Part shown: one piece after another, positions 1-64,000 of the stretch
Position numbering within the stretch: position 1 is the first letter of the stretch
Layout of the letters: each line of letters begins with the position of its first letter
Source: a virus
Length of the DNA: 64,000 bases
Direction: 5' to 3' (one strand)
IMG/VR virus record: IMGVR_UViG_3300032325_000432
Span: 6,822 to 70,821 of that record
Position numbers and translations under genes: made by a program
The notes under the pieces: generated by a model
What the model saw: only the letters and a program-made list of their open reading frames with translations
Databases searched by the model: none
What the model was told of the DNA's origin: nothing

Positions 1-4
1 GTTC

Positions 5-295
5 ATGGATGAGCTTGTTATATTCTCAATAGATCATAGTTATGATCCAAAACCACCAGTATTTATTGCACTAGACACTATGTTGCAAAAACATTATTTG
101 TGGTTTGATGAAATTTATCATCCAGACCTAGAAGATATCTGTGATGAAGAAAAGAGCTTTATTCTTTGGGCTAAAGACAATAGATCTTTTATCGGGGAGA
201 ACTCTAGACTACTAAAAACAGTTTATATGCAAGGATTTTCAATGGGATTTGAACATAAGAGAAAAACGTCTTATGAGGAGCAGATGCAAAAATGA
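5..295 (+). CDS. hypothetical protein
   Basis: ORF in a tightly packed + strand run; ATGA overlap with next gene. Confidence 0.6.
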   Translation: MDELVIFSIDHSYDPKPPVFIALDTMLQKHYLWFDEIYHPDLEDICDEEKSFILWAKDNRSFIGENSRLLKTVYMQGFSMGFEHKRKTSYEEQMQK

Positions 296-570
296 GTTGG
301 GATGGAACTTTCAAATATGATCCTGTAGATATTTCTAAAGTAAATAATATACTAACCCAATACAAAGGCCAGCCAGTATTAGACTATATTATAGAGCTAT
401 ATAAACTTATTGAATATCAAAGACAAAGACTCTCTGAGCAAGAGAAACAAATTATTGCTTTAAAACATACTGAAGCATGGAAACATTATGACAAACCAAT
501 AGAGAATTATGACGCATCCACAAGACAATACCTTGACAAGCCCCCAAAATCGGGTAACATGAGTTGCTAA
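292..570 (+). CDS. hypothetical protein (short coiled coil)
   Basis: GAGGAG upstream, overlapping start/stop. Confidence 0.65.
   Translation: MSWDGTFKYDPVDISKVNNILTQYKGQPVLDYIIELYKLIEYQRQRLSEQEKQIIALKHTEAWKHYDKPIENYDASTRQYLDKPPKSGNMSC
533..560 (+). promoter_or_regulatory. sigma70-type promoter
   Basis: TTGACA-16 bp-TAACAT; spacer contains ATCGG (reverse complement of CCGAT). Confidence 0.5.
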
Positions 571-770
571 TGACACACTCTGACTACAATCTATTGTTGC
601 ACATTTGTTATCACGCCCTAAGAAAAGGGAGTGATCTTAATATGGATCAGATTTCAGACATAGATAATATCATAAAAAAATTGCATAAAGAACAGCATAT
701 AAGGGATAAACTAAATGCAAATCTCAGAAATAAAAAAATGGGCAAAAACCAAGGGGTACGAAGTAATTAA
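570..770 (+). CDS. hypothetical protein
   Basis: TAATG stop/start overlap with previous ORF. Confidence 0.5.
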   Translation: MTHSDYNLLLHICYHALRKGSDLNMDQISDIDNIIKKLHKEQHIRDKLNANLRNKKMGKNQGVRSN

Positions 771-966
771 AGACAAGGAAGATGGTCTTTATTATTGGGC
801 TAAGTTAGATGCTGGGCCAGATGCTAGTGGAGTAGCGAAAAGTGTTAGCAAAGTAGCCACTGCAATCTTTAATCATTTGACAGATAATAAGTGGGTTGAA
901 CATCAAACTAAGTCTAAAGAAAAACAAGACGATATCAAATTTACCGTGAGTGATTATGGAAAATAA
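715..966 (+). CDS. hypothetical protein
   Basis: ORF track; protein-like composition. Confidence 0.65.
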   Translation: MQISEIKKWAKTKGYEVIKDKEDGLYYWAKLDAGPDASGVAKSVSKVATAIFNHLTDNKWVEHQTKSKEKQDDIKFTVSDYGK

Positions 967-1129
967 AGAAGAAATTGAAACACAAATGATACCAGTAGTT
1001 CCAGCACTAACTTTTGGAGGTATAATTAATGCCTCTGTAAGTGGTATTGTTAGTTTTATAGCTGTATACTTCTTTACCCCAGTATGGAATAAGATTGTTA
1101 ACTATTGGAATAATAATGAAATACGTTAA
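956..1129 (+). CDS. small membrane protein (57 aa, not in ORF track)
   Basis: translated by hand: MENKEEIETQMIPVVPALTFGGIINASVSGIVSFIAVYFFTPVW...; fills the gap, one hydrophobic helix. Confidence 0.55.
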   Translation: MENKEEIETQMIPVVPALTFGGIINASVSGIVSFIAVYFFTPVWNKIVNYWNNNEIR

Positions 1130-1355
1130 GCTTATCTCAAAAAAAGACGAGTGGTTTGATGCTGGAACAGAGGTTTTTGACGCTACAATATGTGATTGGG
1201 GAAGAACTCTGAAAAGAATGACTAAAGAAAATTACGAAAATATATGGATAAAAGCGGGACATATCTTAGGAAGAGGTTTAAGGAATAATTTTTGGGATGA
1301 AGAACTTTGCCCACTAGAAGAATTTGAAATATCATATACAGAGGATCAAATATAA
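1116..1355 (+). CDS. hypothetical protein
   Basis: ATG 1116 preferred to TTG 1095. Confidence 0.6.
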   Translation: MKYVKLISKKDEWFDAGTEVFDATICDWGRTLKRMTKENYENIWIKAGHILGRGLRNNFWDEELCPLEEFEISYTEDQI

Positions 1356-1375
1356 TTAGATGTTTGGCATATGTT

Positions 1376-1381
1376 GGTGTA
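1376..1381 (+). promoter_or_regulatory. GGTGTA motif (candidate phage late/middle promoter element)
   Basis: same hexamer followed by an AT-rich tract recurs at many gene boundaries. Confidence 0.4.
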
Positions 1382-1414
1382 GATAATTAGTATCTAACCG
1401 ATAGGAGCCAAACA

Positions 1415-1930
1415 ATGGAAATTATTAAGACATACTATGAATACCAAAAAACACAAAATAGAAACAGAAAAATGGCTATTGGTATCTGTCCCATTTGTTC
1501 AAAAAAACACCGTGGAACATATGAGAACATAAAAAGATTAAAAACTTGTGGATGTTTAAGAGCCGAACAGGCTAGAAAAAACGGAAGAACAAGAACGACA
1601 GAAAAAGCCTTTACTAATGGTAGACATAATTCATATAAGCAGAGTGCATTAAAAAGAGATATTTATTTTAACTTAACACCAGAAGATGTTTATGAAATAA
1701 TAACAAAAGATTGTATTTATTGTGGCAAAAAACCAGAATTACGAGACATTAAATACATTAAGGGCATACAATATCCACATAATACTATTGATAGAATAGA
1801 TAGCAACAAGGGATATATTAAAACAAATATTCAACCATGCTGCAAAATCTGTAATATAATGAAGAATTCACTTACCTCAAAAGAATTTCTAGAACATATT
1901 AGAAAGGTATACTTATTTAATGAGTGTTAA
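1415..1930 (+). CDS. HNH homing-type endonuclease
   Basis: CIYCG...IDRIDSNKGY...NIQPCCKICN motif; N-terminal TCGC; abuts thyX. Confidence 0.8.
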   Translation: MEIIKTYYEYQKTQNRNRKMAIGICPICSKKHRGTYENIKRLKTCGCLRAEQARKNGRTRTTEKAFTNGRHNSYKQSALKRDIYFNLTPEDVYEIITKDCIYCGKKPELRDIKYIKGIQYPHNTIDRIDSNKGYIKTNIQPCCKICNIMKNSLTSKEFLEHIRKVYLFNEC

Positions 1931-2555
1931 ACTAATCAGTGTAACTCCAGATGCAGAAAAATTGATGAGTTATTGTGCAAGAGTATCTAATCCTAGTGGA
2001 CAAAATCGGGATGATTATGCCAAGCTACTAGCTTATTGTATAAAAAATCAACACTGGAGTATTTTTGAACAAGCTTTTATGACCGTTGAAATCAATACTA
2101 CAAGAGGATTAGCTGCTCAAATTCTGAGGCATAGAAGTTTTACATTCCAAGAATTCAGTCAAAGATATGCTGATGCTACATTACTAGCAGAAGATATTCC
2201 AGTCTTTGACTTGCGAAGGCAAGATACTAAAAACAGACAAAATAGTATTGACGACATATCTGATGAGACTAAAGTAAAATGGAATACTAAAATTCGTGAA
2301 CATTTTTCTAAATCTAAAGCTATTTATGATGGTATGGTTGCTGATGGAATAGCTAAAGAATGTGCTAGATTTATTTTACCATTAGCCACTCCTACTAGAC
2401 TATATATGAGTGGTTCTATTCGTAGCTGGATTCACTATATTGAATTACGTTCTTCTAATGGCACTCAAAAAGAACACAGAATTATTGTAGAAGAAATCAA
2501 AGGAATCTTTTCAGAACAATTTCCCACAGTATCAGAAGCATTAGGATGGTCTTAA
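1920..2555 (+). CDS. thyX: FAD-dependent thymidylate synthase
   Basis: RHRSFTFQEFSQRY ThyX motif, HWSIFE, ECARFILP, TQKEH. Confidence 0.97.
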   Translation: MSVKLISVTPDAEKLMSYCARVSNPSGQNRDDYAKLLAYCIKNQHWSIFEQAFMTVEINTTRGLAAQILRHRSFTFQEFSQRYADATLLAEDIPVFDLRRQDTKNRQNSIDDISDETKVKWNTKIREHFSKSKAIYDGMVADGIAKECARFILPLATPTRLYMSGSIRSWIHYIELRSSNGTQKEHRIIVEEIKGIFSEQFPTVSEALGWS

Positions 2556-2639
2556 TGGGTGATTTTCTTTTAACATATTCTGTGGTTTGTATTTTGTATT
2601 ACTGTGCAGTATTTTACTTCATTTTTGAGGAGAAGAGAA

Positions 2640-2828
2640 ATGGATAAAGAATTTGTGGTAACAGGACAGTTACAACAGAGAAACGGTGGTCAATATCTCA
2701 TTCTTCATCGGGCTTTTATGACAACCTCAAGAGAAACTGCAATAGAAAATTTTCATAAACATTTTGAGCCAGAACTAAAAATCATAAAAATATATTCTGT
2801 TGTTGATGAGGAAGGCAATATTGTGTGA
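2640..2828 (+). CDS. hypothetical protein
   Basis: GAGGAG RBS before ATG 2640. Confidence 0.6.
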   Translation: MDKEFVVTGQLQQRNGGQYLILHRAFMTTSRETAIENFHKHFEPELKIIKIYSVVDEEGNIV

Positions 2829-3472
2829 GTATGGAAACTAAATCTAATCTTACAATCAAAATAGTTAGAGAATTACTAGATTATGGATTCTCTATATTGC
2901 TTTATAATCAAGATCAATTAGCAGATGCTTGTGGTGGATGGTGCTGGATAGATGATGATGAAGATAAGAGAGAATTTGCTATTGCCATGAAGCACCACAT
3001 GAGTTTTGAAATTATTCTTCATGAATACTGCCACTTCTTACAATGGAGAGATGATCGTAGACTATGGGATAGAAGCATGGCTACTTATGATATTCTTTTT
3101 GATTGGATTAGCTACCCCTCTTTAGTTGCTAGTCCTTTTATTAAAGACTGTAAGATTACAGAAGATCAAATAGATCAAAGCTTGCATGATATTTTAGAGA
3201 TAGAACATGACTGCGAAAGAAGAGTTCTTAAGTTAGTTAAGAATTGTCCTATTGAGGATTTTGATACTGATAAATATATCCGTGCTTCTAATGCTTATTT
3301 ATGGAGTTATCATCTTAATAGAGAATTAAGAATGAGACCAAAAACCCCAATATATTCACAAGAGTTATTAGAGCATATGCCTAATACTTTTAATAACAAT
3401 CTGTCTTTTTATTTAGATAAGCATAATTTAACCGAACCCATGAGACAAGCACTGCTGGCTGAGTACGAATAA
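2825..3472 (+). CDS. HExxH-motif protein, possible zinc metallopeptidase
   Basis: ILHEYCHFLQW plus a downstream E (EHDCE). Confidence 0.6.
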   Translation: MSMETKSNLTIKIVRELLDYGFSILLYNQDQLADACGGWCWIDDDEDKREFAIAMKHHMSFEIILHEYCHFLQWRDDRRLWDRSMATYDILFDWISYPSLVASPFIKDCKITEDQIDQSLHDILEIEHDCERRVLKLVKNCPIEDFDTDKYIRASNAYLWSYHLNRELRMRPKTPIYSQELLEHMPNTFNNNLSFYLDKHNLTEPMRQALLAEYE

Positions 3473-3486
3473 TTCTAAAGTACCTG

Positions 3487-3515
3487 TTGACAACAAGCCG
3501 ATAACAGGATATAAT
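3487..3515 (+). promoter_or_regulatory. sigma70-type promoter with GCCGATA spacer box
   Basis: TTGACA-17 bp-TATAAT, perfect consensus, upstream of uvsE. Confidence 0.85.
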
Positions 3516-3534
3516 CCAGCCACAGGAGAAATTT

Positions 3535-4446
3535 ATGAATAGGTTGGGACTCTGTTGTATTTCGCTTACTCTCAAGGAACAGGGTTTTGGTCATCAGACT
3601 ATGACCTTCAAGCGATTCAATTCTTTGCCGCGAGAAGAAGCCTTAGAAATTCTTGGAGACAGAATCCAGAATAATCTAATGGTTACAAATAAAACAATTC
3701 AATTTTGTGCAGAGAACAATTATGTTTATCGTGTTAGTAGCGACATTTTTCCTCTTATTACTTATGATGAGGCTAATGTAAGCCTTGAAGATTTGCCCAA
3801 CCATGACGCTATTCAAGATGAGTTTGATAATATTGAGCAAAGCATATCCTCTACTAATGTACGGGTTTCTGCTCATCCTAGTGAATTTAATAGTTTGTCA
3901 AGTCTCAACGAAAAAGTTGTCGAAAAAACAATTGCAGAACTCAATTTCTACAGTAGTTTCTTTGACAGAATCGGACTACCAGCAGACCGACGATCACCCA
4001 TGAATTTTCATGTTCATAATAATAATGGAACAAGAGAAGAAATTGCTCACAGATTCTACAACAACTTTAAAAAACTTGATGATAATTGTCAGGCTCGTGT
4101 TACAATCGAAAACGATGACAAACTTAACTGTTGGAGTGTCAAAGAATTAGTAGACATTTTTCATCCGATAACTCGTATTCCAATCTGTTTCGATTATCTT
4201 CATCACAAATGTCACCCAAACGGTCTTACGGAACGCGAAGCGATTAATATGTGCTGGGATACTTGGCAAACTAGACCACTTTTCCATTATAGTGAAAGCA
4301 GGGAAGGAAATAATCCACGGGCGCACGCAGATTATCCCGAAAATACTTTTAATAATTATGGTCTGGAATTTGATATCGACCTAGAACTAAAAGCAAAAGA
4401 CCTAGCTCTTGCAAAATATGATTCTTTACTAAACTGTGTTTCTTAA
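3535..4446 (+). CDS. uvsE: UV damage endonuclease
   Basis: RLGLCC, YRVSSDIFP, HP, NFH, IENDDK, FDYLHH, HYSE, AHADY, ELKAKD motifs. Confidence 0.93.
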   Translation: MNRLGLCCISLTLKEQGFGHQTMTFKRFNSLPREEALEILGDRIQNNLMVTNKTIQFCAENNYVYRVSSDIFPLITYDEANVSLEDLPNHDAIQDEFDNIEQSISSTNVRVSAHPSEFNSLSSLNEKVVEKTIAELNFYSSFFDRIGLPADRRSPMNFHVHNNNGTREEIAHRFYNNFKKLDDNCQARVTIENDDKLNCWSVKELVDIFHPITRIPICFDYLHHKCHPNGLTEREAINMCWDTWQTRPLFHYSESREGNNPRAHADYPENTFNNYGLEFDIDLELKAKDLALAKYDSLLNCVS

Positions 4447-4462
4447 ATATAAGGAGATAATT

Positions 4463-4612
4463 ATGGCTCAGATCGGTGCAATTTCAATTAGTCCCAATGT
4501 TAATACTAAAGCAATCATTAACTTGCTAAAGGAAGATAAGAAGATTACTATTGGTCAGGAGCAGATTGCCGCTGACGGCTCTCGCTATATTCCAATAGAA
4601 AAGAATGGGTAA
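4463..4612 (+). CDS. small hypothetical protein (49 aa)
   Basis: strong AAGGAG RBS; MAQIGAISISPNVN... translated by hand. Confidence 0.6.
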   Translation: MAQIGAISISPNVNTKAIINLLKEDKKITIGQEQIAADGSRYIPIEKNG

Positions 4613-4614
4613 AA

Positions 4615-4776
4615 ATGAGTGCTTGGCTTATAATAGTAACAGGATGTATTTATTCTTACGTCGCTTTTGAACAAGGAATGAAGGGCAATTATCCTCTTTG
4701 TATTATGTATATTGGATATAGTTGGGCTAATATTGGAGCTTATTTGTTAGCAATATCATCTAACTCTGGAAGATAG
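4615..4776 (+). CDS. small two-helix membrane protein (53 aa)
   Basis: MSAWLIIVTGCIYSYVAFEQGMKGN...GYSWANIG translated by hand; resembles a common small phage protein. Confidence 0.6.
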   Translation: MSAWLIIVTGCIYSYVAFEQGMKGNYPLCIMYIGYSWANIGAYLLAISSNSGR

Positions 4777-4786
4777 GAATAAGATT

Positions 4787-4981
4787 ATGAAAGAACCACA
4801 AAGAATTAAACTTAGTCCAGAAACACCAACGCCAAAAGAACCTCATAAATACAGATTACCTCCACTAAATAAGCCAGAGTGGGATATTTCTGGTCAAGAT
4901 AATGATGACGTATATATTAAGTCAGACTTGGACGAGCTAAACAAAAAATTGGACATAATTAATCGTGAAGATAATTCATAA
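4787..4981 (+). CDS. hypothetical protein
   Basis: ORF track. Confidence 0.55.
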   Translation: MKEPQRIKLSPETPTPKEPHKYRLPPLNKPEWDISGQDNDDVYIKSDLDELNKKLDIINREDNS

Positions 4982-5420
4982 AACTATCAAGAAAGCCTAT
5001 GACAATTGGAATCCTAATTCGTTAATTCGCTGTTACCATTATGCAGCGGCTTTTGATGGAACAAGAATGATCGAATTTGCTCAGAATAATCCTGTTAAGA
5101 TGAGTACAAAAGCTTTCAGGATAGGTAAAAGATTTAACATTCCCAAATACTTGGAGTATCCTTATGTTCATAGTGAATCTCATCTTATTTCTAAATTACT
5201 TGATCGCTATAACTCCATTGATCCTAATTGGAGCATATGTGTCTTACGAATTAACAGACAGGGATTAATTCTTGGAAGCAAACCTTGTGTTAATTGCTCT
5301 AAACTACTAAATGCTGTTGGTTTAAATCAAATCTACTACAGTAATGATAATGGGGATTTTGTATGTCCCACCAAAACCATTAAGATTGAATCAAAGCAAG
5401 AAAGTTATTCGTATGAGTAA
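4965..5420 (+). CDS. cytidine/dCMP deaminase-fold zinc protein
   Basis: HSE and SKPCVNC zinc-deaminase motifs. Confidence 0.8.
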   Translation: MKIIHKTIKKAYDNWNPNSLIRCYHYAAAFDGTRMIEFAQNNPVKMSTKAFRIGKRFNIPKYLEYPYVHSESHLISKLLDRYNSIDPNWSICVLRINRQGLILGSKPCVNCSKLLNAVGLNQIYYSNDNGDFVCPTKTIKIESKQESYSYE

Positions 5421-5532
5421 TGAATTACCAGATAGTAAAATCCCTTGGTGGGATAATCACTATGAAGATATTTATAGTGAAGAAGTAGAAGATGGCTATC
5501 CTTATGACATTGGAACCAAAGTACAGGAATAA
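5413..5532 (+). CDS. small acidic hypothetical protein
   Basis: ATG overlapping the upstream gene end; fills the gap. Confidence 0.4.
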   Translation: MSNELPDSKIPWWDNHYEDIYSEEVEDGYPYDIGTKVQE

Positions 5533-5535
5533 ATT

Positions 5536-6318
5536 ATGCTACTAAGACCAAAATCAAGAACTCATTACTGGAGTTGTTCTAAGTTCGCAGACTTTATTCG
5601 TGGAGAGAAAAAACCCTATGCTTTAGAGTGGGGTAAATGGGACGAGTGGAAAAAAGAACAAAAAAAGAAAAGACCAATTCGATTTTGGATGGCAGAAGAA
5701 GGACTGTCTAAACTACAAGATTTTGTCATGTTTCCTATTGATGTTTATGATGAGATTAAATACTACATTAATAATCGTTGGATAACTAAAACACATTATC
5801 TAAAAACTGGACTAAAACCCGGTCATTACTATGAGCTTGACTATAGAATTCTTCATGGGTTATTTAATGAGCTTGTGGATTTTGTAGAGATTGAGTATGC
5901 ACACCTAGCAAAATGGTCACTTAAAAAGGGAACTAAAGACTATAAGTTCAAGCGTGGTCGATCAATTGAGGCAGGATTAGCTTACCTAAAATGGGCTTGT
6001 TCCTTAAAATACAATAAGGATTGGGGAGTAGATAAAAAAGACCCCAAGTATGGAAAACCAACCCACCAAGCTATTAAAGCACAAAAAATAAAAGAACTTT
6101 ATCTATGGTGGAAAGATCGTCCGAACAGACCAGAACCTATGGATGTTGCCAAATTATCTTGGAATCAAAACAAAGAAGATAATTTAATGGATGGTAAGAT
6201 AACAAGACAAGAATTGTCTCAATTTAAAAAACTTGAGAAGATTGAAGCAGACTATGAAAAAGAGGATACAAAAATGCTCATTGAACTTATTAAAATCCGT
6301 AAGGAGTTGTGGTCATGA
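5536..6318 (+). CDS. conserved phage hypothetical protein
   Basis: 260-aa ORF, Trp/Lys-rich, ends LIKIRKELWS. Confidence 0.8.
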   Translation: MLLRPKSRTHYWSCSKFADFIRGEKKPYALEWGKWDEWKKEQKKKRPIRFWMAEEGLSKLQDFVMFPIDVYDEIKYYINNRWITKTHYLKTGLKPGHYYELDYRILHGLFNELVDFVEIEYAHLAKWSLKKGTKDYKFKRGRSIEAGLAYLKWACSLKYNKDWGVDKKDPKYGKPTHQAIKAQKIKELYLWWKDRPNRPEPMDVAKLSWNQNKEDNLMDGKITRQELSQFKKLEKIEADYEKEDTKMLIELIKIRKELWS

Positions 6319-6662
6319 GAAAAGCTAATCTAGAACACGATCTTATCAAATCAGATTGTATTACAGACAAATGTTCTAATAGTGAATCTTATAGTCAAAA
6401 TCTGTATGCTGCTATGTGCAATAATTTATTCTACAAGAATGACGAGGAATGGAGTTGTTCTTGGAGATATTCTGGTGGGATTGTTGCGGACATAAGGAAT
6501 GTTGGAGAAAGCTACATTGACTTTTATTGTAGCGGAATAGGTAGCGGTCATGAGGGATATGTCGGAGAGAGTTTTGTTACAGACGAAATTCGATCAGACT
6601 TACTGCAACTAGGATGGACTATCAAAGAATATACTCAGAGCGAACAGGTTGATGCTCTCTAG
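6315..6662 (+). CDS. conserved phage hypothetical protein
   Basis: QNLYAAMCNN...WSCSWR...YIDFYCSG pattern. Confidence 0.75.
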   Translation: MRKANLEHDLIKSDCITDKCSNSESYSQNLYAAMCNNLFYKNDEEWSCSWRYSGGIVADIRNVGESYIDFYCSGIGSGHEGYVGESFVTDEIRSDLLQLGWTIKEYTQSEQVDAL

Positions 6663-6810
6663 GGAGTTTCTATTAAAAAGAGGCTACTGCTGCCACCTTG
6701 GTTGTATTAACTGCCCTTACAACGAGTCGCCAGAGGGCTTGACAAAGCATCCAGAGGACGTTAAACTAGAGTTGGGCGACGAATCATCCATCACAAAGGA
6801 AAATGAATGA
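6652..6810 (+). CDS. small Cys-rich protein (DUF5522-like)
   Basis: translated by hand: LLKRGYCCHLGCINCPY. Confidence 0.65.
   Translation: MLSREFLLKRGYCCHLGCINCPYNESPEGLTKHPEDVKLELGDESSITKENE
6739..6767 (+). promoter_or_regulatory. sigma70-type promoter
   Basis: TTGACA-17 bp-TAAACT. Confidence 0.65.
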
Positions 6811-7022
6811 ACGAATCACTAAATCAAGCTATTTGTGATTTCTATAATAGTGTTTGGAAATATATGAAAGCTGAATATAAGCCAAAGTGGGCCAAACTTT
6901 ACAATTCTGAAAAACTATTGGACGAAATGATTCAACTTACAGGTCAATATTATCTTGGTGGAAACAATGTCTCTGATACTGCTGGAGATATTGTTAGATT
7001 TCTTAAAAAGAAACACAAATAG
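6807..7022 (+). CDS. hypothetical protein
   Basis: AAGGA RBS, downstream of promoter. Confidence 0.65.
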   Translation: MNESLNQAICDFYNSVWKYMKAEYKPKWAKLYNSEKLLDEMIQLTGQYYLGGNNVSDTAGDIVRFLKKKHK

Positions 7023-7039
7023 ATTCTAAAGTCCGGTCA

Positions 7040-7067
7040 TTGACAACGCCGATATCTATGATATAAA
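7040..7067 (+). promoter_or_regulatory. sigma70-type promoter with GCCGATA box
   Basis: TTGACA-16 bp-TATAAA with TG extension. Confidence 0.7.
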
Positions 7068-7102
7068 TCAACTGCTGCTAGACCATCTTTTTTGGAGACA
7101 TA

Positions 7103-7321
7103 ATGAACTGTATTTATTGCAAAAATTGCGTTGGTGTTGAACGATATGAATTTCTGACGAAAACTAATAGAAATATCATTTGTATAGAATGTTCTACTGA
7201 GAACAAAGCTGTGGGATTTATGGACTGGGGACATAAGACTGCCCCAAGTTTGGTAATGGTTCCTAGTAATGCTAAAGAAACTATCAGAATTTTAGATCGT
7301 GCTAACAGGAGAGCAAGATGA
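7103..7321 (+). CDS. C4 zinc finger protein, DksA/TraR-finger-like
   Basis: CIYC...ERYEFL...CIEC spacing; GGAG RBS. Confidence 0.6.
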   Translation: MNCIYCKNCVGVERYEFLTKTNRNIICIECSTENKAVGFMDWGHKTAPSLVMVPSNAKETIRILDRANRRAR

Positions 7322-7539
7322 ATAATATGACTTGGCTTGATCTTTACAACTTCCTTTATAATCAGGCAAATGATAGTAAAAATTTTGGAAAGATGAACTG
7401 GCAAGAACCAGTAATGGTACATGATGCCAATACTGGGGATGAGCTTAATTGTGATACATGGGTTGTATCTGATAGCAATGGGCAGGATAAACTGGTTATT
7501 GCAACTAACATTGAAACTATTTATAGCGAAAGGAATTAA
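7318..7539 (+). CDS. hypothetical protein
   Basis: ATGA overlap, AGGAG RBS. Confidence 0.65.
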   Translation: MNNMTWLDLYNFLYNQANDSKNFGKMNWQEPVMVHDANTGDELNCDTWVVSDSNGQDKLVIATNIETIYSERN

Positions 7540-7782
7540 ATGGACTTAGAGATCGAAAGCCTACTATTTAAACAGGTCGAGAAGCCAAAGGGTCATTCGC
7601 TAACAAAGATTATTAATCTATGGGAAAATCGTTATCGTGTTAACCTGTATGTGGAAATTTTAGAAGAAGGTTTGATAAAAAGGAAAATACAGAATAGTTA
7701 TTTCTGTCATTATAGTCCCGGAAAACTAACTATTATAACCGATCCAGATAATAAGCCCGATGATCTAAAAAAGAAAAGGTGA
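7540..7782 (+). CDS. hypothetical protein
   Basis: AAGGA RBS, abutting genes. Confidence 0.65.
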   Translation: MDLEIESLLFKQVEKPKGHSLTKIINLWENRYRVNLYVEILEEGLIKRKIQNSYFCHYSPGKLTIITDPDNKPDDLKKKR

Positions 7783-7785
7783 GTT

Positions 7786-8007
7786 ATGCCAATAGCGACT
7801 TTAAAATTTAAACTACCAGAAGAACAATACGAGTTTGATACTGCTATTCAAGCCGGTAATACTAAAAGAATGTTGTGGGATTTTTCTCAACAACTAAGAT
7901 CTTGGCAAAAATACAGCAATGATTTCACTGATGCTGGAGATGCTCTTGACAAGATTAGATCAGAATTTCACAGATTAGTTACTCAATACAATATTAATAT
8001 AGACTAA
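7786..8007 (+). CDS. conserved phage hypothetical protein
   Basis: ATLKFKLPEE...LRSWQKY pattern. Confidence 0.7.
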   Translation: MPIATLKFKLPEEQYEFDTAIQAGNTKRMLWDFSQQLRSWQKYSNDFTDAGDALDKIRSEFHRLVTQYNINID

Positions 8008-8017
8008 GGAGATTATC

Positions 8018-8293
8018 ATGCCACTTTTTGAAGTTAATACCGTTTCTTTGTTTCGTCACAAGTATATTATCGAGGCTAAGACTCTTGAACACGCATACGA
8101 TACTGTCTTAATTGATAAGCCAGAAGAATTGACCCAAAAACATCTTGAAGAAACTATTCTTGATGGTCGAAAGATTGGTCGAAAAGAGTTTGAAAGACTT
8201 TGTAATGACACTATGAAAGATAGTAGAGAATTGAGTAATGCTCATCTAGGAACACGAATTATACACAAGGTAGATTATAACTATGACTCCTGA
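8018..8293 (+). CDS. hypothetical protein
   Basis: AAGGAG RBS. Confidence 0.7.
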   Translation: MPLFEVNTVSLFRHKYIIEAKTLEHAYDTVLIDKPEELTQKHLEETILDGRKIGRKEFERLCNDTMKDSRELSNAHLGTRIIHKVDYNYDS

Positions 8294-8690
8294 ACTAGCA
8301 GATAAATTAATCAAACAATATACAGAACAGTTTAAAAATCTCAAATACTTAGAGTGCGATGATGGTTGGTATGAAATTTTATCTAGGCTTTGTTATATTG
8401 TGAATAATCGTATTGACTATAAGAGAAGGCTAAATGAGCCACTAGAATTTTTTTATTGGAGTCAAATCAAAGAAAAATTTGGTGGATTACGAGCCTATTG
8501 TTATGGTGCTGATGAATATATTCGCGGAGCAATAGATATGGCAGAAAGTATGAGCTATACCACTTGCGAAGTTACTGGAGAAAAAGGAAAGGTTCGGTAT
8601 AAAAAACTTGATGAAGATGGGAGTCCTATTCATTCATGGGTTAAGACTCTTTCTGATAATGAGGCGACTAAACAGGGTTATGTACTATGA
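8283..8690 (+). CDS. conserved phage hypothetical protein
   Basis: ECDDGW...QIKEKFGGLR...TCEVTG pattern. Confidence 0.75.
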   Translation: MTPELADKLIKQYTEQFKNLKYLECDDGWYEILSRLCYIVNNRIDYKRRLNEPLEFFYWSQIKEKFGGLRAYCYGADEYIRGAIDMAESMSYTTCEVTGEKGKVRYKKLDEDGSPIHSWVKTLSDNEATKQGYVL

Positions 8691-9373
8691 CTTTTGATGC
8701 TATAGTTATTAGCGATATTCATTTAGGAAGTAATGTTTGTCAAGCTAAAACTCTGGCATCTTTTCTCTCTAGAATTGAACTTGGAGAGGTTGACACTGAT
8801 ACTTTAATCATTAATGGAGATTTATTCGATAGTTGGGATTTTCGTAAGTTGAAAAAAGATCATTGGAAGATATTATCTCAAATTCGTAAAATATCTGATA
8901 TTATTAAAGTTATTTGGATTAGCGGCAACCATGACGGGCCTGCTGATATGGTAAGTCATTTAATTGGTGTGGATTTTATGAATGAGTATAGTTTTATCAG
9001 TGGAGACGAAAAGATATTAATTTTACATGGAGATATCTTTGATAATGTTATTTCTAAATATCCTAGACTAACAAAAATAGCTGACTATATTTATCGGTGG
9101 CTACAAATATATGCAGGACTATATTACTCTAATCTTGCTAAACGTAGCAGCAAAACCTTTTTAAGATGTTCTCAGGAAGTTTGTGAAAGAGCTAAATTAT
9201 ACTGTTCATTAAAAAAGTGCGACTCAATAATTTGTGGTCACACTCATTTAGCCACAACAGATGTTTCTGGATTAACAAACTACTATAATAGCGGATGCTG
9301 GACAGATCATCCTTGCTCATATATCACTATTAAAAATGGTCACATTAAAATAAATTATGTGGATATTCTGTAG
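8687..9373 (+). CDS. calcineurin-like metallophosphoesterase (UDP-2,3-diacylglucosamine hydrolase-like)
   Basis: SDIHLG, NGD, GNHD, HGD, GHTH, NSGCW motifs. Confidence 0.88.
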   Translation: MTFDAIVISDIHLGSNVCQAKTLASFLSRIELGEVDTDTLIINGDLFDSWDFRKLKKDHWKILSQIRKISDIIKVIWISGNHDGPADMVSHLIGVDFMNEYSFISGDEKILILHGDIFDNVISKYPRLTKIADYIYRWLQIYAGLYYSNLAKRSSKTFLRCSQEVCERAKLYCSLKKCDSIICGHTHLATTDVSGLTNYYNSGCWTDHPCSYITIKNGHIKINYVDIL

Positions 9374-9410
9374 GTTTTTGAAAAAACTCAGAAACGCTAA
9401 AGAATCCCCC

Positions 9411-9438
9411 TTGACAGTGCCGATAAATGATGTATACT
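9411..9438 (+). promoter_or_regulatory. sigma70-type promoter with GCCGATA box
   Basis: TTGACA-16 bp-TATACT with TG extension. Confidence 0.8.
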
Positions 9439-9473
9439 TAGGGCATAACGTCAATCAACACAGGAGATGAGAA

Positions 9474-9878
9474 ATGGGAAAAGGTCAAAAGTCTTGTGAT
9501 AAGTGTGGAGCTACTACAGGCCCGCGAGCTTATATGTGTCCTAAGTGCAATACTCCGTTTGTTTTTAAGGTAAAAAGCAAAGAAGCAAAGAACACAAAGA
9601 TCATTAGAGATTTTAACTGGAAAGAACTTGTTAAGGGTGATCGTATCAGAGTTGGTGGAGGCCCATATTTTGCAAAAGGTGCTGAGTTTATTCCGATGGG
9701 CTATAGGGGTCGTTTTGTTGTGGAAGGGATTGACCAGCATGGGATTAAAGCATGGGGTGTAGACAAGAACCAGGGTTTCTGTCACATCTATATGGGGCCA
9801 GATATTCAGAACAAAGAAACTGGGGTTTGGAAGATTAAACACAAGCTTATGAAACTCAAACAAAAGGTGGAGGCGTAA
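9474..9878 (+). CDS. zinc-ribbon domain protein
   Basis: CDKC...CPKC N-terminus; AGGAG RBS. Confidence 0.75.
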   Translation: MGKGQKSCDKCGATTGPRAYMCPKCNTPFVFKVKSKEAKNTKIIRDFNWKELVKGDRIRVGGGPYFAKGAEFIPMGYRGRFVVEGIDQHGIKAWGVDKNQGFCHIYMGPDIQNKETGVWKIKHKLMKLKQKVEA

Positions 9879-10159
9879 TGTCTCTTACTCAAGAACAAAG
9901 AGATCAGATAAACAATTTGCTTGATAACAGAGATAAGATGGTAGATAACCTCTATCATATTGAAAGGATTTTAAAAACTTATTTTCCAGAAGAATTTGAA
10001 CGAGCAATTCAGTTTTATCTGCCTCAGATTACCACTGCTCTTTACGAGGATAAAAAGTGGCTAAGTAGAGGCGAATACAGTTTGCAGAACACTATTGACA
10101 ATCTGCTTGAGCGGTGTAAAATTGACAATGACGGCAAGGGTACTACAAAATATCTCTAA
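9878..10159 (+). CDS. hypothetical protein
   Basis: GGAGG RBS, TAATG overlap. Confidence 0.7.
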   Translation: MSLTQEQRDQINNLLDNRDKMVDNLYHIERILKTYFPEEFERAIQFYLPQITTALYEDKKWLSRGEYSLQNTIDNLLERCKIDNDGKGTTKYL

Positions 10160-10171
10160 TTGGAACTAATA

Positions 10172-10543
10172 ATGGAAAGCTATAGTATTATTGATTTGGA
10201 AGGTTATGCAAAGTCCATGAGGGACGGTGCTGCATCATCATTTGAAAAAGACTATACAGAAAATTTAGATGATTTTATTTCTATTACTCAGGTAATCAAT
10301 ATGATCAAGAAGAATAATCTTGGTCTAGATGAGGAAGGTAACTACCTTATCAATGAAGAGATTTTCGATGATATGTTTAATGAAATTAGGGATTGGCTTT
10401 ATGGTGTTGGTCTAGCCAAGCTGGCAGCAAAAGGATTTGTAGACTGCTCATGGGATGATGAATCTAATGAAATGGTATTCTGGTTAGCGAATCAAGATAA
10501 AACAGGTATTCCAGCAAAACCCTCAAAGGATAATGATGAATAA
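10172..10543 (+). CDS. hypothetical protein, WDDE paralog family
   Basis: C-terminal LAKLAAKGFVDCSWDDESNEMVFW shared with 10533 and 27533. Confidence 0.75.
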   Translation: MESYSIIDLEGYAKSMRDGAASSFEKDYTENLDDFISITQVINMIKKNNLGLDEEGNYLINEEIFDDMFNEIRDWLYGVGLAKLAAKGFVDCSWDDESNEMVFWLANQDKTGIPAKPSKDNDE

Positions 10544-10886
10544 TTATATCAAGATCAGAAACCTGAAACTTTTTAGTAAAAGTATTAGAAAAAATGTTGC
10601 TATGGTTTTTCCCAAGAGGTATTACTATGAAATAGATGGTTTGATTTCTTTGTCTCAAACAGAACAATTGGTCAGGAAATACATTGAGCCAGGATATAAT
10701 GATGAATTTATTCTGAGCGATGAGAACTATGATCTTCTTTGTGATGAAATCAAAAAATGGATTTACAATTCAAGCTTAAGTTTAGTAGCGTCATCTGGCA
10801 TCATAGAATGTGCTTGGGATGATGAGTCTAGTGAAATGTTTTTTTGGCATCCAGAATCAAACGAAACCTTTAATATTGCAAAGTAA
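10533..10886 (+). CDS. hypothetical protein, WDDE paralog family
   Basis: LSLVASSGIIECAWDDESSEMFFW. Confidence 0.75.
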   Translation: MMNNYIKIRNLKLFSKSIRKNVAMVFPKRYYYEIDGLISLSQTEQLVRKYIEPGYNDEFILSDENYDLLCDEIKKWIYNSSLSLVASSGIIECAWDDESSEMFFWHPESNETFNIAK

Positions 10887-10888
10887 TT

Positions 10889-11044
10889 ATGTCAAAACAA
10901 GAAATACAAGAACTAAAAGATCAAATACATGACTTGAAGGAATATCTATATTCTGATTTGTGTAAGGCTTGCGGAGATGCAGCATTATCTCTAGATAAAA
11001 TTAATCAAAGACTAATCGAACTAGAGTCACAACAAAATTCCTAA
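10889..11044 (+). CDS. small coiled-coil protein with CxxC (51 aa)
   Basis: translated by hand: MSKQEIQELKDQ...LCKACG...; fills the gap. Confidence 0.5.
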   Translation: MSKQEIQELKDQIHDLKEYLYSDLCKACGDAALSLDKINQRLIELESQQNS

Positions 11045-11049
11045 AGGTC

Positions 11050-11078
11050 TTGACAGTGGTTGGTCGATAGAGTACAAT
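11050..11078 (+). promoter_or_regulatory. sigma70-type promoter of tRNA-Ile
   Basis: TTGACA-17 bp-TACAAT, GTCGATA in spacer, 13 nt before the tRNA. Confidence 0.8.
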
Positions 11079-11091
11079 AGGAAAACAACAC

Positions 11092-11167
11092 GGGGCGTAA
11101 GGTAAGCCGGTAGCATCCGTCACTCTTATAAGGTGATCATAGGTACGTTCGACTCGTACACGCCCTA
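11092..11167 (+). tRNA. trnI: tRNA-Ile (anticodon UAU)
   Basis: acceptor GGGGCGT/ACGCCCT, anticodon stem TCACT/GGTGA with loop CTTATAA, T arm GTACG-TTCGACT-CGTAC, discriminator A; atypical A8 and D arm; CCA not encoded. Confidence 0.85.
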
Positions 11168-11176
11168 CTTTAATAC

Positions 11177-11428
11177 ATGGATTTGTTTATGAAACTACAA
11201 CCACTAACGGTAATATTTTTAGGATTATTTCTAGCATCATTAGGATTTAACCTATTACAGTTTCAAAACATCAAAAGACTAACTTATCAAATCCAAAAAA
11301 TGGAGGCTGGGCCAGCTAGAGGTTTGTTTCTGCAACCAGAAATGCCAAAATCTCCGATAAGTGATGAAGAATTAAAAGAGTTGATGGAACGAATTCTCAA
11401 GAAAATGAAACAAGAAAGAATGGTGTAG
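11177..11428 (+). CDS. membrane-anchored hypothetical protein
   Basis: N-terminal hydrophobic helix VIFLGLFLASLGFNLL. Confidence 0.6.
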   Translation: MDLFMKLQPLTVIFLGLFLASLGFNLLQFQNIKRLTYQIQKMEAGPARGLFLQPEMPKSPISDEELKELMERILKKMKQERMV

Positions 11429-11437
11429 ATAAAACAC

Positions 11438-11787
11438 GGGCTAGTAAAGGTATCGACAGGTAAAATAGGTATAGATCGCATCGACTGGTTAATCGACCGG
11501 CCAGTTTAAAAGTCGATTAAAATTGTTAATTGGCGAAGTAACTCTCGCTCTCGCTGCCTAATTAGTTAGGTATTGAGTGGGGCGGCATGAGCCTTATTAC
11601 CAAATCATGCTGACTCCGATATTCGGATATGGTAGTCCTACCAGACATAAATAGGAATGATGATTGTACTCAATCTGACGCAGATAACTCTGATAGCTTT
11701 GTTGGTAGTGTGATAACAACCAACTAACGATGTAGAAGTTTATATTGATGTTTATTCTGGACGGCAGTTCGACTCTGCCCTAGTCCA
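11438..11787 (+). ncRNA. ssrA: tmRNA (transfer-messenger RNA)
   Basis: 5' GGGCTAG...GGTATCGAC; 3' GGCAG-TTCGACT-CTGCC-CTAGTCCA with G3-U70; PK1 around 11484-11520; tag frame 11532-11561 GEVTLALAA-stop. Confidence 0.95.
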
Positions 11788-11796
11788 CTTAATATT

Positions 11797-12144
11797 ATGA
11801 GAAAAATTTGTACTTACTGTGGAAAGCGTAAAAACCTAGCAAGTTTTCCCAAGCATAGTATGTACAAAGACAATCTGGATAGCAGATGTAGAAAGTGTGT
11901 TAAGAAACATTCTAAGATACGAGTTAAGCTACATAAAAAAGCCCCCCCAAGACCAGAAGTTTGTGAATGTTGTAAAAAAGTTCCATATAAATGGGCTTTA
12001 GATCATGATCATGATGATAATAGTTTTAGGGGCTGGCTCTGTGAACCTTGCAATACTGGCATAGGTAAACTTGGAGATGATTTTCAGAGTATCGTTAACG
12101 CTATGAATTATTTTCTCTCAAGACAAAAGCGATATGAAAAATAA
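11797..12144 (+). CDS. recombination endonuclease VII-family (HNH-like) nuclease
   Basis: CECC...LDHDH...RGWLCEPCNTGIG plus N-terminal CxxC finger. Confidence 0.85.
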   Translation: MRKICTYCGKRKNLASFPKHSMYKDNLDSRCRKCVKKHSKIRVKLHKKAPPRPEVCECCKKVPYKWALDHDHDDNSFRGWLCEPCNTGIGKLGDDFQSIVNAMNYFLSRQKRYEK

Positions 12145-12349
12145 GATTAGAGAACATCTAACGGAAAATGATATGACGTATTATCAGCACTTTAAATTTG
12201 CTGTATTTTTTGGATGTTTATCTTTAGTTGCTGGGTTTTGTTTAATAGTTCATGCGTTTTTTCCATGCTGGTTTCAAACTTCTGGCAGCGATTTGGTTCA
12301 GTCTATGGCTATCGTGTTTAAGAAACGAAGTCGATTAGACGATACTTGA
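12134..12349 (+). CDS. small membrane protein (DUF6356-like)
   Basis: HL.E..MTYYQHFKFA...VHAFFP pattern. Confidence 0.7.
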   Translation: MKNKIREHLTENDMTYYQHFKFAVFFGCLSLVAGFCLIVHAFFPCWFQTSGSDLVQSMAIVFKKRSRLDDT

Positions 12350-12374
12350 CAGAGGGGCTACCCTATGGTAGAAT
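12346..12374 (+). promoter_or_regulatory. sigma70-type promoter of ligase
   Basis: TTGACA-17 bp-TAGAAT with TG extension; GACGATA immediately upstream. Confidence 0.75.
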
Positions 12375-12399
12375 TGGGACAACACAGGAGAAAATAAAA

Positions 12400-13701
12400 A
12401 TGTCGTTTGAGCATCTTAATGGTTTTGTTCGTGATTTGAAGGCAACCAGCAGCACACTTGATAAGGTTGGAATTATTGAGGATTATACTGCCTCTAATGA
12501 GAGTGGAGCAAACTTTATCAAGAAAATTCTGCTCTATACCTACCATCCTCTTTGGCAATATAATGTGACCAGCGATAATCTTAAAAAGAAAAAGCATCTG
12601 CGTGGTCATGCTTATGATTGTATTTTTAAGCTTTTGGATGATCTAAAGAGTAGGAAGATTACTGGACATGATGCCATTGGAGCAGTAAATACGTTCATTG
12701 ATAACCAAAGAGAATACGAAGAACTCGTCCACTGTATCATTGATAAAGATTTGAAAACCCGTGCTGGAGATAAGCTAATTAATAAGGCTATTCCAGATCA
12801 TATTCCAACATTTAGTGTCGCCCTAGCGGACAAATATGTTCCTAAAATTGTAGACTGGAAGGATGGATGGTATGTTAGCAGAAAGATCGACGGTGCTAGA
12901 TGTATTGCTATTGTTGATGGTAATGGTGATACTACCTTTTATTCCCGCACGGGAAAAAACTTTGATACTCTTGGTGTTGTTGGCGACGGCATTAAAGCTT
13001 TGGGACTTACTAATGTAGTTCTTGATGGTGAGCTTTGTTTGGTTGATGAAGATGGTAACGAGGATTTCCAAGGAGTAATGAAGGAACTTCGTAAGAAGGA
13101 TCATACCATCCCTAATCCATCATATAAGATTTTTGACATGATTACTCATGATGAGTTTTATAGTCAGAAAGGCGAAAAGAATCGACCATTCGGCATTAGG
13201 CTGAAGAATCTCACTGAAATCATGAAGAAGAATGAATGTCCTTGTCTTACACTGTTGGAACAATCTTTGGTGAAGGATGAGAGCCATTTTCAAGAATGGA
13301 TAGCAAAATCTACACAGAATTCTTGGGAAGGATTGATTTTAAGAGCAGACGAACTTTATAAGGGAAAACGATCAAAAGATATGCTTAAATGGAAATCATT
13401 CAATGATGCAGAGTATGTCGTTTCTGATGTTGAGTTTGGGCCATTTAGATATGTCTTGAATGGTCAAGAAAAAGAAGAGGAAATGCTATCTTGTGTTACA
13501 ATTAAACACAAAGGATATAATGTTAGAGTTGGAAGTGGATTTTCAATAGAACAAAGACAATATTTTTACAAAAATCCTAAAGAAATTCTAGGAAAAATTA
13601 TTAGAGTTAATTATTTTGAAGAAACTAACAACCAAGATGGCGGTATTTCATTAAGATTTCCGACGTTGGCTTATATTTATGGTGATAGTAGGGATATTTA
13701 A
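12400..13701 (+). CDS. lig: ATP-dependent DNA ligase
   Basis: KIDGAR (motif I), LDGEL, IFD, WEGLILR, VGSGFS, SLRFP; AGGAG RBS before ATG 12400. Confidence 0.95.
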   Translation: MSFEHLNGFVRDLKATSSTLDKVGIIEDYTASNESGANFIKKILLYTYHPLWQYNVTSDNLKKKKHLRGHAYDCIFKLLDDLKSRKITGHDAIGAVNTFIDNQREYEELVHCIIDKDLKTRAGDKLINKAIPDHIPTFSVALADKYVPKIVDWKDGWYVSRKIDGARCIAIVDGNGDTTFYSRTGKNFDTLGVVGDGIKALGLTNVVLDGELCLVDEDGNEDFQGVMKELRKKDHTIPNPSYKIFDMITHDEFYSQKGEKNRPFGIRLKNLTEIMKKNECPCLTLLEQSLVKDESHFQEWIAKSTQNSWEGLILRADELYKGKRSKDMLKWKSFNDAEYVVSDVEFGPFRYVLNGQEKEEEMLSCVTIKHKGYNVRVGSGFSIEQRQYFYKNPKEILGKIIRVNYFEETNNQDGGISLRFPTLAYIYGDSRDI

Positions 13702-13737
13702 TAGTCCCATTTCATTTTGGTGTAAGTATAATATACT

Positions 13738-14391
13738 ATGAAAAAATGCACAAAATGTCATATAAATAAGTCTTTAAAAGAATTCAATAAAAAACATACA
13801 TCTCCAGATGGTTATAGGACTTATTGCAGGGTTTGTTCTAAGAAATATAACAATGAACGTCAAAAACAAATTATCTATAAAACAGCTTATCAAAAAAGAT
13901 GTCTTAAATGTAATAAAAAAAGACTCACCAAATTTTTTCATAAATGTATACATAATAAAGACGGATGCAATTCTTGGTGTTTAGATTGTGTCTCTTTGTA
14001 TAAAAAAGACTATAATCAAAAAAACAGAAAACATAGAAATAAATATTTAAAAAATAGATTAAAACAAAATCCTTCTTTAAGATTAATCAAAAACTATAGA
14101 ACGAGAATTGGCATAGCATTTAAAAATTCTAATAAATCAAAATCAACAGAGCAATTATTGGGTTGTTCATTAGAGTATTTTCAAAATCATATAATCAATC
14201 AATTCAATAAAGACATGACGATAGAAAATTATGGGAAATGGCATATTGATCATATAATTCCTATTAGTTCTGCTAAATCAAAGAAAGAATTAGAGCAATT
14301 ATGTCACTATACAAATTTACAACCATTGTGGGCAATAGACAACATCAAGAAAAGTAATAAGATTCTTCATGGAGAAGAAAGAGACATCTAA
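13738..14391 (+). CDS. HNH homing-type endonuclease
   Basis: two CxxC finger repeats; WHIDHIIP...HYTNLQPLWAIDNIKK; C-terminus mimics the ligase end. Confidence 0.88.
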   Translation: MKKCTKCHINKSLKEFNKKHTSPDGYRTYCRVCSKKYNNERQKQIIYKTAYQKRCLKCNKKRLTKFFHKCIHNKDGCNSWCLDCVSLYKKDYNQKNRKHRNKYLKNRLKQNPSLRLIKNYRTRIGIAFKNSNKSKSTEQLLGCSLEYFQNHIINQFNKDMTIENYGKWHIDHIIPISSAKSKKELEQLCHYTNLQPLWAIDNIKKSNKILHGEERDI

Positions 14392-14446
14392 TTGATCAGT
14401 TTCCGGTATGGTGTATTAAATTGTCCCGCCTTACTGGAGACATTAA

Positions 14447-14857
14447 ATGATCAAAGTTATTCTTCGCTCTATTATATATCCGTGGTTTATTTTATTTGTA
14501 GGATTTTCCATAGGTTTTATCTGTAATTCTGAATGGTTCGGCTGCAAGTATGTTCTTGTAGAAAGATCAGTAAGGAATATATTTTTCCCAATAAAATATG
14601 ATGAACAAGTAGAGCAGTGGGTAAAATCCAATGGACGATTAAGATTGTGGGCTAATTTAGAGTGCCCAGAATATTTTGAAGTTATTCATGAGTTTGTTAA
14701 AGGAGAGGAGCATTACTGGGCTATTTATAAGACCAGAGATAGCAAAGGTAAAGAAATTAAAGACATTGGTAGTGTGAGAGTTAAGTGGAAAACATGGGAA
14801 TACTACTATAAATTAGACGAGATTATAGATAAGTATGGTTCTAGGAAATTAGATTGA
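14447..14857 (+). CDS. membrane-anchored hypothetical protein
   Basis: GGAG RBS, N-terminal TM helix. Confidence 0.65.
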   Translation: MIKVILRSIIYPWFILFVGFSIGFICNSEWFGCKYVLVERSVRNIFFPIKYDEQVEQWVKSNGRLRLWANLECPEYFEVIHEFVKGEEHYWAIYKTRDSKGKEIKDIGSVRVKWKTWEYYYKLDEIIDKYGSRKLD

Positions 14858-14872
14858 TTCAAGATGCGGGGC

Positions 14873-14901
14873 TTGACAAGACGATAGGACTAGTGTAGAA
14901 T
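14873..14901 (+). promoter_or_regulatory. sigma70-type promoter with GACGATA box
   Basis: TTGACA-17 bp-TAGAAT. Confidence 0.8.
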
Positions 14902-14938
14902 CGCAGTATACACTTTGGAACTAACTTTTGAGGACACT

Positions 14939-15637
14939 ATGACAGAGATTGTTGTTGAGAAAAAGCCGATTGTGATGAGTACGAGCAAAGCCGATGAGTT
15001 TTTCAAGAATTTCCCCAAGGATAAGGTAGTAGCATATAAGGACTATTGGGAGAGTGTTCGTCCTAAGACCGATGAAGATATTTTCCGTCGCTATCTCTTT
15101 GCATATTGCTCCGTTCATACAACTTGGCAAGGCAATGTCAAGGGATATAATGCTATCAAGAATTTTAGCGAGTGGCTGGACAGTAAAGAAATTCTTTTGG
15201 AGAAACTTCACAAGAGCGGCGTTGGTCTGCACAATAATCGTACCAATTACATCTGGGATTTTAGCACCAAGTTTTGGGCCAACCCTAAAGACTTTTATCT
15301 GACCACTAAGAAGTATCATGTTAAGAAACGAGACAGTATTCTTACTAAGATTAGTGGTATTGGTCTTGCTAAAATTAGCTTTGCTCTTGAGATGATTCAT
15401 CCTAATGAGGCAAGAGTATTGTGTGGAGACATTCATCAGCTTAGACTTTACGATGTTGAGGCTCTTAAATATAATAAGAGTAAGGTTGGGTCACAGACTT
15501 ATAAAAAGATGGAGCGGCACTGGATGGTTAACTGCGGCAAGTTGAAAGTACCATCTTATGTAGCAAGGTCGATCTATTGGGATGATCTTCAAAAGAAGGA
15601 AGATAGTCGCTACTGGAGTTATGTTCTGGAGAGTTAA
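14939..15637 (+). CDS. HhH-GPD superfamily DNA glycosylase/AP lyase-like protein
   Basis: ISGIGLAKISFAL helix-hairpin-helix followed by VLCGDIH (catalytic Asp position). Confidence 0.7.
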   Translation: MTEIVVEKKPIVMSTSKADEFFKNFPKDKVVAYKDYWESVRPKTDEDIFRRYLFAYCSVHTTWQGNVKGYNAIKNFSEWLDSKEILLEKLHKSGVGLHNNRTNYIWDFSTKFWANPKDFYLTTKKYHVKKRDSILTKISGIGLAKISFALEMIHPNEARVLCGDIHQLRLYDVEALKYNKSKVGSQTYKKMERHWMVNCGKLKVPSYVARSIYWDDLQKKEDSRYWSYVLES

Positions 15638-15639
15638 TC

Positions 15640-15765
15640 ATGCAGAATGGTAAGGGTTCTAAAAGGCGAGAGAGTTTGGTTTCTCAAGAGACTTGGGACA
15701 AAAACTACGAAAGAATTTTTAGAAAGAAAAAAGATGGGAAGCGTAACAAATCTAAAAGAAAATAA
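15640..15765 (+). CDS. small basic phage protein (41 aa)
   Basis: translated by hand: MQNGKGSKRR...WDKNYERIF; GGAG RBS. Confidence 0.6.
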   Translation: MQNGKGSKRRESLVSQETWDKNYERIFRKKKDGKRNKSKRK

Positions 15766-16012
15766 GACACTGTTTATTCCGTGTTCTTGTAAGAGCGAGA
15801 TTTTAGTAATTGAATATGATCATGAAATAGATATAGCTGATCTGGCAATATTTGAACATTATACAAATTATAGCAATAAGATGTCATTTTGGCAGAGACT
15901 ACGATATTGTTTTCAGGTTTTGGTACATAAAAAGCCTTATGCTGATCAGATGGTACTAGATAAAAAACAACTCAAAGATTTGCAAAAATTCCTAAATGAA
16001 CTTAACTTATAA
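15734..16012 (+). CDS. hypothetical protein
   Basis: start moved to MGSV; FIPCSC...FWQRLRYC pattern. Confidence 0.65.
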   Translation: MGSVTNLKENKTLFIPCSCKSEILVIEYDHEIDIADLAIFEHYTNYSNKMSFWQRLRYCFQVLVHKKPYADQMVLDKKQLKDLQKFLNELNL

Positions 16013-16060
16013 GGTGTATATTATAAGGTTGTCAAAAAATTCATACCAAGGAGGCTAATC

Positions 16061-16276
16061 ATGGTTGTCAGAACAGAGACAGAATACATGAACGATCAAT
16101 TAGCTAACAGAGTTAAGTCTCTTCAAAAAGCTTTAAATCAAGCTGAAACAATAATGAATACCCTTGAGTCAGAAAATCAAAGACTAAAAGACGTTCTTGC
16201 TAACCTAGCGTCAGAAAATAATGAAGGTTACATTCTCGATAGCGAGTCCTTTAATGAGCCAGTGTTTACAGTCTAA
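16061..16276 (+). CDS. coiled-coil hypothetical protein
   Basis: AAGGAGG RBS; GGTGTA motif at 16013. Confidence 0.7.
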   Translation: MVVRTETEYMNDQLANRVKSLQKALNQAETIMNTLESENQRLKDVLANLASENNEGYILDSESFNEPVFTV

Positions 16277-16535
16277 GAATAAGAACAAAAGAATAATAAC
16301 ACAAATTGGTGAATATGAATACTTGATTGAGGGTGAAAGCGATTGGGCGAAATTCTGTTGTGAGTCAGATATTTCAGTAATAACTTCTGCTAATTTAGAT
16401 GGTGGGCCATTCCTATTAATTGGTGATTCTTTTTTAGGCAAGGGCAGAATATCATCTATGCAGAATATTGACAGTGGGCGAGATGGGTATATAATAATTA
16501 AGGTTACTCTATACTCACCAAAGGAAAAATCATGA
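16254..16535 (+). CDS. hypothetical protein
   Basis: YLIEGES...LDGGPFL pattern. Confidence 0.6.
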   Translation: MSQCLQSKNKNKRIITQIGEYEYLIEGESDWAKFCCESDISVITSANLDGGPFLLIGDSFLGKGRISSMQNIDSGRDGYIIIKVTLYSPKEKS

Positions 16536-16654
16536 TACCAGAACTAGCTACCGTTGTCGGATACTATCAAGCAATGTTAATCTCTGGATATAACGAATAT
16601 CAAATTCAACAAATTATTAAGGGGTCTACCTATGAGCCAACTTCACAAGAGTAA
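16532..16654 (+). CDS. small hypothetical protein (40 aa)
   Basis: AAGGA RBS, ATGA overlap; translated by hand. Confidence 0.4.
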   Translation: MIPELATVVGYYQAMLISGYNEYQIQQIIKGSTYEPTSQE

Positions 16655-16820
16655 TAAGAACAGAGTTTTCTTGGGAGTGTGTGGGGGATTATCAGAAAGT
16701 CTAGGTCTAGATGTTTCTGTAGTAAGACTAGGATTTGTTGCTGGAGCTATCTTTACTGGTAGTATTCTTTTTTGGGTATATCTGCTTTTAGCTCTTGTTT
16801 TACCAACACAAGATAACTAG
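16632..16820 (+). CDS. PspC-domain membrane protein
   Basis: LHKS..NRVFLGVCGGLSE.LG.D...VRL followed by a TM helix. Confidence 0.85.
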   Translation: MSQLHKSNKNRVFLGVCGGLSESLGLDVSVVRLGFVAGAIFTGSILFWVYLLLALVLPTQDN

Positions 16821-16954
16821 TATCAGTATTTTCCTATCTTCTCCAGTTGTTCTTCCAACTGTGATCAATCGACCAGTAATATCTCCTACTTGGTCGATTT
16901 GGTGTATTTTATTCTGATAGATTGACCAATATCTTATCAGGAATACTAATTACC

Positions 16955-17428
16955 ATGAGTACTAGAATAAAAACCATCATTGTTTTTGGTCTTATTTTAC
17001 TTCTGGTATACAAAGAATATCGACCCCAAAATATCCCTACCATAATAGACAAGATACCAAAGATAGTTGTTCCAGATCTTAAAGACAACATAGTATATGA
17101 TGATTTAAATAAAAGTATAGAGTTAGCTTCTAAGCATAATAGAAAAGTATTGATTATTTTTGGTGCTGATTGGTGTCCGTATTGTAAGACATTAAAAAAA
17201 GATATCTCCTCATTGTTTATTCAAAAATATGTAGTTTCTATTATAGACATAGATAAAAATTCTGATATTGTGGACGAGTTTAAAATAAAAGGACTTCCCA
17301 CTTCCGTTGTGGTAGACTCCAATAAGAAAGAACTTGCAAGAAACATAGGATATAAAAAACAAGAATATGAAGATTGGTTAAAACAAAATATCACAGATCT
17401 TAGTGCGTCATGGATAGATACAAAGTAA
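16955..17428 (+). CDS. membrane-anchored thioredoxin-family protein
   Basis: FGADWCPYC and GLPT motifs; N-terminal hydrophobic segment. Confidence 0.85.
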   Translation: MSTRIKTIIVFGLILLLVYKEYRPQNIPTIIDKIPKIVVPDLKDNIVYDDLNKSIELASKHNRKVLIIFGADWCPYCKTLKKDISSLFIQKYVVSIIDIDKNSDIVDEFKIKGLPTSVVVDSNKKELARNIGYKKQEYEDWLKQNITDLSASWIDTK

Positions 17429-18270
17429 TTACCATACTATTTTTATGCACAACACTACTTTTTGACTCTACCGGAGTAGCTAATGACTATCATTTCGTCT
17501 TTAATAAGGTATATAACGTGAGATATTCCGCCAAATCAAGAGTTATATCTGTCGGCTTAAGACTTTTCGATTTAAAAAAACATAGAGACTTGATGCCAAA
17601 AGATACTGTGTATAATGAAGTGTTATCATACTCAGAAGAAGTTCCTTTTGGAGATGAACACGGTAGAAGCACTAATGTACATGAAACAGTTCATGGAATA
17701 AATGCTGCTATAAGAAACAAATATAAGATTATGCTCAAAAAAAATCTTAATGGTTTCTATGCTGGTGCTGGCAAAGGAATACTAGTTGAAAATCCTCCTC
17801 TTAAAATAAGAGATATCATACCGTTTATACCAGAAGTTGTGAGAGGATATAGATACAACCTATATTTTGTAAAACAACTAGGAGACTGGAATGATACTCC
17901 TACTTATCCGATGGATGAATGGTCTGCATATATAGCTGGAGCTGAATGTGCAGTCGATGATGCTATTAGAGATATTCGACTCAAAGAAAAAAGCGATAGC
18001 GTATCTGGAGCATTAGAGTTTAGTATCTATTGTTCTGCATTAGCTTTAGCAGTTAAAACTAAGTGTAAAGATTACTGGGATAATAATGAACAATTCAAAA
18101 ATGTAATTAAATACTATTTGATAAAATCAGAAAAAGCATTCTTTGAAGGACAAGAATTATTCCCCTCTCCTAAACAGGATTTATTATTGTTTCATCTAAG
18201 AGAACACAAAGACGCAGCGGAACTTCGTAATTTTTTATTGCTAGAATTTGATGGCATTTTTGTAGACTAA
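17410..18270 (+). CDS. secreted HExxH protein, possible metallopeptidase
   Basis: signal-like N-terminus, VHETVHGIN, downstream DEWSAY. Confidence 0.6.
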   Translation: MDRYKVITILFLCTTLLFDSTGVANDYHFVFNKVYNVRYSAKSRVISVGLRLFDLKKHRDLMPKDTVYNEVLSYSEEVPFGDEHGRSTNVHETVHGINAAIRNKYKIMLKKNLNGFYAGAGKGILVENPPLKIRDIIPFIPEVVRGYRYNLYFVKQLGDWNDTPTYPMDEWSAYIAGAECAVDDAIRDIRLKEKSDSVSGALEFSIYCSALALAVKTKCKDYWDNNEQFKNVIKYYLIKSEKAFFEGQELFPSPKQDLLLFHLREHKDAAELRNFLLLEFDGIFVD

Positions 18271-18429
18271 CATATCAAAACGAGCCTAGTCGCTTTTAGA
18301 GAACGCTCTTATTGATGCGTAGCAATGACCACAAACGGACTTTTAAATAGGATACTGCGTCGATACACTCCTTCTAAATGGAACGAGAATACGTTTTTGG
18401 TTGCCTCATTTTTTTTTCAAGTGCGTCTA

Positions 18430-18458
18430 TTGACATAGCCGATACCACAGAGTACAAT
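18430..18458 (+). promoter_or_regulatory. sigma70-type promoter with GCCGATA box
   Basis: TTGACA-17 bp-TACAAT. Confidence 0.82.
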
Positions 18459-18535
18459 GAAAGTGTTGATCAGGTATGATCGGTCGCGTGACCGAAACTG
18501 ACAACTAAATGAGGTTTAGTTTTTGGAGGTGATTT

Positions 18536-18817
18536 ATGGCAGAGGTTACTACTACAGAGAAGCAGAGTCGTGTTCGTTGCAGTGATGATCAGTTCCTTGA
18601 GGCAGTTTTTTCCAGCAAGACTTATGCTGAGATTGCGTCAAAGACGGGTCAGAAGGTTGCTAGTACGATGGCTCGTTATGCTCGTACAAAGGAGGCTCTC
18701 AAGACCAAGGGTGTTGAACTTCCCGCTATGGAACGAGCAAAGCCAGTTAAGACTGTTGATAATGTCGAGGCTATGGCTGATATTGTCCGTCGAATCAAGG
18801 CTCATACGAACTCTTGA
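18536..18817 (+). CDS. small basic HTH-like DNA-binding protein
   Basis: TYAEIASKTGQKVASTMARY helix-turn-helix pattern; GGAGGTGA RBS; two leader hairpins (about 18480-18520). Confidence 0.7.
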   Translation: MAEVTTTEKQSRVRCSDDQFLEAVFSSKTYAEIASKTGQKVASTMARYARTKEALKTKGVELPAMERAKPVKTVDNVEAMADIVRRIKAHTNS

Positions 18818-18830
18818 TTCTGATCCTAAA

Positions 18831-18917
18831 TGCTTCCAACTACATCCCTCGTAAACATTATTAGAGACAACATAGATAACAATCTAATTAATCGTTACGA
18901 TATGTAGCTTGGAAGTA
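18831..18917 (+). other. long imperfect inverted repeat (stem-loop) upstream of tRNA-Leu
   Basis: GCTTCCAA-CTACAT...TCGTAA...TTAGA pairs with TCTAA...TTACGA...ATGTAG-C-TTGGAAGT. Confidence 0.7.
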
Positions 18918-18920
18918 TAT

Positions 18921-19200
18921 GGGGCTTTGGCGAAATAGGCAGACGCAAGGGACTTATACAATTTGAGTGCTTAAGGAGAAATCTTTAAAGTAGAACCTGT
19001 CAAAGTCGGTGAACCTTTTAAAATGGGAATACCGAGCCAAGCATAGAAATATGAAGGTGTAGAGACTTGACGGCAGGAACCTAAAGTAATAACTATGGTT
19101 AAGGTAAAGTCCAGACTACAAACAGAAATGGTAACGAAAGTTATAGTAGTAAGAAAATCCCTCGGAGAAATCCATGTGGGTTCGACCCCCACAAGCCCCA
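18921..19200 (+). tRNA. trnL: tRNA-Leu (UAA) interrupted by a group I intron (exons 18921-18955 and 19154-19200)
   Basis: acceptor GGGGCTT/AAGCCCC; spliced anticodon arm AGGGA-CTTAAAA-TCCCT; long variable arm; T arm GTGGG-TTCGACC-CCCAC. Confidence 0.93.
18956..19153 (+). mobile_element. group I intron (198 nt, no ORF), trnL-UAA type
   Basis: exon U before 5' splice site with P1 ACTT/GAGT; P/Q AAGTCGGTGAA and AATACCGAGCCAAGC; R GTGTAGAGACT; S AAGGTAAAGTCCA; terminal G. Confidence 0.9.
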
Positions 19201-19248
19201 CTATTTATTTTTTCCACGATAATTATCAGTTGCAGGATATAAAATCTT

Positions 19249-19479
19249 ATGACATTTGACCAATGGCTCAATGAAATCGAAGGATATAGTGTTAGGCACG
19301 AAAGAGCTATGAGCGACATAAGAAATTGTGTTGCAAAAGGAGAAACTGACGATATAATTAAATGGTTGATGGCAGCTTATGCTATGGGCCACGAACAAGG
19401 TTATAATACTGGATATTATGACTCTAATGAAGATTGCAAAGAACAACTTGATGAATACCGAATGGGCGATGACTTTTAA
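19249..19479 (+). CDS. hypothetical protein
   Basis: TFDQWLNEIEGYSVRHER pattern. Confidence 0.7.
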   Translation: MTFDQWLNEIEGYSVRHERAMSDIRNCVAKGETDDIIKWLMAAYAMGHEQGYNTGYYDSNEDCKEQLDEYRMGDDF

Positions 19480-19493
19480 CCAAAGGATATATA

Positions 19494-19709
19494 ATGACAA
19501 AAAGTTCTCTTGATCTATATAAGGTTGGTAGTAGAGTAAAGTTGACTGATGATGTTGACGGAACTATTACTGGAATAAATATTAGCTCTAATAATACTGT
19601 TATTTATGAGTGTGGTTGGTGGAATGGTCGCTCTTATACCAAAGATCATTTTAATGCAGAGCAAATAGAAGCAACAGTTGCAGATAAAGTTCGTATCGGA
19701 TTTGCATGA
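19494..19709 (+). CDS. small beta-barrel hypothetical protein
   Basis: AAGGA RBS; KVGSRVKL...YECGWW. Confidence 0.65.
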   Translation: MTKSSLDLYKVGSRVKLTDDVDGTITGINISSNNTVIYECGWWNGRSYTKDHFNAEQIEATVADKVRIGFA

Positions 19710-20002
19710 TAGAAGAATATGAAAACTGGGAAGATAACATAAGAAAAACCTTTATAGAACTGGCAACTTATATGGACAAAAATTCTGATCCTCTTGAAAG
19801 CATTATTGATTTTGCCTGGGCAAGTGGTGCTGATCTTTTCTTTGTTCAAAACGCTAAGGATGAACTTAAAAGACTAAAAGAGAAAAATAAGGAATGGGCT
19901 GCGGAAGTTTATAGAGCTAATGAATTTGCTGTTGAACAAACTAACGAATATCTAAAAATATCCCAGCAGATGCAGACTTTAAAAAATTCTCTTGAGTCCT
20001 GA
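19706..20002 (+). CDS. hypothetical protein
   Basis: ATGA overlap. Confidence 0.65.
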   Translation: MIEEYENWEDNIRKTFIELATYMDKNSDPLESIIDFAWASGADLFFVQNAKDELKRLKEKNKEWAAEVYRANEFAVEQTNEYLKISQQMQTLKNSLES

Positions 20003-20013
20003 TAGGAAAAATC

Positions 20014-20334
20014 ATGGGTAATACTTTATGCAATGGCAGAGTTAAGAATAATAATCCTAAGTCCCCTATAGAATATTTCTTACTCGTAACAGTAAGAGAA
20101 TATAGTGACTATGAGGGAGGTACTTATATAGATGAAGTCAGAACTGCCGCAGAATTCTTAGAAAAAGACAAAGACGCTTATGATGACCCTTTTTATCAGA
20201 TATATGGATCAGTACCAGTTGATATTGATGGGCTGCCAACAACTGTTTTTCTTGGCGAGTTTTACTCAATAGATAAGGCAAGAAATTTTTTGTATAATCT
20301 TACTGGTGAAGTTCCACAGATTATCTCTTATTGA
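20014..20334 (+). CDS. hypothetical protein
   Basis: AGGA RBS. Confidence 0.65.
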   Translation: MGNTLCNGRVKNNNPKSPIEYFLLVTVREYSDYEGGTYIDEVRTAAEFLEKDKDAYDDPFYQIYGSVPVDIDGLPTTVFLGEFYSIDKARNFLYNLTGEVPQIISY

Positions 20335-20335
20335 T

Positions 20336-20860
20336 ATGGTAAGCTCAAAATATAAAATTGATCTATCTGACTACTATAGTGCTGATGGTGGATATTGTAC
20401 TCTTTTTAAGATATCTAATCAGCCATTTATAGGATTTAAGGAGTTTATCTCTAAAGCCAGAGCGGAATACGCCAGAAAAATTCAGCTTAAATTAAGTAAG
20501 CATGATCTGGCTCCTAAAGTATGCTCTGAATTATGTAAGATGGGCTATGAGCCACTATTTACTCATCAAATAAGCGGTTGGGGATACGTTACAGAATTAG
20601 CTAAACCCACCAATACAAATATACAATTATGGAGAATACAGGGTCTAGTCGATAATATTTTTGATAGAACAAAGCTAAAATTTTGGGACTGTCATTCGGC
20701 TAATCTTGGATATATTGTAAGAGAAGGAAAGAATAAGCTAGTTTGTATTGATACTGGTAAAGAAACGTGGGATGGATATTCTAATTATTTTGGAAACTCT
20801 GATCCTGGCCCAAAGTGTTCATATTGTTTAAAATATCAATGTAAGTGTGAAGGAATTTAA
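20336..20860 (+). CDS. minimal protein-kinase-like protein
   Basis: GG loop, GFKEF Lys, LAPKV, WDCHSANLG catalytic loop, CIDTG; C-terminal Cys cluster. Confidence 0.65.
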   Translation: MVSSKYKIDLSDYYSADGGYCTLFKISNQPFIGFKEFISKARAEYARKIQLKLSKHDLAPKVCSELCKMGYEPLFTHQISGWGYVTELAKPTNTNIQLWRIQGLVDNIFDRTKLKFWDCHSANLGYIVREGKNKLVCIDTGKETWDGYSNYFGNSDPGPKCSYCLKYQCKCEGI

Positions 20861-20861
20861 A

Positions 20862-21215
20862 ATGCCATATATTAAAGAAGATCGTAGAAAAGGTCTGGAT
20901 GAATGTATAGACGTAATGGTAAAATGTCTGAAGAGTAATGTGCCAAATGACAATATTAAAAATCCTTGGTCTGATCCTCAAAATAGAGGAATATCAAATC
21001 AGGAATTACTTGATATTTGTGGAGACATTAATTATACTTTTAGTCGTATTTTAGGGGGTGTTATGGGAGATATTTCATACCCTAAGATTGCTGTGATTAC
21101 TGGTGTATTAGAGAATATCAAGCAAGAATTTTATCGTCGAGTAGCAGTACCATATGAAAACCAAAAGATAAACGAGAATGGCGATATCAGAGAATATAAA
21201 TTACTAAAAGAATAA
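20862..21215 (+). CDS. conserved phage hypothetical protein (MPYIK family)
   Basis: MPYIK...GDINY...GVLE..KQEFYRR..PYE..KI..NGD. Confidence 0.75.
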   Translation: MPYIKEDRRKGLDECIDVMVKCLKSNVPNDNIKNPWSDPQNRGISNQELLDICGDINYTFSRILGGVMGDISYPKIAVITGVLENIKQEFYRRVAVPYENQKINENGDIREYKLLKE

Positions 21216-21227
21216 AGAAAGAAACAT

Positions 21228-21536
21228 ATGTCTCGTGATTTTGACAACATCATTAAAGAAATAGTTAAAAACAATAAAGAGCTAGATAAAATGGATGATA
21301 AAATATCTAAAAATATCTCCGGTCTAGAAAAAGATATCGCTATAATTAAGAAAGATATGAAAACCATTTCTTCTAAACTAGATGGTATTTTTGATATGCT
21401 AAGTAGTCTTTCTGTTTTTATAGAAGATGCTGAGAATATCGTATCAGAAGATGAAGAAGAATATACATCTAATGAGGGATGGTTGCCAGAGCTTAATAAG
21501 TGGGAAAACGAACAAGATGATGAGGACGAGGATTAA
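21228..21536 (+). CDS. coiled-coil protein with acidic tail
   Basis: ORF track. Confidence 0.65.
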   Translation: MSRDFDNIIKEIVKNNKELDKMDDKISKNISGLEKDIAIIKKDMKTISSKLDGIFDMLSSLSVFIEDAENIVSEDEEEYTSNEGWLPELNKWENEQDDEDED

Positions 21537-21787
21537 TGGCTAGTTTAGCTCTAATAGTAACGATTATTTTTTTATCTGTACTAATCATAGGGCCATTAAG
21601 TTACATATTATCTTTGTTTGATTGGATGCCAAAGTTTGTTGTATGGATTATGGGATTACTCTGCATACTGGTAGGAGGTCTGACATTCGCTTTGCCAGTG
21701 GTCTTTTTAAAAGTTTTGGGTCTGATAGACATAGCCATTGGGTTTAAAATAATCTCAGACAGACAACAAAAGAAAAGTGGTGCTTGA
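21536..21787 (+). CDS. membrane protein (about 3 TM)
   Basis: highly hydrophobic; TAATG overlap. Confidence 0.7.
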   Translation: MASLALIVTIIFLSVLIIGPLSYILSLFDWMPKFVVWIMGLLCILVGGLTFALPVVFLKVLGLIDIAIGFKIISDRQQKKSGA

Positions 21788-21812
21788 CAAGATGATTTGC
21801 CGATGGTATACT
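21784..21812 (+). promoter_or_regulatory. sigma70-type promoter of rIIA with GCCGAT box
   Basis: TTGACA-17 bp-TATACT with TG extension. Confidence 0.82.
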
Positions 21813-21852
21813 TGAGCCATCACAGGAACGATAACACTTTTGGAGAATACAG

Positions 21853-24528
21853 ATGAAGTTGGCAGATAGGACGATTGAGACTCACAGCGTTGGAGTTGCA
21901 AGTAGGAATCAGTTCAATATTGCTCAGACGAGCAAGATGTTTAAAATCCTTTCAGACTCTCTTTATTCTGATAAGGTTATGGCTGCGATTCGTGAGCTTT
22001 CTACTAATGCTTATGATAGCCATATCTCTGCCGGGAATAAGAATCCCTTCAAGGTTACTCTGCCCACTGCTGCTAATCCTACCTTTATGGTGAGGGATTA
22101 TGGTACTGGTCTTAGTCAGGAAGATATGGAGGACTTGTATACCACTTATGGTGCTTCCAACAAGAATGATAGTAACGATTTTGTTGGTTGTCTTGGTCTA
22201 GGGTCTAAGAGTCCCTTCGCATATACCAAGAGTTTTACCACCGCATCATATTATAACGGTAAGAAGTATACTTATATTGCGGCGATTGACGAGAGTGGTG
22301 TTCCTACGCTGAATCTTTTCAATACTTCTAATACGTCTGAACCTAATGGTCTTGAGATTAGTTTTGCTGTTAAGCAGCATGACTTTCAAGAGTTTACAGA
22401 CAAGGCTAAGAGAATCTTCCACTATTTCCGTATGAAACCCATCCTTGAAGGTGGTATCGGGAATAATCTGCAAGATCATAAGTATAGCAATACTAATATC
22501 ATCATTAGTGGTGAAGGTTGGAGGGTTTGCCGACTCAACAATGATAATAACTATTTCCCTAATGGGTATCATCGAATTGATAGTGGTATTGTAGCTATCA
22601 TGGGTAATATCGCCTATCCTGTTCAGACCGCACAGATTGTTGGTCAAGAGAAGGATGAGATGCCCGATCATATCCAGAAGTGGAATAGAGCTTTCCAGAA
22701 AGCAGATATTGATTCTTGGAAGAGCTTTGTGGGAGAGATTCTCAACTCCGGTCTTTATCTTGAGCTTGATTTTGGTATCGGTGAACTGGAAATGGACGTT
22801 TCCCGTGAAGGTTTGCAGTATACTAAGGACGTTATCAAGACTCTTCGTAAAAAGACCCAAGAAATTTACATGGAGATGAAGGAAGAATTCTCCAAAAAGA
22901 TTAAGTCTGCCCAGAATAAGGTAGAAGCAATTACTTCATACTATACTATGAATGAATTGGCTGGCGGCTGGGGTGTTGGTGCAACTTGGACTGATCCAAA
23001 GGGCAAAGATCATCCTATCAACTCTGGCAATGACTTGGAATATAAAATTCCTGCCGGTAAGAGTCTGTACGTTTTTAATTATAAGACTGCTGGCTATCGT
23101 TCTCGTCGCCAAGTTGCTCTCACAGATAGAATCCATCACGAAACCCTGACTGGTAAAGGTTCCTACTATTGGAATAACCAGAAGAAGAAGGGTAAGATGA
23201 GTTTCTTTGTGTGCGATGTTGCTAGTGAAGAAAGCGCCAAGAAGATTCTTACAAGGTTTTGTAATGCGAACGATTGCTTTGCTTATCTGATGATCGACAC
23301 TAAGGATCATACAAAAAGCAATGAGGGTTTTGATCAACTGGTCGAAGATGTTGGTGCTGAAAATCTGCTCAAGGTTTCAGACTATAAGCATCTGACACAA
23401 AGTTCTGGCCCAAGAAAGTCTTACAATAGAAATTCTAATGGTAGCGTTAGTGATCAAGATGTATTCTTTATCCACGGATATGATAAGGATAGTAAGCAGA
23501 TTACTAATCCCTATAATGATGCTACGCATCTAAGAATTCTTTCAGAAGAACAACTGGAGAACTTTCTGGAACAAGATGAGATTATTTTTGTTCCCATGTT
23601 GAGATATGGAACGGAACCTGAGTCTGGTTGTCCAGAGATTGCTGGTATTACTAGAACTCTCCAAGAAGATACTCTAAAGAGCATAACCAAGGACTTGATT
23701 GGTAATAGTAAGATTTATGCTATCAAAAAAGCTTTCCTTACAAAGCTTGAGAAAGATGGTTACAATCTTATTAATTTCAACGACTTTTTGAAGCGTCAAC
23801 TCAAAGTTGTGGCACAAAAGCACTTTAAGAATCTTGCTTCTATTAACAAGCTTGTTGAATATTGCAAGAAGGACTATGCTACAGAAGAAAAGACTGGTGG
23901 TGGATATAGATATTATCAGCACGGAACAACAGATAAGCAGTTTATGTTTCATATTCTGAATATCTTTGGTCTAGATTATGACAAGTTTATTAACAACAAG
24001 AACCTTGTGGACTGTTTGAATAAGACCATGCTCACAGAGTTCTTTGCTTACACTGTTCATGTCGCTCCTTTTAATATTCCACGATTTAGCCAAACAGAAT
24101 ATCTTTCGCATATCTCTAAGCTTATGAAAGAGGTAGGGATTGATAATGTGGACGGCAAGGAAATTCGTAACGCTAATTTGGCTTATAATACCTTGACGAA
24201 CATGATTGTTAATTACTTGTATTCTGGTAATAATAATGCAGAGGCTTATCTGAAGATTATTCGTGGAACTTCTGAGGAAGATTTGAAGAGGTGGAAAATC
24301 TCTGAGATTAGGGAGAAGATTAAGACTGAGGTAGACAAGAACCCTATGCTCAAGGTTATTATGGGAAATCATCAAGTGTCAGGTAATCTGGTAGATCTTA
24401 AATCTAATCAGAATCCTATCATTGAAGATCGCTCATACTATGGAAAGCAGAGCAGGGATTGGATTGAGCAGATGAGTCAGGAGAATATTGACCTATTTAA
24501 GATTCAGTTGAGCAGTTTGATTAAGTAG
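21853..24528 (+). CDS. rIIA: RIIA-like protein (GHKL ATPase N-terminus)
   Basis: ILSDSLYSDK...IRELSTNAYD, RDYGTG, GCLGLGSKSPFAY, SREGLQY; followed by rIIB. Confidence 0.9.
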   Translation: MKLADRTIETHSVGVASRNQFNIAQTSKMFKILSDSLYSDKVMAAIRELSTNAYDSHISAGNKNPFKVTLPTAANPTFMVRDYGTGLSQEDMEDLYTTYGASNKNDSNDFVGCLGLGSKSPFAYTKSFTTASYYNGKKYTYIAAIDESGVPTLNLFNTSNTSEPNGLEISFAVKQHDFQEFTDKAKRIFHYFRMKPILEGGIGNNLQDHKYSNTNIIISGEGWRVCRLNNDNNYFPNGYHRIDSGIVAIMGNIAYPVQTAQIVGQEKDEMPDHIQKWNRAFQKADIDSWKSFVGEILNSGLYLELDFGIGELEMDVSREGLQYTKDVIKTLRKKTQEIYMEMKEEFSKKIKSAQNKVEAITSYYTMNELAGGWGVGATWTDPKGKDHPINSGNDLEYKIPAGKSLYVFNYKTAGYRSRRQVALTDRIHHETLTGKGSYYWNNQKKKGKMSFFVCDVASEESAKKILTRFCNANDCFAYLMIDTKDHTKSNEGFDQLVEDVGAENLLKVSDYKHLTQSSGPRKSYNRNSNGSVSDQDVFFIHGYDKDSKQITNPYNDATHLRILSEEQLENFLEQDEIIFVPMLRYGTEPESGCPEIAGITRTLQEDTLKSITKDLIGNSKIYAIKKAFLTKLEKDGYNLINFNDFLKRQLKVVAQKHFKNLASINKLVEYCKKDYATEEKTGGGYRYYQHGTTDKQFMFHILNIFGLDYDKFINNKNLVDCLNKTMLTEFFAYTVHVAPFNIPRFSQTEYLSHISKLMKEVGIDNVDGKEIRNANLAYNTLTNMIVNYLYSGNNNAEAYLKIIRGTSEEDLKRWKISEIREKIKTEVDKNPMLKVIMGNHQVSGNLVDLKSNQNPIIEDRSYYGKQSRDWIEQMSQENIDLFKIQLSSLIK

Positions 24529-24549
24529 TCTGGAATTGTTCAAGACCCC

Positions 24550-24577
24550 TTGACAAGTTTGCCGATTAGTGTAAAAT
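24550..24577 (+). promoter_or_regulatory. sigma70-type promoter of rIIB with GCCGAT box
   Basis: TTGACA-16 bp-TAAAAT. Confidence 0.78.
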
Positions 24578-24623
24578 GACAGTATCACAGGTATCGTAAC
24601 TAAAAATATTAGGAGTTTGGATT

Positions 24624-25505
24624 ATGGCTGTTCCGTTTATGTTTGTCGATGGTAATTTGACGCTGGTTCTTAACAACCAGAGTTATCAGGTGTTGCCAGA
24701 TCATATCAACTATAAGTTGATTCTGGAAAGACTCCCTACTGCTACGGCAGAGGAACTGTTGGAAGTTGTTGATGTTCAAAAGGCTGTTGCTACTTTCAGC
24801 GATGGTCTTGTGGAGATCAAGAATGGACAGGTTCTTTATGAGGGAGAGGAAGTACATGGTAGTATCAGCAAGCGTATTCTGGAGTTTATGAGCAAGGGAT
24901 TGCCGTTTCAGCCCCTTGTTAATTTCCTGAATAATCTCATGGAAAATCCAAGTATGCAGAGTCAGAAGGAACTGTATGATTTCTTGGAGCATGAGCATCT
25001 ACCTATCACTGAGGATGGTTTCTTCCTCGCTTATAAGGCTGTTCGTTCAGACTTTAAAGATAAGTACAGAGGAGTTTTTGACAACAGGGTTGGTCAGGTC
25101 TGCCAAATGCAACGAGCAAAGGTAGACGATGATCGTGGTCGTGGTTGTTCTAATGGACTTCATGCTGGAGCATTGAATTATGTTGCTGGCTATGGTAGTC
25201 TGGAGGCTGGCGACCGCATCGTTATCGTCAAGATTAATCCCAAGGATGTTGTGAGTGTTCCTAGCGATTGTAACTATGAAAAGCTCCGCACTTGTCGCTA
25301 CGAAGTAGTTGGTGAGTATGAGGGTGAATTGCTCAAGCCTCTTTATAAGGCTGATTTTAGTCAGGACGATTACGAAGATGATGACGATGATTATCTGAAT
25401 GACTACGATGAAAGCTATTGGGATCAGTTCGATGATGAGGACGAGGATGAGGACGAGGATGAGATGGATGACGAAGATGTGGACAATAATGGTTTCTATA
25501 GGTAA
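24624..25505 (+). CDS. rIIB: RIIB-like protein
   Basis: NPS...ELYDFL...PITEDG.FLAYK, CSNGLH, VKINPKDVVSVP.D..KLRTCRYEV; long acidic tail. Confidence 0.92.
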   Translation: MAVPFMFVDGNLTLVLNNQSYQVLPDHINYKLILERLPTATAEELLEVVDVQKAVATFSDGLVEIKNGQVLYEGEEVHGSISKRILEFMSKGLPFQPLVNFLNNLMENPSMQSQKELYDFLEHEHLPITEDGFFLAYKAVRSDFKDKYRGVFDNRVGQVCQMQRAKVDDDRGRGCSNGLHAGALNYVAGYGSLEAGDRIVIVKINPKDVVSVPSDCNYEKLRTCRYEVVGEYEGELLKPLYKADFSQDDYEDDDDDYLNDYDESYWDQFDDEDEDEDEDEMDDEDVDNNGFYR

Positions 25506-25512
25506 GTAGACA

Positions 25513-25594
25513 AGGTGGTGTTTGGTAACTTGTAAGATAGCACCTTTATAGTTTATGCTATCGTGCAATAACGGTTCGATTCCGTTACCATCTT
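25513..25594 (+). ncRNA. tRNA-like structured element (non-canonical)
   Basis: acceptor AGGTGGT/ACCATCT stacked on T arm AACGG-TTCGATT-CCGTT; mini D hairpin; long stem with 13-nt loop in place of the anticodon arm. Confidence 0.6.
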
Positions 25595-25672
25595 TTAAGA
25601 TATTGCTTTTGATGGTAGTGTTTACTGTCCCAATATCAAAATTGTAGGTAGGAAGTGGAAAAAGGAAAACAA

Positions 25673-26812
25673 ATGTTTAGCGATACTTTGGCTTTTAATC
25701 CGTTCGATAAGACTCATAGTGCCATTGGAACAAGAGATCAGATTACTTTACGAAATAAGTTTTTTGATTCTTTTGGTGGTCAGCAGATTTTCTGCTACAA
25801 CGGTGATCCCCGCAAGAAGATCAGTAGTATGAATCATACAGATCATCTTACTACTGTTGCTATTGCCAATGATAGTCAAGGTGCTGATGCTTACTTCTAT
25901 GTTAATGGTGGACGTAAGCAGTATGCTATTAGTAGAATTCGTGCTTGTTTTGTTGATATGGACGCTGGGCGAGATGATCAGGGTCGTTATTTTAAGCCCA
26001 GTATTGTCATGCAGAAGAAAAAGGAATTCTTGGATCAGATCAATAACTTTCCAGTAAAGCCAAGCTGGGTTGTTGATACTCGTAATGGTTATCAGTGCTA
26101 TTGGATTCTAAACCAAAACAATATGAATCCTAACAAGACTTATTGGAATGGTATTCAAAAGAAACTCGTAAACCACTTCGGTGGTGATGCCCGAGCTATT
26201 AAGATCAATCAGATTTATCGTATCCCTTATACTTGGTGGAGAAAGGGTTGGGAGGGTAAGCAACCTTACTTTACCAGTATTTTGTCAGGATCAACTGGTG
26301 ATTGGGTAAATATTGAACAGCTTAAAGAAGCTCTTGATGGAGTGTCTGCTGTTGTTAATATTGTTGCCAATAAGACCAGCGATGAATGGTTTAAGGAATA
26401 TGCTAAGGCTTATAAGAGGTCTGATGTTACTGGAGTTCCAGTATCGGTTAATGTTGCAACAAACATTCTGAATCAGATGAAAGCTTTGAATCCTGAGACA
26501 TATACAAATAGCACAGAAAATATCAAACCGATTTATGGGTATGCTAGTGGTAATGTCTTTCAAAAGGCTTATGGTGATCCCATGCCAGTATCTCCTGCGA
26601 CTGAGGACGATACAGATGCCCTTGGATCGCTTCCTGTTGATGCTGGAGGCGAGGATTTAGATCTTGACGGTTCACAGACCAAGCTTTTAAAGACGGTCGT
26701 GGAGTTCCTTAATCAAGTCTCAACTCCCCTCTACTTTAGCAATAACAGATTCTTGTCTAATGCTGCTAAAGAACTAGCGTCTAAGATTAGTGACAAATTT
26801 TGTATCGGATGA
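25673..26812 (+). CDS. RepB-type (AEP superfamily) DNA primase-like protein
   Basis: ACFVDMD, PSWVVDTRNGYQCYW, GGD...QIYRIPYT motifs. Confidence 0.75.
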   Translation: MFSDTLAFNPFDKTHSAIGTRDQITLRNKFFDSFGGQQIFCYNGDPRKKISSMNHTDHLTTVAIANDSQGADAYFYVNGGRKQYAISRIRACFVDMDAGRDDQGRYFKPSIVMQKKKEFLDQINNFPVKPSWVVDTRNGYQCYWILNQNNMNPNKTYWNGIQKKLVNHFGGDARAIKINQIYRIPYTWWRKGWEGKQPYFTSILSGSTGDWVNIEQLKEALDGVSAVVNIVANKTSDEWFKEYAKAYKRSDVTGVPVSVNVATNILNQMKALNPETYTNSTENIKPIYGYASGNVFQKAYGDPMPVSPATEDDTDALGSLPVDAGGEDLDLDGSQTKLLKTVVEFLNQVSTPLYFSNNRFLSNAAKELASKISDKFCIG

Positions 26813-26813
26813 G

Positions 26814-26860
26814 GGTTTAGTGTCAGGGGTATTGGAAATTCCATACCCTTTGACACAACC
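26814..26860 (+). other. strong intergenic hairpin
   Basis: GTGTCAGGGGTAT / ATACCCTTTGACAC; no U-tract follows. Confidence 0.6.
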
Positions 26861-26878
26861 ACATAAAGGAGAAAACAA

Positions 26879-27136
26879 ATGGGCAGACATATCAATCCTC
26901 TTTTACAGCTTTTATTGACTGATGAAGAGGCTAAGAAGAAATTTATTGAACTAATGAATGAGTCGGGATCAGCAAGAGATCTTTACTATTATTTTGAAAA
27001 GAATACTTTTTATGGCAATAAGTATTATCTTAGTTGGCAAACAATTTGTAATGTCATAAGAAGATTAGGCTTTAAGGGTCGTAGAGGACGCAATCGTAAG
27101 AATGTAACTTCTCAAAATAGATATAGCTATAGGTAA
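26879..27136 (+). CDS. basic HTH-like hypothetical protein
   Basis: AAGGAG RBS; LSWQTICNVIRRLGF. Confidence 0.65.
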   Translation: MGRHINPLLQLLLTDEEAKKKFIELMNESGSARDLYYYFEKNTFYGNKYYLSWQTICNVIRRLGFKGRRGRNRKNVTSQNRYSYR

Positions 27137-27141
27137 ATTCT

Positions 27142-27531
27142 ATGCACGAAGATTATGAGGATGACAGTTATGATGATGATAATAGTCAAGAAAATTTAGA
27201 GAGTCATTACAAGCATTATTTCAAATTTGATGCCGATGCGTGGGATGCTTGGAGTAAGTGGTTGTCTGATGCTCTTAAAAGCTCTATTGACTCTTCGCCA
27301 AACGTGTGGTATGCTTATGGTTTTCCTGTGAATAGTTATTTCTCCGATACTGTCAAGGATAACTCCTTCCAGTATTTGGGGAATAACTATCAGGATGTGT
27401 CAATATGGAAAAAGAAATATTCTGTATTTAGTCCATTTAATATCATCTATACCAAACATATAGAATCAAATGCAAAACACTTTCTTAAACAGCCACATTA
27501 CTATAAAGGACTATTTGATATATTGAACTAA
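27142..27531 (+). CDS. hypothetical protein
   Basis: ORF track. Confidence 0.6.
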   Translation: MHEDYEDDSYDDDNSQENLESHYKHYFKFDADAWDAWSKWLSDALKSSIDSSPNVWYAYGFPVNSYFSDTVKDNSFQYLGNNYQDVSIWKKKYSVFSPFNIIYTKHIESNAKHFLKQPHYYKGLFDILN

Positions 27532-27532
27532 T

Positions 27533-27940
27533 ATGAAAAATAACAAATTTGAGATAACGGATATAGATAAGTTTGTCGAATGTTCTAGAGTTCTGGTGTT
27601 TGACTGCATGGGAAAAGATCAAACATCTCGCTTGGATGATATGAAATATACTTTGTCAGAACTTTCAGAAGAAGAAAGGAATGAATTAAATGAAGTATTA
27701 AGCCAAGAGGAAGCTATGAGTATATGCAAGCTTTTTTTACGCCAATATGATGATAACAAATTTATCGTAAGCAACAAACAGTATGCAAAACTCATTGATT
27801 CCTTAAATACCAGACTTGTCAGTAATATGTTAAATAATCTGGTTAACAGGGGATTGTTAGAAACAGCTTTTGATCATGAGTCTAATGACTTCATCTTTTG
27901 GGTAAAAGAAAATGAAAATAAAGAAGATAAAAAATCTTAA
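27533..27940 (+). CDS. hypothetical protein, WDDE paralog family
   Basis: LNNLVNRGLLETAFDHESNDFIFW. Confidence 0.7.
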   Translation: MKNNKFEITDIDKFVECSRVLVFDCMGKDQTSRLDDMKYTLSELSEEERNELNEVLSQEEAMSICKLFLRQYDDNKFIVSNKQYAKLIDSLNTRLVSNMLNNLVNRGLLETAFDHESNDFIFWVKENENKEDKKS

Positions 27941-28328
27941 ACCACTAGAGTGTATCGCAGACTTGCGGTACAGGTGTTCTTCTTGTGGAATAGATCATTG
28001 GATATCTATTAAAGAAGCAAGAACCCAAGGATTCATAATCGTGTGTGATTGTGCTTCCTTATTAAAAGTAAAAGTCATTAAAGACATTAAAATTGTATAT
28101 CACGAAAATGTCGTAGCACAGCCAAAACATAGTAGTCTGGCTACTGTGGTGGTCATTGAAAAAACAGATGAGAAAATTATCAAACAGGCTTGTTCTGCTT
28201 TAAATACATACGGATTTACAGCACAAGAATCTATGGCAATGGCATTGAAACATACCGAAAAAGAAGTTTTTACAGACGTTAAATCACTTATTGAGAAGAT
28301 TTTATCTAACTTGGAGAATATTACATGA
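27912..28328 (+). CDS. zinc-ribbon plus RuvA C-terminal-domain-like protein
   Basis: CSSC...CDC; QACSALNTYGFTAQES...LIEKILSNL resembles RuvA domain III; directly upstream of ruvB. Confidence 0.6.
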   Translation: MKIKKIKNLKPLECIADLRYRCSSCGIDHWISIKEARTQGFIIVCDCASLLKVKVIKDIKIVYHENVVAQPKHSSLATVVVIEKTDEKIIKQACSALNTYGFTAQESMAMALKHTEKEVFTDVKSLIEKILSNLENIT

Positions 28329-29236
28329 GCCTTTCTAGACCTTCTAAATTCACAGACATTATTGGACAACAAACGGTTATTAACAGACTAAAGATTGTGG
28401 TTGCTGGCTGCAATAAGTCTGATGCTGTTATGCCTCATATTTTAATAGACGGGCCTCCTGGCCTTGGAAAAACAACAATGGCTAGTGCAATAGCTAATGA
28501 ACTTAATGTTAATCTATATACTATTAATGCTGCTACTGTTCGTAGTGTTAAGAATATTTTACCATATATCATGGGGATGTCTCCTAGATCAGTTCTGTTT
28601 ATTGACGAAATTCACAGACTACCCAAGATTGTAGAAGAGTTTTTGTATCCTGTAATGGAAGATTTTGTTTTAAATATCTTGGTCAAAGATGCTGAAGATA
28701 AGGATAAGCCAGAAACTATTAATTTGCCAATGTTTACTTTGGTAGGAGCCACAACTAGTGGTGGTAGTCTAAGCCAACCTTTCTATGATAGGTTTACTAT
28801 TAAGGAACACTTGTCCTATTATAGTGTAGATGAGTTAGCTAAACTAGCAAAGTCGAACGCACAAAAGATTGGATTACTGATTGACGACAACAATCTGTTA
28901 GAAATAGCAAAAAGAAGCAAAGGCACTCCAAGAATACTAAATTCAAGATTGATGTGGTATAAAAACTATTCATCTTTCTATGAAGATAAGCCTATTGTGG
29001 ATATTGATGATGTATTTGCCAATCAAGGAATAGATAGTCTAGGGCTGGATACGAATGATCGTATGTATATTGAAGCACTAAGAAAGTCTAAGGGAAGTCC
29101 TCTTGGTCTGAAAAGTATTTCAGCAATGACGGGGATAGCTATCGAAACCATTGAGAATAACATTGAGCCATTTTTAGTTCGTATGGGGTATGTAGTTAGG
29201 ACGCAAAAGGGAAGAGTAATAGGTTCTATTCCATGA
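28325..29236 (+). CDS. ruvB: Holliday junction branch-migration ATPase RuvB
   Basis: RP..F..IIGQ, GPPGLGKTT, LFIDEIHRL, EEFLYPVMEDF, FTLVGATT, GTPR, EPFL, RTQKGR. Confidence 0.95.
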   Translation: MSLSRPSKFTDIIGQQTVINRLKIVVAGCNKSDAVMPHILIDGPPGLGKTTMASAIANELNVNLYTINAATVRSVKNILPYIMGMSPRSVLFIDEIHRLPKIVEEFLYPVMEDFVLNILVKDAEDKDKPETINLPMFTLVGATTSGGSLSQPFYDRFTIKEHLSYYSVDELAKLAKSNAQKIGLLIDDNNLLEIAKRSKGTPRILNSRLMWYKNYSSFYEDKPIVDIDDVFANQGIDSLGLDTNDRMYIEALRKSKGSPLGLKSISAMTGIAIETIENNIEPFLVRMGYVVRTQKGRVIGSIP

Positions 29237-29526
29237 TAACTAAATATGACATCATATACTTTATAGTCTGCGTAAACTGCTATGTAATTGGCTATTTAAT
29301 AGGTAAGACTGCCCACAATACTAAAGACATTGGTGTATTTAAAGATGCTAAGAGAGCTAAACAAAATAGTCCAATACACAGTGTTGTGTCTATAGATGAG
29401 ACAAAAGTAGTCACGAATATAAACACAGACAATCTAGTAAAAAAATATGAGGAACTTGGAGATAAGACAGTATCTAACGACAATATCTCAGGCTCAATTA
29501 GTAAGTTAAAAAACATGAAACAATAA
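29233..29526 (+). CDS. small membrane-anchored protein
   Basis: N-terminal TM helix; ATGA overlap with ruvB. Confidence 0.7.
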   Translation: MITKYDIIYFIVCVNCYVIGYLIGKTAHNTKDIGVFKDAKRAKQNSPIHSVVSIDETKVVTNINTDNLVKKYEELGDKTVSNDNISGSISKLKNMKQ

Positions 29527-29554
29527 CTGTTTCTGGAAAATATGGAGATAAATT

Positions 29555-30559
29555 ATGAGTGGACGAGGCTTAGACGTTGGTACTAGTTATATAGTATGTG
29601 CCGAACAAAAAGGTAAAGATGTAGTATATAAAGACTTTAGAGATGCTTTCTATATTATCAAGCCTACCACTCCAGTAGCATCTAAAATGATAGAAAAGGG
29701 ATTGGCCGGAAAAACTTTTATTAAAGATTCTGACGGATCATTTGTTCTATTGGGCAAGGATGCTATAGAAAAGGCTATCGAAAGAAATGATACAGCTAAA
29801 AGACCGATGTATAGAGGTGTCGTTTCTGCTAAAGAAAAGGATGCAAAAAGAATACTTGCATTTATTCTTAAAGAAGTTGCTGGACAAGCATCTGAAAAGG
29901 ATGAAAAAATTGTCTTTTGCGTACCAGCACAACCAGTAGACCAAGAAGATGACGATTTTGATGTAGGATATCATGAAGATATCGTAAAATCAATACTATC
30001 TGATTGTGGATATGTTCCAAAAGCTATAAATGAAGCAGAAGCTCTCTGCTATGCTGAACTTGAGGATAGCGACTATACTGGAATTGGTATTAGTTGTGGT
30101 GCGGGTATGACTAATATCTGCGTTATGTTAAACGGAGAACCAACCGTTGTATTCTCTACTACTAAATCTGGAGACTGGGTTGATCGAATGAGTGCCGTCG
30201 CTACTGGAGAACAAGATAGTGTTGTTCAGGTAGAGAAAGAGGGTGGGGATTTTACTATTGGACAACCTAATAGCAGTAATATTTTAGCAGCTGTTTCTGT
30301 TTATTATGAAAGACTGATAGATTATACTACTAAAAATCTTACTATGGCTTTGTCTAACCATAAGTCTCTACCTAAATTTAAGGACCCATTAACCATAGTG
30401 ATCGCTGGTGGCACTTCTCAGGCAAAGGGTTATGTGGATTATTTTAGATCTAGTCTGGAGAAACAAGGGTTCCCTTTGAATGTAAAAGAAATCAAGCAAG
30501 CTAAAGATCCTCTACATTCTGTTGCTCGGGGCTGTTTAATAGCCTCTCAAGTACTTTGA
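29555..30559 (+). CDS. actin-fold (MreB/FtsA/ParM superfamily) ATPase
   Basis: GLDVGT phosphate-1, INEAEA connect-1, SCGAGMT phosphate-2, IAGGTS adenosine, VARG connect-2. Confidence 0.85.
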   Translation: MSGRGLDVGTSYIVCAEQKGKDVVYKDFRDAFYIIKPTTPVASKMIEKGLAGKTFIKDSDGSFVLLGKDAIEKAIERNDTAKRPMYRGVVSAKEKDAKRILAFILKEVAGQASEKDEKIVFCVPAQPVDQEDDDFDVGYHEDIVKSILSDCGYVPKAINEAEALCYAELEDSDYTGIGISCGAGMTNICVMLNGEPTVVFSTTKSGDWVDRMSAVATGEQDSVVQVEKEGGDFTIGQPNSSNILAAVSVYYERLIDYTTKNLTMALSNHKSLPKFKDPLTIVIAGGTSQAKGYVDYFRSSLEKQGFPLNVKEIKQAKDPLHSVARGCLIASQVL

Positions 30560-30572
30560 GAATTAACCGCTT

Positions 30573-30974
30573 ATGTTAAGTGGGTTAAGTCTATTTTATC
30601 AACAATCTCAAAGATCTTCAAAATGGAAAAAAGTAAGAGCAGAGCATCTTAAACAGTACCCGTCGTGTGCTGCTTGTGGAAATACCGATGGTCTAGAAGT
30701 TCATCATATAGAACCAGTTAGTGTTAATCCAGATAGGGAACTAGACCCAACCAATCTTATTACTTTGTGCTCAAAATATTGTCATTTTTATATAGGGCAT
30801 TTAATGGATTATACTAGTTGGAATATTGATGTTATAGAAGACTCTAGGGTGTATTTTAATAAGGTATCTAATAGACCTTATAAAATCAGGACTACAAATT
30901 ATGAGAAACATAGTAATTTGTATTATTTCTTTCTTTCTTGGTTCAATTGTTTTGGGCGGAACAATAGAGAATAA
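30573..30974 (+). CDS. small HNH endonuclease
   Basis: CAACG...LEVHHIEP...NLITLC...CH. Confidence 0.85.
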   Translation: MLSGLSLFYQQSQRSSKWKKVRAEHLKQYPSCAACGNTDGLEVHHIEPVSVNPDRELDPTNLITLCSKYCHFYIGHLMDYTSWNIDVIEDSRVYFNKVSNRPYKIRTTNYEKHSNLYYFFLSWFNCFGRNNRE

Positions 30975-31659
30975 AGACAAAGATAATAAGCACATAGAGT
31001 ATGCAAAAGGTTTTAAGTACGTATATAAAATTTCTGGAGAATATGAGGACAGTTCTAATACTGCTTTTTATGCTTCTGCCGTTGCAATAGATCCAGAATG
31101 GATATTAACCGCTGCTCATGTTGTTACTAACGTGAGATCAGGTTATATCACACAAGAGGATGGCACGCGTAATACTATTAAAAAATTCATATGTCATAGT
31201 GATTTTAAAGACCATAACTTTGGCTACTATGATATCGCTTTGTGCCGATTAGAAAAAAAATTATCTTTAGATTTCTATCCAGAACTATACTCCCAAAAAG
31301 ACGAACCTGGGAAAGTTTGTTCTATCTCTGGATTTGGTAATACTGGAACTTTTATAGCTGGGGCTTCTGTAGCCGATGGTATTAAAAGAGCTGGTTCTAA
31401 TATTGTTGATCAAATTGATAGACATCTACTCATATGTTCTCCATCCATACAAAGCAATAAAACAGATTTGGAATTTCTAATAGCTAATGGAGATAGTGGT
31501 GGAGGATTATTTATTTCTAATAAGTTAGCCGGTATTAACTCTTGCGTAATATCTCCTGACAAAAAAACAGACTCATCTTATGGAGATAGGAGTGGTCATA
31601 CTAGAATTAGTGTATTTAAGGAATGGATTATTAAAACTATAGAAACAGAAAGAAAATAA
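30901..31659 (+). CDS. secreted trypsin-like serine protease (S1)
   Basis: signal peptide, LTAAHV, DIAL, GDSGGG triad. Confidence 0.9.
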   Translation: MRNIVICIISFFLGSIVLGGTIENKDKDNKHIEYAKGFKYVYKISGEYEDSSNTAFYASAVAIDPEWILTAAHVVTNVRSGYITQEDGTRNTIKKFICHSDFKDHNFGYYDIALCRLEKKLSLDFYPELYSQKDEPGKVCSISGFGNTGTFIAGASVADGIKRAGSNIVDQIDRHLLICSPSIQSNKTDLEFLIANGDSGGGLFISNKLAGINSCVISPDKKTDSSYGDRSGHTRISVFKEWIIKTIETERK

Positions 31660-31661
31660 TT

Positions 31662-32579
31662 ATGCTACGAAGAAAAAAAGTATCACTATTCCCATATATA
31701 AGAGAAGATGTTAGTAGTTTATCATCTCAGGGACAGACATATGGATGGGAAATACAAAAGCTTAATGTAACAAGTGCTTGGTTAAAAACCAAAGGAGAGG
31801 ATGTTGTTGTTGCAGTATTAGACACTGGTTGTGATCTCGATCATGATGATCTTAAGTCTAATCTATTGCAAGGTATAAATATAGTCAACAAAAAACAAGA
31901 CCCTATTGACAGAGCGGGTCACGGAACTCATGTTGCTTCAACAATTGCAGCAGCAGATAATGGCAGCGGAATGGTTGGTGTCGCACCAAGAGCCAAGATA
32001 GTGCCAGTTAAAGTCTTAGGAGACGATGGGCATGGAGATTTAAAACATGTCACAGAGGGCATTATATGGGCCGCAGACAGAGGTGTAGACTTCATTACCA
32101 TGAGTCTGGGGTCTCCATCTCCAGCAACTCAATTACAAAATGCTCTAGAATACGCACATAAAAAAGGATGTATAGTATTCTGTGCTGCTGGAAACTCTGG
32201 TGAGAATTCTGAAATAATGTATCCGGCTAAATATGATTATTGTATAGCAATAGGTGCTGTGGATGAGTCCTTAAATAGAACATCATTTTCTTGCAGCGGA
32301 GAAGAATTAGATTTCTTAGCTCCTGGTCAAAATATATTAGGTTGTGTGCCAAACAATAGTTATGCTATAATGTCTGGTACGAGCATGAGCAACCCATTTG
32401 CTACAGGTTGTGCTGCTTTGTTAAAAGCATACTTTAAAAGGACCGGAGATCTTGGAAAACTTAAAACCGTAGATGACTACATTTCATATTTTAAGACTAG
32501 TGCTATTCCGCTTAAGAATAAAAAATACACATCTATCAAAAAGTATGAAGGTTACGGCATTATTAATCCAGCATTTTGA
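31662..32579 (+). CDS. subtilisin-like serine protease (S8)
   Basis: VLDTG, HGTHVA, AAGNSG, SGTSM. Confidence 0.93.
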   Translation: MLRRKKVSLFPYIREDVSSLSSQGQTYGWEIQKLNVTSAWLKTKGEDVVVAVLDTGCDLDHDDLKSNLLQGINIVNKKQDPIDRAGHGTHVASTIAAADNGSGMVGVAPRAKIVPVKVLGDDGHGDLKHVTEGIIWAADRGVDFITMSLGSPSPATQLQNALEYAHKKGCIVFCAAGNSGENSEIMYPAKYDYCIAIGAVDESLNRTSFSCSGEELDFLAPGQNILGCVPNNSYAIMSGTSMSNPFATGCAALLKAYFKRTGDLGKLKTVDDYISYFKTSAIPLKNKKYTSIKKYEGYGIINPAF

Positions 32580-32947
32580 ACACCCTTGATATCAAACAGG
32601 TTATCTAGTACCTCTTTAGATAGTCTGGCGTCTCTCTTAGCTCTTTGGATTTCTGTATCCTGAACATATTTTAGATATCTATTATACCTATTGATCTGTT
32701 GTTTAGTATAATATGATCCAACTCTAGCAGTATCATTAAAAATTTCTATATTATGAGCTTTTGCATTATTAATCCTAGCTTCTGATGATTTTAAGATAAA
32801 ATTGCCTTTGGCTTCTATCTCTTTAGCTGGAGCATAGGCAGAGTTAACAAAATTTTCTATGTTCAACATAGGGTATGGGTTCTGAGCCTCTGCATAACCA
32901 GATAGCATTAAAAATGACAACAAGGAAAAAGATATTATATATCTCAT
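32552..32947 (-). CDS. secreted hypothetical protein
   Basis: signal peptide ending AEA; last gene of the minus-strand run. Confidence 0.65.
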   Translation of the reverse strand: MRYIISFSLLSFLMLSGYAEAQNPYPMLNIENFVNSAYAPAKEIEAKGNFILKSSEARINNAKAHNIEIFNDTARVGSYYTKQQINRYNRYLKYVQDTEIQRAKRDARLSKEVLDNLFDIKGVQNAGLIMP

Positions 32948-33729
32948 CTTTCAAGGTATCCTATTCTATAGAATTCATTTACATTAGACTCTATTTGCTG
33001 TTGTGTCTCTGTGTCTAGAGAATTTCTAAACTCCCAACAGCCTCCACGCTCTACTGGCGTATGAGAAATAACGGGAAAAGATTCAACTCTTGGAGTAAAG
33101 TCTGTGTCGTCTTTATGAGATACTACTATTTTTTGTATGTTTTTATATCCCATATAAGCAGATAGTGTATGGTCGTCGTTCCAAGACTTAGAGACAAAAT
33201 TATTTTTGAATTCTTCTACGTCAAAAAACTTTCTCTTGTATGATACTGTTTTATATCCCTCAAGTATCTTAACTCTTGTATCTTTTGTAACGGTTGTACA
33301 GAAGTGGCATGATCCGTCGAGGGCACTCATTCCTGCAAATCCTATAGCTGCGTCTGGATATCTTTCTCTAGCATCTATATGTGCTTCTATCATACCATCC
33401 ATATAGTATAAGTCATCATCAGCAACTATTATTAGTGTTTCTGGATCGCTGATTCTTTCTAGAGTTGGTAGTATTTTGGTGATAGATCCGAGGTCATCAG
33501 TTCTAAAGATCTTAAGATGATTGTGTTTTTCTTGGAATTCATATAGCCAATCAGGTATGTGCAATTCTTCCCCTGTCCTTTTGTACACATGAGGGATGTT
33601 GAAATGAATCTCATAATTACTATAAGATTGTTCAATGAGCGTCTTTAGTCCTAGTCTAGTACCCATATAGTCTTTTGGTTCCATGAGTCTATTTGGTACT
33701 GTCGTTAGTGTTACTATGATATCTGACAT
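32944..33729 (-). CDS. glycosyltransferase (GT-A fold)
   Basis: VTLTT.P.R, DLGSITKILP, IVADDDLYY, NDD. Confidence 0.8.
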   Translation of the reverse strand: MSDIIVTLTTVPNRLMEPKDYMGTRLGLKTLIEQSYSNYEIHFNIPHVYKRTGEELHIPDWLYEFQEKHNHLKIFRTDDLGSITKILPTLERISDPETLIIVADDDLYYMDGMIEAHIDARERYPDAAIGFAGMSALDGSCHFCTTVTKDTRVKILEGYKTVSYKRKFFDVEEFKNNFVSKSWNDDHTLSAYMGYKNIQKIVVSHKDDTDFTPRVESFPVISHTPVERGGCWEFRNSLDTETQQQIESNVNEFYRIGYLER

Positions 33730-33730
33730 A

Positions 33731-34423
33731 TTAAATCCTGTATAAAAATAGTGTTTGTCTACCATTAAACAACAAAGAATATCCATTATCTATAAGATAC
33801 GGAGATAGAAGTCTATCCTTGCCTCCATCGGCAGTATTAAAATCTGTATCGTCTATTAAAATAAGATGAACATTTGAAAGTTTGTCTTTAGCTGCTTTGT
33901 AAGCTTCAAGGTGATTCTCTGCAAAATTTGGCGTCCCCTTATCCCATCCGTCTAGATATAGTATATCTATTTTTTTATCGAAGTTTTTAAGAAACTCTAT
34001 TCCGTCATGAGGAATATTGACATGTAAATTGTCTGGTTTAGTTTGTCCGATATTTGAGTAACACCAATCTACTCCATTAATACAGTTAGTATCTATGTCC
34101 ACAGTATAAACATCAAAGCCTGCTCTTGCCCAAAAGAATGTAGCGTGTCCATCGCAACAACAAGGAGGAGACACAAATGGATCTATGTTCGGTGAATCAA
34201 AATAGTCAATACATTTTTGGCTGGAAGACAATCTGGTAGAGCCTATCTCTACAACAGTATTAAGACTCAAAAGTTTTGCTATTTCTATAGTCTTTTTAAT
34301 AAATGGAGCTGGCTTAGATCTGCGAATATCATAATCTTCACCGGTTAAATTATCATATTGCCAGTATTTCTTTTCTATTTTAAAGTCTAATAGACTATTG
34401 TATATATTATTTATTAATCTCAT
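33731..34423 (-). CDS. class I SAM-dependent methyltransferase-like protein
   Basis: VVEIGS, TVDID, IDILYLDG, ILIDD. Confidence 0.75.
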   Translation of the reverse strand: MRLINNIYNSLLDFKIEKKYWQYDNLTGEDYDIRRSKPAPFIKKTIEIAKLLSLNTVVEIGSTRLSSSQKCIDYFDSPNIDPFVSPPCCCDGHATFFWARAGFDVYTVDIDTNCINGVDWCYSNIGQTKPDNLHVNIPHDGIEFLKNFDKKIDILYLDGWDKGTPNFAENHLEAYKAAKDKLSNVHLILIDDTDFNTADGGKDRLLSPYLIDNGYSLLFNGRQTLFLYRI

Positions 34424-35295
34424 AGTAATTCTTCAATGTTTAATATATTTGATAAAACTAACACGTTTCCATTTCTTGATCCATTACTGTTATACCAGTT
34501 CAAGCCATTTTGGGCAACATGCATCATATAGTCAGTATCCTTTAAAAGCCTGCTATACTTTTCTAGTATAATTTCTAGTTGTTGCTTTGGATCCTCTACT
34601 GTTTCAAAAGGAACATAGTGTAATCCAGCAACTAATGGATTACAAAAATCTGTAGTTTTGAGTTCTGGTCTTAGTAACACAGAACCAACGCCAAGTATCT
34701 CTATATCTCTATTACATATTTCAGCAGATCCATTTAAACTCAAACCAATTAAATGGCTATTTAATTCTTGTATATATTCTTCATAGGAGACTCTTGTATT
34801 TTCTATGGTAATGGCATCTCTATATTGATTTAGATTGCCTATAAAAAATCTTGAGCCATGCAAGTAACCCCTAAATAACAAACCTTTATTTGTTTTATGA
34901 AAGAAGTGCTTATCAGAGCTATTAATCGCTGTTTCTATATTTAGATTATACGTAGAATATGAAGACGGTATTATTTTATGGCTTTTGGCATTAACAGAGG
35001 AATATACTCCTAAGCAATTAGAATTATCCCAATCACATTTATCATCTAGTAGTTCATATGCTCTATCCCAATATGTAACTACTTTATATTTTTTTGTGGC
35101 TACATTTTCTATTATTAGATGATGAGGTCCAGTTTTATGTCCATAATTATTATTATATGAAATACTGGTATTATCTAGAGAGATTCTGTCTCCATAGATG
35201 AACTTATAGTGATCATATAAAGATTGAAATATTGCCGTTGGCATCCAACCACTAAATGATGGTTGAGCATAAAAGACTAGTTGTGTTTCGGACAT
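34420..35295 (-). CDS. glycosyltransferase-like protein (GT-B C-terminal lobe)
   Basis: LFRG...R, Y..EL...IGLSLNG..EICNRDIE, HYVP, ..AQNG..WY. Confidence 0.65.
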   Translation of the reverse strand: MSETQLVFYAQPSFSGWMPTAIFQSLYDHYKFIYGDRISLDNTSISYNNNYGHKTGPHHLIIENVATKKYKVVTYWDRAYELLDDKCDWDNSNCLGVYSSVNAKSHKIIPSSYSTYNLNIETAINSSDKHFFHKTNKGLLFRGYLHGSRFFIGNLNQYRDAITIENTRVSYEEYIQELNSHLIGLSLNGSAEICNRDIEILGVGSVLLRPELKTTDFCNPLVAGLHYVPFETVEDPKQQLEIILEKYSRLLKDTDYMMHVAQNGLNWYNSNGSRNGNVLVLSNILNIEELL

Positions 35296-36092
35296 TATTG
35301 ACTTTCTGTGGGATGTCCTATTTTATGTCCGTTGGCCTTGATAGCTCTTGATAATATATGATGATTCCATCCTAGTTCATAGGGAACATATTCAGCAACT
35401 AGAGCAGATGCTCCAATTTCAAAACCTTCTGCCCATGTCCCTTGAGTATATGGTCTATTAGCAAGATAGTCATGAAACCATTTGAACTGATTATAAAAAG
35501 CTCTTAATTTTTTTGAGTTTAAAAACACCAGTAAATACTCTGCTGGAAGAGTAGCATTATTCCACTCTGGTCTAGGATGAGTATCTAAATCATAGTTAAA
35601 AATTTTGTGCCAAAAAATACCGTGATGAGGATTGTTTTTTGTCTTAAAATCTTCTAGAAACTCAATGAACCTGTAAGAATTTCTTGGTGCTAAAAAGTCA
35701 TATCCTTTGGAATGTACATCACTAAAAAAAGACTGTACAACCTTTTCATCCCACCACTCTAAAGAATTATCACAGTCTGTCCAGATAGTATAGAAATCTT
35801 CTGGAACTGAAAGAAGTTGCTCTATACACCTATATCTCATATTGAAATTGAAGTCTGATGCCGGGCCTTCTGGACTTCCTATAGGTAGTCTTATCTTAAA
35901 ATCTTTTTTAGATATATTGTCTATCAGAATTCTATTATTGTTTGGATAATAGTCATTAACCATACTCCCACAGTCTGTGGTTAATGCAAAATTATGACTT
36001 GTTTTAGTTAATACTTCATCTATTAGCTTTAAGGTATAGTCTCTAGTATAGTTTTCGCCTAAACTGAGTGTGGTAAAATAGATAGGTTTCAT
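35295..36092 (-). CDS. putative glycosyltransferase
   Basis: TTLSLGE.Y, FNFN.R, WTDCD (DxD-like); cluster context. Confidence 0.55.
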   Translation of the reverse strand: MKPIYFTTLSLGENYTRDYTLKLIDEVLTKTSHNFALTTDCGSMVNDYYPNNNRILIDNISKKDFKIRLPIGSPEGPASDFNFNMRYRCIEQLLSVPEDFYTIWTDCDNSLEWWDEKVVQSFFSDVHSKGYDFLAPRNSYRFIEFLEDFKTKNNPHHGIFWHKIFNYDLDTHPRPEWNNATLPAEYLLVFLNSKKLRAFYNQFKWFHDYLANRPYTQGTWAEGFEIGASALVAEYVPYELGWNHHILSRAIKANGHKIGHPTESQ

Positions 36093-36637
36093 TGTTTCTT
36101 TCTGAAGGCGCAATAATAGTAGATATTCGTACCTACCTCTATTTTTATTTTACACTCTTTACCATTTATTTTAACAATTTCTAGAAGAGGATAGTGTTTT
36201 GACATGATTTCGTCAGAGAGGTCTGGTTGTAAATGAACCTCATGTATGTTGTTATTTACCACATCTTGAGGTAGATTATATGGAACAACCACTAAAATCT
36301 CATCACATCTAGCACATAAATACTCTATCAAAGAAGAGGCATCTTCTCTGCTCAAATGCTCCAGTATATCTCCCAAAATAATAAAATTATAGTGATCAAA
36401 TTTAAAGTCTAATATATTGGTATTGTATATTTTGTTGTATAGATTATGCAACTGGTATTCTTTGATATATGGCTCCCATATTTCCACTCCGTCCATCTTG
36501 TTGATAAAATGGTCTTTTAGTAGTTTAGGGTAATATCCATGTCCACAACCAATATCTAATACAGAAGCCTCTTTAGGAATATTATTCTCTACAAAAGCTT
36601 TAATATCATTTGTTAAATAGCCCCAATTTCCAGGCAT
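36089..36637 (-). CDS. class I SAM-dependent methyltransferase
   Basis: VLDIGCGHG, DGVEIW, GDILEHL. Confidence 0.85.
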   Translation of the reverse strand: MPGNWGYLTNDIKAFVENNIPKEASVLDIGCGHGYYPKLLKDHFINKMDGVEIWEPYIKEYQLHNLYNKIYNTNILDFKFDHYNFIILGDILEHLSREDASSLIEYLCARCDEILVVVPYNLPQDVVNNNIHEVHLQPDLSDEIMSKHYPLLEIVKINGKECKIKIEVGTNIYYYCAFRKKQ

Positions 36638-37923
36638 TATAAATTACCTGTAATGGGATCGGCCCATCCCTTGCTTATGCTATGAGGCCACACTAGCCAA
36701 CTATGGGGATTTTGGTCTGTCTGGAATTCTCTCCATACCTTACAGTATGAATCAGGATCATTCTTCATTCTCAATATTTCATCTTTGTCTGCATCTTTTC
36801 TGTATATATCATTTCCCTCTTTGTCCTTGAAGGCGACTGCCCAAAAATCATAGTCTGTCTCTGGAACTTGATGATATCCAATATCAATACAGTGCTTGAA
36901 TATTCTTAAAAATGCAGCATCAAATTCTTCATCAGAAACATTTTGAAGAGGGTCTGGTGGTGGTTGATGATCTAGTACACTTTTTTGTATAGCTCTTCTA
37001 GAGAAACTCAAACCGGCGTATCTCTCGTAGTCTCTAAGAGATCGTTTGGTTCCAAAACCGAATTCTCCAAAATCTATATCATTCTTTTCGCCATCCATCT
37101 CGAATAGTTTTCTATTTCTTAGATGACATTCATTATTCCTTTTAACCCATTCTTTATCATCATCCCACTGTTTGGTTCTGCCTTTTCTTGTATATTCATG
37201 CCAACAAACGACCTTATTAGGATGGAATAAATCATATCCTTGGGTAAAGGCACGAACAGCAATGCTAATTTCTTCTCCGTGAAAGTAATATTTGGGATCA
37301 TGAGGTACTTCATGACAGAATTCACCAACCGTAAAAGCAAAGTGAGCACTATAAAATCTTGCTGGTAGCGGCTTGTTCTTATTATCCCATGCGTCAAATG
37401 ATGCAGGCAAGAAGAATACTGCTCCTTCTGGGATGAATCTATCGAAATTCATTTTCCATGGCTCATTAACTCTTAGTGCCGGATCATTGTCAGGATCAAA
37501 ACTGGGTATATAGGCAGTAATTAAAGGCTTTTCATGACCGTCTGACTGCAACTCTTTTAACATATCTATTAGTGTTGCATCCCAGTCTTTAGCAAATCTG
37601 TGATGAGAATCTAATTGTAATGTATATTTTTCTCCATTATAAAGAGATTGTACTTTATTTCTAGCCCAACAAACTCCACAGCTCTCTGTGTAGGGAATAT
37701 CTAAAATTCTAAATCTAGGATCCTCTAAAAATTCTTGTATATCTGGCCAGGTATCTTCTGTAGATCTCTGCCATGAAATGCCGATTCTAAGATTCTCAGG
37801 ATTTTTTGCCTGAGATAGCATATCTTTGATAGTCGGCAATAATTGGGGGTCTCTGTAAGAAGCTATTTGAACAAAAATGGTATCCTGATCAGTGCTAATT
37901 TTCTCTTCTTTCGTGACCTTCAT
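36637..37923 (-). CDS. GlcNAc-transferase, GT60/Skp1-hydroxyproline GlcNAcT-like
   Basis: IFVQIASYRD, GVCWAR, LQLDSHHRF, SAHFAF, EVPHDP..YFHGEE...RAFT.GYD. Confidence 0.85.
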   Translation of the reverse strand: MKVTKEEKISTDQDTIFVQIASYRDPQLLPTIKDMLSQAKNPENLRIGISWQRSTEDTWPDIQEFLEDPRFRILDIPYTESCGVCWARNKVQSLYNGEKYTLQLDSHHRFAKDWDATLIDMLKELQSDGHEKPLITAYIPSFDPDNDPALRVNEPWKMNFDRFIPEGAVFFLPASFDAWDNKNKPLPARFYSAHFAFTVGEFCHEVPHDPKYYFHGEEISIAVRAFTQGYDLFHPNKVVCWHEYTRKGRTKQWDDDKEWVKRNNECHLRNRKLFEMDGEKNDIDFGEFGFGTKRSLRDYERYAGLSFSRRAIQKSVLDHQPPPDPLQNVSDEEFDAAFLRIFKHCIDIGYHQVPETDYDFWAVAFKDKEGNDIYRKDADKDEILRMKNDPDSYCKVWREFQTDQNPHSWLVWPHSISKGWADPITGNL

Positions 37924-39547
37924 AATGATGAACCCTATTGTGTGTTATTGGACTAGCTAGTAAAATAGAAGGCTTAACTTTTTGTTCTTTGGTTAGCGTG
38001 TATATGTGACTCATCCATGTTTGCTCAAATGGAGATGCCCACTTGGTATCCAGAAAACACTTTTTATTACCTTCTTGAGATATTATATGAGGCCAGTTTG
38101 AGTAGTAAACCTCTCCTTCTGCATATGCAACGCTATTAATTGTTTTTATGTTAGAGAATTTAGTTAACGGTTTTTTAGAAATATCTCCAAAGTATTCTAT
38201 TTTTCTCTCTCCTGGAATATTATGCCAACTCCACTGCTCTCCATTGTGTCCGTAAAACTCACTAAAGCTAAACTTTAAAAAATCATACTCTTCAATATCC
38301 ATAATTTTATGTACAGTATTATATAGATCATTTACTCTTTTAGCAAAACCAAATGGGCAAGTTATATCTATTAAGTCTAGTAACATATCATCCTCAAAAA
38401 ATAACATATACTTATTGCCAGATTCTGCAAATTCTTCTGCCGCATACTGTCTAGCGCGACATATTCCCATATTCCCTTCTCTTATCTCTCTAAAGTTATA
38501 CTTTTTGCATATCTCTTCATACTTACCAAAAAGATTCTCTTTATTTGAATTATTGATAAGAACTTTTTCTGTTTTTTGCAGAAAATTGTTGTCAAACTTT
38601 TCGAATGAATTTATAACCATCTCCAACTGTTCTGGAGAATTAAAAGCATTAATATATAATGTTGTATTGTTATTTTTATGTATTTTAGTTGATTGCTTAA
38701 CTTGCTGCTTGGTATTAAGATTTTTAACATTTTCGAAAAAGGTTGAAATAAGACCATCAGAATTGATACTTTCAAACTGGAAGTTCTCTGGATCTAGATA
38801 TGTCATTAATGTGAATATGCTTTCCTCAGTTCCCATGAAGCCAGAAGAAAGAGTATCATTTAATAGTCCATAATACATATCATTTGCTTTAGATAAATAA
38901 TCCTTATTACCTCCAAAAAAACCACCGCGAGCAACTCTATCAACAACATCAGATCTAGCATATTTTTTCATTGCTGCTATATCGAATCCATGAATCTCGG
39001 TCTGTGTTTCATAAGGAAAACAAACAAACAAAAACTTTTGAACAAAATTCTCTAATTTTTCCAAGACATTGTCATGATAAAAATATCCAGGATGAACTGT
39101 ATTGGTTATTCCTCCGTCTAGCCAGTAATAAAAATCAGAGTTAAAAGGATTAAATACCTTGGCATTATGCAAAAGGAACATTTTGCTCATGACCATAGGG
39201 TTGTACCATTCCATTTTAGCTTGCGTACTATCTGCTAACCATCCAACCTGATTGATCCATTCGGGATTTGTTCTTATTTTTTGTATTTTGTCAAAGAACG
39301 GGAAAAAATTTCCATTAAATTGTTCTTTTGTGTGATGATATACTACAGTATTCTCTTTCTTCCTGTGCTTCCAAACTATATCTTCATTTTCTGGGTCTAT
39401 AAATATAGCAAGATTAATGTCTTGTAGTGTCAATAATAGTTTTTCGAAATTTTTAATGTAGTGCGAAAAGTCTCTGCCCCAGCCCTCAGATAATTCTCCT
39501 CTTTTTAGGTCCCATATTCCTGTTACGATTGTGGTATTTTTGCTCAT
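37895..39547 (-). CDS. HtrL/YibB-family protein fused to a GT-A-like domain
   Basis: TIVTGIWD..R, Y...VMSK, YWLDGG, GGFFGG, GTEESI; second domain FFEDD. Confidence 0.78.
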   Translation of the reverse strand: MSKNTTIVTGIWDLKRGELSEGWGRDFSHYIKNFEKLLLTLQDINLAIFIDPENEDIVWKHRKKENTVVYHHTKEQFNGNFFPFFDKIQKIRTNPEWINQVGWLADSTQAKMEWYNPMVMSKMFLLHNAKVFNPFNSDFYYWLDGGITNTVHPGYFYHDNVLEKLENFVQKFLFVCFPYETQTEIHGFDIAAMKKYARSDVVDRVARGGFFGGNKDYLSKANDMYYGLLNDTLSSGFMGTEESIFTLMTYLDPENFQFESINSDGLISTFFENVKNLNTKQQVKQSTKIHKNNNTTLYINAFNSPEQLEMVINSFEKFDNNFLQKTEKVLINNSNKENLFGKYEEICKKYNFREIREGNMGICRARQYAAEEFAESGNKYMLFFEDDMLLDLIDITCPFGFAKRVNDLYNTVHKIMDIEEYDFLKFSFSEFYGHNGEQWSWHNIPGERKIEYFGDISKKPLTKFSNIKTINSVAYAEGEVYYSNWPHIISQEGNKKCFLDTKWASPFEQTWMSHIYTLTKEQKVKPSILLASPITHNRVHHYEGHERREN

Positions 39548-39631
39548 AATAATGATAGACTTTTGCGTTTAGTGAGGGGATAGGATGTGGTATAGAGTAC
39601 TAAGAGATATTTAAATCCCGGCATCTGAACA

Positions 39632-39660
39632 ATAGTAATTGCAGCACAACCAGTGGTCAA
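39632..39660 (-). promoter_or_regulatory. sigma70-type promoter for the minus-strand glycosylation island
   Basis: minus strand TTGACC-17 bp-TACTAT. Confidence 0.5.
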
Positions 39661-39684
39661 GACCAAAAAATCGTCTAATGTGTC

Positions 39685-39715
39685 TTGACAAGATTTTTTT
39701 TTGGAGTAGTATGAT
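39685..39715 (+). promoter_or_regulatory. divergent sigma70-type promoter
   Basis: TTGACA then TAGTAT (16 bp) or TATGAT (19 bp). Confidence 0.45.
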
Positions 39716-39772
39716 TGAGGCGTCGATTTTTAGTTGTTATGTTGCTTTTTTATGAGGTTAAATTGTTATTCT

Positions 39773-39985
39773 ATGTCAAGGCTTGATTCTGATTCTGATT
39801 CCAATGGAAAAGACTACAGGAGAGAAAAATTTAAAAGCAAAAAAAATTGGAATAAAAACTCAAGAGAAGATGATGGCTACTTAAATAAGCAAGCCAGTAA
39901 ATCTTACAAAAAAGAGATCAAAGAAAAAAAAGAATCAATGTTAGAAGAAGAGATATGGGATGATTGGGAAGAATACAACAAATGA
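39773..39985 (+). CDS. charged hypothetical protein
   Basis: ATG 39773; ends EEEIWDDWEEY. Confidence 0.6.
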   Translation: MSRLDSDSDSNGKDYRREKFKSKKNWNKNSREDDGYLNKQASKSYKKEIKEKKESMLEEEIWDDWEEYNK

Positions 39986-40236
39986 AATATATAGAGGAAC
40001 TATCTTACGGACAGTGCTTCAGATATCAGACAAAGTATTTTATAGTAACAACCGACTTTAAGCATAATAGAGATATAAAATGCATAGATTTAACTAATGG
40101 AATGTCTATATGGATGAGTGCCTCAGAAATAGTTGAAGACATAGACATATATACCTTAGATAAAGACAACGTTTTAATACCTTTAAGAGAACGCAAAAAT
40201 GAATATAACATGGATAAAACTAAAAACATTTCTTAA
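39982..40236 (+). CDS. hypothetical protein
   Basis: ATGA overlap. Confidence 0.65.
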   Translation: MKYIEELSYGQCFRYQTKYFIVTTDFKHNRDIKCIDLTNGMSIWMSASEIVEDIDIYTLDKDNVLIPLRERKNEYNMDKTKNIS

Positions 40237-40456
40237 TTCTCTTTGGTGGCATATATATTCTGGCTTTCCCAAAAGCACTCAATCTGAAATAGATCACAGA
40301 TATTCAATATGCCTAGCCTGCGAGAAATTTAACCACAAGAAATCCGAATGTAAGATATGCGGATGTGCCATCAGCAATAAAAAAATATTTCTAAACAAAC
40401 TTGCATGGGCCGATCAGTCTTGCCCCATAAATAAATGGACAAAAATAAAGGACTAA
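40199..40456 (+). CDS. Cys-rich small protein
   Basis: R..IC..CE...CKICGC...K...SCP..KW. Confidence 0.7.
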   Translation: MNITWIKLKTFLNSLWWHIYSGFPKSTQSEIDHRYSICLACEKFNHKKSECKICGCAISNKKIFLNKLAWADQSCPINKWTKIKD

Positions 40457-40458
40457 AA

Positions 40459-41013
40459 ATGAAAACACAAACAAGATATAATAAACAAACGTATTTAACT
40501 TCTACCAACGATATATTTTCTGTAATATCTGAAAGAGTAAAAGCAGACAATAATGGCTGTACAGTCATTGTTCCTCATGTATGTAATAATGTTGATGCTT
40601 TTGGTGCTGGATTTGCTGGTCAAGTTGCCTCAAATTTTCCAACAGTAAAAGCAGACTACCATATGCTTGGCAAAACATTCTTAAAAAATAATTTAGGATA
40701 TACTCAATTCCTAAAAGTATATGAACAACCAAAGTATAGACACAGACTTATATTTGCTAATATGATTGCACAGAACGGAATAGTTTCTCCTCAGAATCCC
40801 AGACCGTTAAACTATCTTGCTCTAGCTAAATGCATGGTGGGTATATCAAAATTCATTTCAGAGCAAACAGACTTCTTGAACAAGAACGAGAATGTTGAGA
40901 TACATGCTCCAAAATTCGGAAGCGGATTGGCTGGAGGTAATTGGAATTTTATCGGTAATTTAATTGAAGACATATGGACCCCTTATAAAGTATATATCTA
41001 TACACAAAAATAA
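40459..41013 (+). CDS. macrodomain protein (ADP-ribose hydrolase-like)
   Basis: PHVCNN..AFGAGFA, ANMIAQ, PKFGSGLAGGNW. Confidence 0.85.
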   Translation: MKTQTRYNKQTYLTSTNDIFSVISERVKADNNGCTVIVPHVCNNVDAFGAGFAGQVASNFPTVKADYHMLGKTFLKNNLGYTQFLKVYEQPKYRHRLIFANMIAQNGIVSPQNPRPLNYLALAKCMVGISKFISEQTDFLNKNENVEIHAPKFGSGLAGGNWNFIGNLIEDIWTPYKVYIYTQK

Positions 41014-41015
41014 TT

Positions 41016-41309
41016 ATGAATTTTTTACATTGGATGTATCTTAGACTTAAGTTTAAGTACAAAGAAGAAGCAGATATATTGTCTCAGTATGAGCGGATAC
41101 TGACAAGTACAAAACTTATCAAAAAAACCATACCAATTAACTTTATAGACAAAATCTGTAAAGAGCATTTTATTGATTTTGATCTAGACAAAGTTCCAGA
41201 TTTAAACATGGGATATACAGAAGAAGAAAGATCTAGAATACGAAATTTTGCTATAGATATATTGAATAAAACTCTATTGACCGGCGAAGAAATCTTGACA
41301 AATAAATGA
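41016..41309 (+). CDS. hypothetical protein
   Basis: ORF track. Confidence 0.6.
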   Translation: MNFLHWMYLRLKFKYKEEADILSQYERILTSTKLIKKTIPINFIDKICKEHFIDFDLDKVPDLNMGYTEEERSRIRNFAIDILNKTLLTGEEILTNK

Positions 41310-42001
41310 AAAGAATTATTTCATATAGTCTATGGGGCAAAGACACTAGGTATACAATAGGAGCTATACAGAATAGCAAATTGGCAAAGTATTATTTTCC
41401 AGGATGGATTAGTCGTTTCTATTGTGGTCTTGATGTTCCAGAAAAAATTATCCAAGAGATCCGCGATATAGAGAATACCGACATTGTTCTGTTAGATGAG
41501 ACACCTGATTGGACAGGTATGTTCTGGAGATTTTATGCAGCAGAGAACGCTGACATCATGATTAGTAGAGACGCAGACGCAAGACTCTCAAGTAGAGAAG
41601 CGTGTGCTGTACAAAACTGGCTATCATCAAACAATGACTTTCATATCATTAGAGATCATCCGTATCATGCTCGTCCTATTATGGGAGGAATGTGGGGATG
41701 CAGAAACGGTATTTTAGCCAATATTAAAGATCTAATCTACGGCTTTAATAAATCAAATAGATATGAGATAGACCAAGATTTTTTAGGAAATATAGTCTAC
41801 CCAATAATCAGAGACAGGTCTACGGTTCACGATCCGTTTTATGAGAAAAAACCATTTCCTAAAGAGTGCGGTAACAGAATACCTTGTTTTCACATAGGAC
41901 AAGCTTATGATCAATATGGTGTTGTATTAGGAGTAGACGAATACGGTCCAGCTTCATATCTGGAATATATACGGTCTAATGAAGGTATAATCATAGTATG
42001 A
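41306..42001 (+). CDS. glycosyltransferase-like protein
   Basis: ISYSLWG, GMFWRF, SRDADARL..RE, IRDHPYH, GGMWG, DQDFL. Confidence 0.75.
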   Translation: MKRIISYSLWGKDTRYTIGAIQNSKLAKYYFPGWISRFYCGLDVPEKIIQEIRDIENTDIVLLDETPDWTGMFWRFYAAENADIMISRDADARLSSREACAVQNWLSSNNDFHIIRDHPYHARPIMGGMWGCRNGILANIKDLIYGFNKSNRYEIDQDFLGNIVYPIIRDRSTVHDPFYEKKPFPKECGNRIPCFHIGQAYDQYGVVLGVDEYGPASYLEYIRSNEGIIIV

Positions 42002-42858
42002 AAAAATATTTTAATACCAGCTTTCAAAATGAAGCTCCGTTGTTTGAACACACTCTACCCATATGGTCAACATATGATATAGATAAATTTGTTTTCTTTG
42101 ATGACCATTCAAATGATGGCGGGGCAGAAACTATATATCGAATCCTTGGAAAAGATAGAGCTACAGTTCTCAATAAGCCAGATTTAGAATACGATGACTC
42201 TCATTGTGTTGGTAGACAGATGATGTTGGATCTTAGCAGAAAAGATAGTGCCGATTTTGTGTTTTGTTTGGATGCTGATGAATTATTGTCTAGTAATCTT
42301 AAAACGAACATGAATGATATCATTGGTTCATCTTTACAAAATAATACTAATATTTATATGTATTGGTTCAATCATATTAACTACTCATTAAAACAAACAA
42401 GATGTGACGGATACTACAATAATTGTTTTCATCCTTTTATAATACCCACAAAACATAGTGGTAATTTTATAAAGACATCAAAAGAGCATCATAGTTTCTG
42501 GAGAACTCCAGATATTTATTTGGCTAATTCTGTAGCGACCAAAGACTTTGGCATAGTACATCTACAGATGATTAATACTAATTATTATATTCATAAACAA
42601 CTATGGTATAAACATTATGAACATATTAAATATGGATTCAACGAAGAACAAATCAATAGCAGATACGACAACAATATTAACTATCTAAACTTTGAATTTT
42701 TTGAAACTCCATCAGATGTTATTAACGATATTGAATTTGACTTTAGTATTTTTGATAAGCTTATAGACCATAAAGGATATAGAGAATATATCCGTAAACA
42801 CTTTAATCCTAAGCTAGTTACCTTCGGACAATCTTATATAGAAAATTCTTTATCATGA
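41998..42858 (+). CDS. glycosyltransferase family 2-like
   Basis: NE, DDHSNDG, LDADE motifs. Confidence 0.8.
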   Translation: MKKYFNTSFQNEAPLFEHTLPIWSTYDIDKFVFFDDHSNDGGAETIYRILGKDRATVLNKPDLEYDDSHCVGRQMMLDLSRKDSADFVFCLDADELLSSNLKTNMNDIIGSSLQNNTNIYMYWFNHINYSLKQTRCDGYYNNCFHPFIIPTKHSGNFIKTSKEHHSFWRTPDIYLANSVATKDFGIVHLQMINTNYYIHKQLWYKHYEHIKYGFNEEQINSRYDNNINYLNFEFFETPSDVINDIEFDFSIFDKLIDHKGYREYIRKHFNPKLVTFGQSYIENSLS

Positions 42859-43529
42859 ACAGCATTTTTGTATTTTGGACAGGAGACAATCCTATGTCCA
42901 TGAATAGATTAGTTAATTTAAAAAAACTTCAAACCGTATCAGGGTGCAATATCGTTCTAGTAACCAAGGAAAATCTTCCTGACTTTGTACTTCCATCCGA
43001 TCCATTGCCAGAAGCATACCAGTACCTTTCTGCAACTCATAAATCAGACTTTTTAAGACCTTACTTTATGCACTACTACGGAGGTGGCTACTCCGACATA
43101 AAACAAACAATGGGATCTTGGAGTACAGGATTTGATGCTATTCAGAATAGCACAACTCTTCTTTGCGGATATCCAGAATTTAGCTATCATCAAATTGCCC
43201 ATGTGTCATACAAGAAATATTGGAATATCATGGTAGGATGCGGAGCATTTATAAGCAAGGCTAATACTCCACTTACAAAAGAGTGGTACCTGTCGGCTAA
43301 AAATTTGATAGTCAGTAAAACATCTATGCTCAAAAGATTCCCAGCATCACACCCACAAGAATGCTCTGAAGGCAATGGCTACGAAGGATGCCAGCCACAC
43401 GGAGTTAGATCCAATTATCCAATCGAATGGAATGAGATTATGGGTAGAATTTTTCATCCATTAGTATTTAAATATAGAAATTTTGTATCCAGAACAGTTC
43501 CACAACCAGTAATATATAACTATAGATAA
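42855..43529 (+). CDS. DxD glycosyltransferase (GT32/capsular synthesis-like)
   Basis: FWTG, HKSDFLR..FMHYYGGGYSDIK. Confidence 0.8.
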   Translation: MNSIFVFWTGDNPMSMNRLVNLKKLQTVSGCNIVLVTKENLPDFVLPSDPLPEAYQYLSATHKSDFLRPYFMHYYGGGYSDIKQTMGSWSTGFDAIQNSTTLLCGYPEFSYHQIAHVSYKKYWNIMVGCGAFISKANTPLTKEWYLSAKNLIVSKTSMLKRFPASHPQECSEGNGYEGCQPHGVRSNYPIEWNEIMGRIFHPLVFKYRNFVSRTVPQPVIYNYR

Positions 43530-43558
43530 AACATCTCTTAATAAGGACTTCAATTTTT

Positions 43559-44290
43559 ATGACTATACAATACAAGTGTTCTTCTTTTTGTTCTTATTAT
43601 AAAGGAGAAAAGTTTGTACAAGGATACATACATGACATGTTACGTCAAACCCTATTTGATGAAATAGAATTTATTTTTCTGGACTGTAACTCACCAGAAA
43701 ATGAAAAAGCTCACATCATACCATTAGCTGAAAAATATCCAAATGTCAAATATCATAAATTAGACGAAGATCCAGGCTTATATGCTGGCTGGAATCGCGC
43801 TATTAGTTTGTGTAGTTCTTCCATTATAGGGAATTGGAACATTGATGACAGGAAAAATATACAGAGCTTTGACATACTACTTAAAGCTTTTGAAAGAGAA
43901 CCAGATCTGGACATGGTCTATGGCATAACATACATGTCATATGAAGCTAATGAAAAATATGAAGACAACGACTATACTCAAATATATGCTGCTCTACCAC
44001 ACACCAATAGAAACTTATTAATGCACAACTCTCCACACTGTATGCCAATGTGGAAAAAGAGTATACACGACCGATTCGGGTTTTTTGATGACAAATACCT
44101 AAGTGCCGCTGATGGAGATATGTGGTTGCGTATCGCACAGGGTGGTGCTAAAATAAAGATGGTGAACCATCCGGTTGGGCTTTATTACCACAATCCCACG
44201 GGAAGATCATCAAATCCAGAAACTTTACAAAAAATGGTCGATGAAGTAATGAAGATGAGAAGTAAATATTCACATATGATTGGAGAATAG
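43559..44290 (+). CDS. glycosyltransferase family 2
   Basis: LDCNS, GLYAGWN, NIDD, GFFD, DGDMWLR. Confidence 0.85.
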   Translation: MTIQYKCSSFCSYYKGEKFVQGYIHDMLRQTLFDEIEFIFLDCNSPENEKAHIIPLAEKYPNVKYHKLDEDPGLYAGWNRAISLCSSSIIGNWNIDDRKNIQSFDILLKAFEREPDLDMVYGITYMSYEANEKYEDNDYTQIYAALPHTNRNLLMHNSPHCMPMWKKSIHDRFGFFDDKYLSAADGDMWLRIAQGGAKIKMVNHPVGLYYHNPTGRSSNPETLQKMVDEVMKMRSKYSHMIGE

Positions 44291-44291
44291 T

Positions 44292-44429
44292 ATGAATTAT
44301 ACAATTCTGTTTTTCTTGATTCTTGGAGTTATCATTGGAGTTATTAAAGACATTATGGATCCTGGTGAGGGGGTTCCTCATTCAGATAATATGTTTACTT
44401 TTATGTGTAAAGACAAATACAAAAATTAG
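44292..44429 (+). CDS. small membrane protein (45 aa)
   Basis: GGAG RBS; MNYTILFFLILGVIIGVIK translated by hand. Confidence 0.5.
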   Translation: MNYTILFFLILGVIIGVIKDIMDPGEGVPHSDNMFTFMCKDKYKN

Positions 44430-44437
44430 GAGATCCA

Positions 44438-44992
44438 GTGCTGAATCGTTTGAGCAAACAAAGAGTATACCTAGCAGGAGCTATGGATAGAGTAGCTGAT
44501 CGTGGGGCTACATGGAGAGATAATATTACTCCATTTTTAGAAGAAATGGACGTTATAGTTTTCAATCCTATTACTAAGCCAACAACTACAGGAATGGAAG
44601 ACCACGATTCTCATATCATAAAAACAAAACTCAAGCAAAAAGAAAGATACGATGAGCTATCAGAAATGATGAAAGTTATACGTCGTGTTGATTTAAGACT
44701 TGTAGACATTAGCGATTTTTTGATAGTTAATCTCAATTTAGACATACATCCATGCGGAACATATGAAGAAATTTTTTGGGCTAACAGACAGAAAAAGCCG
44801 ATTATAATCCATATGGAGCAAGGTAAGATAAACGCACCAGATTGGCTATTCGGCACGGTTCCTCATCAGACTATTTTTTCTTCTTGGGATGATATCAAAG
44901 CTTATCTATTACATATTAACACATCAGAAAATATAGATACTTATAAAAGATGGTATTTTTTTAACATAGACTCTTCTACTAATAAAAAATAA
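44438..44992 (+). CDS. nucleoside 2-deoxyribosyltransferase-like protein
   Basis: VYLAG, WR, FNP, D...VD.SD, GTYEE. Confidence 0.78.
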   Translation: MLNRLSKQRVYLAGAMDRVADRGATWRDNITPFLEEMDVIVFNPITKPTTTGMEDHDSHIIKTKLKQKERYDELSEMMKVIRRVDLRLVDISDFLIVNLNLDIHPCGTYEEIFWANRQKKPIIIHMEQGKINAPDWLFGTVPHQTIFSSWDDIKAYLLHINTSENIDTYKRWYFFNIDSSTNKK

Positions 44993-45756
44993 TGAATACA
45001 GTCACACACAATTTTATCAATGATTTAAATACGGTGATCGCTGTACCCAATGACCATCCACTATATTCCACATTTATAGATAGAGTCTACAGTGAGCCTT
45101 ATTTTAGAAAAATACATTCTTACTTTTTTTCCAAAGATATGATTGATGGCAATGTTTTTGATGCTGGATGTTGGATTGGAGATAATTCCATACCTTGGTC
45201 TAAAATGACACAAAATCTAATCTATGCAATAGATCCCTCTCCACGAAACTGCTCCTTTGTTAAACTATTAGCAGAGATTAATAATGTATCAAACATATCC
45301 ATACATAGTTTCGGATTAAGCAGACATGACACTAAGCTCTCTACGAACTACGACATAGATCATGCACCTTTTGTATATGGTACAGAAGGAGCTAATACTA
45401 TTGATGCTGTTGCTATAGATAGTATGGCGGAAAAGTCATTGATAGAAAATTTATCATGTATCCACTTAGATGTAGAGGGGATGGAGTCCGAAGTTATACT
45501 AGGCGGTATGTCAACTATCAATAAATACAATCCTATTATTAGCTTTGAACAACATATTGAAACAGATAATTATCAAGATATTAATGAGATGCTCTCTAAA
45601 AATAATTATCAAACATTCATGATTAATGAAGCACTATACGGATGTAGGCACGATTGTCGTAATTTTATTGCTATTCCGAAGAGACTCTTTAGAGACAGTC
45701 TTATAGAAGACATAAACACTTTTTGCGAAACCAGTCATATACTACTAAGTATATAA
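44992..45756 (+). CDS. FkbM-family methyltransferase
   Basis: FDAGCWIG, AIDP, IHLDVEG.E..VI.G, ISFE. Confidence 0.85.
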   Translation: MNTVTHNFINDLNTVIAVPNDHPLYSTFIDRVYSEPYFRKIHSYFFSKDMIDGNVFDAGCWIGDNSIPWSKMTQNLIYAIDPSPRNCSFVKLLAEINNVSNISIHSFGLSRHDTKLSTNYDIDHAPFVYGTEGANTIDAVAIDSMAEKSLIENLSCIHLDVEGMESEVILGGMSTINKYNPIISFEQHIETDNYQDINEMLSKNNYQTFMINEALYGCRHDCRNFIAIPKRLFRDSLIEDINTFCETSHILLSI

Positions 45757-45760
45757 TACT

Positions 45761-45964
45761 ATGCCCAAATATTACATTAAGTCTGGACAGATTAAATATA
45801 TAGTAGATTGCAACGACGAAAAATCAGCCATACTGTCAGCTCTTTATCACTATAAGGGCAAAGGATTATTAACTGGTCCTAAGATATGTGTTAGTGAAAA
45901 AGGATTTGAAAGCTTTAAAGACTGGAACTGTTACGACACTGATGACTACCTCAAGGAAGTTTAG
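45761..45964 (+). CDS. hypothetical protein
   Basis: MPKYYIKSG...VSEKGF. Confidence 0.65.
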   Translation: MPKYYIKSGQIKYIVDCNDEKSAILSALYHYKGKGLLTGPKICVSEKGFESFKDWNCYDTDDYLKEV

Positions 45965-45969
45965 ATATT

Positions 45970-47118
45970 ATGCAAAAAATTATTGATGAACAAAAATTAG
46001 ACTTTAACGATGTACTAATCGTTCCACAGAGATCAACTCTAACAAGTAGATCTGATATACATGTAGATAGAACATTTAAATTCTATCATTCTCCAAGAGA
46101 GTGGACAGGTATTCCAATAATTTGTGCTAACATGAGTTTCACTTCTTTTAAGATGGGTGATGCTATCAGTCAACATAAAATGATAGCCTGTTTACATAAA
46201 TATCATACAGCAGAACAACTGATGAATTATTTTTATTCAAGTAATAACCATGATTATGTTTGGATATCAATAGGATATAAAAAATCAGATATAAATAATC
46301 TGCTAGAGTTTAAGAATAAAACTAATATACAACCAAATATCTGTATAGATGTACCAAACGGACACATGGACGTATTTGTTAAATACTGTAAAAAAGTTAG
46401 AGATAATTTTCCAGATTCAATTATTATGGCTGGTAACGCGACTAATACTTCCTCAACCCAAGAATTGTTGATTTATGGAGGTGTAGATATAGTTAAGGTT
46501 GGCATAGGAGGAGGATCTGCTTGTACTACCAGATTTTTAACTGGATGCGGAGTTCCACAGCTATCTTGCTGTTTAGAAAATAGCTATGTAGCACACGGCC
46601 TACAAAGTGGAGAAAAAAAATTAGGCTTAGTCTGTTCTGACGGAGGACACAAAACAGTTGGAGATGTCTGTAAAGCTTTATGTGCTGGTTCAGATTTTGT
46701 TATGTTGGGAGGATATTTTGCTGGTTCTGATGAATGCGAAGGAGAATGGAAGTATGAAAAGTCTCCTTCTAATGCAAATACTAATATAGATAAATATAAA
46801 GAAGATCTAAAATCTATGTGTAATCAGTCAAATATCGTTGATAGCAAAAAAAGTCAATTCACATATTATGGAATGAGCACACATCATGCTCAAGAAATTT
46901 ATGAAGAGCAAATTAAAAATTACAGAGCTTCTGAAGGCACAAAAATAACCGTTCCATATAAGGGCTCAGTAGAGTGCGTGATTCAAGAACTGCTTGGAGG
47001 AATTAGATCCTGTTGTTGCTATATCGGAGCAAGATCTATTAAGCACATGTCCAGATGCGGCCAGTTTTGCAAAGTTAGTAGTGTACATTCCAATAAAAAT
47101 CCAATCTTAGGTGTCTAA
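45970..47118 (+). CDS. guaC: GMP reductase
   Basis: LDFNDVLI.P.RS...SRS, CIDV.NG, KVGIGGGSACTTR, SDGG, YGMS, YRASEG, GGIRS; no CBS domains. Confidence 0.88.
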   Translation: MQKIIDEQKLDFNDVLIVPQRSTLTSRSDIHVDRTFKFYHSPREWTGIPIICANMSFTSFKMGDAISQHKMIACLHKYHTAEQLMNYFYSSNNHDYVWISIGYKKSDINNLLEFKNKTNIQPNICIDVPNGHMDVFVKYCKKVRDNFPDSIIMAGNATNTSSTQELLIYGGVDIVKVGIGGGSACTTRFLTGCGVPQLSCCLENSYVAHGLQSGEKKLGLVCSDGGHKTVGDVCKALCAGSDFVMLGGYFAGSDECEGEWKYEKSPSNANTNIDKYKEDLKSMCNQSNIVDSKKSQFTYYGMSTHHAQEIYEEQIKNYRASEGTKITVPYKGSVECVIQELLGGIRSCCCYIGARSIKHMSRCGQFCKVSSVHSNKNPILGV

Positions 47119-48180
47119 ATGTCTATAAATTTATATGCGGCTATCAACACAACAGGATACGGAATAGCATCTTTAAATATGCTCAAAGCCCTTTCCGAAG
47201 AGGGTGTGGATATTAAATATTTTCCTATTAGTAATCCTTCGGTAACAAATCAAACAGACTATGATACAATATTAAATATTCTAAACAATAGCCTAGATTT
47301 CGATCCAGATGCTCCGTGCTTAAAAATATGGCACCAGTTTGATCTAGCATCCAGAATAGGCAGAGGCAAATATTATGCATATCCATTTTTTGAATTAGAT
47401 ACAATGAATGATATGGAGAAAAAGCACCTGTCTGTTCCAGACGAACTTATTGTCTCTAGTGACTGGGCTAAAAACGTATTAGAAGATAATGGTATTAGAC
47501 AAAAAATAAACATAGCACCACTAGGTGTGAACAGAGAGATCTTTAACGAAAATGTAAAAATTGAGAATTCTTCTGACAAATACATATTTCTAACAGTTGG
47601 TAAATGGGAAGTTAGAAAATGCCACGATATCCTGCCAAAACTTTTTAAGTTAGCTTTTCCAACAGAACAAGATGTAGAGCTTTGGATTGTCGCATCTGAA
47701 CAAACCTCTTACTCGTCTGCGGAAGATATAAAAAAATGGAAGTCTTTATATGCAGATGATGCAAGATTCAGAGTAATACCCGGAGTGGACACCCAAGAAG
47801 AGCTTGCTCAAATAATACAACAAAGTAGTTGTGGAATTTATATAGCAAGAGCAGAAGGATGGAATTTAGAATTGTTAGAAACTATGTCTATGAATAAACC
47901 GGCCATAACAACCTTTTATTCGGCACATACAGAATTTTGTAACCCAAATAATGCTTACTTAGTAGATATATCAGAACTGGAAAAAGCATATGATGGAAAA
48001 GCTTTTACTGGCCAAGGTAGATGGGCAAAAATAGGCCAACAACAAGTAGAACAAACTATAGAACATATGAGATATGTATATAAAAATAGGATTAATACCA
48101 ACCCATCCGGAGTAGAAACAGCAAAAACCTTCTCTTGGCAGAATACTGCTAAGGCCCTGTCTGGGTGTATAATTAATTAG
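47119..48180 (+). CDS. glycosyltransferase family 4 (GT-B)
   Basis: TGYG, PLGV, VGKWE.RK, AEGWNL..LE. Confidence 0.88.
   Translation: MSINLYAAINTTGYGIASLNMLKALSEEGVDIKYFPISNPSVTNQTDYDTILNILNNSLDFDPDAPCLKIWHQFDLASRIGRGKYYAYPFFELDTMNDMEKKHLSVPDELIVSSDWAKNVLEDNGIRQKINIAPLGVNREIFNENVKIENSSDKYIFLTVGKWEVRKCHDILPKLFKLAFPTEQDVELWIVASEQTSYSSAEDIKKWKSLYADDARFRVIPGVDTQEELAQIIQQSSCGIYIARAEGWNLELLETMSMNKPAITTFYSAHTEFCNPNNAYLVDISELEKAYDGKAFTGQGRWAKIGQQQVEQTIEHMRYVYKNRINTNPSGVETAKTFSWQNTAKALSGCIIN
48164..48169 (+). promoter_or_regulatory. GGTGTA motif (candidate late promoter element)
   Basis: GGTGTATAATTAATTAG upstream of AGGAG RBS of 48205. Confidence 0.45.
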
Positions 48181-48204
48181 ACTTTACCCAGGAGATACTA
48201 TATA

Positions 48205-48717
48205 ATGCCAATACCATCACCAAAAGATAATGAAAAAAATCAGGACTTTATAGGTCGTTGCATGAGTGACGAATCCATGAAGAAAGAATATCCAGATTCT
48301 TCTCAAAGAGTAGCAGTTTGCTTAGGACAGACTAAGAAAAATTCAAAGTCTTTACTTCAAGAAGTACATGATAGTCTTTTGGCTTCTAATTGTTCTTGGG
48401 ACGATGAATGGAACGAATTTGTTTGGGAAGTAGAGGCTGATCTTATTTATGAAGAAGATGAGAAAACACTAGCCGCTGAACATAGTGGTAGAAAAGTTAC
48501 ACTTAATAAACCCTTTAGAACTCCTGATGGTCCTAAAAAATTTGCTGTTTATGTAAAGAACGGAAGCGGAAAAGTTGTTATTGTAAGGTTTGGTGACCCC
48601 AATATGAAAATCAAAAAGAGTATTCCAGAAAGAAGAAAAAGCTTTAGAGCTAGACATAACTGTGATAATCCAGGTCCGAAATGGAAAAGTCGATATTGGG
48701 CCTGTAAGAGTTGGTAA
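48205..48717 (+). CDS. conserved phage hypothetical protein (two small domains)
   Basis: MPIP.P...FIGRCM...QRVAVC and KVTLNKPFR...FGDPNM...RKSFRARHNC. Confidence 0.8.
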   Translation: MPIPSPKDNEKNQDFIGRCMSDESMKKEYPDSSQRVAVCLGQTKKNSKSLLQEVHDSLLASNCSWDDEWNEFVWEVEADLIYEEDEKTLAAEHSGRKVTLNKPFRTPDGPKKFAVYVKNGSGKVVIVRFGDPNMKIKKSIPERRKSFRARHNCDNPGPKWKSRYWACKSW

Positions 48718-48742
48718 ACTATTTTATAAAAAGGATACTGTG

Positions 48743-49351
48743 ATGAAGTCTATAGAAGATTTGATTAAAGATCAAGATAATCCACAATTAGAACAAGTTT
48801 CTGCTGCTGATAGTCCAACAACAGAAGAACAAAAAGAAGCACCAGAGACAACACAAGAAACTACAGAGGCTGAAAATCCAAGCATCTATTCATCTAATGA
48901 AGTTATAGACTTACTTAAGAAGTCTCTTAATATTCATTGGCAACAAACTATCTCGCTAACAGCACAGGCTGTTCACTTTAACAGATGGGGTTATACAAAA
49001 TTAGCCGCACTACTGAAACAAGACGCAGAAGAAGAACATCAACATGCAATGGAAAACATCAAAAGACTAGAATTTTTTGATGCAGACTATCAGCCTATGA
49101 TTGTATCTCCACCGTCATGGACACGTCATGATATGATTAGTATTATCCAATATAATCTAAATTCTGTGCGAGAAGCTGCTGCTGCCGAAAAACAAGCAAT
49201 AACAGCATCTAGATTAGTGGGAGACGAACTAACTGCTAACTCTATGATACCCCTACTTGAGGGGAGCGAAAACGGAATTCGTCTTTATGAGGGATATCTT
49301 AAAATGATAGAGCAGATGGGCTTAGATAATTTCCTTAGCTTATACGCATAA
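48743..49351 (+). CDS. bacterioferritin/ferritin-like protein with acidic N-terminal extension
   Basis: VIDLL...H..RWGY.KLA...EEHQHA...RLEF; ends IEQMGLDNFL. Confidence 0.75.
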   Translation: MKSIEDLIKDQDNPQLEQVSAADSPTTEEQKEAPETTQETTEAENPSIYSSNEVIDLLKKSLNIHWQQTISLTAQAVHFNRWGYTKLAALLKQDAEEEHQHAMENIKRLEFFDADYQPMIVSPPSWTRHDMISIIQYNLNSVREAAAAEKQAITASRLVGDELTANSMIPLLEGSENGIRLYEGYLKMIEQMGLDNFLSLYA

Positions 49352-49354
49352 ATA

Positions 49355-49993
49355 ATGAAACATATAAACGATATAGTCTATACTAATTACAAATTAGAAT
49401 ATCCTGTTGCTGATATTGCGAATGACCTAGATTGGAAAACTATCCTTTCTCGTCCCCCTCTAAACGATAGTAATACGACCATATCAGAGCTAGAAGATAT
49501 TTCTAAATATACGCTTCGTCTTTCTGAAGCCAATAAAATTTTGGTATACAATATAGATGATAATCCTAACTTTTTACTATATCCTTTTTTAGAAAAAAAT
49601 AACATCAAGTTTTCATTTGATTACTTTAGATCAATATACAGGATAATACGGCCAATACTACTCAACATTAAATATTTTTACAATAGACCAAGACCCTATG
49701 ATCTAGGTCCAGTGTTCGACATCCCTATAAAGGTATTACACACAGAAACCCATCACACGCCAGCATATCCGTCTGGTCATACGGTGTATACCTCTTTGGC
49801 TTGCGATATTATTAAAAAGCAGTACGATGACAGTAAAATACATAGAGAATTAGATAATATCGTACAAACTACTGCGGAATGTAGAATGATGCAGGGTGTT
49901 CACTACTACTCGGATAATCAAGCTTCAATAAAACTGACAAATCTTATATACAATCACCTATACAACAAGATGGAATCAAATTATTATGGATAG
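49355..49993 (+). CDS. PAP2/haloperoxidase-fold phosphatase
   Basis: K....RPRP, YPSGH, R...GVHY.SD. Confidence 0.85.
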   Translation: MKHINDIVYTNYKLEYPVADIANDLDWKTILSRPPLNDSNTTISELEDISKYTLRLSEANKILVYNIDDNPNFLLYPFLEKNNIKFSFDYFRSIYRIIRPILLNIKYFYNRPRPYDLGPVFDIPIKVLHTETHHTPAYPSGHTVYTSLACDIIKKQYDDSKIHRELDNIVQTTAECRMMQGVHYYSDNQASIKLTNLIYNHLYNKMESNYYG

Positions 49994-50648
49994 AATATTT
50001 TCTCTACTAAATGAAATCAAGTCAGTAGTCGCTGGAATGTCTCTAAAAGTAGGAGACAAAGTAAAGAATATCAATACCGAATGTGCCCATTATGGCAGCG
50101 AGGGTTATGTACAGGATATTGAACCTCTACCAAACGATATGGGATACGTTGTGTCTTACAGAACAACAAACTCTGGCAAAACATGGGAACAAAATCAGAT
50201 CCTGAGAAAGACTAAGGATCAACTAGCACCATATGAAGAAGTTAAAGAACAATCCTCCTCAACAGAAGATTTTGAGTCCTACAAGATGGACCTGTATCAT
50301 ATGAGTATGGGATCTTTAAAAGCTATTAAGACTAATGTAGACGAAATACTTAATGGAGCAGAAAGTAGCGATTCTGTTAGGAAAAACTTGACAGAAACAT
50401 GGCTACAAGGTAAAATCGCTGTTGTTGACGATCAGTTGCGTTCTATTCACGATTTTGTCATGTATTCAGACCAGCATGACGATATTACTGATGCCGGATC
50501 CAAACCAGGACTCTGGGAAAACATCAGGAAGAAAAAAGAAAGAGAGGGCGACGACTATAAGCCAGCAAAACGAGGAGATGAAGATAGGCCCAATCCAGAA
50601 CAATGGAAAAAGCTAACGAAAGATAATAAGACCAAGAAGAAGAAATAG
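49986..50648 (+). CDS. hypothetical protein
   Basis: 220-aa ORF; GLWENIRKKK...PAK tail. Confidence 0.7.
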   Translation: MDRIFSLLNEIKSVVAGMSLKVGDKVKNINTECAHYGSEGYVQDIEPLPNDMGYVVSYRTTNSGKTWEQNQILRKTKDQLAPYEEVKEQSSSTEDFESYKMDLYHMSMGSLKAIKTNVDEILNGAESSDSVRKNLTETWLQGKIAVVDDQLRSIHDFVMYSDQHDDITDAGSKPGLWENIRKKKEREGDDYKPAKRGDEDRPNPEQWKKLTKDNKTKKKK

Positions 50649-50690
50649 TTTACAATTACTTTAATATCTAAAAAGGACTTAAGGACAATA

Positions 50691-51278
50691 ATGGACAATA
50701 AACAGTTTGATTCTCTAGACTCGTATATTTCTCTGGCCAAAAAAACAATTTCTAAATTTGCTCCCAAATTCTATAATAGTCTCTCTAAGGAGATGCTAAT
50801 GAATGAAGAAGCTGTCTCTGATGTTGCTACTGCTATTATGTATGCAGATTGGAGATATGATGATACTAGGGTTGGTAAGACTGGTATGAAGAAGACCAAG
50901 TATTCCTATAGAAATCAATGTGCTATATGGGCAATTAAAACCTATATCACAAATAAATATAGGTCTAATACAAAAGTACAGTCTATAAATAGTATCAGAG
51001 ATGATGAAGAAATATCTCTGGATCTAGCTGACACAAGACAGCAACAGCCACAAGATATCCTAATAGAAAGAGAATTTCATAATATACTCAAGCAAAATCT
51101 AGAAGAGCTATTAGATAATGAGCTGCTTTCAGAGAAACAAAAACAACAGATTAAAATGTATTATTATGAGGATATGACACTTTCTGAGATAGGTAAAAAG
51201 TTTAATATATCTAGAGAAGCGGTAAGACAAAATATCAAACGAGGCATCTCGATCATTCAAGCATATGATACAGTCTAG
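50691..51278 (+). CDS. RNA polymerase sigma factor-like protein (sigma70 region 4)
   Basis: LSEKQKQQIKMYYYEDMTLSEIGKKFNISREAVRQ; degenerate region-2-like segment. Confidence 0.8.
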   Translation: MDNKQFDSLDSYISLAKKTISKFAPKFYNSLSKEMLMNEEAVSDVATAIMYADWRYDDTRVGKTGMKKTKYSYRNQCAIWAIKTYITNKYRSNTKVQSINSIRDDEEISLDLADTRQQQPQDILIEREFHNILKQNLEELLDNELLSEKQKQQIKMYYYEDMTLSEIGKKFNISREAVRQNIKRGISIIQAYDTV

Positions 51279-51612
51279 ACTCAAATTTTATATTCTGCTA
51301 TTTAGCAAGAATGATGTTCATCCAAAAGTTCTTATTGAAAAAGATAGTGGTAGTGTTCCGGCTTTTGATATAGTGGATGATAGTTCAAATATTAATTCTA
51401 TTATAGATCAATTTTCTTTCTCTAAAAGATTATCATTAGAACCATACTCCTACAAACTAGTTGACTGCCAGATTAATAATTCTGTATTAGAAATTTGTTA
51501 CTATGTTATTTTACCCTTCGGATACGAAGATCCAGTAAATGAATTTACAGAAATATCCAATCTAGACACATCAGAGTACCCAAATCTGCAAAAAACTATT
51601 AGGTTGTTGTAA
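51265..51612 (+). CDS. hypothetical protein
   Basis: ORF track. Confidence 0.6.
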   Translation: MIQSRLKFYILLFSKNDVHPKVLIEKDSGSVPAFDIVDDSSNINSIIDQFSFSKRLSLEPYSYKLVDCQINNSVLEICYYVILPFGYEDPVNEFTEISNLDTSEYPNLQKTIRLL

Positions 51613-51614
51613 AA

Positions 51615-52070
51615 ATGTACAAATATATAAATTGGCTACTAAATAAATTTTATACATCACCTAAAACTAAAACAGATAATAATGATGATTCTAAAAAAAT
51701 CGTTTCAGAAATCAATAACGGATTAATAACTTTTGGACTTGACGACAAAGATAGTGTGTTGATACATTGTCTTTTACCCAAAGTTGATACCCTTGACGGA
51801 AACATAGACAAAATAACACATGAAGCAGAACGCTTTTCTGAAATGTTGCTATGTTTAAATGAAGGTCTATTAAAAAAAGAAATAATCAATGTTCTCAAAA
51901 AACAATATGAAATTGAAGAGAATACTGATCAGAAACTTTTAATAGAAAATATACTACAATTTTGGTCTATGTTATATAGCCATTATAAAAGAGGAAAAAA
52001 GAAAGCAGCAAAAGAAGCTAATAAAACACCATTGGTTAGACCAATGTTCGTGTTTTCCTCTAAGAAATAG
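51615..52070 (+). CDS. hypothetical protein
   Basis: ORF track. Confidence 0.65.
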   Translation: MYKYINWLLNKFYTSPKTKTDNNDDSKKIVSEINNGLITFGLDDKDSVLIHCLLPKVDTLDGNIDKITHEAERFSEMLLCLNEGLLKKEIINVLKKQYEIEENTDQKLLIENILQFWSMLYSHYKRGKKKAAKEANKTPLVRPMFVFSSKK

Positions 52071-52157
52071 GCCTGTTTTCTCAGCCCCAGCAAATCATAT
52101 TATATACTAGTATGGGGTATTTCTATATATAAACATCTTTTTTCAAAGAGTCAAAAT

Positions 52158-52592
52158 ATGAATAATCAATCAGAAAATTTAGTTATCTGGGAAAAATGGA
52201 GAGATCCTTTTGGGTCAGATGAAGAAGTTATTCAGAATATACTCTCTGAGAATGAAGAAGAACTGGAGTATGAAGATCAAATACCCGATGTTTCTGATCA
52301 TCAAAGTCCACAAAATATTAGAGTAATGGCAACGCCAATGGGGATAATTCCTGTTACCGAATATACTGCTAGTGGTAAAATTTTTAATTTTTGGACAGGA
52401 CACACAAACTTTGATATAACAACCAGGATAGCTACCATTATAGAAAAAATAGATGGGGTTGAGTCATTGGATATCTTTACAAGATATAGATTTAGAATTA
52501 GTGTAGGAAAAGCTTTTAACGATTCAACAGTAATGAGAAGTATAACGAACAAAGTATACAGATATCTTTCTAAGAGCACACAAGATGACTAA
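52158..52592 (+). CDS. conserved phage hypothetical protein
   Basis: WEKW.DP...TPMG...FNFWTGHTNFDIT...GVE.L...RYRF.I..GK.F. Confidence 0.75.
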   Translation: MNNQSENLVIWEKWRDPFGSDEEVIQNILSENEEELEYEDQIPDVSDHQSPQNIRVMATPMGIIPVTEYTASGKIFNFWTGHTNFDITTRIATIIEKIDGVESLDIFTRYRFRISVGKAFNDSTVMRSITNKVYRYLSKSTQDD

Positions 52593-53265
52593 ACAAGCAA
52601 ATCCTGAGCATGAACTATTACACAGTATTCATAATTATAATCTAGATCCTGTTAACAGAGAAATTTATCTGCACTCGCATATTGATGGTGGTGATGAAGG
52701 TGGGGTAGATTATAGATCTAGTATTTTTCTAGAAAAAAATCTTAGATATCTGAACCTGTTATCTCTTGAACCGATATTAATTCATATGCATTTGCCAGGA
52801 GGAGAGTGGCAAGATTGTCTAGGAATGTATGATGCAATACAAGCATCAAAAGCAAAAATAATCATTTTAGCATATGCTAAAGCAGAGTCTTCTAGTAGTG
52901 TAGTTTTACAATCTGCTAATCTAAGAATTCTTATGCCGAACACAAACGTACTCATTCATTATGGTTCGTTTAGTCTTGATGCAGAACATAGTAAAGCGGC
53001 CGCAGCAGGTGTGCAATGGAACGAAAGAGAGTGCGATAAGATGGTTGATATATTTACTGATAGGTGTATGAATAGTAGCATATGTCAAGAAAAAAATTGG
53101 AAAAAAATGATGGCTAAGAAACATATTGTCTCTCAATTAGCCAATAAATGTGACTGGATATTAACAGCTCAAGAAGCAGTTGATTATGGTTTTGCTGATG
53201 GTATTCTTGGCACAAAAAAATTTCCTAATATAGATTTTCTCAAAACTTATATCAAAAGAAAATAA
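52585..53265 (+). CDS. clpP: ClpP-like serine protease
   Basis: REIYL, PGG, GMYDAI, AESSS (Ser), R...PN...LIH, DW.LTAQEAVDYGFAD. Confidence 0.8.
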   Translation: MTKQANPEHELLHSIHNYNLDPVNREIYLHSHIDGGDEGGVDYRSSIFLEKNLRYLNLLSLEPILIHMHLPGGEWQDCLGMYDAIQASKAKIIILAYAKAESSSSVVLQSANLRILMPNTNVLIHYGSFSLDAEHSKAAAAGVQWNERECDKMVDIFTDRCMNSSICQEKNWKKMMAKKHIVSQLANKCDWILTAQEAVDYGFADGILGTKKFPNIDFLKTYIKRK

Positions 53266-53912
53266 TGTATACTCAATATGCTATTTATAATCAATCGCTA
53301 TCTGATGAAGAAATAAAAAATGAGATAGGCTTGCTACTAAAAGAAAGTATACAAGAAATTTCATTGTTCGGTAATCATTTACCAATTATTAAAACTATAG
53401 ATAATGCATCTAATATTAAATTCTCAACAGTCTTAGATTTTCCATATGGATCATCTGACACAAAAAGTCGTAATTGTTTGATTAACAACATTATGAAAAG
53501 TGGGATTTCTATTGTATATTTACCAATACAGTCACGATTTGTAGTTAACAGAAGATATGATAAAATTAGAGAAGATATTAAATCCAACAAACAAATTTGT
53601 GATGAATCTGGAATAGAGCTTAGATATTCTCTAGAATACAGAGTATTTAATCATGAAATACTGGCTAAAGTATGTCAAATACTTAAAAGTATGGGAGTAG
53701 AGACCGTATCTCCATCTAGCGGCATGATGATTGACGATATTAGTGACAATCTTATTGCTTGTGAATACCTTAGTAAAAAATCTGATATTAAATGTATTTG
53801 CACCGGAAACCTATGGAAAAGTGATCAACTTAAAAATGTAATAAATAGCAAGGTACATGGCATTAGATTTATGAACACTGTCTCACTAAATTTGTATAAT
53901 AACTATATCTAG
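53265..53912 (+). CDS. DeoC-like TIM-barrel protein, probably degenerate
   Basis: STVLDFPYG, LEY, VSPSSG where DeoC has FVKTSTG. Confidence 0.55.
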   Translation: MYTQYAIYNQSLSDEEIKNEIGLLLKESIQEISLFGNHLPIIKTIDNASNIKFSTVLDFPYGSSDTKSRNCLINNIMKSGISIVYLPIQSRFVVNRRYDKIREDIKSNKQICDESGIELRYSLEYRVFNHEILAKVCQILKSMGVETVSPSSGMMIDDISDNLIACEYLSKKSDIKCICTGNLWKSDQLKNVINSKVHGIRFMNTVSLNLYNNYI

Positions 53913-53922
53913 ACAACAATTT

Positions 53923-53928
53923 GGTGTA
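53923..53928 (+). promoter_or_regulatory. GGTGTA motif (candidate late promoter element)
   Basis: intergenic, before the structural-type gene block. Confidence 0.45.
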
Positions 53929-53984
53929 TCTGATACTGAATGAAATATTTGATAAACTCATATTAACATAATCTGGAGATTAAC

Positions 53985-54476
53985 ATGTCAACACACGCTG
54001 CTATTAACGGCCAACCAGTTAAAAATAATAGTGGATCAGCAATCAATATCGGATCCTCATCTAGCATTTTAGTAGGTAAAAGCCTCAGTGACTCTGCAAC
54101 AGCTCTAGGTGTTGTCGGTTCTGTTGTTGTTGATGGTACAGATACAGACAAAGCAGTCAGTGCAAATACATTTGCCAAAAATACATCAAAGCCACTAGCT
54201 ATCAGACTTGATGCTCCTTTGAATAAAGCCTCTTCTTCAGTACGCAGAGCTATTCATAAAATCGAAGGAGTTTCTACTCGCAGAGTTGCCACAGCTATTA
54301 GAGCCGGAAACTATAATATCTATACCGGTTTATTCTCTGCTGCCCCAACTGTTGGTAGTGATAGTTTTGGACAGGACGATGCCGCCACCCCAACTGCTGC
54401 TGTTCCTGGCGAACTAACATATAGAACCGGAGCCGACAAGCCAGTAAATGCTGATTACAAGGCCAAGACCAACTAA
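53985..54476 (+). CDS. probable virion structural protein
   Basis: Ala/Ser/Thr/Gly-rich; PGELTY..G...P...DYKAKT end; GGAG RBS. Confidence 0.65.
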   Translation: MSTHAAINGQPVKNNSGSAINIGSSSSILVGKSLSDSATALGVVGSVVVDGTDTDKAVSANTFAKNTSKPLAIRLDAPLNKASSSVRRAIHKIEGVSTRRVATAIRAGNYNIYTGLFSAAPTVGSDSFGQDDAATPTAAVPGELTYRTGADKPVNADYKAKTN

Positions 54477-54535
54477 TCTAATATTTACTTCTTTAATAAA
54501 GTATAAAGTTAGTTGAGTCATAAAGGAGACTTATT

Positions 54536-54853
54536 ATGACTGATACTATCATCCATTTCTGGGAAAACCTAGCAACGACTGCTATTGGAATAATAGTAAC
54601 GATGCTAGGTTTTTGGGTCGCTATTGGTAGAAATATGGCAACCAAAGCAGAAGTTTCTCACATGATAGATACACAAAGCCCATATATACATGACAGACAA
54701 TTTATTATGGAAAGACTTGCTAATAATAAAGAAAGTCAAGCAGCATTCTCTATGGCTCTGCAAAGAAATACAGAAGTAATGAATGAGCTTAAAATTCAAA
54801 TTGCAATGTTAGGAAAAACATTAGAGGCACTAGAACACAGAATAGAAAAATAA
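54536..54853 (+). CDS. membrane-anchored coiled-coil protein (possible lysis or virion component)
   Basis: AAGGAG RBS, one TM helix followed by a coiled coil. Confidence 0.65.
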   Translation: MTDTIIHFWENLATTAIGIIVTMLGFWVAIGRNMATKAEVSHMIDTQSPYIHDRQFIMERLANNKESQAAFSMALQRNTEVMNELKIQIAMLGKTLEALEHRIEK

Positions 54854-54856
54854 TGT

Positions 54857-55915
54857 ATGACTTTAGAAATAATGGCTTATGCAAAAAGTGGTTTGCCTAT
54901 ACAGAATGGCTCCCTAATAAATATTAATTACGGAAAAGCAAATAAGTCATATTCTAGTAATAGCGGTATTAGATCTGATTTAGATATTGTTTCTATTAAT
55001 GCTAAATATCAAGATCGATTTGACGGAGAAATAGAGTATAATTTTTTAGGATCCTCTAACACCACTTCTTCACCGGTTTTAGCTACTACTAATAGTGCAA
55101 ACTTCAATAATTGTGCCGGTAATGTTAGCACAGTAGGTACTAATGGAAGGAGCAGTTACTATGGATCATATGATATGTCAGGAAATATTTGGGAGTGGAC
55201 AGATACTCGTATTGGGTCTTTGAACAGGGTTTTGAGAGGTGGAAATCTAGCGTACAGTGAAGGATACATGTCATCTGTTTTTCAGACATATGGGGATATG
55301 AATTCTCGTAGTCAATATATAGGTTTTAGAATAGGTTCTTACTCCTTGTCTTCTGTATATCGCAATATAGTCAGAGTATCAGACATAAATAATGCAGCAG
55401 ACACCAATGGATTTGGCAATGTCTCATATTCTTATTATATGGGTAAATATGAAATAACAAATAATGAGTATGTTCAATTTTTGAACGCTGTAGCCAAAAC
55501 AGATACTTATGAACTATATTCAAGTTCTATGAGTTCAAGTGGTCTTGGAGGAATATCTAGATCAGGATCATCTGGTAACTATGTCTATACAGTTAAAGAG
55601 AATAAAAGTAATAAACCTGTAAATTTTGTCAACTGGTTTAACTGTGCAAGATACTGCAATTGGCTACATAATAACAAACCGACTGGATCCGGTGCTGAAT
55701 CATCTACAGAAAATGGTTCGTATACTATGACACAAAATATTATAACTAGAAATAATAATGCTCTATTTTTTATGTTGTCAGAGGACGAATGGCATAAAGG
55801 AGCTTATTATAAGGGAGGTAGTGCTAATGCTGGATATTGGCTATATGCTACACAAAGTAACACCACCCCAAACTGTGTACAGTTGACATCAACAGGAGAT
55901 GGTATTCCATTATAG
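54857..55915 (+). CDS. FGE-sulfatase (SUMF1/CLec-fold) domain protein, circularly permuted
   Basis: YGSYDMSGNIWEW, RGG and GFR motifs precede GKYEIT, PVNFVNW and SEDEW.KGAY. Confidence 0.8.
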   Translation: MTLEIMAYAKSGLPIQNGSLININYGKANKSYSSNSGIRSDLDIVSINAKYQDRFDGEIEYNFLGSSNTTSSPVLATTNSANFNNCAGNVSTVGTNGRSSYYGSYDMSGNIWEWTDTRIGSLNRVLRGGNLAYSEGYMSSVFQTYGDMNSRSQYIGFRIGSYSLSSVYRNIVRVSDINNAADTNGFGNVSYSYYMGKYEITNNEYVQFLNAVAKTDTYELYSSSMSSSGLGGISRSGSSGNYVYTVKENKSNKPVNFVNWFNCARYCNWLHNNKPTGSGAESSTENGSYTMTQNIITRNNNALFFMLSEDEWHKGAYYKGGSANAGYWLYATQSNTTPNCVQLTSTGDGIPL

Positions 55916-55918
55916 CAT

Positions 55919-56158
55919 ATGCTAAATTTTACCTTACAACACAGCTTTAATGTTCATAATTATATTATTCAAATATCCTCTATAAATAACGATAATATAA
56001 ACTATAATTCCGTTTCTATTATAGCTTCTGGAATTTCGTATACGGATATGCCTAGTGATATGGTTAATCTCTTCACTGATGTGTCCGGTGTATATAGTAT
56101 AAGAATATTAGATCAAAATATGAATTTATTACTCAATAGTGAAAAATTTTTACCATAA
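55919..56158 (+). CDS. hypothetical protein
   Basis: ORF track. Confidence 0.45.
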   Translation: MLNFTLQHSFNVHNYIIQISSINNDNINYNSVSIIASGISYTDMPSDMVNLFTDVSGVYSIRILDQNMNLLLNSEKFLP

Positions 56159-56179
56159 ATACGAATCGTAATTTATAAA

Positions 56180-57619
56180 ATGCTATTCAAAAAAAATAAA
56201 CATGTCGGAGGATATATTGGAAGCAGCGTTCTTCCAGAAAGTTCTTTCATATCTAGCTCTGCGAACGGAGCTTATTCTCCCAACGAAATTAATGTTTTTA
56301 AGAAAAGGGCAAAATGGCCCATACTTGGAGAGGCCGACACTAATTTTAGCAATGTCGTATTTTTGTTAGCAGCAGACGGGATAAATGGTTCTGTAGTATT
56401 AAATGATTCTTCTTCTTATAATCATACAATTAATATTGTTGGTAATGCTGAGTTAAGAACAGATATAAAAAAATTCGGATCTTCTAGCTTGTATGTGTTC
56501 GGTGGATCCGCTAATGTTGCTAGTTTATCTAATAATAATTGGAATTTTAGCACTAGCGACTTCACAATAGAATGTTGGATTTATCCTACTGCTGGCATAG
56601 GAGCTTCCAGAGATATCTTGTCTAAGTTTACCACTCTATCTAGTAACTTAGATTTTCTTTTAGAGATAGATAGTGCTAATGGTAATCTAAAATTTAGTGC
56701 TGGTAATAATGCAACAATTTCTATATTGTCTAATGCTGCTATTCCACTAAATACTTGGACGAATGTGGCCGTATCGAGAGTATCCGGTGTTACACGAATG
56801 TTTGTAGACGGAGTAGTTCAATCTGCTACTCATACTGGTTCAGTATCTATCAATAATAGTACAACTACACTAACCATAGGCAAGTCCTCCACAAACTCTG
56901 ATCCATTTAGTGGTTATATTGATGAAATTAGAATAACTCGTAATGTGGGGAGGTATTCATCTTCATTTACTCCTTATAATGGCAGATTTAGTAATTTTGG
57001 ACTAGATCCTACTTTGCCAGGAATACCCACAGGATTAACTGCTACTGCTGGAAATACTGAAATCTTGTTGTCTTGGACTGCTCCAATAAACGACGGTGGT
57101 TCAGCTATTACGACTTATAACGTTGAATATACACCGTCTGGTGGCTCGCCTCAGACTGTATCTACAGGCAGCACAAGCACCAGTTACACACTCACCGGAC
57201 TAATCAATGGGACAGGATATACTGCCAGAGTACGAGCAGTAAACGCTGCGGGTAATAGCTCATACACGGCGGCGAGTAGCAGCGTGACCCCGGCTGCGAC
57301 GTTTGTGCCGGGCGCGCCGACCGGCCTTAGTACAGCTGAAGCTGGCAGTTCTTGTTTTCCGGATTGGCTCATTTCATTTTCTGCGCCTTCTAGCAACGGC
57401 GGATCGGTAATTACCGGATACAGAATCAGGACACAGGCAGATTCATTTGCGGCTTTTCGGTCAATAACAAGTGGAAATGCATTCCAAACGGCGGCAAATG
57501 GAATTGTCAACTTCGGAACATGGAACGGCGGTACTGTAAGAATTTCAGCTGTCAACGCTGTTGGAGAGGGGGCGTTCGGCACTGTAACTGTCGGACCAAC
57601 TTCGTATCAGTGCGAATAA
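56180..57619 (+). CDS. LamG/ConA-like lectin plus two FN3 domains, probable tail fibre/virion protein
   Basis: DFTIECWIY, W..VA..R, FSGYIDEIRIT; PG.PT.L.A..G....LSW.AP..DGGS.IT.Y...RAVN..G. Confidence 0.85.
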   Translation: MLFKKNKHVGGYIGSSVLPESSFISSSANGAYSPNEINVFKKRAKWPILGEADTNFSNVVFLLAADGINGSVVLNDSSSYNHTINIVGNAELRTDIKKFGSSSLYVFGGSANVASLSNNNWNFSTSDFTIECWIYPTAGIGASRDILSKFTTLSSNLDFLLEIDSANGNLKFSAGNNATISILSNAAIPLNTWTNVAVSRVSGVTRMFVDGVVQSATHTGSVSINNSTTTLTIGKSSTNSDPFSGYIDEIRITRNVGRYSSSFTPYNGRFSNFGLDPTLPGIPTGLTATAGNTEILLSWTAPINDGGSAITTYNVEYTPSGGSPQTVSTGSTSTSYTLTGLINGTGYTARVRAVNAAGNSSYTAASSSVTPAATFVPGAPTGLSTAEAGSSCFPDWLISFSAPSSNGGSVITGYRIRTQADSFAAFRSITSGNAFQTAANGIVNFGTWNGGTVRISAVNAVGEGAFGTVTVGPTSYQCE

Positions 57620-57628
57620 TTAAAAACA

Positions 57629-57733
57629 ATGAATTTCATACACCACGCCTTCACCGACGAAACAACCATCTTTCTCTTGTGCGAGATCATGCAAACGCTC
57701 TGCCTCTGCTATCTCGTTTGGAGACATCCATAA
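57629..57733 (+). CDS. small hydrophobic ORF (34 aa)
   Basis: MNFIHHAFTDETTIFLLCEIMQTLCLCYLVWRHP; continues the GC-richer segment. Confidence 0.4.
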   Translation: MNFIHHAFTDETTIFLLCEIMQTLCLCYLVWRHP

Positions 57734-57788
57734 TCTTCTTACTGTCGAAAAAACAAAATAGATTATAACAACTACAACTAAGCATACT

Positions 57789-57794
57789 GGTGTA
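57789..57794 (+). promoter_or_regulatory. GGTGTA motif (candidate late promoter element)
   Basis: intergenic, about 45 nt before ATG 57839. Confidence 0.45.
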
Positions 57795-57838
57795 TTAACT
57801 ATTAAATCGATCAATACAATACTATAAAAGGATAAAAA

Positions 57839-58204
57839 ATGGCCAATCCTAATATTAAGAATATGACCACAGTAAATGGTCAAACAGTAGCGGTGGTTGC
57901 TCCTACAACACCATCAGGATTTTTAACTAACTCATCATCTTCAAACAAAGTATATAAGATAAATCTATTGAATGCTAGTAATATAGATACTGTAAATACT
58001 ATATCTGTAAGTTTAAATCTAGTCAGATCAGTTGTTGCTCCCACAGGAACATATAGTATTATAACTAGTGTTGATGTTCCAGCCAAAGCAACTATTTCTC
58101 TTCTTGATCGACCATTATATCTTAATGAAGGAGATAGTGTTAGTGTTAATGCTGGTGGAGCAAACAAGATACATATAGTAGCTAGCTACGAAGATATTAG
58201 CTAA
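57839..58204 (+). CDS. conserved small virion-type protein (MANPNI family)
   Basis: MANPNI...KVYKIN...SNID...VPA...LYLNEGD...SYEDIS; AAGGA RBS. Confidence 0.75.
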   Translation: MANPNIKNMTTVNGQTVAVVAPTTPSGFLTNSSSSNKVYKINLLNASNIDTVNTISVSLNLVRSVVAPTGTYSIITSVDVPAKATISLLDRPLYLNEGDSVSVNAGGANKIHIVASYEDIS

Positions 58205-58224
58205 ATAAAAGAAAGAGATCCAGA

Positions 58225-59187
58225 ATGGTAGGATTATACAATGCTGATATAATACCAGTATCTGGAGTAAATGGTGCTGCTAGTAGCGTATGGTCTTTAA
58301 AGGGTTATGAGTATTATAAAAGACTAAATAGTTGGCCAAGCTCTCCAACATCTCCCGGTGTTCCTACAAGTCTAGCGGCCACACCCGGAAATTCTCAAAT
58401 AACTCTATCTTGGTTAGCTCCGTCTGATACTGGTGGTATTTCTATAACAGATTATATTATAGAGTTTAAAAATAATGATACTGATAATATTTGGCAAATT
58501 TTTAATGACGGAGTATCCAGTTTGCTCTCAGCAACAATTACCGGATTAACGAATAACAATAGCTATTCTTTTAGAATAAAAAGTGTCAATAGTATCGGAG
58601 AGAGTTCTTATAGTAGTACTTTATCAGCAACTCCTGGAGCTACTCCTATTGAACCTCTTTATATAGGTAATATAGGAGTGTCCACGTTGTATAGTGAATC
58701 TAGTTTCACGAAAATTAATAATCTCAAACTAGGTCTGACACTATCTGAACCATATGCTAATGTTGTTGTACTATCATGGGCAAAACTTAATCTAGTATTA
58801 GAAGATACTATAGTAGTAGCTCCTCTATTAGCGATATCAAGAGACAACGGCACCAGCACCTTCACGGGCAGCGGAACGGCAGGAAGTCCGTTCACGCGGG
58901 TGGCCGGAACAGAGATAGGGACACTGGACGGATTGAGCCATTACTCTTGGACTGCCAGTGCAACCGCAACGGTCTCATTCTCCTTCCAATACAGAGATAA
59001 TGATTCGTCTGGCCAAAGCTGGTCGATCACGCGGACAAGAAGCGGGAGCACGACGACACAGCTCACCGGCCAGAACAATCCTTCTGGCGTGACCGTGTCT
59101 GTCATCTCGGGTGATATAGTGAGGATTACTGCTTCCGGTGACCAGAGCCTTCAGTACTTCGCCAACGTGAGCGTATCGGCAACATAA
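58225..59187 (+). CDS. FN3-domain virion/tail-fibre-like protein
   Basis: PGVPTSL.A.PGN....LSW.AP...GG..ITDY...GLTN...Y.FRI..VN..G. Confidence 0.8.
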   Translation: MVGLYNADIIPVSGVNGAASSVWSLKGYEYYKRLNSWPSSPTSPGVPTSLAATPGNSQITLSWLAPSDTGGISITDYIIEFKNNDTDNIWQIFNDGVSSLLSATITGLTNNNSYSFRIKSVNSIGESSYSSTLSATPGATPIEPLYIGNIGVSTLYSESSFTKINNLKLGLTLSEPYANVVVLSWAKLNLVLEDTIVVAPLLAISRDNGTSTFTGSGTAGSPFTRVAGTEIGTLDGLSHYSWTASATATVSFSFQYRDNDSSGQSWSITRTRSGSTTTQLTGQNNPSGVTVSVISGDIVRITASGDQSLQYFANVSVSAT

Positions 59188-59237
59188 GGAATCTAGTATA
59201 TGTTAAGTATTCAAAATAATTTTTATAAGAGGGTTTT

Positions 59238-60677
59238 ATGTCTGTAATAACATTCGAAGGATTTGAAAATTATTCAACATTTAATGATGTAGCACTAGCT
59301 AATAATATGGAAGCTTATCAAGTTCCATCCTTAATGTCTACTTCTGATGGAATAGTAACTCCTAGAAATAATCAAACCTCTTTAAAAATGCTTAATAGTA
59401 GTAATACTAGTCTAGTAGTAGTAGGTGGAAATACATCAGGATCAGCAGGAGCTAGTACAAGACATTATTTTCCTAAATTCATTATTAAAACTTCTACCGG
59501 ATCAACTATAAATAGTGGAATACTAGGTTTCTCTTATTACTCATACATTCCCTCTGGTGGAGGCTATGGTCCATTTACTCCTATAGCAGCTGTCGTTGGA
59601 GCAGATAACAAGCCCCATTTCTATATTTGCATAAACTCTAATAGACAAGTTGAAATACGCAGATGGAACACTTCTGCCACGATGACTTCTCGCGCAGGTG
59701 CTATTACAGCGGCTAATTATGTATGGAATCAGGATCTTCCTGGATTCAATAGAAGCGCTGGATGGTATTGCGACGCAACAATTACTTCGTATGATCATCA
59801 TGTTTCTACATCCACATCAAATGCTTATGGAAATTATTGCGGCACTGGCACTGCGGGTACATATCCGTTTAATCCAATAGATCCTAATAAGTTTACTCTT
59901 GTTGGAACTAGCGATATAGGCAAAAATTTAATACAACAAAATCAATGGAATTATATAGAATTAAAGTTTGTTCTTGAAAATACTAATTCTAATACTGGCT
60001 CTTTAAGTTTAAAAATTAATAGAAATACATCAGATAATACTTTGGATATGAATTTGTCAAGTATTCAAAATAGCACACAAAATAATAAATTAACAAATAG
60101 AATAATGTTTGGAACAGTGTGGGGGCATAATTCTGCCGGAACAGCAGGAGCAGGCGATCTAAGCTGGCCCACATACATAGACGATATCTATTGGCTAGTT
60201 AATGATGGTGTTGGATTAACCGATTATCTTGGACGCATAAATATAGCAAGAGTAAATTATGATACAGTAGTCTCCAATACTATGACTCCATCTGGAGTTG
60301 CTGGATTAAGCGCTATAACAGATACATATGGAGGAGTTAATAGCTATAATTTACCTAGTGCAGCTAGCGGAACTCTAAGATCTTATAATATTAATGAGAC
60401 TCTAGATGTAAGAGCAACAGGAGTATCCTACTCTAACACCCCAATAGCTGTACAACAGTTCTTATTCGGACACAGAGAGAACGATACATGTACAATATCT
60501 TTTAGTAGCACTCTAAATGCCTCATCATCCACCCCTATTCCAATTAGCGGAATGACGACAGATAGTGTTAATGGTAAAGTGTATTTTGTATCATACACTG
60601 GAGCACCAGACGGATCATCATGGACAATAGAAAAAATCAAGAACACAACCTTTAAGCATACAATATCAAATATTTAG
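59238..60677 (+). CDS. probable virion lectin-like beta-sandwich protein
   Basis: FEGFE N-terminus, WNYIELK, YIDDIY, YLG, W...I end; Ser/Thr/Asn-rich. Confidence 0.7.
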   Translation: MSVITFEGFENYSTFNDVALANNMEAYQVPSLMSTSDGIVTPRNNQTSLKMLNSSNTSLVVVGGNTSGSAGASTRHYFPKFIIKTSTGSTINSGILGFSYYSYIPSGGGYGPFTPIAAVVGADNKPHFYICINSNRQVEIRRWNTSATMTSRAGAITAANYVWNQDLPGFNRSAGWYCDATITSYDHHVSTSTSNAYGNYCGTGTAGTYPFNPIDPNKFTLVGTSDIGKNLIQQNQWNYIELKFVLENTNSNTGSLSLKINRNTSDNTLDMNLSSIQNSTQNNKLTNRIMFGTVWGHNSAGTAGAGDLSWPTYIDDIYWLVNDGVGLTDYLGRINIARVNYDTVVSNTMTPSGVAGLSAITDTYGGVNSYNLPSAASGTLRSYNINETLDVRATGVSYSNTPIAVQQFLFGHRENDTCTISFSSTLNASSSTPIPISGMTTDSVNGKVYFVSYTGAPDGSSWTIEKIKNTTFKHTISNI

Positions 60678-60684
60678 TACTCTA

Positions 60685-61317
60685 ATGTATTATCAGATAG
60701 TAGGAAATTATGGACCTCAAAACTTTGTGGTCTCTGATCTTTTGAAGAAATCAGGAATATTTTTTAATAATTTTGAAGATTTAGACAATGACTATATGGG
60801 AAATTATACCTATAATAGTTTTCTTGAAGATTACTATAGACCATATGTCAGACATGATGAACAAGCATTTCCTTATTTAGAGAGTATGGATTTAGGATAT
60901 TATAATGAGTTAGTTAGCTATATAGGATCTAATAATTGGGACAATACTGGTTCTTGTAATTATTTAGATTTGTTGGTGTCTGATACAAATGCTTTACATA
61001 ATCAAGGAACTATAATAAATGTAGAATATCTTTTTGATGATATGTCTTCTGAGTTTATGAATCTTATAAATACTAACTACTATAATAAATACTCAAATCT
61101 TATACAAAAAAACTTAAGTGACTATAGTAGTAGTAATTGGACAATTATAGAAATAAACTATCATAAACTTATAACAGAAAACAAGTACAGAAATATGATA
61201 TATCAAAAACTTAATATAAACAATAACATAAATTTAAATAGCATATACATAAAATACCATGATACGTTTATGAGGAACATAACACAAAACACAATCTCCA
61301 ATATTTTTAATGCTTAA
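60685..61317 (+). CDS. hypothetical protein (Asn/Tyr-rich)
   Basis: ORF track. Confidence 0.6.
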   Translation: MYYQIVGNYGPQNFVVSDLLKKSGIFFNNFEDLDNDYMGNYTYNSFLEDYYRPYVRHDEQAFPYLESMDLGYYNELVSYIGSNNWDNTGSCNYLDLLVSDTNALHNQGTIINVEYLFDDMSSEFMNLINTNYYNKYSNLIQKNLSDYSSSNWTIIEINYHKLITENKYRNMIYQKLNINNNINLNSIYIKYHDTFMRNITQNTISNIFNA

Positions 61318-62035
61318 TTTAATATCGGGTTTTCCTAAATCTGGAACAACATGGTTTTGTAGAATTCTTGATGACTTACTAAAGGAAGACTATAATATTA
61401 GTCAACAAATTTCTCCAGACATTAAAAGAATATATAGACACAAAAATGAGAATAAAAAGAATGTTTTTTTATATCTTAACAACCCATTGTATACTTCAAA
61501 ATATTCTCTTATAAGTCATGACGAATGTACGATTATATATCGAAACTTTAAAAACATACTTGTTAGCTGTTATTTTCAACAAACTTATAGAGAAGCCTTA
61601 CACTATAATGGAAGTATAGATGACTTTATAACTTTTGATTATGGTGGCATAAATAGTATAGTTAATTTTTACAATTTTTTAGAGACTAACGGCAGTAATA
61701 AAAGCTATGTTTTTTATGAAAATATGTTCAATTCTTTGACCTCGCTACCTATGCTTAGAGACTATACTTTGTCAGATATAACAGAAAGCTATAGTAATAA
61801 TACGTTTGAAAAAATGAGAAAACAAGAAACTGAAAACTACTACGACCCTGACACTAGTAATGCAGATAAAATTGAGCTTTGTCCTAAAGATATCAATAAC
61901 ATTAATTCATTTAAGACTCGCTCTGGACCCAAATCGAACTATAATGATTATCTGAATGTTGAGCAAATAGAGAGAATAGACAATATTGTTAAAGATCGAT
62001 TTTTATTTCTAGAAAAACATCCTGGTGTTATATGA
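61310..62035 (+). CDS. PAPS-dependent sulfotransferase
   Basis: GFPKSGTTW 5'-PSB, YRN....VS.Y 3'-PB, FEKMRK.E, KTRSG. Confidence 0.85.
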   Translation: MLNLISGFPKSGTTWFCRILDDLLKEDYNISQQISPDIKRIYRHKNENKKNVFLYLNNPLYTSKYSLISHDECTIIYRNFKNILVSCYFQQTYREALHYNGSIDDFITFDYGGINSIVNFYNFLETNGSNKSYVFYENMFNSLTSLPMLRDYTLSDITESYSNNTFEKMRKQETENYYDPDTSNADKIELCPKDINNINSFKTRSGPKSNYNDYLNVEQIERIDNIVKDRFLFLEKHPGVI

Positions 62036-62814
62036 GTAAAATTTCTATTCCTAGTCTAAGCATTGAAGTTGTAAAACAATGCAATATTAAATGCGAAGGA
62101 TGTAATCACTTTACTAATTTTGTATCAACTAAACACATACTGTCTACAGATGAAATACATAAGAACCTAGACGAATGGAGTAAAATACTAGACCCATTAG
62201 AATTTAGAATAGTGGGGGGCGAACCATTCATCAATAAAAATCTTGCTGATACCATAGTCACGATAAGAAATTTATTCCCACAGAGTAGAATCTTAATTTT
62301 TACCAACGGTTTGCTAATTAAAAATTTTGATGATAGTTTTGCAGAGAAGATATCTGATTTGTCTGTTAATATAAGAATATCTTTACATTCTCTAGGCGAC
62401 GAATATGTTAATAAAATTTTAGATATCAAACCAAAACTGGAGAGATGGAAAAACACGTACAATATACAATACTTAATAGGAGATGCTGTATCATCCTGGA
62501 CATGGCCTTATAGGTTAGTAGATGATAAAATATATCCATTTGAAGATAATAATCAAAGATTGAGCTGGGAAAACTGTCCTTCCAAAACTTGTAGACAAAT
62601 TTACAAAGGGAAACTATATAAGTGCCAATTAACAGCATATATGCAAGATGTTGTAGATAATATGGATTCTTCGTTCCATAAGTATTTAGATTACAGGGCG
62701 GCGGAACCAAATGATTCGTATCAGTCTATTGTAGACTTTATTAATACTGAGGATGAAAGAGTTTGCGGGGCTTGTCCTATACATCCTAAAAGATTTAAAA
62801 AGCAAATAAAATGA
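62032..62814 (+). CDS. radical SAM protein
   Basis: CNIKCEGC, GGEP, TNG; C-terminal Cys cluster (C..GKLYKC...CGAC). Confidence 0.88.
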   Translation: MSKISIPSLSIEVVKQCNIKCEGCNHFTNFVSTKHILSTDEIHKNLDEWSKILDPLEFRIVGGEPFINKNLADTIVTIRNLFPQSRILIFTNGLLIKNFDDSFAEKISDLSVNIRISLHSLGDEYVNKILDIKPKLERWKNTYNIQYLIGDAVSSWTWPYRLVDDKIYPFEDNNQRLSWENCPSKTCRQIYKGKLYKCQLTAYMQDVVDNMDSSFHKYLDYRAAEPNDSYQSIVDFINTEDERVCGACPIHPKRFKKQIK

Positions 62815-63632
62815 TAAATCTAATAGGAGTGTTTAAAGATGAAGAAAAATATATTCAGGAATGGATACTATATCACTACATCATAGGTATTAAAAACTTT
62901 TCTTTGTGCTGTCATCAATGCTCCGATAATACTGCACAATTAATAAAAAATATTAGTAACATTTTAAAAGACATCTCTATTGATCTTATTATTAATGACC
63001 AAACTAATAATAGTGGATGGAAATTTAAAAATGATATTTATTCTAATTTAGTATCTTTGTCAAAAAAAGACTGGTGCTTATGCTTAGATATTGATGAATT
63101 TCTTGTTATTGATTGGAAACATCTACAAGAAATAATTTCAGATTCAAACATAGGTGCAATAGCAATATATCAAAATATATTTGGATGCTCAAATCATATT
63201 AGTAGTCCTAGAGGATTAGTGATAGATAATTATATTTATCGAAATAATGATAAAATATTAATCAATAATAACTACCCTATTTTTAACCATCCATCAGACT
63301 TGTTCAAAGAAGTTAAAATGTTGTTCAATAAAGAGGGTTTAAAAAAAATAGTAAATTCACACGAAGTAATCATAGATCAAAATACTGTTAATGAAAATCT
63401 CGATCTTTTCAAAAGATATAAAGTACAAAGAACCACAGACCATATTAAAATTAACCATTACTTTACTAAAAGTCTAGAAGATTGGACATTTAAAACGTCA
63501 CGACCAAGAATGAGCGCGGCCAATAAATATGATAGTTCATGGTTTGATTATTTTAGCTCTATGGAATATATAGATTCTTTTTTGTCTAAAGAATACAGCA
63601 ACAGAATAAAATATTATCAAAATACGGTGTAA
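62811..63632 (+). CDS. glycosyltransferase (GT2/GT92-like)
   Basis: KDE..YI.EWI.YH..IG, LDIDEF, INHYFTKS.E. Confidence 0.85.
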   Translation: MINLIGVFKDEEKYIQEWILYHYIIGIKNFSLCCHQCSDNTAQLIKNISNILKDISIDLIINDQTNNSGWKFKNDIYSNLVSLSKKDWCLCLDIDEFLVIDWKHLQEIISDSNIGAIAIYQNIFGCSNHISSPRGLVIDNYIYRNNDKILINNNYPIFNHPSDLFKEVKMLFNKEGLKKIVNSHEVIIDQNTVNENLDLFKRYKVQRTTDHIKINHYFTKSLEDWTFKTSRPRMSAANKYDSSWFDYFSSMEYIDSFLSKEYSNRIKYYQNTV

Positions 63633-63674
63633 TAATATATTACCAAGTCCGTTTTAAAATAAAAAGGAAATACA

Positions 63675-64000
63675 ATGTCTATAATACGTTTTGAAGGATT
63701 CGAGGGATATTCTTCATTTTCAGCAGTTAGAGACTATATAGATATAACATCATTTCAGTCCGCTAATATATTACAGTCTAATAACAACGTAGCTGGCACC
63801 ACACTACAAACTCTTTGTAGAAGCAGTAATTTTTTACAACTAGCATCGTCTTATTCTGGTGACATTAGTTATTTTCCAAAAATTAAAATTTTTGACAAAA
63901 CAAATAGATATAATGAATGCACAATAGGATTTAAATACTATCTAAATAGCACACAGACTATAACCTCTTTTGATCCTATAGCTATTATTGTTGATATCAA
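63675..64000 (+). CDS. partial ORF, paralog of the 59238 virion protein (runs off window)
   Basis: MSIIRFEGF...YFPK...IGFKY...FDPIA matches MSVITFEGF...YFPK...LGFSY...FTPIA; AAGGA RBS; GGTGTA at 63626. Confidence 0.75.
   Translation, partial: MSIIRFEGFEGYSSFSAVRDYIDITSFQSANILQSNNNVAGTTLQTLCRSSNFLQLASSYSGDISYFPKIKIFDKTNRYNECTIGFKYYLNSTQTITSFDPIAIIVDI

Follow-up and report, generated by a model that had tools for sequence, protein, structure and literature searches.

Codon usage in phage T4 reportedly varies with the time of gene expression, as Cowe and Sharp found in 1991 (J Mol Evol 33:13), and Mioduser, Goz and Tuller are said to have described in 2017 (PMC5683454) how codon bias differs between early and late phage genes. 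T4, whose GC content of 35% is about that of the phage considered here, encodes eight tRNAs, called by ARAGORN on NC_000866 as Arg UCU, Thr UGU, Ser UGA, Pro UGG, Gly UCC, Leu UAA, Gln UUG and a CAU tRNA, which we take to be an Ile tRNA reading ATA. Its minus strand, which carries early and middle genes, uses less ATA and TTA than the mostly late plus strand (ATA 13.5% versus 22.3%, TTA 33% versus 47%). In Streptomyces, bldA encodes the tRNA-Leu with anticodon UAA that gates TTA-containing genes; TTA is rare there and found in few regulators, and the tRNA accumulates late. The parts cited here of the work on Shigella phage Sf14 (PMC12482277) describe phage tRNAs that serve late genes, and those on T4-like cyanophages (PMC3152331) connect temporal codon bias and phage tRNAs with late genes. 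To the extent of these parts, such studies resemble ours in that temporal classes differ in their codons and tRNAs suit the later, AT-rich genes better; however, they classify genes by annotation or measured timing, while we use a promoter motif, and they differ from ours in that we see a near-absolute effect for two codons. Stop-codon recoding in phages, as proposed in the cited portion of bioRxiv 10.1101/2021.08.26.457843 to regulate late or lytic genes, is similar in that a phage tRNA is needed for a codon concentrated in later genes; since the recoded codon is a stop in the host code, that block would be absolute, whereas the codons here are sense codons, presumably read slowly by the host.

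The window, the stretch of 64,000 nt analysed here, is not a whole genome but a fragment from a large uncultured freshwater phage, best explained as a jumbo phage of roughly 200–240 kb. Its gene set consists of 129 ORFs, called by reading frame and uncurated, with ATA providing 39% of Ile and TTA 28% of Leu codons contig-wide. Promoter class was defined without codon data, by TTGACA-N16-18-TAnnnT only. This motif occurs 19 times on the plus strand and once on the minus strand, agrees with the consensus at 10–12 of 12 positions, and stands directly upstream of every gene that an earlier sequence-only reading had named as avoiding the two codons, and of tRNA-Ile. The matches are probably early promoters of the host (sigma-70-like) type, 'early' here meaning promoter consensus alone; among them are:

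3487..3515, plus strand: putative early-type promoter, TTGACA-17-TATAAT (12/12), upstream of UvdE
6739..6767, plus strand: putative early-type promoter
9411..9438, plus strand: putative early-type promoter, CCGATA within the spacer
10095..10122, plus strand: putative early-type promoter
11050..11078, plus strand: putative early-type promoter, -10 element ending 14 nt upstream of tRNA-Ile
12346..12374, plus strand: putative early-type promoter, overlapping the opening TTG of the long ligase ORF
14873..14901, plus strand: putative early-type promoter
18430..18458, plus strand: putative early-type promoter, with ORF 18536 and tRNA-Leu downstream
21784..21812, plus strand: putative early-type promoter, TG-extended -10
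24550..24577, plus strand: putative early-type promoter

The sequence-only reading had noticed by eye that early genes avoid ATA and TTA, and counting bears this out. On the contig, the 13 promoter-proximal genes contain 11 ATA among 190 Ile codons and 13 TTA among 223 Leu codons, versus 522/1176 and 339/1079 in the other 74 genes; the complete 238 kb relative G001 agrees, with 12/231 and 7/289 in promoter-proximal genes versus 1398/3960 and 1616/4004 in the remainder. The difference between promoter classes is thus very strong (gene-level Mann-Whitney P of 6e-7 and 5e-11). Depletion passes Bonferroni correction in 5 of the 129 genes of the contig and in 8 genes of G001, six of them promoter-proximal and only one a late gene. 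Small promoter-proximal ORFs without assigned function are depleted as a class, with a median ATA+TTA share of 0.014 (19 genes); exceptions among promoter-proximal ORFs are 39734-39985 (ATA 1/2, TTA 4/5) and 564-770 (ATA 3/6). Within 300 nt of a promoter, ATA stands at 7–9% and TTA at 6%, and beyond 2.5–4 kb both climb to about 30–40%, the depletion weakening with distance inside the same transcription units. Early genes avoid A-ending codons generally, with ATA and TTA as the extremes of this wider shift. The genes counted, comparators included, are:

3535..4446, plus strand: UvdE UV endonuclease (Pfam PF03851, E 2.8e-41); ATA 2/19, TTA 3/28
6807..7022, plus strand: small promoter-proximal ORF; ATA 0/3, TTA 0/7
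9474..9878, plus strand: 134 aa protein, no assigned function; ATA 0/9, TTA 0/3
10160..10543, plus strand: promoter-proximal ORF; ATA 1/11, TTA 2/10
12400..13701, plus strand: ATP-dependent DNA ligase (PF01068, PF14743, phrog_114)
13738..14391, plus strand: HNH/endonuclease VII-like gene (phrog_1035), GC 0.25; ATA 7/18, TTA 11/17, undepleted
14915..15637, plus strand: Ogg-HhH-like DNA glycosylase (PF22175, E 1.8e-7); ATA 0/13, TTA 0/18
18536..18817, plus strand: 93 aa ORF, weak sigma-70 region 4-like match; ATA 0/3, TTA 0/3
21853..24528, plus strand: rIIA (phrog_612, E 1.3e-111); ATA 1/65, TTA 0/66, P 1e-22
24624..25505, plus strand: rIIB (phrog_609, E 1.2e-71); ATA 0/9, TTA 0/28
25655..26812, plus strand: 385 aa protein, no assigned function, next after rIIB; ATA 0/23, TTA 3/21
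36637-37923: glycosyltransferase; ATA 10/24, TTA 10/27
47119-48180: glycosyltransferase; ATA 18/31, TTA 11/27
56180-57619: tail-like, structural-looking gene; ATA 13/32, TTA 7/27, the bulk level

The genes singled out earlier as depleted are indeed so, namely 9474, the 5′ part of the ligase, 14915-15637 (then given as 14939), rIIA and rIIB, while 18536 has too few codons to stand alone; likewise, the HNH gene, the glycosyltransferases and the tail-like gene are as rich in both codons as had been claimed. rIIA has a single ATA or TTA among its 131 Ile and Leu codons. The long ligase ORF (12346-13701) contains ATA 3/35 and TTA 2/38, but the true start is the ATG at 12400, with AGGAG just upstream; the two ATA and two TTA of this coding sequence are confined to ORF codons 319-436, leaving its 5′ part free of both. 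The gene following rIIB has no TTGACA promoter of its own. Compared with T4, the direction of the bias is the same, but the contrast there is far weaker: about 5% versus 35–44% here, a rough comparison since the class definitions differ. T4 rIIB (ATA 0/21, TTA 0/18) and gp39 (1/47 and 2/33) are similarly depleted, whereas T4 rIIA, unlike its counterpart here, retains TTA (14/48).

The depletion acts at the codon level and in frame only. The ratio between depleted and remaining genes is 0.07 for ATA in frame versus 0.82 and 0.50 out of frame, and 0.13 for TTA versus 1.12 and 1.33. Nor does GC3, which the sequence-only reading had named as a possible full explanation, account for it: judged from four-fold sites, early genes should have ATA at 0.29 and TTA/(TTA+TTG) at 0.73, but show 0.06 and 0.22, and a logistic control using A3 and GC3 of other codon families predicts 23.5 ATA and TTA codons in rIIA, where there is one. 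The depletion thus goes 4–6 fold past the early genes' own A3 level, and the ligase is depleted despite an ordinary GC3 (0.27) and A3 (0.43). Bulk genes, on the other hand, have ATA at or under the four-fold-site prediction (0.44 observed, 0.44 expected), which gives no hint that gate codons are selected for. What selection can be seen disfavours the two codons in early genes and does not promote them in late ones.

The pattern is conserved. In the 78 of 80 related loci that have an ORF labelled rIIA, this ORF contains 1–6 ATA and 0–6 TTA, down to 59% identity, while the flanking genes have ATA at about 40% and TTA at about 35%; other promoter-proximal ORFs in these loci are depleted in all identity bands. 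The major capsid gene of G001, located in a minus-strand block outside the promoter-dense region, also avoids both codons (ATA 0/15, TTA 2/32), indicating that a key late product does not wait for their tRNAs. Its departures from bulk codon usage and those of the early class are correlated (r 0.61), with AAG, CGT and GGT preferred in both; the capsid gene keeps CTA (16/32), CCA and ACA, however, which early genes avoid, so that capsid and early class do not share a single optimum. The host is probably poor in tRNAs reading ATA and TTA. Two genome bins containing rIIA relatives speak against a fit to the host, having a codon usage unlike that of the early genes; in one of them TTA makes up 142 of 195 Leu codons across EF-Tu, rpoB and another long ORF (adjoining a weaker EF-Tu-family match).

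The window encodes tRNAs for precisely these two codons, both, as previously noted, downstream of early-type promoters:

11092..11168, plus strand: tRNA-Ile, anticodon UAU, reads ATA (ARAGORN)
11438..11790, plus strand: tmRNA (Rfam RF00023, 84.5 bits, cut-off 47)
18921..18955, plus strand: 5′ exon of tRNA-Leu(UAA), ending at U34
18956..19153, plus strand: 198-nt group I intron within the anticodon loop
19154..19201, plus strand: 3′ exon of tRNA-Leu(UAA)

The claim that the phage supplies tRNAs for these two codons in particular did not survive comparison with complete relatives, which carry 9–13 tRNAs, most of them for A-ending codons and inside the promoter-dense region; as the window is a fragment, the two-tRNA picture is an artefact of its edge. 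The clade's set consists mostly of U34 tRNAs (Ile UAU, Leu UAA, Arg UCU, Lys UUU, Glu UUC, Gln UUG, Thr UGU, Gly UCC and others) together with Asn, Asp and Tyr, a set of the same kind as in T4. Unlike T4, this phage has an Ile tRNA with anticodon UAU, a tRNA-Leu able to carry a group I intron, and a tmRNA, for which reading by eye gives the tag GEVTLALAA and then a stop. Aligned to intron-less homologues, where the intron appears as a gap, tRNA-Leu is split between U34 and A35; the intron match (18946-19134, Rfam RF00028, model positions 1-253, E 6.7e-9) scores 47.3 bits, just below the cut-off of 50. The intron in the anticodon loop, from which a need for self-splicing had been deduced, is present here but optional in the clade: 25 related loci have it and 23 do not, ARAGORN calling an uninterrupted tRNA-Leu(UAA) in the latter, and depletion is alike in both. 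A tRNA with anticodon UAA is nevertheless kept at this locus in 48 relatives, the intron-less genes being clearly different from the intron-bearing ones. tRNA-Ile adjoins the tmRNA in 6 of the 80 loci, as it does on one contig in bin G007. The tRNA genes share the early-type promoters of the depleted genes, so the sequence shows nothing that would hold them back; bldA tRNA, in contrast, accumulates late. The likeness to bldA lies in the absence of TTA from the first-needed genes and in the one dedicated tRNA reading it; in the bulk genes here, however, TTA accounts for 31–40% of Leu codons.

These observations bear on the proposal of the sequence-only reading, in which genes with ATA and TTA would be effectively silent until the phage tRNAs accumulate, that for Leu after splicing, so that the tRNAs license middle and late genes and the tmRNA rescues stalled ribosomes. 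The near-absolute exclusion in rIIA, its excess over the A3 level, its conservation and grading by promoter distance, the retention of a UAA tRNA at one locus in two different gene types, and the tRNA-Ile/tmRNA adjacency would all fit such a timer. Still, we consider it doubtful: no built-in delay is visible, the intron is dispensable, bulk ATA is at its compositional level, the capsid gene avoids both codons, and the shift extends to almost every A-ending codon and to some dozen tRNAs rather than two. Moreover, bacteria need both codons read in genes of their own, which would make any block partial. Of the early/late switch, the promoter class, a codon split beyond GC3 and its conservation are thus supported, a gate for late genes is not, and the interpretation as a whole is partly supported. 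Expression level alone, with ATA and TTA as the slowest codons throughout infection and genes behind strong promoters merely happening to be abundantly made, is unlikely as well, although of the alternatives we would take it most seriously. It accommodates the capsid gene with its early-like preferences, the close consensus match of the promoters, and one gene on the mostly late T4 plus strand (ATA 0/38). It does not readily explain why the significant genes of G001 are mainly promoter-proximal, why small ORFs without assigned function are depleted, why depletion decays along transcription units, or why the structural-looking gene at 56180-57619 stays at bulk level.

Host U34 tRNAs might also be removed, by anticodon nucleases or phage-driven turnover, and replaced by phage tRNAs, the earliest genes avoiding codons that rely on them. 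The phage set, mostly U34 plus Asn, Asp and Tyr, presumably comprises the classes hit by known anticodon nucleases, but ordinary selection on rare tRNAs would itself predict the in-frame bias, and we regard this as very unlikely. The cited part of the Sf14 study weighs both ideas for phage tRNAs and does not favour nuclease escape for that phage (PMC12482277). Hardly credible, finally, is recent horizontal transfer of rII and DNA repair genes with donor codon usage. The depleted genes are somewhat richer in GC (0.36–0.43 versus about 0.33), and UvdE, ligase and Ogg are cellular-type functions; yet orthologues across the clade keep the pattern between AT-rich flanks, depletion is frame-specific and follows promoters rather than gene function, and the compositionally ordinary ligase is depleted too. 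Conservation, frame specificity and the promoter-class test largely refute this reading.

The explanation we favour, and think probable, is one of adaptation: the genes translated first, together with the most strongly expressed late gene, that of the major capsid protein, would be fitted to the tRNAs of the host, and the AT-rich bulk would be left to the tRNAs of the phage. In bacteria, ATA and TTA each rely on one tRNA, usually minor. A dense array of strong sigma-70-like promoters would drive the early region, and the coding sequence nearest to them would presumably be translated first, with host tRNAs only. There, purifying selection, presumably acting through translation, would remove A-ending codons, ATA and TTA most strongly, while the rest of the genome would rest at an AT-rich compositional equilibrium. 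The mostly U34 phage tRNAs, made from early promoters, would then serve the AT-rich bulk genes, and any delay of later genes would be a by-product rather than the work of a dedicated two-codon gate. The pattern is a sharper form of the bias long known from phage T4.

Across 129 ORF-based gene calls on the whole 70,821-bp contig, ATA supplies 39% of Ile and TTA 28% of Leu codons. The sequence-only reading had named genes that avoid both, and counting bears this out, for example in rIIA and rIIB.

ATA (of Ile) and TTA (of Leu) codons in individual genes, window coordinates
3535-4446, UvdE: ATA 2/19, TTA 3/28
9474-9878: ATA 0/9, TTA 0/3
12346-13701, ligase ORF: ATA 3/35, TTA 2/38
14915-15637, Ogg-like: ATA 0/13, TTA 0/18
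21853-24528, rIIA: ATA 1/65, TTA 0/66
24624-25505, rIIB: ATA 0/9, TTA 0/28
25655-26812, gene after rIIB (385 aa): ATA 0/23, TTA 3/21

Depletion is Bonferroni-significant in five of the 129 genes. The true start of the ligase is ATG 12400, and its four ATA/TTA codons are confined to ORF codons 319-436. The genes described earlier as rich in both codons (HNH, glycosyltransferase and tail-like genes) are indeed at or above the contig average. The HNH / endonuclease VII-like gene (13738-14391, GC 0.25), situated right behind the ligase and a terminator-like hairpin at 13691-13708, is probably a mobile insertion. Facing the depleted genes are antisense ORFs on the - strand (22246-22860, 22936-23337, 23971-24375, 25047-25568, 14921-15436 and 9438-9863). 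Avoidance of TTA, CTA and TCA removes opposite-strand stop codons and thus generates long false antisense ORFs, which may mislead gene callers; at 129311-130408 of G001, a complete relative, a length-based ORF picker took such a shadow over the real gene.

On the contig, early-type promoters (TTGACA-N16-18-TAnnnT) number 19 on the + strand and one on the - strand; G001 has 46 and 6, respectively, and 41 of its + strand sites are located at 113-173 kb. Their spacer carries (C)CGAT(A) at 30 of 56 sites (window 3487-24577 and G001 113-173 kb), a TTCAAG-like element, seen by eye and uncounted, precedes the -35 hexamer by ~10 nt, and the -10 element is often TG-extended; these shared extras could be regulator sites or an UP-like element. 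For the comparison of promoter classes, genes were called by amino-acid composition, independently of synonymous codon choice, and the first gene at most 200 nt downstream of each site was labelled promoter-proximal. The classes differ in ATA and TTA frequency, as had been anticipated, and do so in both genomes.

Codon counts by promoter class (ATA of Ile, TTA of Leu)
Own contig, proximal: 13 genes, ATA 11/190, TTA 13/223
Own contig, next in line: 5 genes, ATA 19/51, TTA 7/31
Own contig, other: 74 genes, ATA 522/1176, TTA 339/1079
G001, proximal: 24 genes, ATA 12/231, TTA 7/289
G001, next in line: 5 genes, ATA 16/63, TTA 12/64
G001, other: 155 genes, ATA 1398/3960, TTA 1616/4004

At the gene level, Mann-Whitney P is 6e-7 for the contig, 5e-11 for G001 and 2e-6 inside the early region of G001 alone. 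With growing distance from the closest promoter upstream, both fractions climb smoothly, from 6-9% within 300 nt to ~30-40% past 2.5-4 kb. From the sigma-70-type consensus of these promoters and their clustering on one strand, we infer that the proximal genes are expressed early. A second motif, GGTGTATA, precedes many non-early genes by ~35-45 nt (present in 9 of the 117 regions upstream of genes, compared with 0.5 expected; window 16014, 48165 and 56088; G001 110968, 177860, 196763, 201646 and, on the - strand, 101235, 95849, 89816 and 76565). It is a candidate middle or late promoter element, and the genes behind it have bulk-level ATA and TTA.

The depleted genes, a set picked by ATA/TTA content, are lower in nearly all A-ending codons: AAA drops from 0.72 to 0.34 of Lys and AGA from 0.66 to 0.31 of Arg, and GGA, CAA, GTA, CCA and ACA are down about two-fold, compared with ~12-fold for ATA and ~8-fold for TTA. 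Since the set had been chosen in this way, independent controls were applied. In a logistic model based on A3 and GC3 of the other codon families, rIIA has one ATA or TTA codon where 23.5 are expected, and the ligase is depleted at an ordinary GC3 of 0.27 and A3 of 0.43. Judged by third-position composition at four-fold sites, early genes have an ATA fraction of 0.06 against 0.29 expected and a TTA/(TTA+TTG) ratio of 0.22 against 0.73, while in bulk genes observed and expected ATA are both 0.44. The depletion thus remains after correction for GC3, and the model and the four-fold-site test together rule out GC3 or A3 as its whole cause. As an alternative to selection on codons, avoidance of TA dinucleotides or of AT-rich sequence is ruled out by the restriction of the effect to the reading frame, the depleted/rest ratio being 0.07 for ATA in frame and 0.82 and 0.50 out of frame, and 0.13 for TTA in frame and 1.12 and 1.33 out of frame, with TA at codon junctions only slightly lower. 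The composition controls and the frame restriction therefore place the bias at the codon level, indicating neither a sequence motif nor a mutational effect.

Recent horizontal import of the depleted genes is ruled out by the persistence of the bias across related loci, of which an IMG/VR scan with the rIIA protein of the contig found 80, at 59-98% identity. In the 78 of these with a labelled rIIA ORF, rIIA contains between 1 and 6 ATA codons and at most 6 TTA codons (0-6), with flanking genes at ~40% and ~35%; orthologues of rIIB, the ligase, the Ogg-like gene and the 385-aa gene show the same depletion. Leaving aside the five named orthologues, promoter-proximal ORFs of the relatives show the depletion in all identity bands; at 59-63% identity they have 8/121 ATA and 16/145 TTA, compared with 849/1921 and 750/1678 in the rest.

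The contigs of several rIIA-related loci measure 200-238 kb, have terminal repeats and are rated complete by CheckV, and our contig, for which CheckV completeness is 51%, is collinear with 143-196 kb of G001 (238,135 bp). The window, bases 6822-70821 of our contig, is accordingly a piece of a jumbo phage. Neither a nucleotide search of a phage collection nor protein searches with rIIA and rIIB, in which identity was at most ~40%, returned a close cultured relative. The sole nucleotide match in the collection spans the tRNA-Leu intron (window 18929-19162, 83.7% over 234 nt) and comes from two records of 735-kb uncultured phages, LR756501 and LR756503. WhiB and psbA family matches were absent from the contig and four complete relatives.

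In one scan of genome-bin contigs, rIIA relatives were present in two bacterial bins, and the codon usage of either is no closer to that of the early genes than to bulk usage. In the Chitinophagia bin, TTA makes up 142 of 195 Leu codons in EF-Tu, in rpoB and in an additional long ORF that neighbours a weaker match to the EF-Tu family, and its codon usage speaks against this bin as the host. The tag of the phage tmRNA, GEVTLALAA, and that of the bin's own tmRNA, GEANFAMAA (L108, a related locus, 1537-1874, - strand), both read by eye, are equally long and begin alike with GE. The other bin, G007, holds several jumbo-phage-like contigs (C90 127908-131261; C1 93412-96804; a 141-kb rIIA contig) together with cellular EF-Tu and rpoB, and carries a tRNA-Ile(UAU)-tmRNA pair with the tag GVNQLALAA; it is either a mixed bin or a host-phage bin. 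In contrast to the Chitinophagia-like format of the tag, TTGACA/TATAAT promoters are not known to be of the Bacteroidota type.

Three RNA features were identified in the window.

11092-11168, tRNA-Ile(UAU), called by ARAGORN
11438-11790, tmRNA, Rfam RF00023, 84.5 bits (gathering score 47), full model
18946-19134, group I intron match, Rfam Intron_gpI, 47.3 bits (gathering score 50), E 6.7e-9, whole model 1-253

ARAGORN missed the window tmRNA, whose tag frame is closed by a stop, but recognised a copy from a related phage, which has the tag GVNQLALAA. The intron is housed in tRNA-Leu(UAA), which, when aligned with intron-less tRNAs from this locus of six relatives, shows a 198-nt insertion between U34 and A35; the gap is flanked by ...CTT and AAAAT..., the 5' exon ends in U and the intron in ...TAAG. 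Joining 18955 to 19154 yields an ARAGORN tRNA-Leu(taa), and many other junctions give tRNA calls as well, so the program is too permissive to fix the splice site. Scoring just below the family cut-off, the insertion is a putative group I intron that may be self-splicing. It occurs in 25 related loci, whereas 23 have a tRNA-Leu(UAA) that ARAGORN reports without interruption. Across the relatives this locus holds two clearly different UAA-anticodon tRNA genes: the intron-bearing type of the window (18921-19201), with a long variable arm, and an intron-less type of 73-76 nt, whose acceptor stem is different and whose short variable arm is unusual for tRNA-Leu (L001 138-211, L003 6738-6812, L054 6870-6943 and others). 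In the spacer between rIIB and the next gene (25505-25655), a T-arm-like stem at 25569-25587 is followed by CCA (...ACGGTTCGATTCCGTTACCA); it drew no call from ARAGORN or Rfam and may represent either the remains of a tRNA or a tRNA-like element.

The complete relatives encode 9-13 tRNAs each, namely Arg UCU, Thr UGU, Gln UUG, Asn GUU, Ser ACU or GCU, Ile UAU, Trp CCA, Glu UUC, Lys UUU, Gly UCC, Asp GUC and Tyr GUA, plus Leu UAA near rIIA. By synteny, their cluster lies ~8-17 kb beyond the start of our contig, amid early-type promoters (in G001 at 123920, 126922, 127051, 128134 and 128442). The impression that phage tRNAs supply just the two avoided codons is therefore an effect of the window edge. 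The cluster tRNA-Ser has, according to ARAGORN, the anticodon ACU with an unusual, unmodified-looking A34 in four loci (L081 3584-3673, L082 4799-4888, L083 6900-6987, L085 1463-1549), unlike L084, where it is GCU.

The strongest depletion outside the early class of G001 is found in its major capsid gene (95953-96963, - strand), with ATA 0/15 and TTA 2/32 in this one gene of one genome. It deviates from bulk codon use in a way that correlates with the early class (r 0.61), with CTA, CCA and ACA retained. The assignment rests on a PDB profile match (6wkk_A, "Gp27 major capsid protein", E 1.7e-8) and on the name major capsid borne by its Atlas clusters, the AlphaFold model having a pLDDT of 31; the candidate matched no Pfam or PHROG family, and searches of G001 for the capsid and sheath families PF05065, PF04984 and PF07068 returned nothing. 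It is abundant and extremely conserved, with at least 5275 database proteins at E <= 1e-5 among 8000 scored and at least 84% identity in the best 120 matches.

It had been proposed that ATA and TTA form a gate of the bldA kind, in which tRNA-Ile(UAU) and a spliced tRNA-Leu(UAA) license late genes. As such a gate would have it, TTA is absent or rare where proteins are needed first (0/66, 0/28 and 0/18 in rIIA, rIIB and the Ogg-like gene; 13/223 in the proximal class). A gating codon should also be rare and limited to regulators or late functions; in bulk genes ATA accounts for 35-44% and TTA for 31-40%, and the capsid gene avoids both. The gating tRNA should furthermore be late or separately regulated. 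The tRNAs do lie behind early-type promoters, as had been noted, tRNA-Ile beginning 14 nt past a -10 element and tRNA-Leu lying downstream of the promoter at 18430; the delayed supply that a gate would need finds no support here, the tRNA genes apparently sharing this promoter type with the depleted genes, so that no delay element is discernible in the sequence. Splicing as a licensing step is also weakened, since the intron is polymorphic and rIIA is equally depleted in intron-bearing and intron-less loci; the intron is dispensable.

The phage tRNAs are, as in the T4-type arrangement, cognate to codons commoner in later genes: ATA, TTA, AGA, AAA, GGA, CAA, ACA and GAA are all lower in proximal genes of the contig and G001 (log2 -0.29 to -3.9), and tRNAs with matching anticodons are present in G001 and four further complete relatives (G002-G005), for Ile and Leu also in the window. 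These tRNAs decode most A-ending codons of two-codon boxes, the class that early genes avoid. However, CTA, GTA, CCA and TCA, for which there is no phage tRNA, are avoided about equally, indicating that the phage tRNAs match the avoided codons as a class rather than codon by codon. Selection is visible against ATA, TTA and A-ending codons near host-type promoters and in the capsid gene; bulk ATA and TTA are at or under compositional expectation, and comparison with the four-fold-site expectation gave no sign of selection for them in later genes. The best-supported account of the depletion is classical tuning to the host tRNA pool. Genes translated from that pool alone, or in very large amounts, would be adapted to it, and the phage tRNAs would let the remaining AT-rich genome drift. 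Third positions of G001 early genes are T 0.43, G 0.23, C 0.17 and A 0.17, and this preference for T- and G-ending codons would be expected if host G34 and C34 tRNAs were plentiful and U34 tRNAs scarce. As a side effect of such tuning, bulk genes may be somewhat delayed until the phage tRNAs mature. A dedicated codon gate is less likely, with nothing specific speaking for it. We consider it unlikely that this abundant, uncultured clade of freshwater jumbo phages runs a sense-codon timer. In such a timer, ~25-45 proximal immediate-early genes would do without ATA and TTA and make little use of other A-ending codons, while some 80% of the genome would be translated inefficiently until the phage tRNAs, fired from the same early promoters, had matured; tRNA accumulation would then act as a feed-forward delay that orders the infection programme, and the UAA tRNA would matter enough to be kept at one locus by non-orthologous replacement.

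T4 (NC_000866), analysed with the same scripts, resembles this phage in having the same kind of tRNA set and in the depletion of individual genes (rIIB, ATA 0/21 and TTA 0/18; gp39, 1/47 and 2/33), and its early/middle strand is lower than its late strand in ATA (13.5% vs 22.3%) and TTA (33% vs 47%). Cowe and Sharp reportedly linked T4 codon usage to expression time in 1991, and early-versus-late codon differences in phages are said to be the subject of the 2017 study of Mioduser, Goz and Tuller (PMC5683454). For another phage, passages of PMC12482277 discuss early-versus-late codon differences and phage tRNAs used by late genes. The present case is a much sharper, motif-defined and clade-conserved instance rather than a new kind of system.

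It offers an unusually clean, motif-defined example of codon usage that would depend on expression time, in an abundant lineage that has no cultured member. Together, codon signature and promoter motif flag, from sequence alone, the immediate-early genes of related metagenomic contigs. As the contrast between the classes is strong (~7-17 fold for the two codons), is shared by the whole clade and changes gradually along transcription units, the lineage would be suited to a direct test of whether phage tRNAs only assist translation or also time it.
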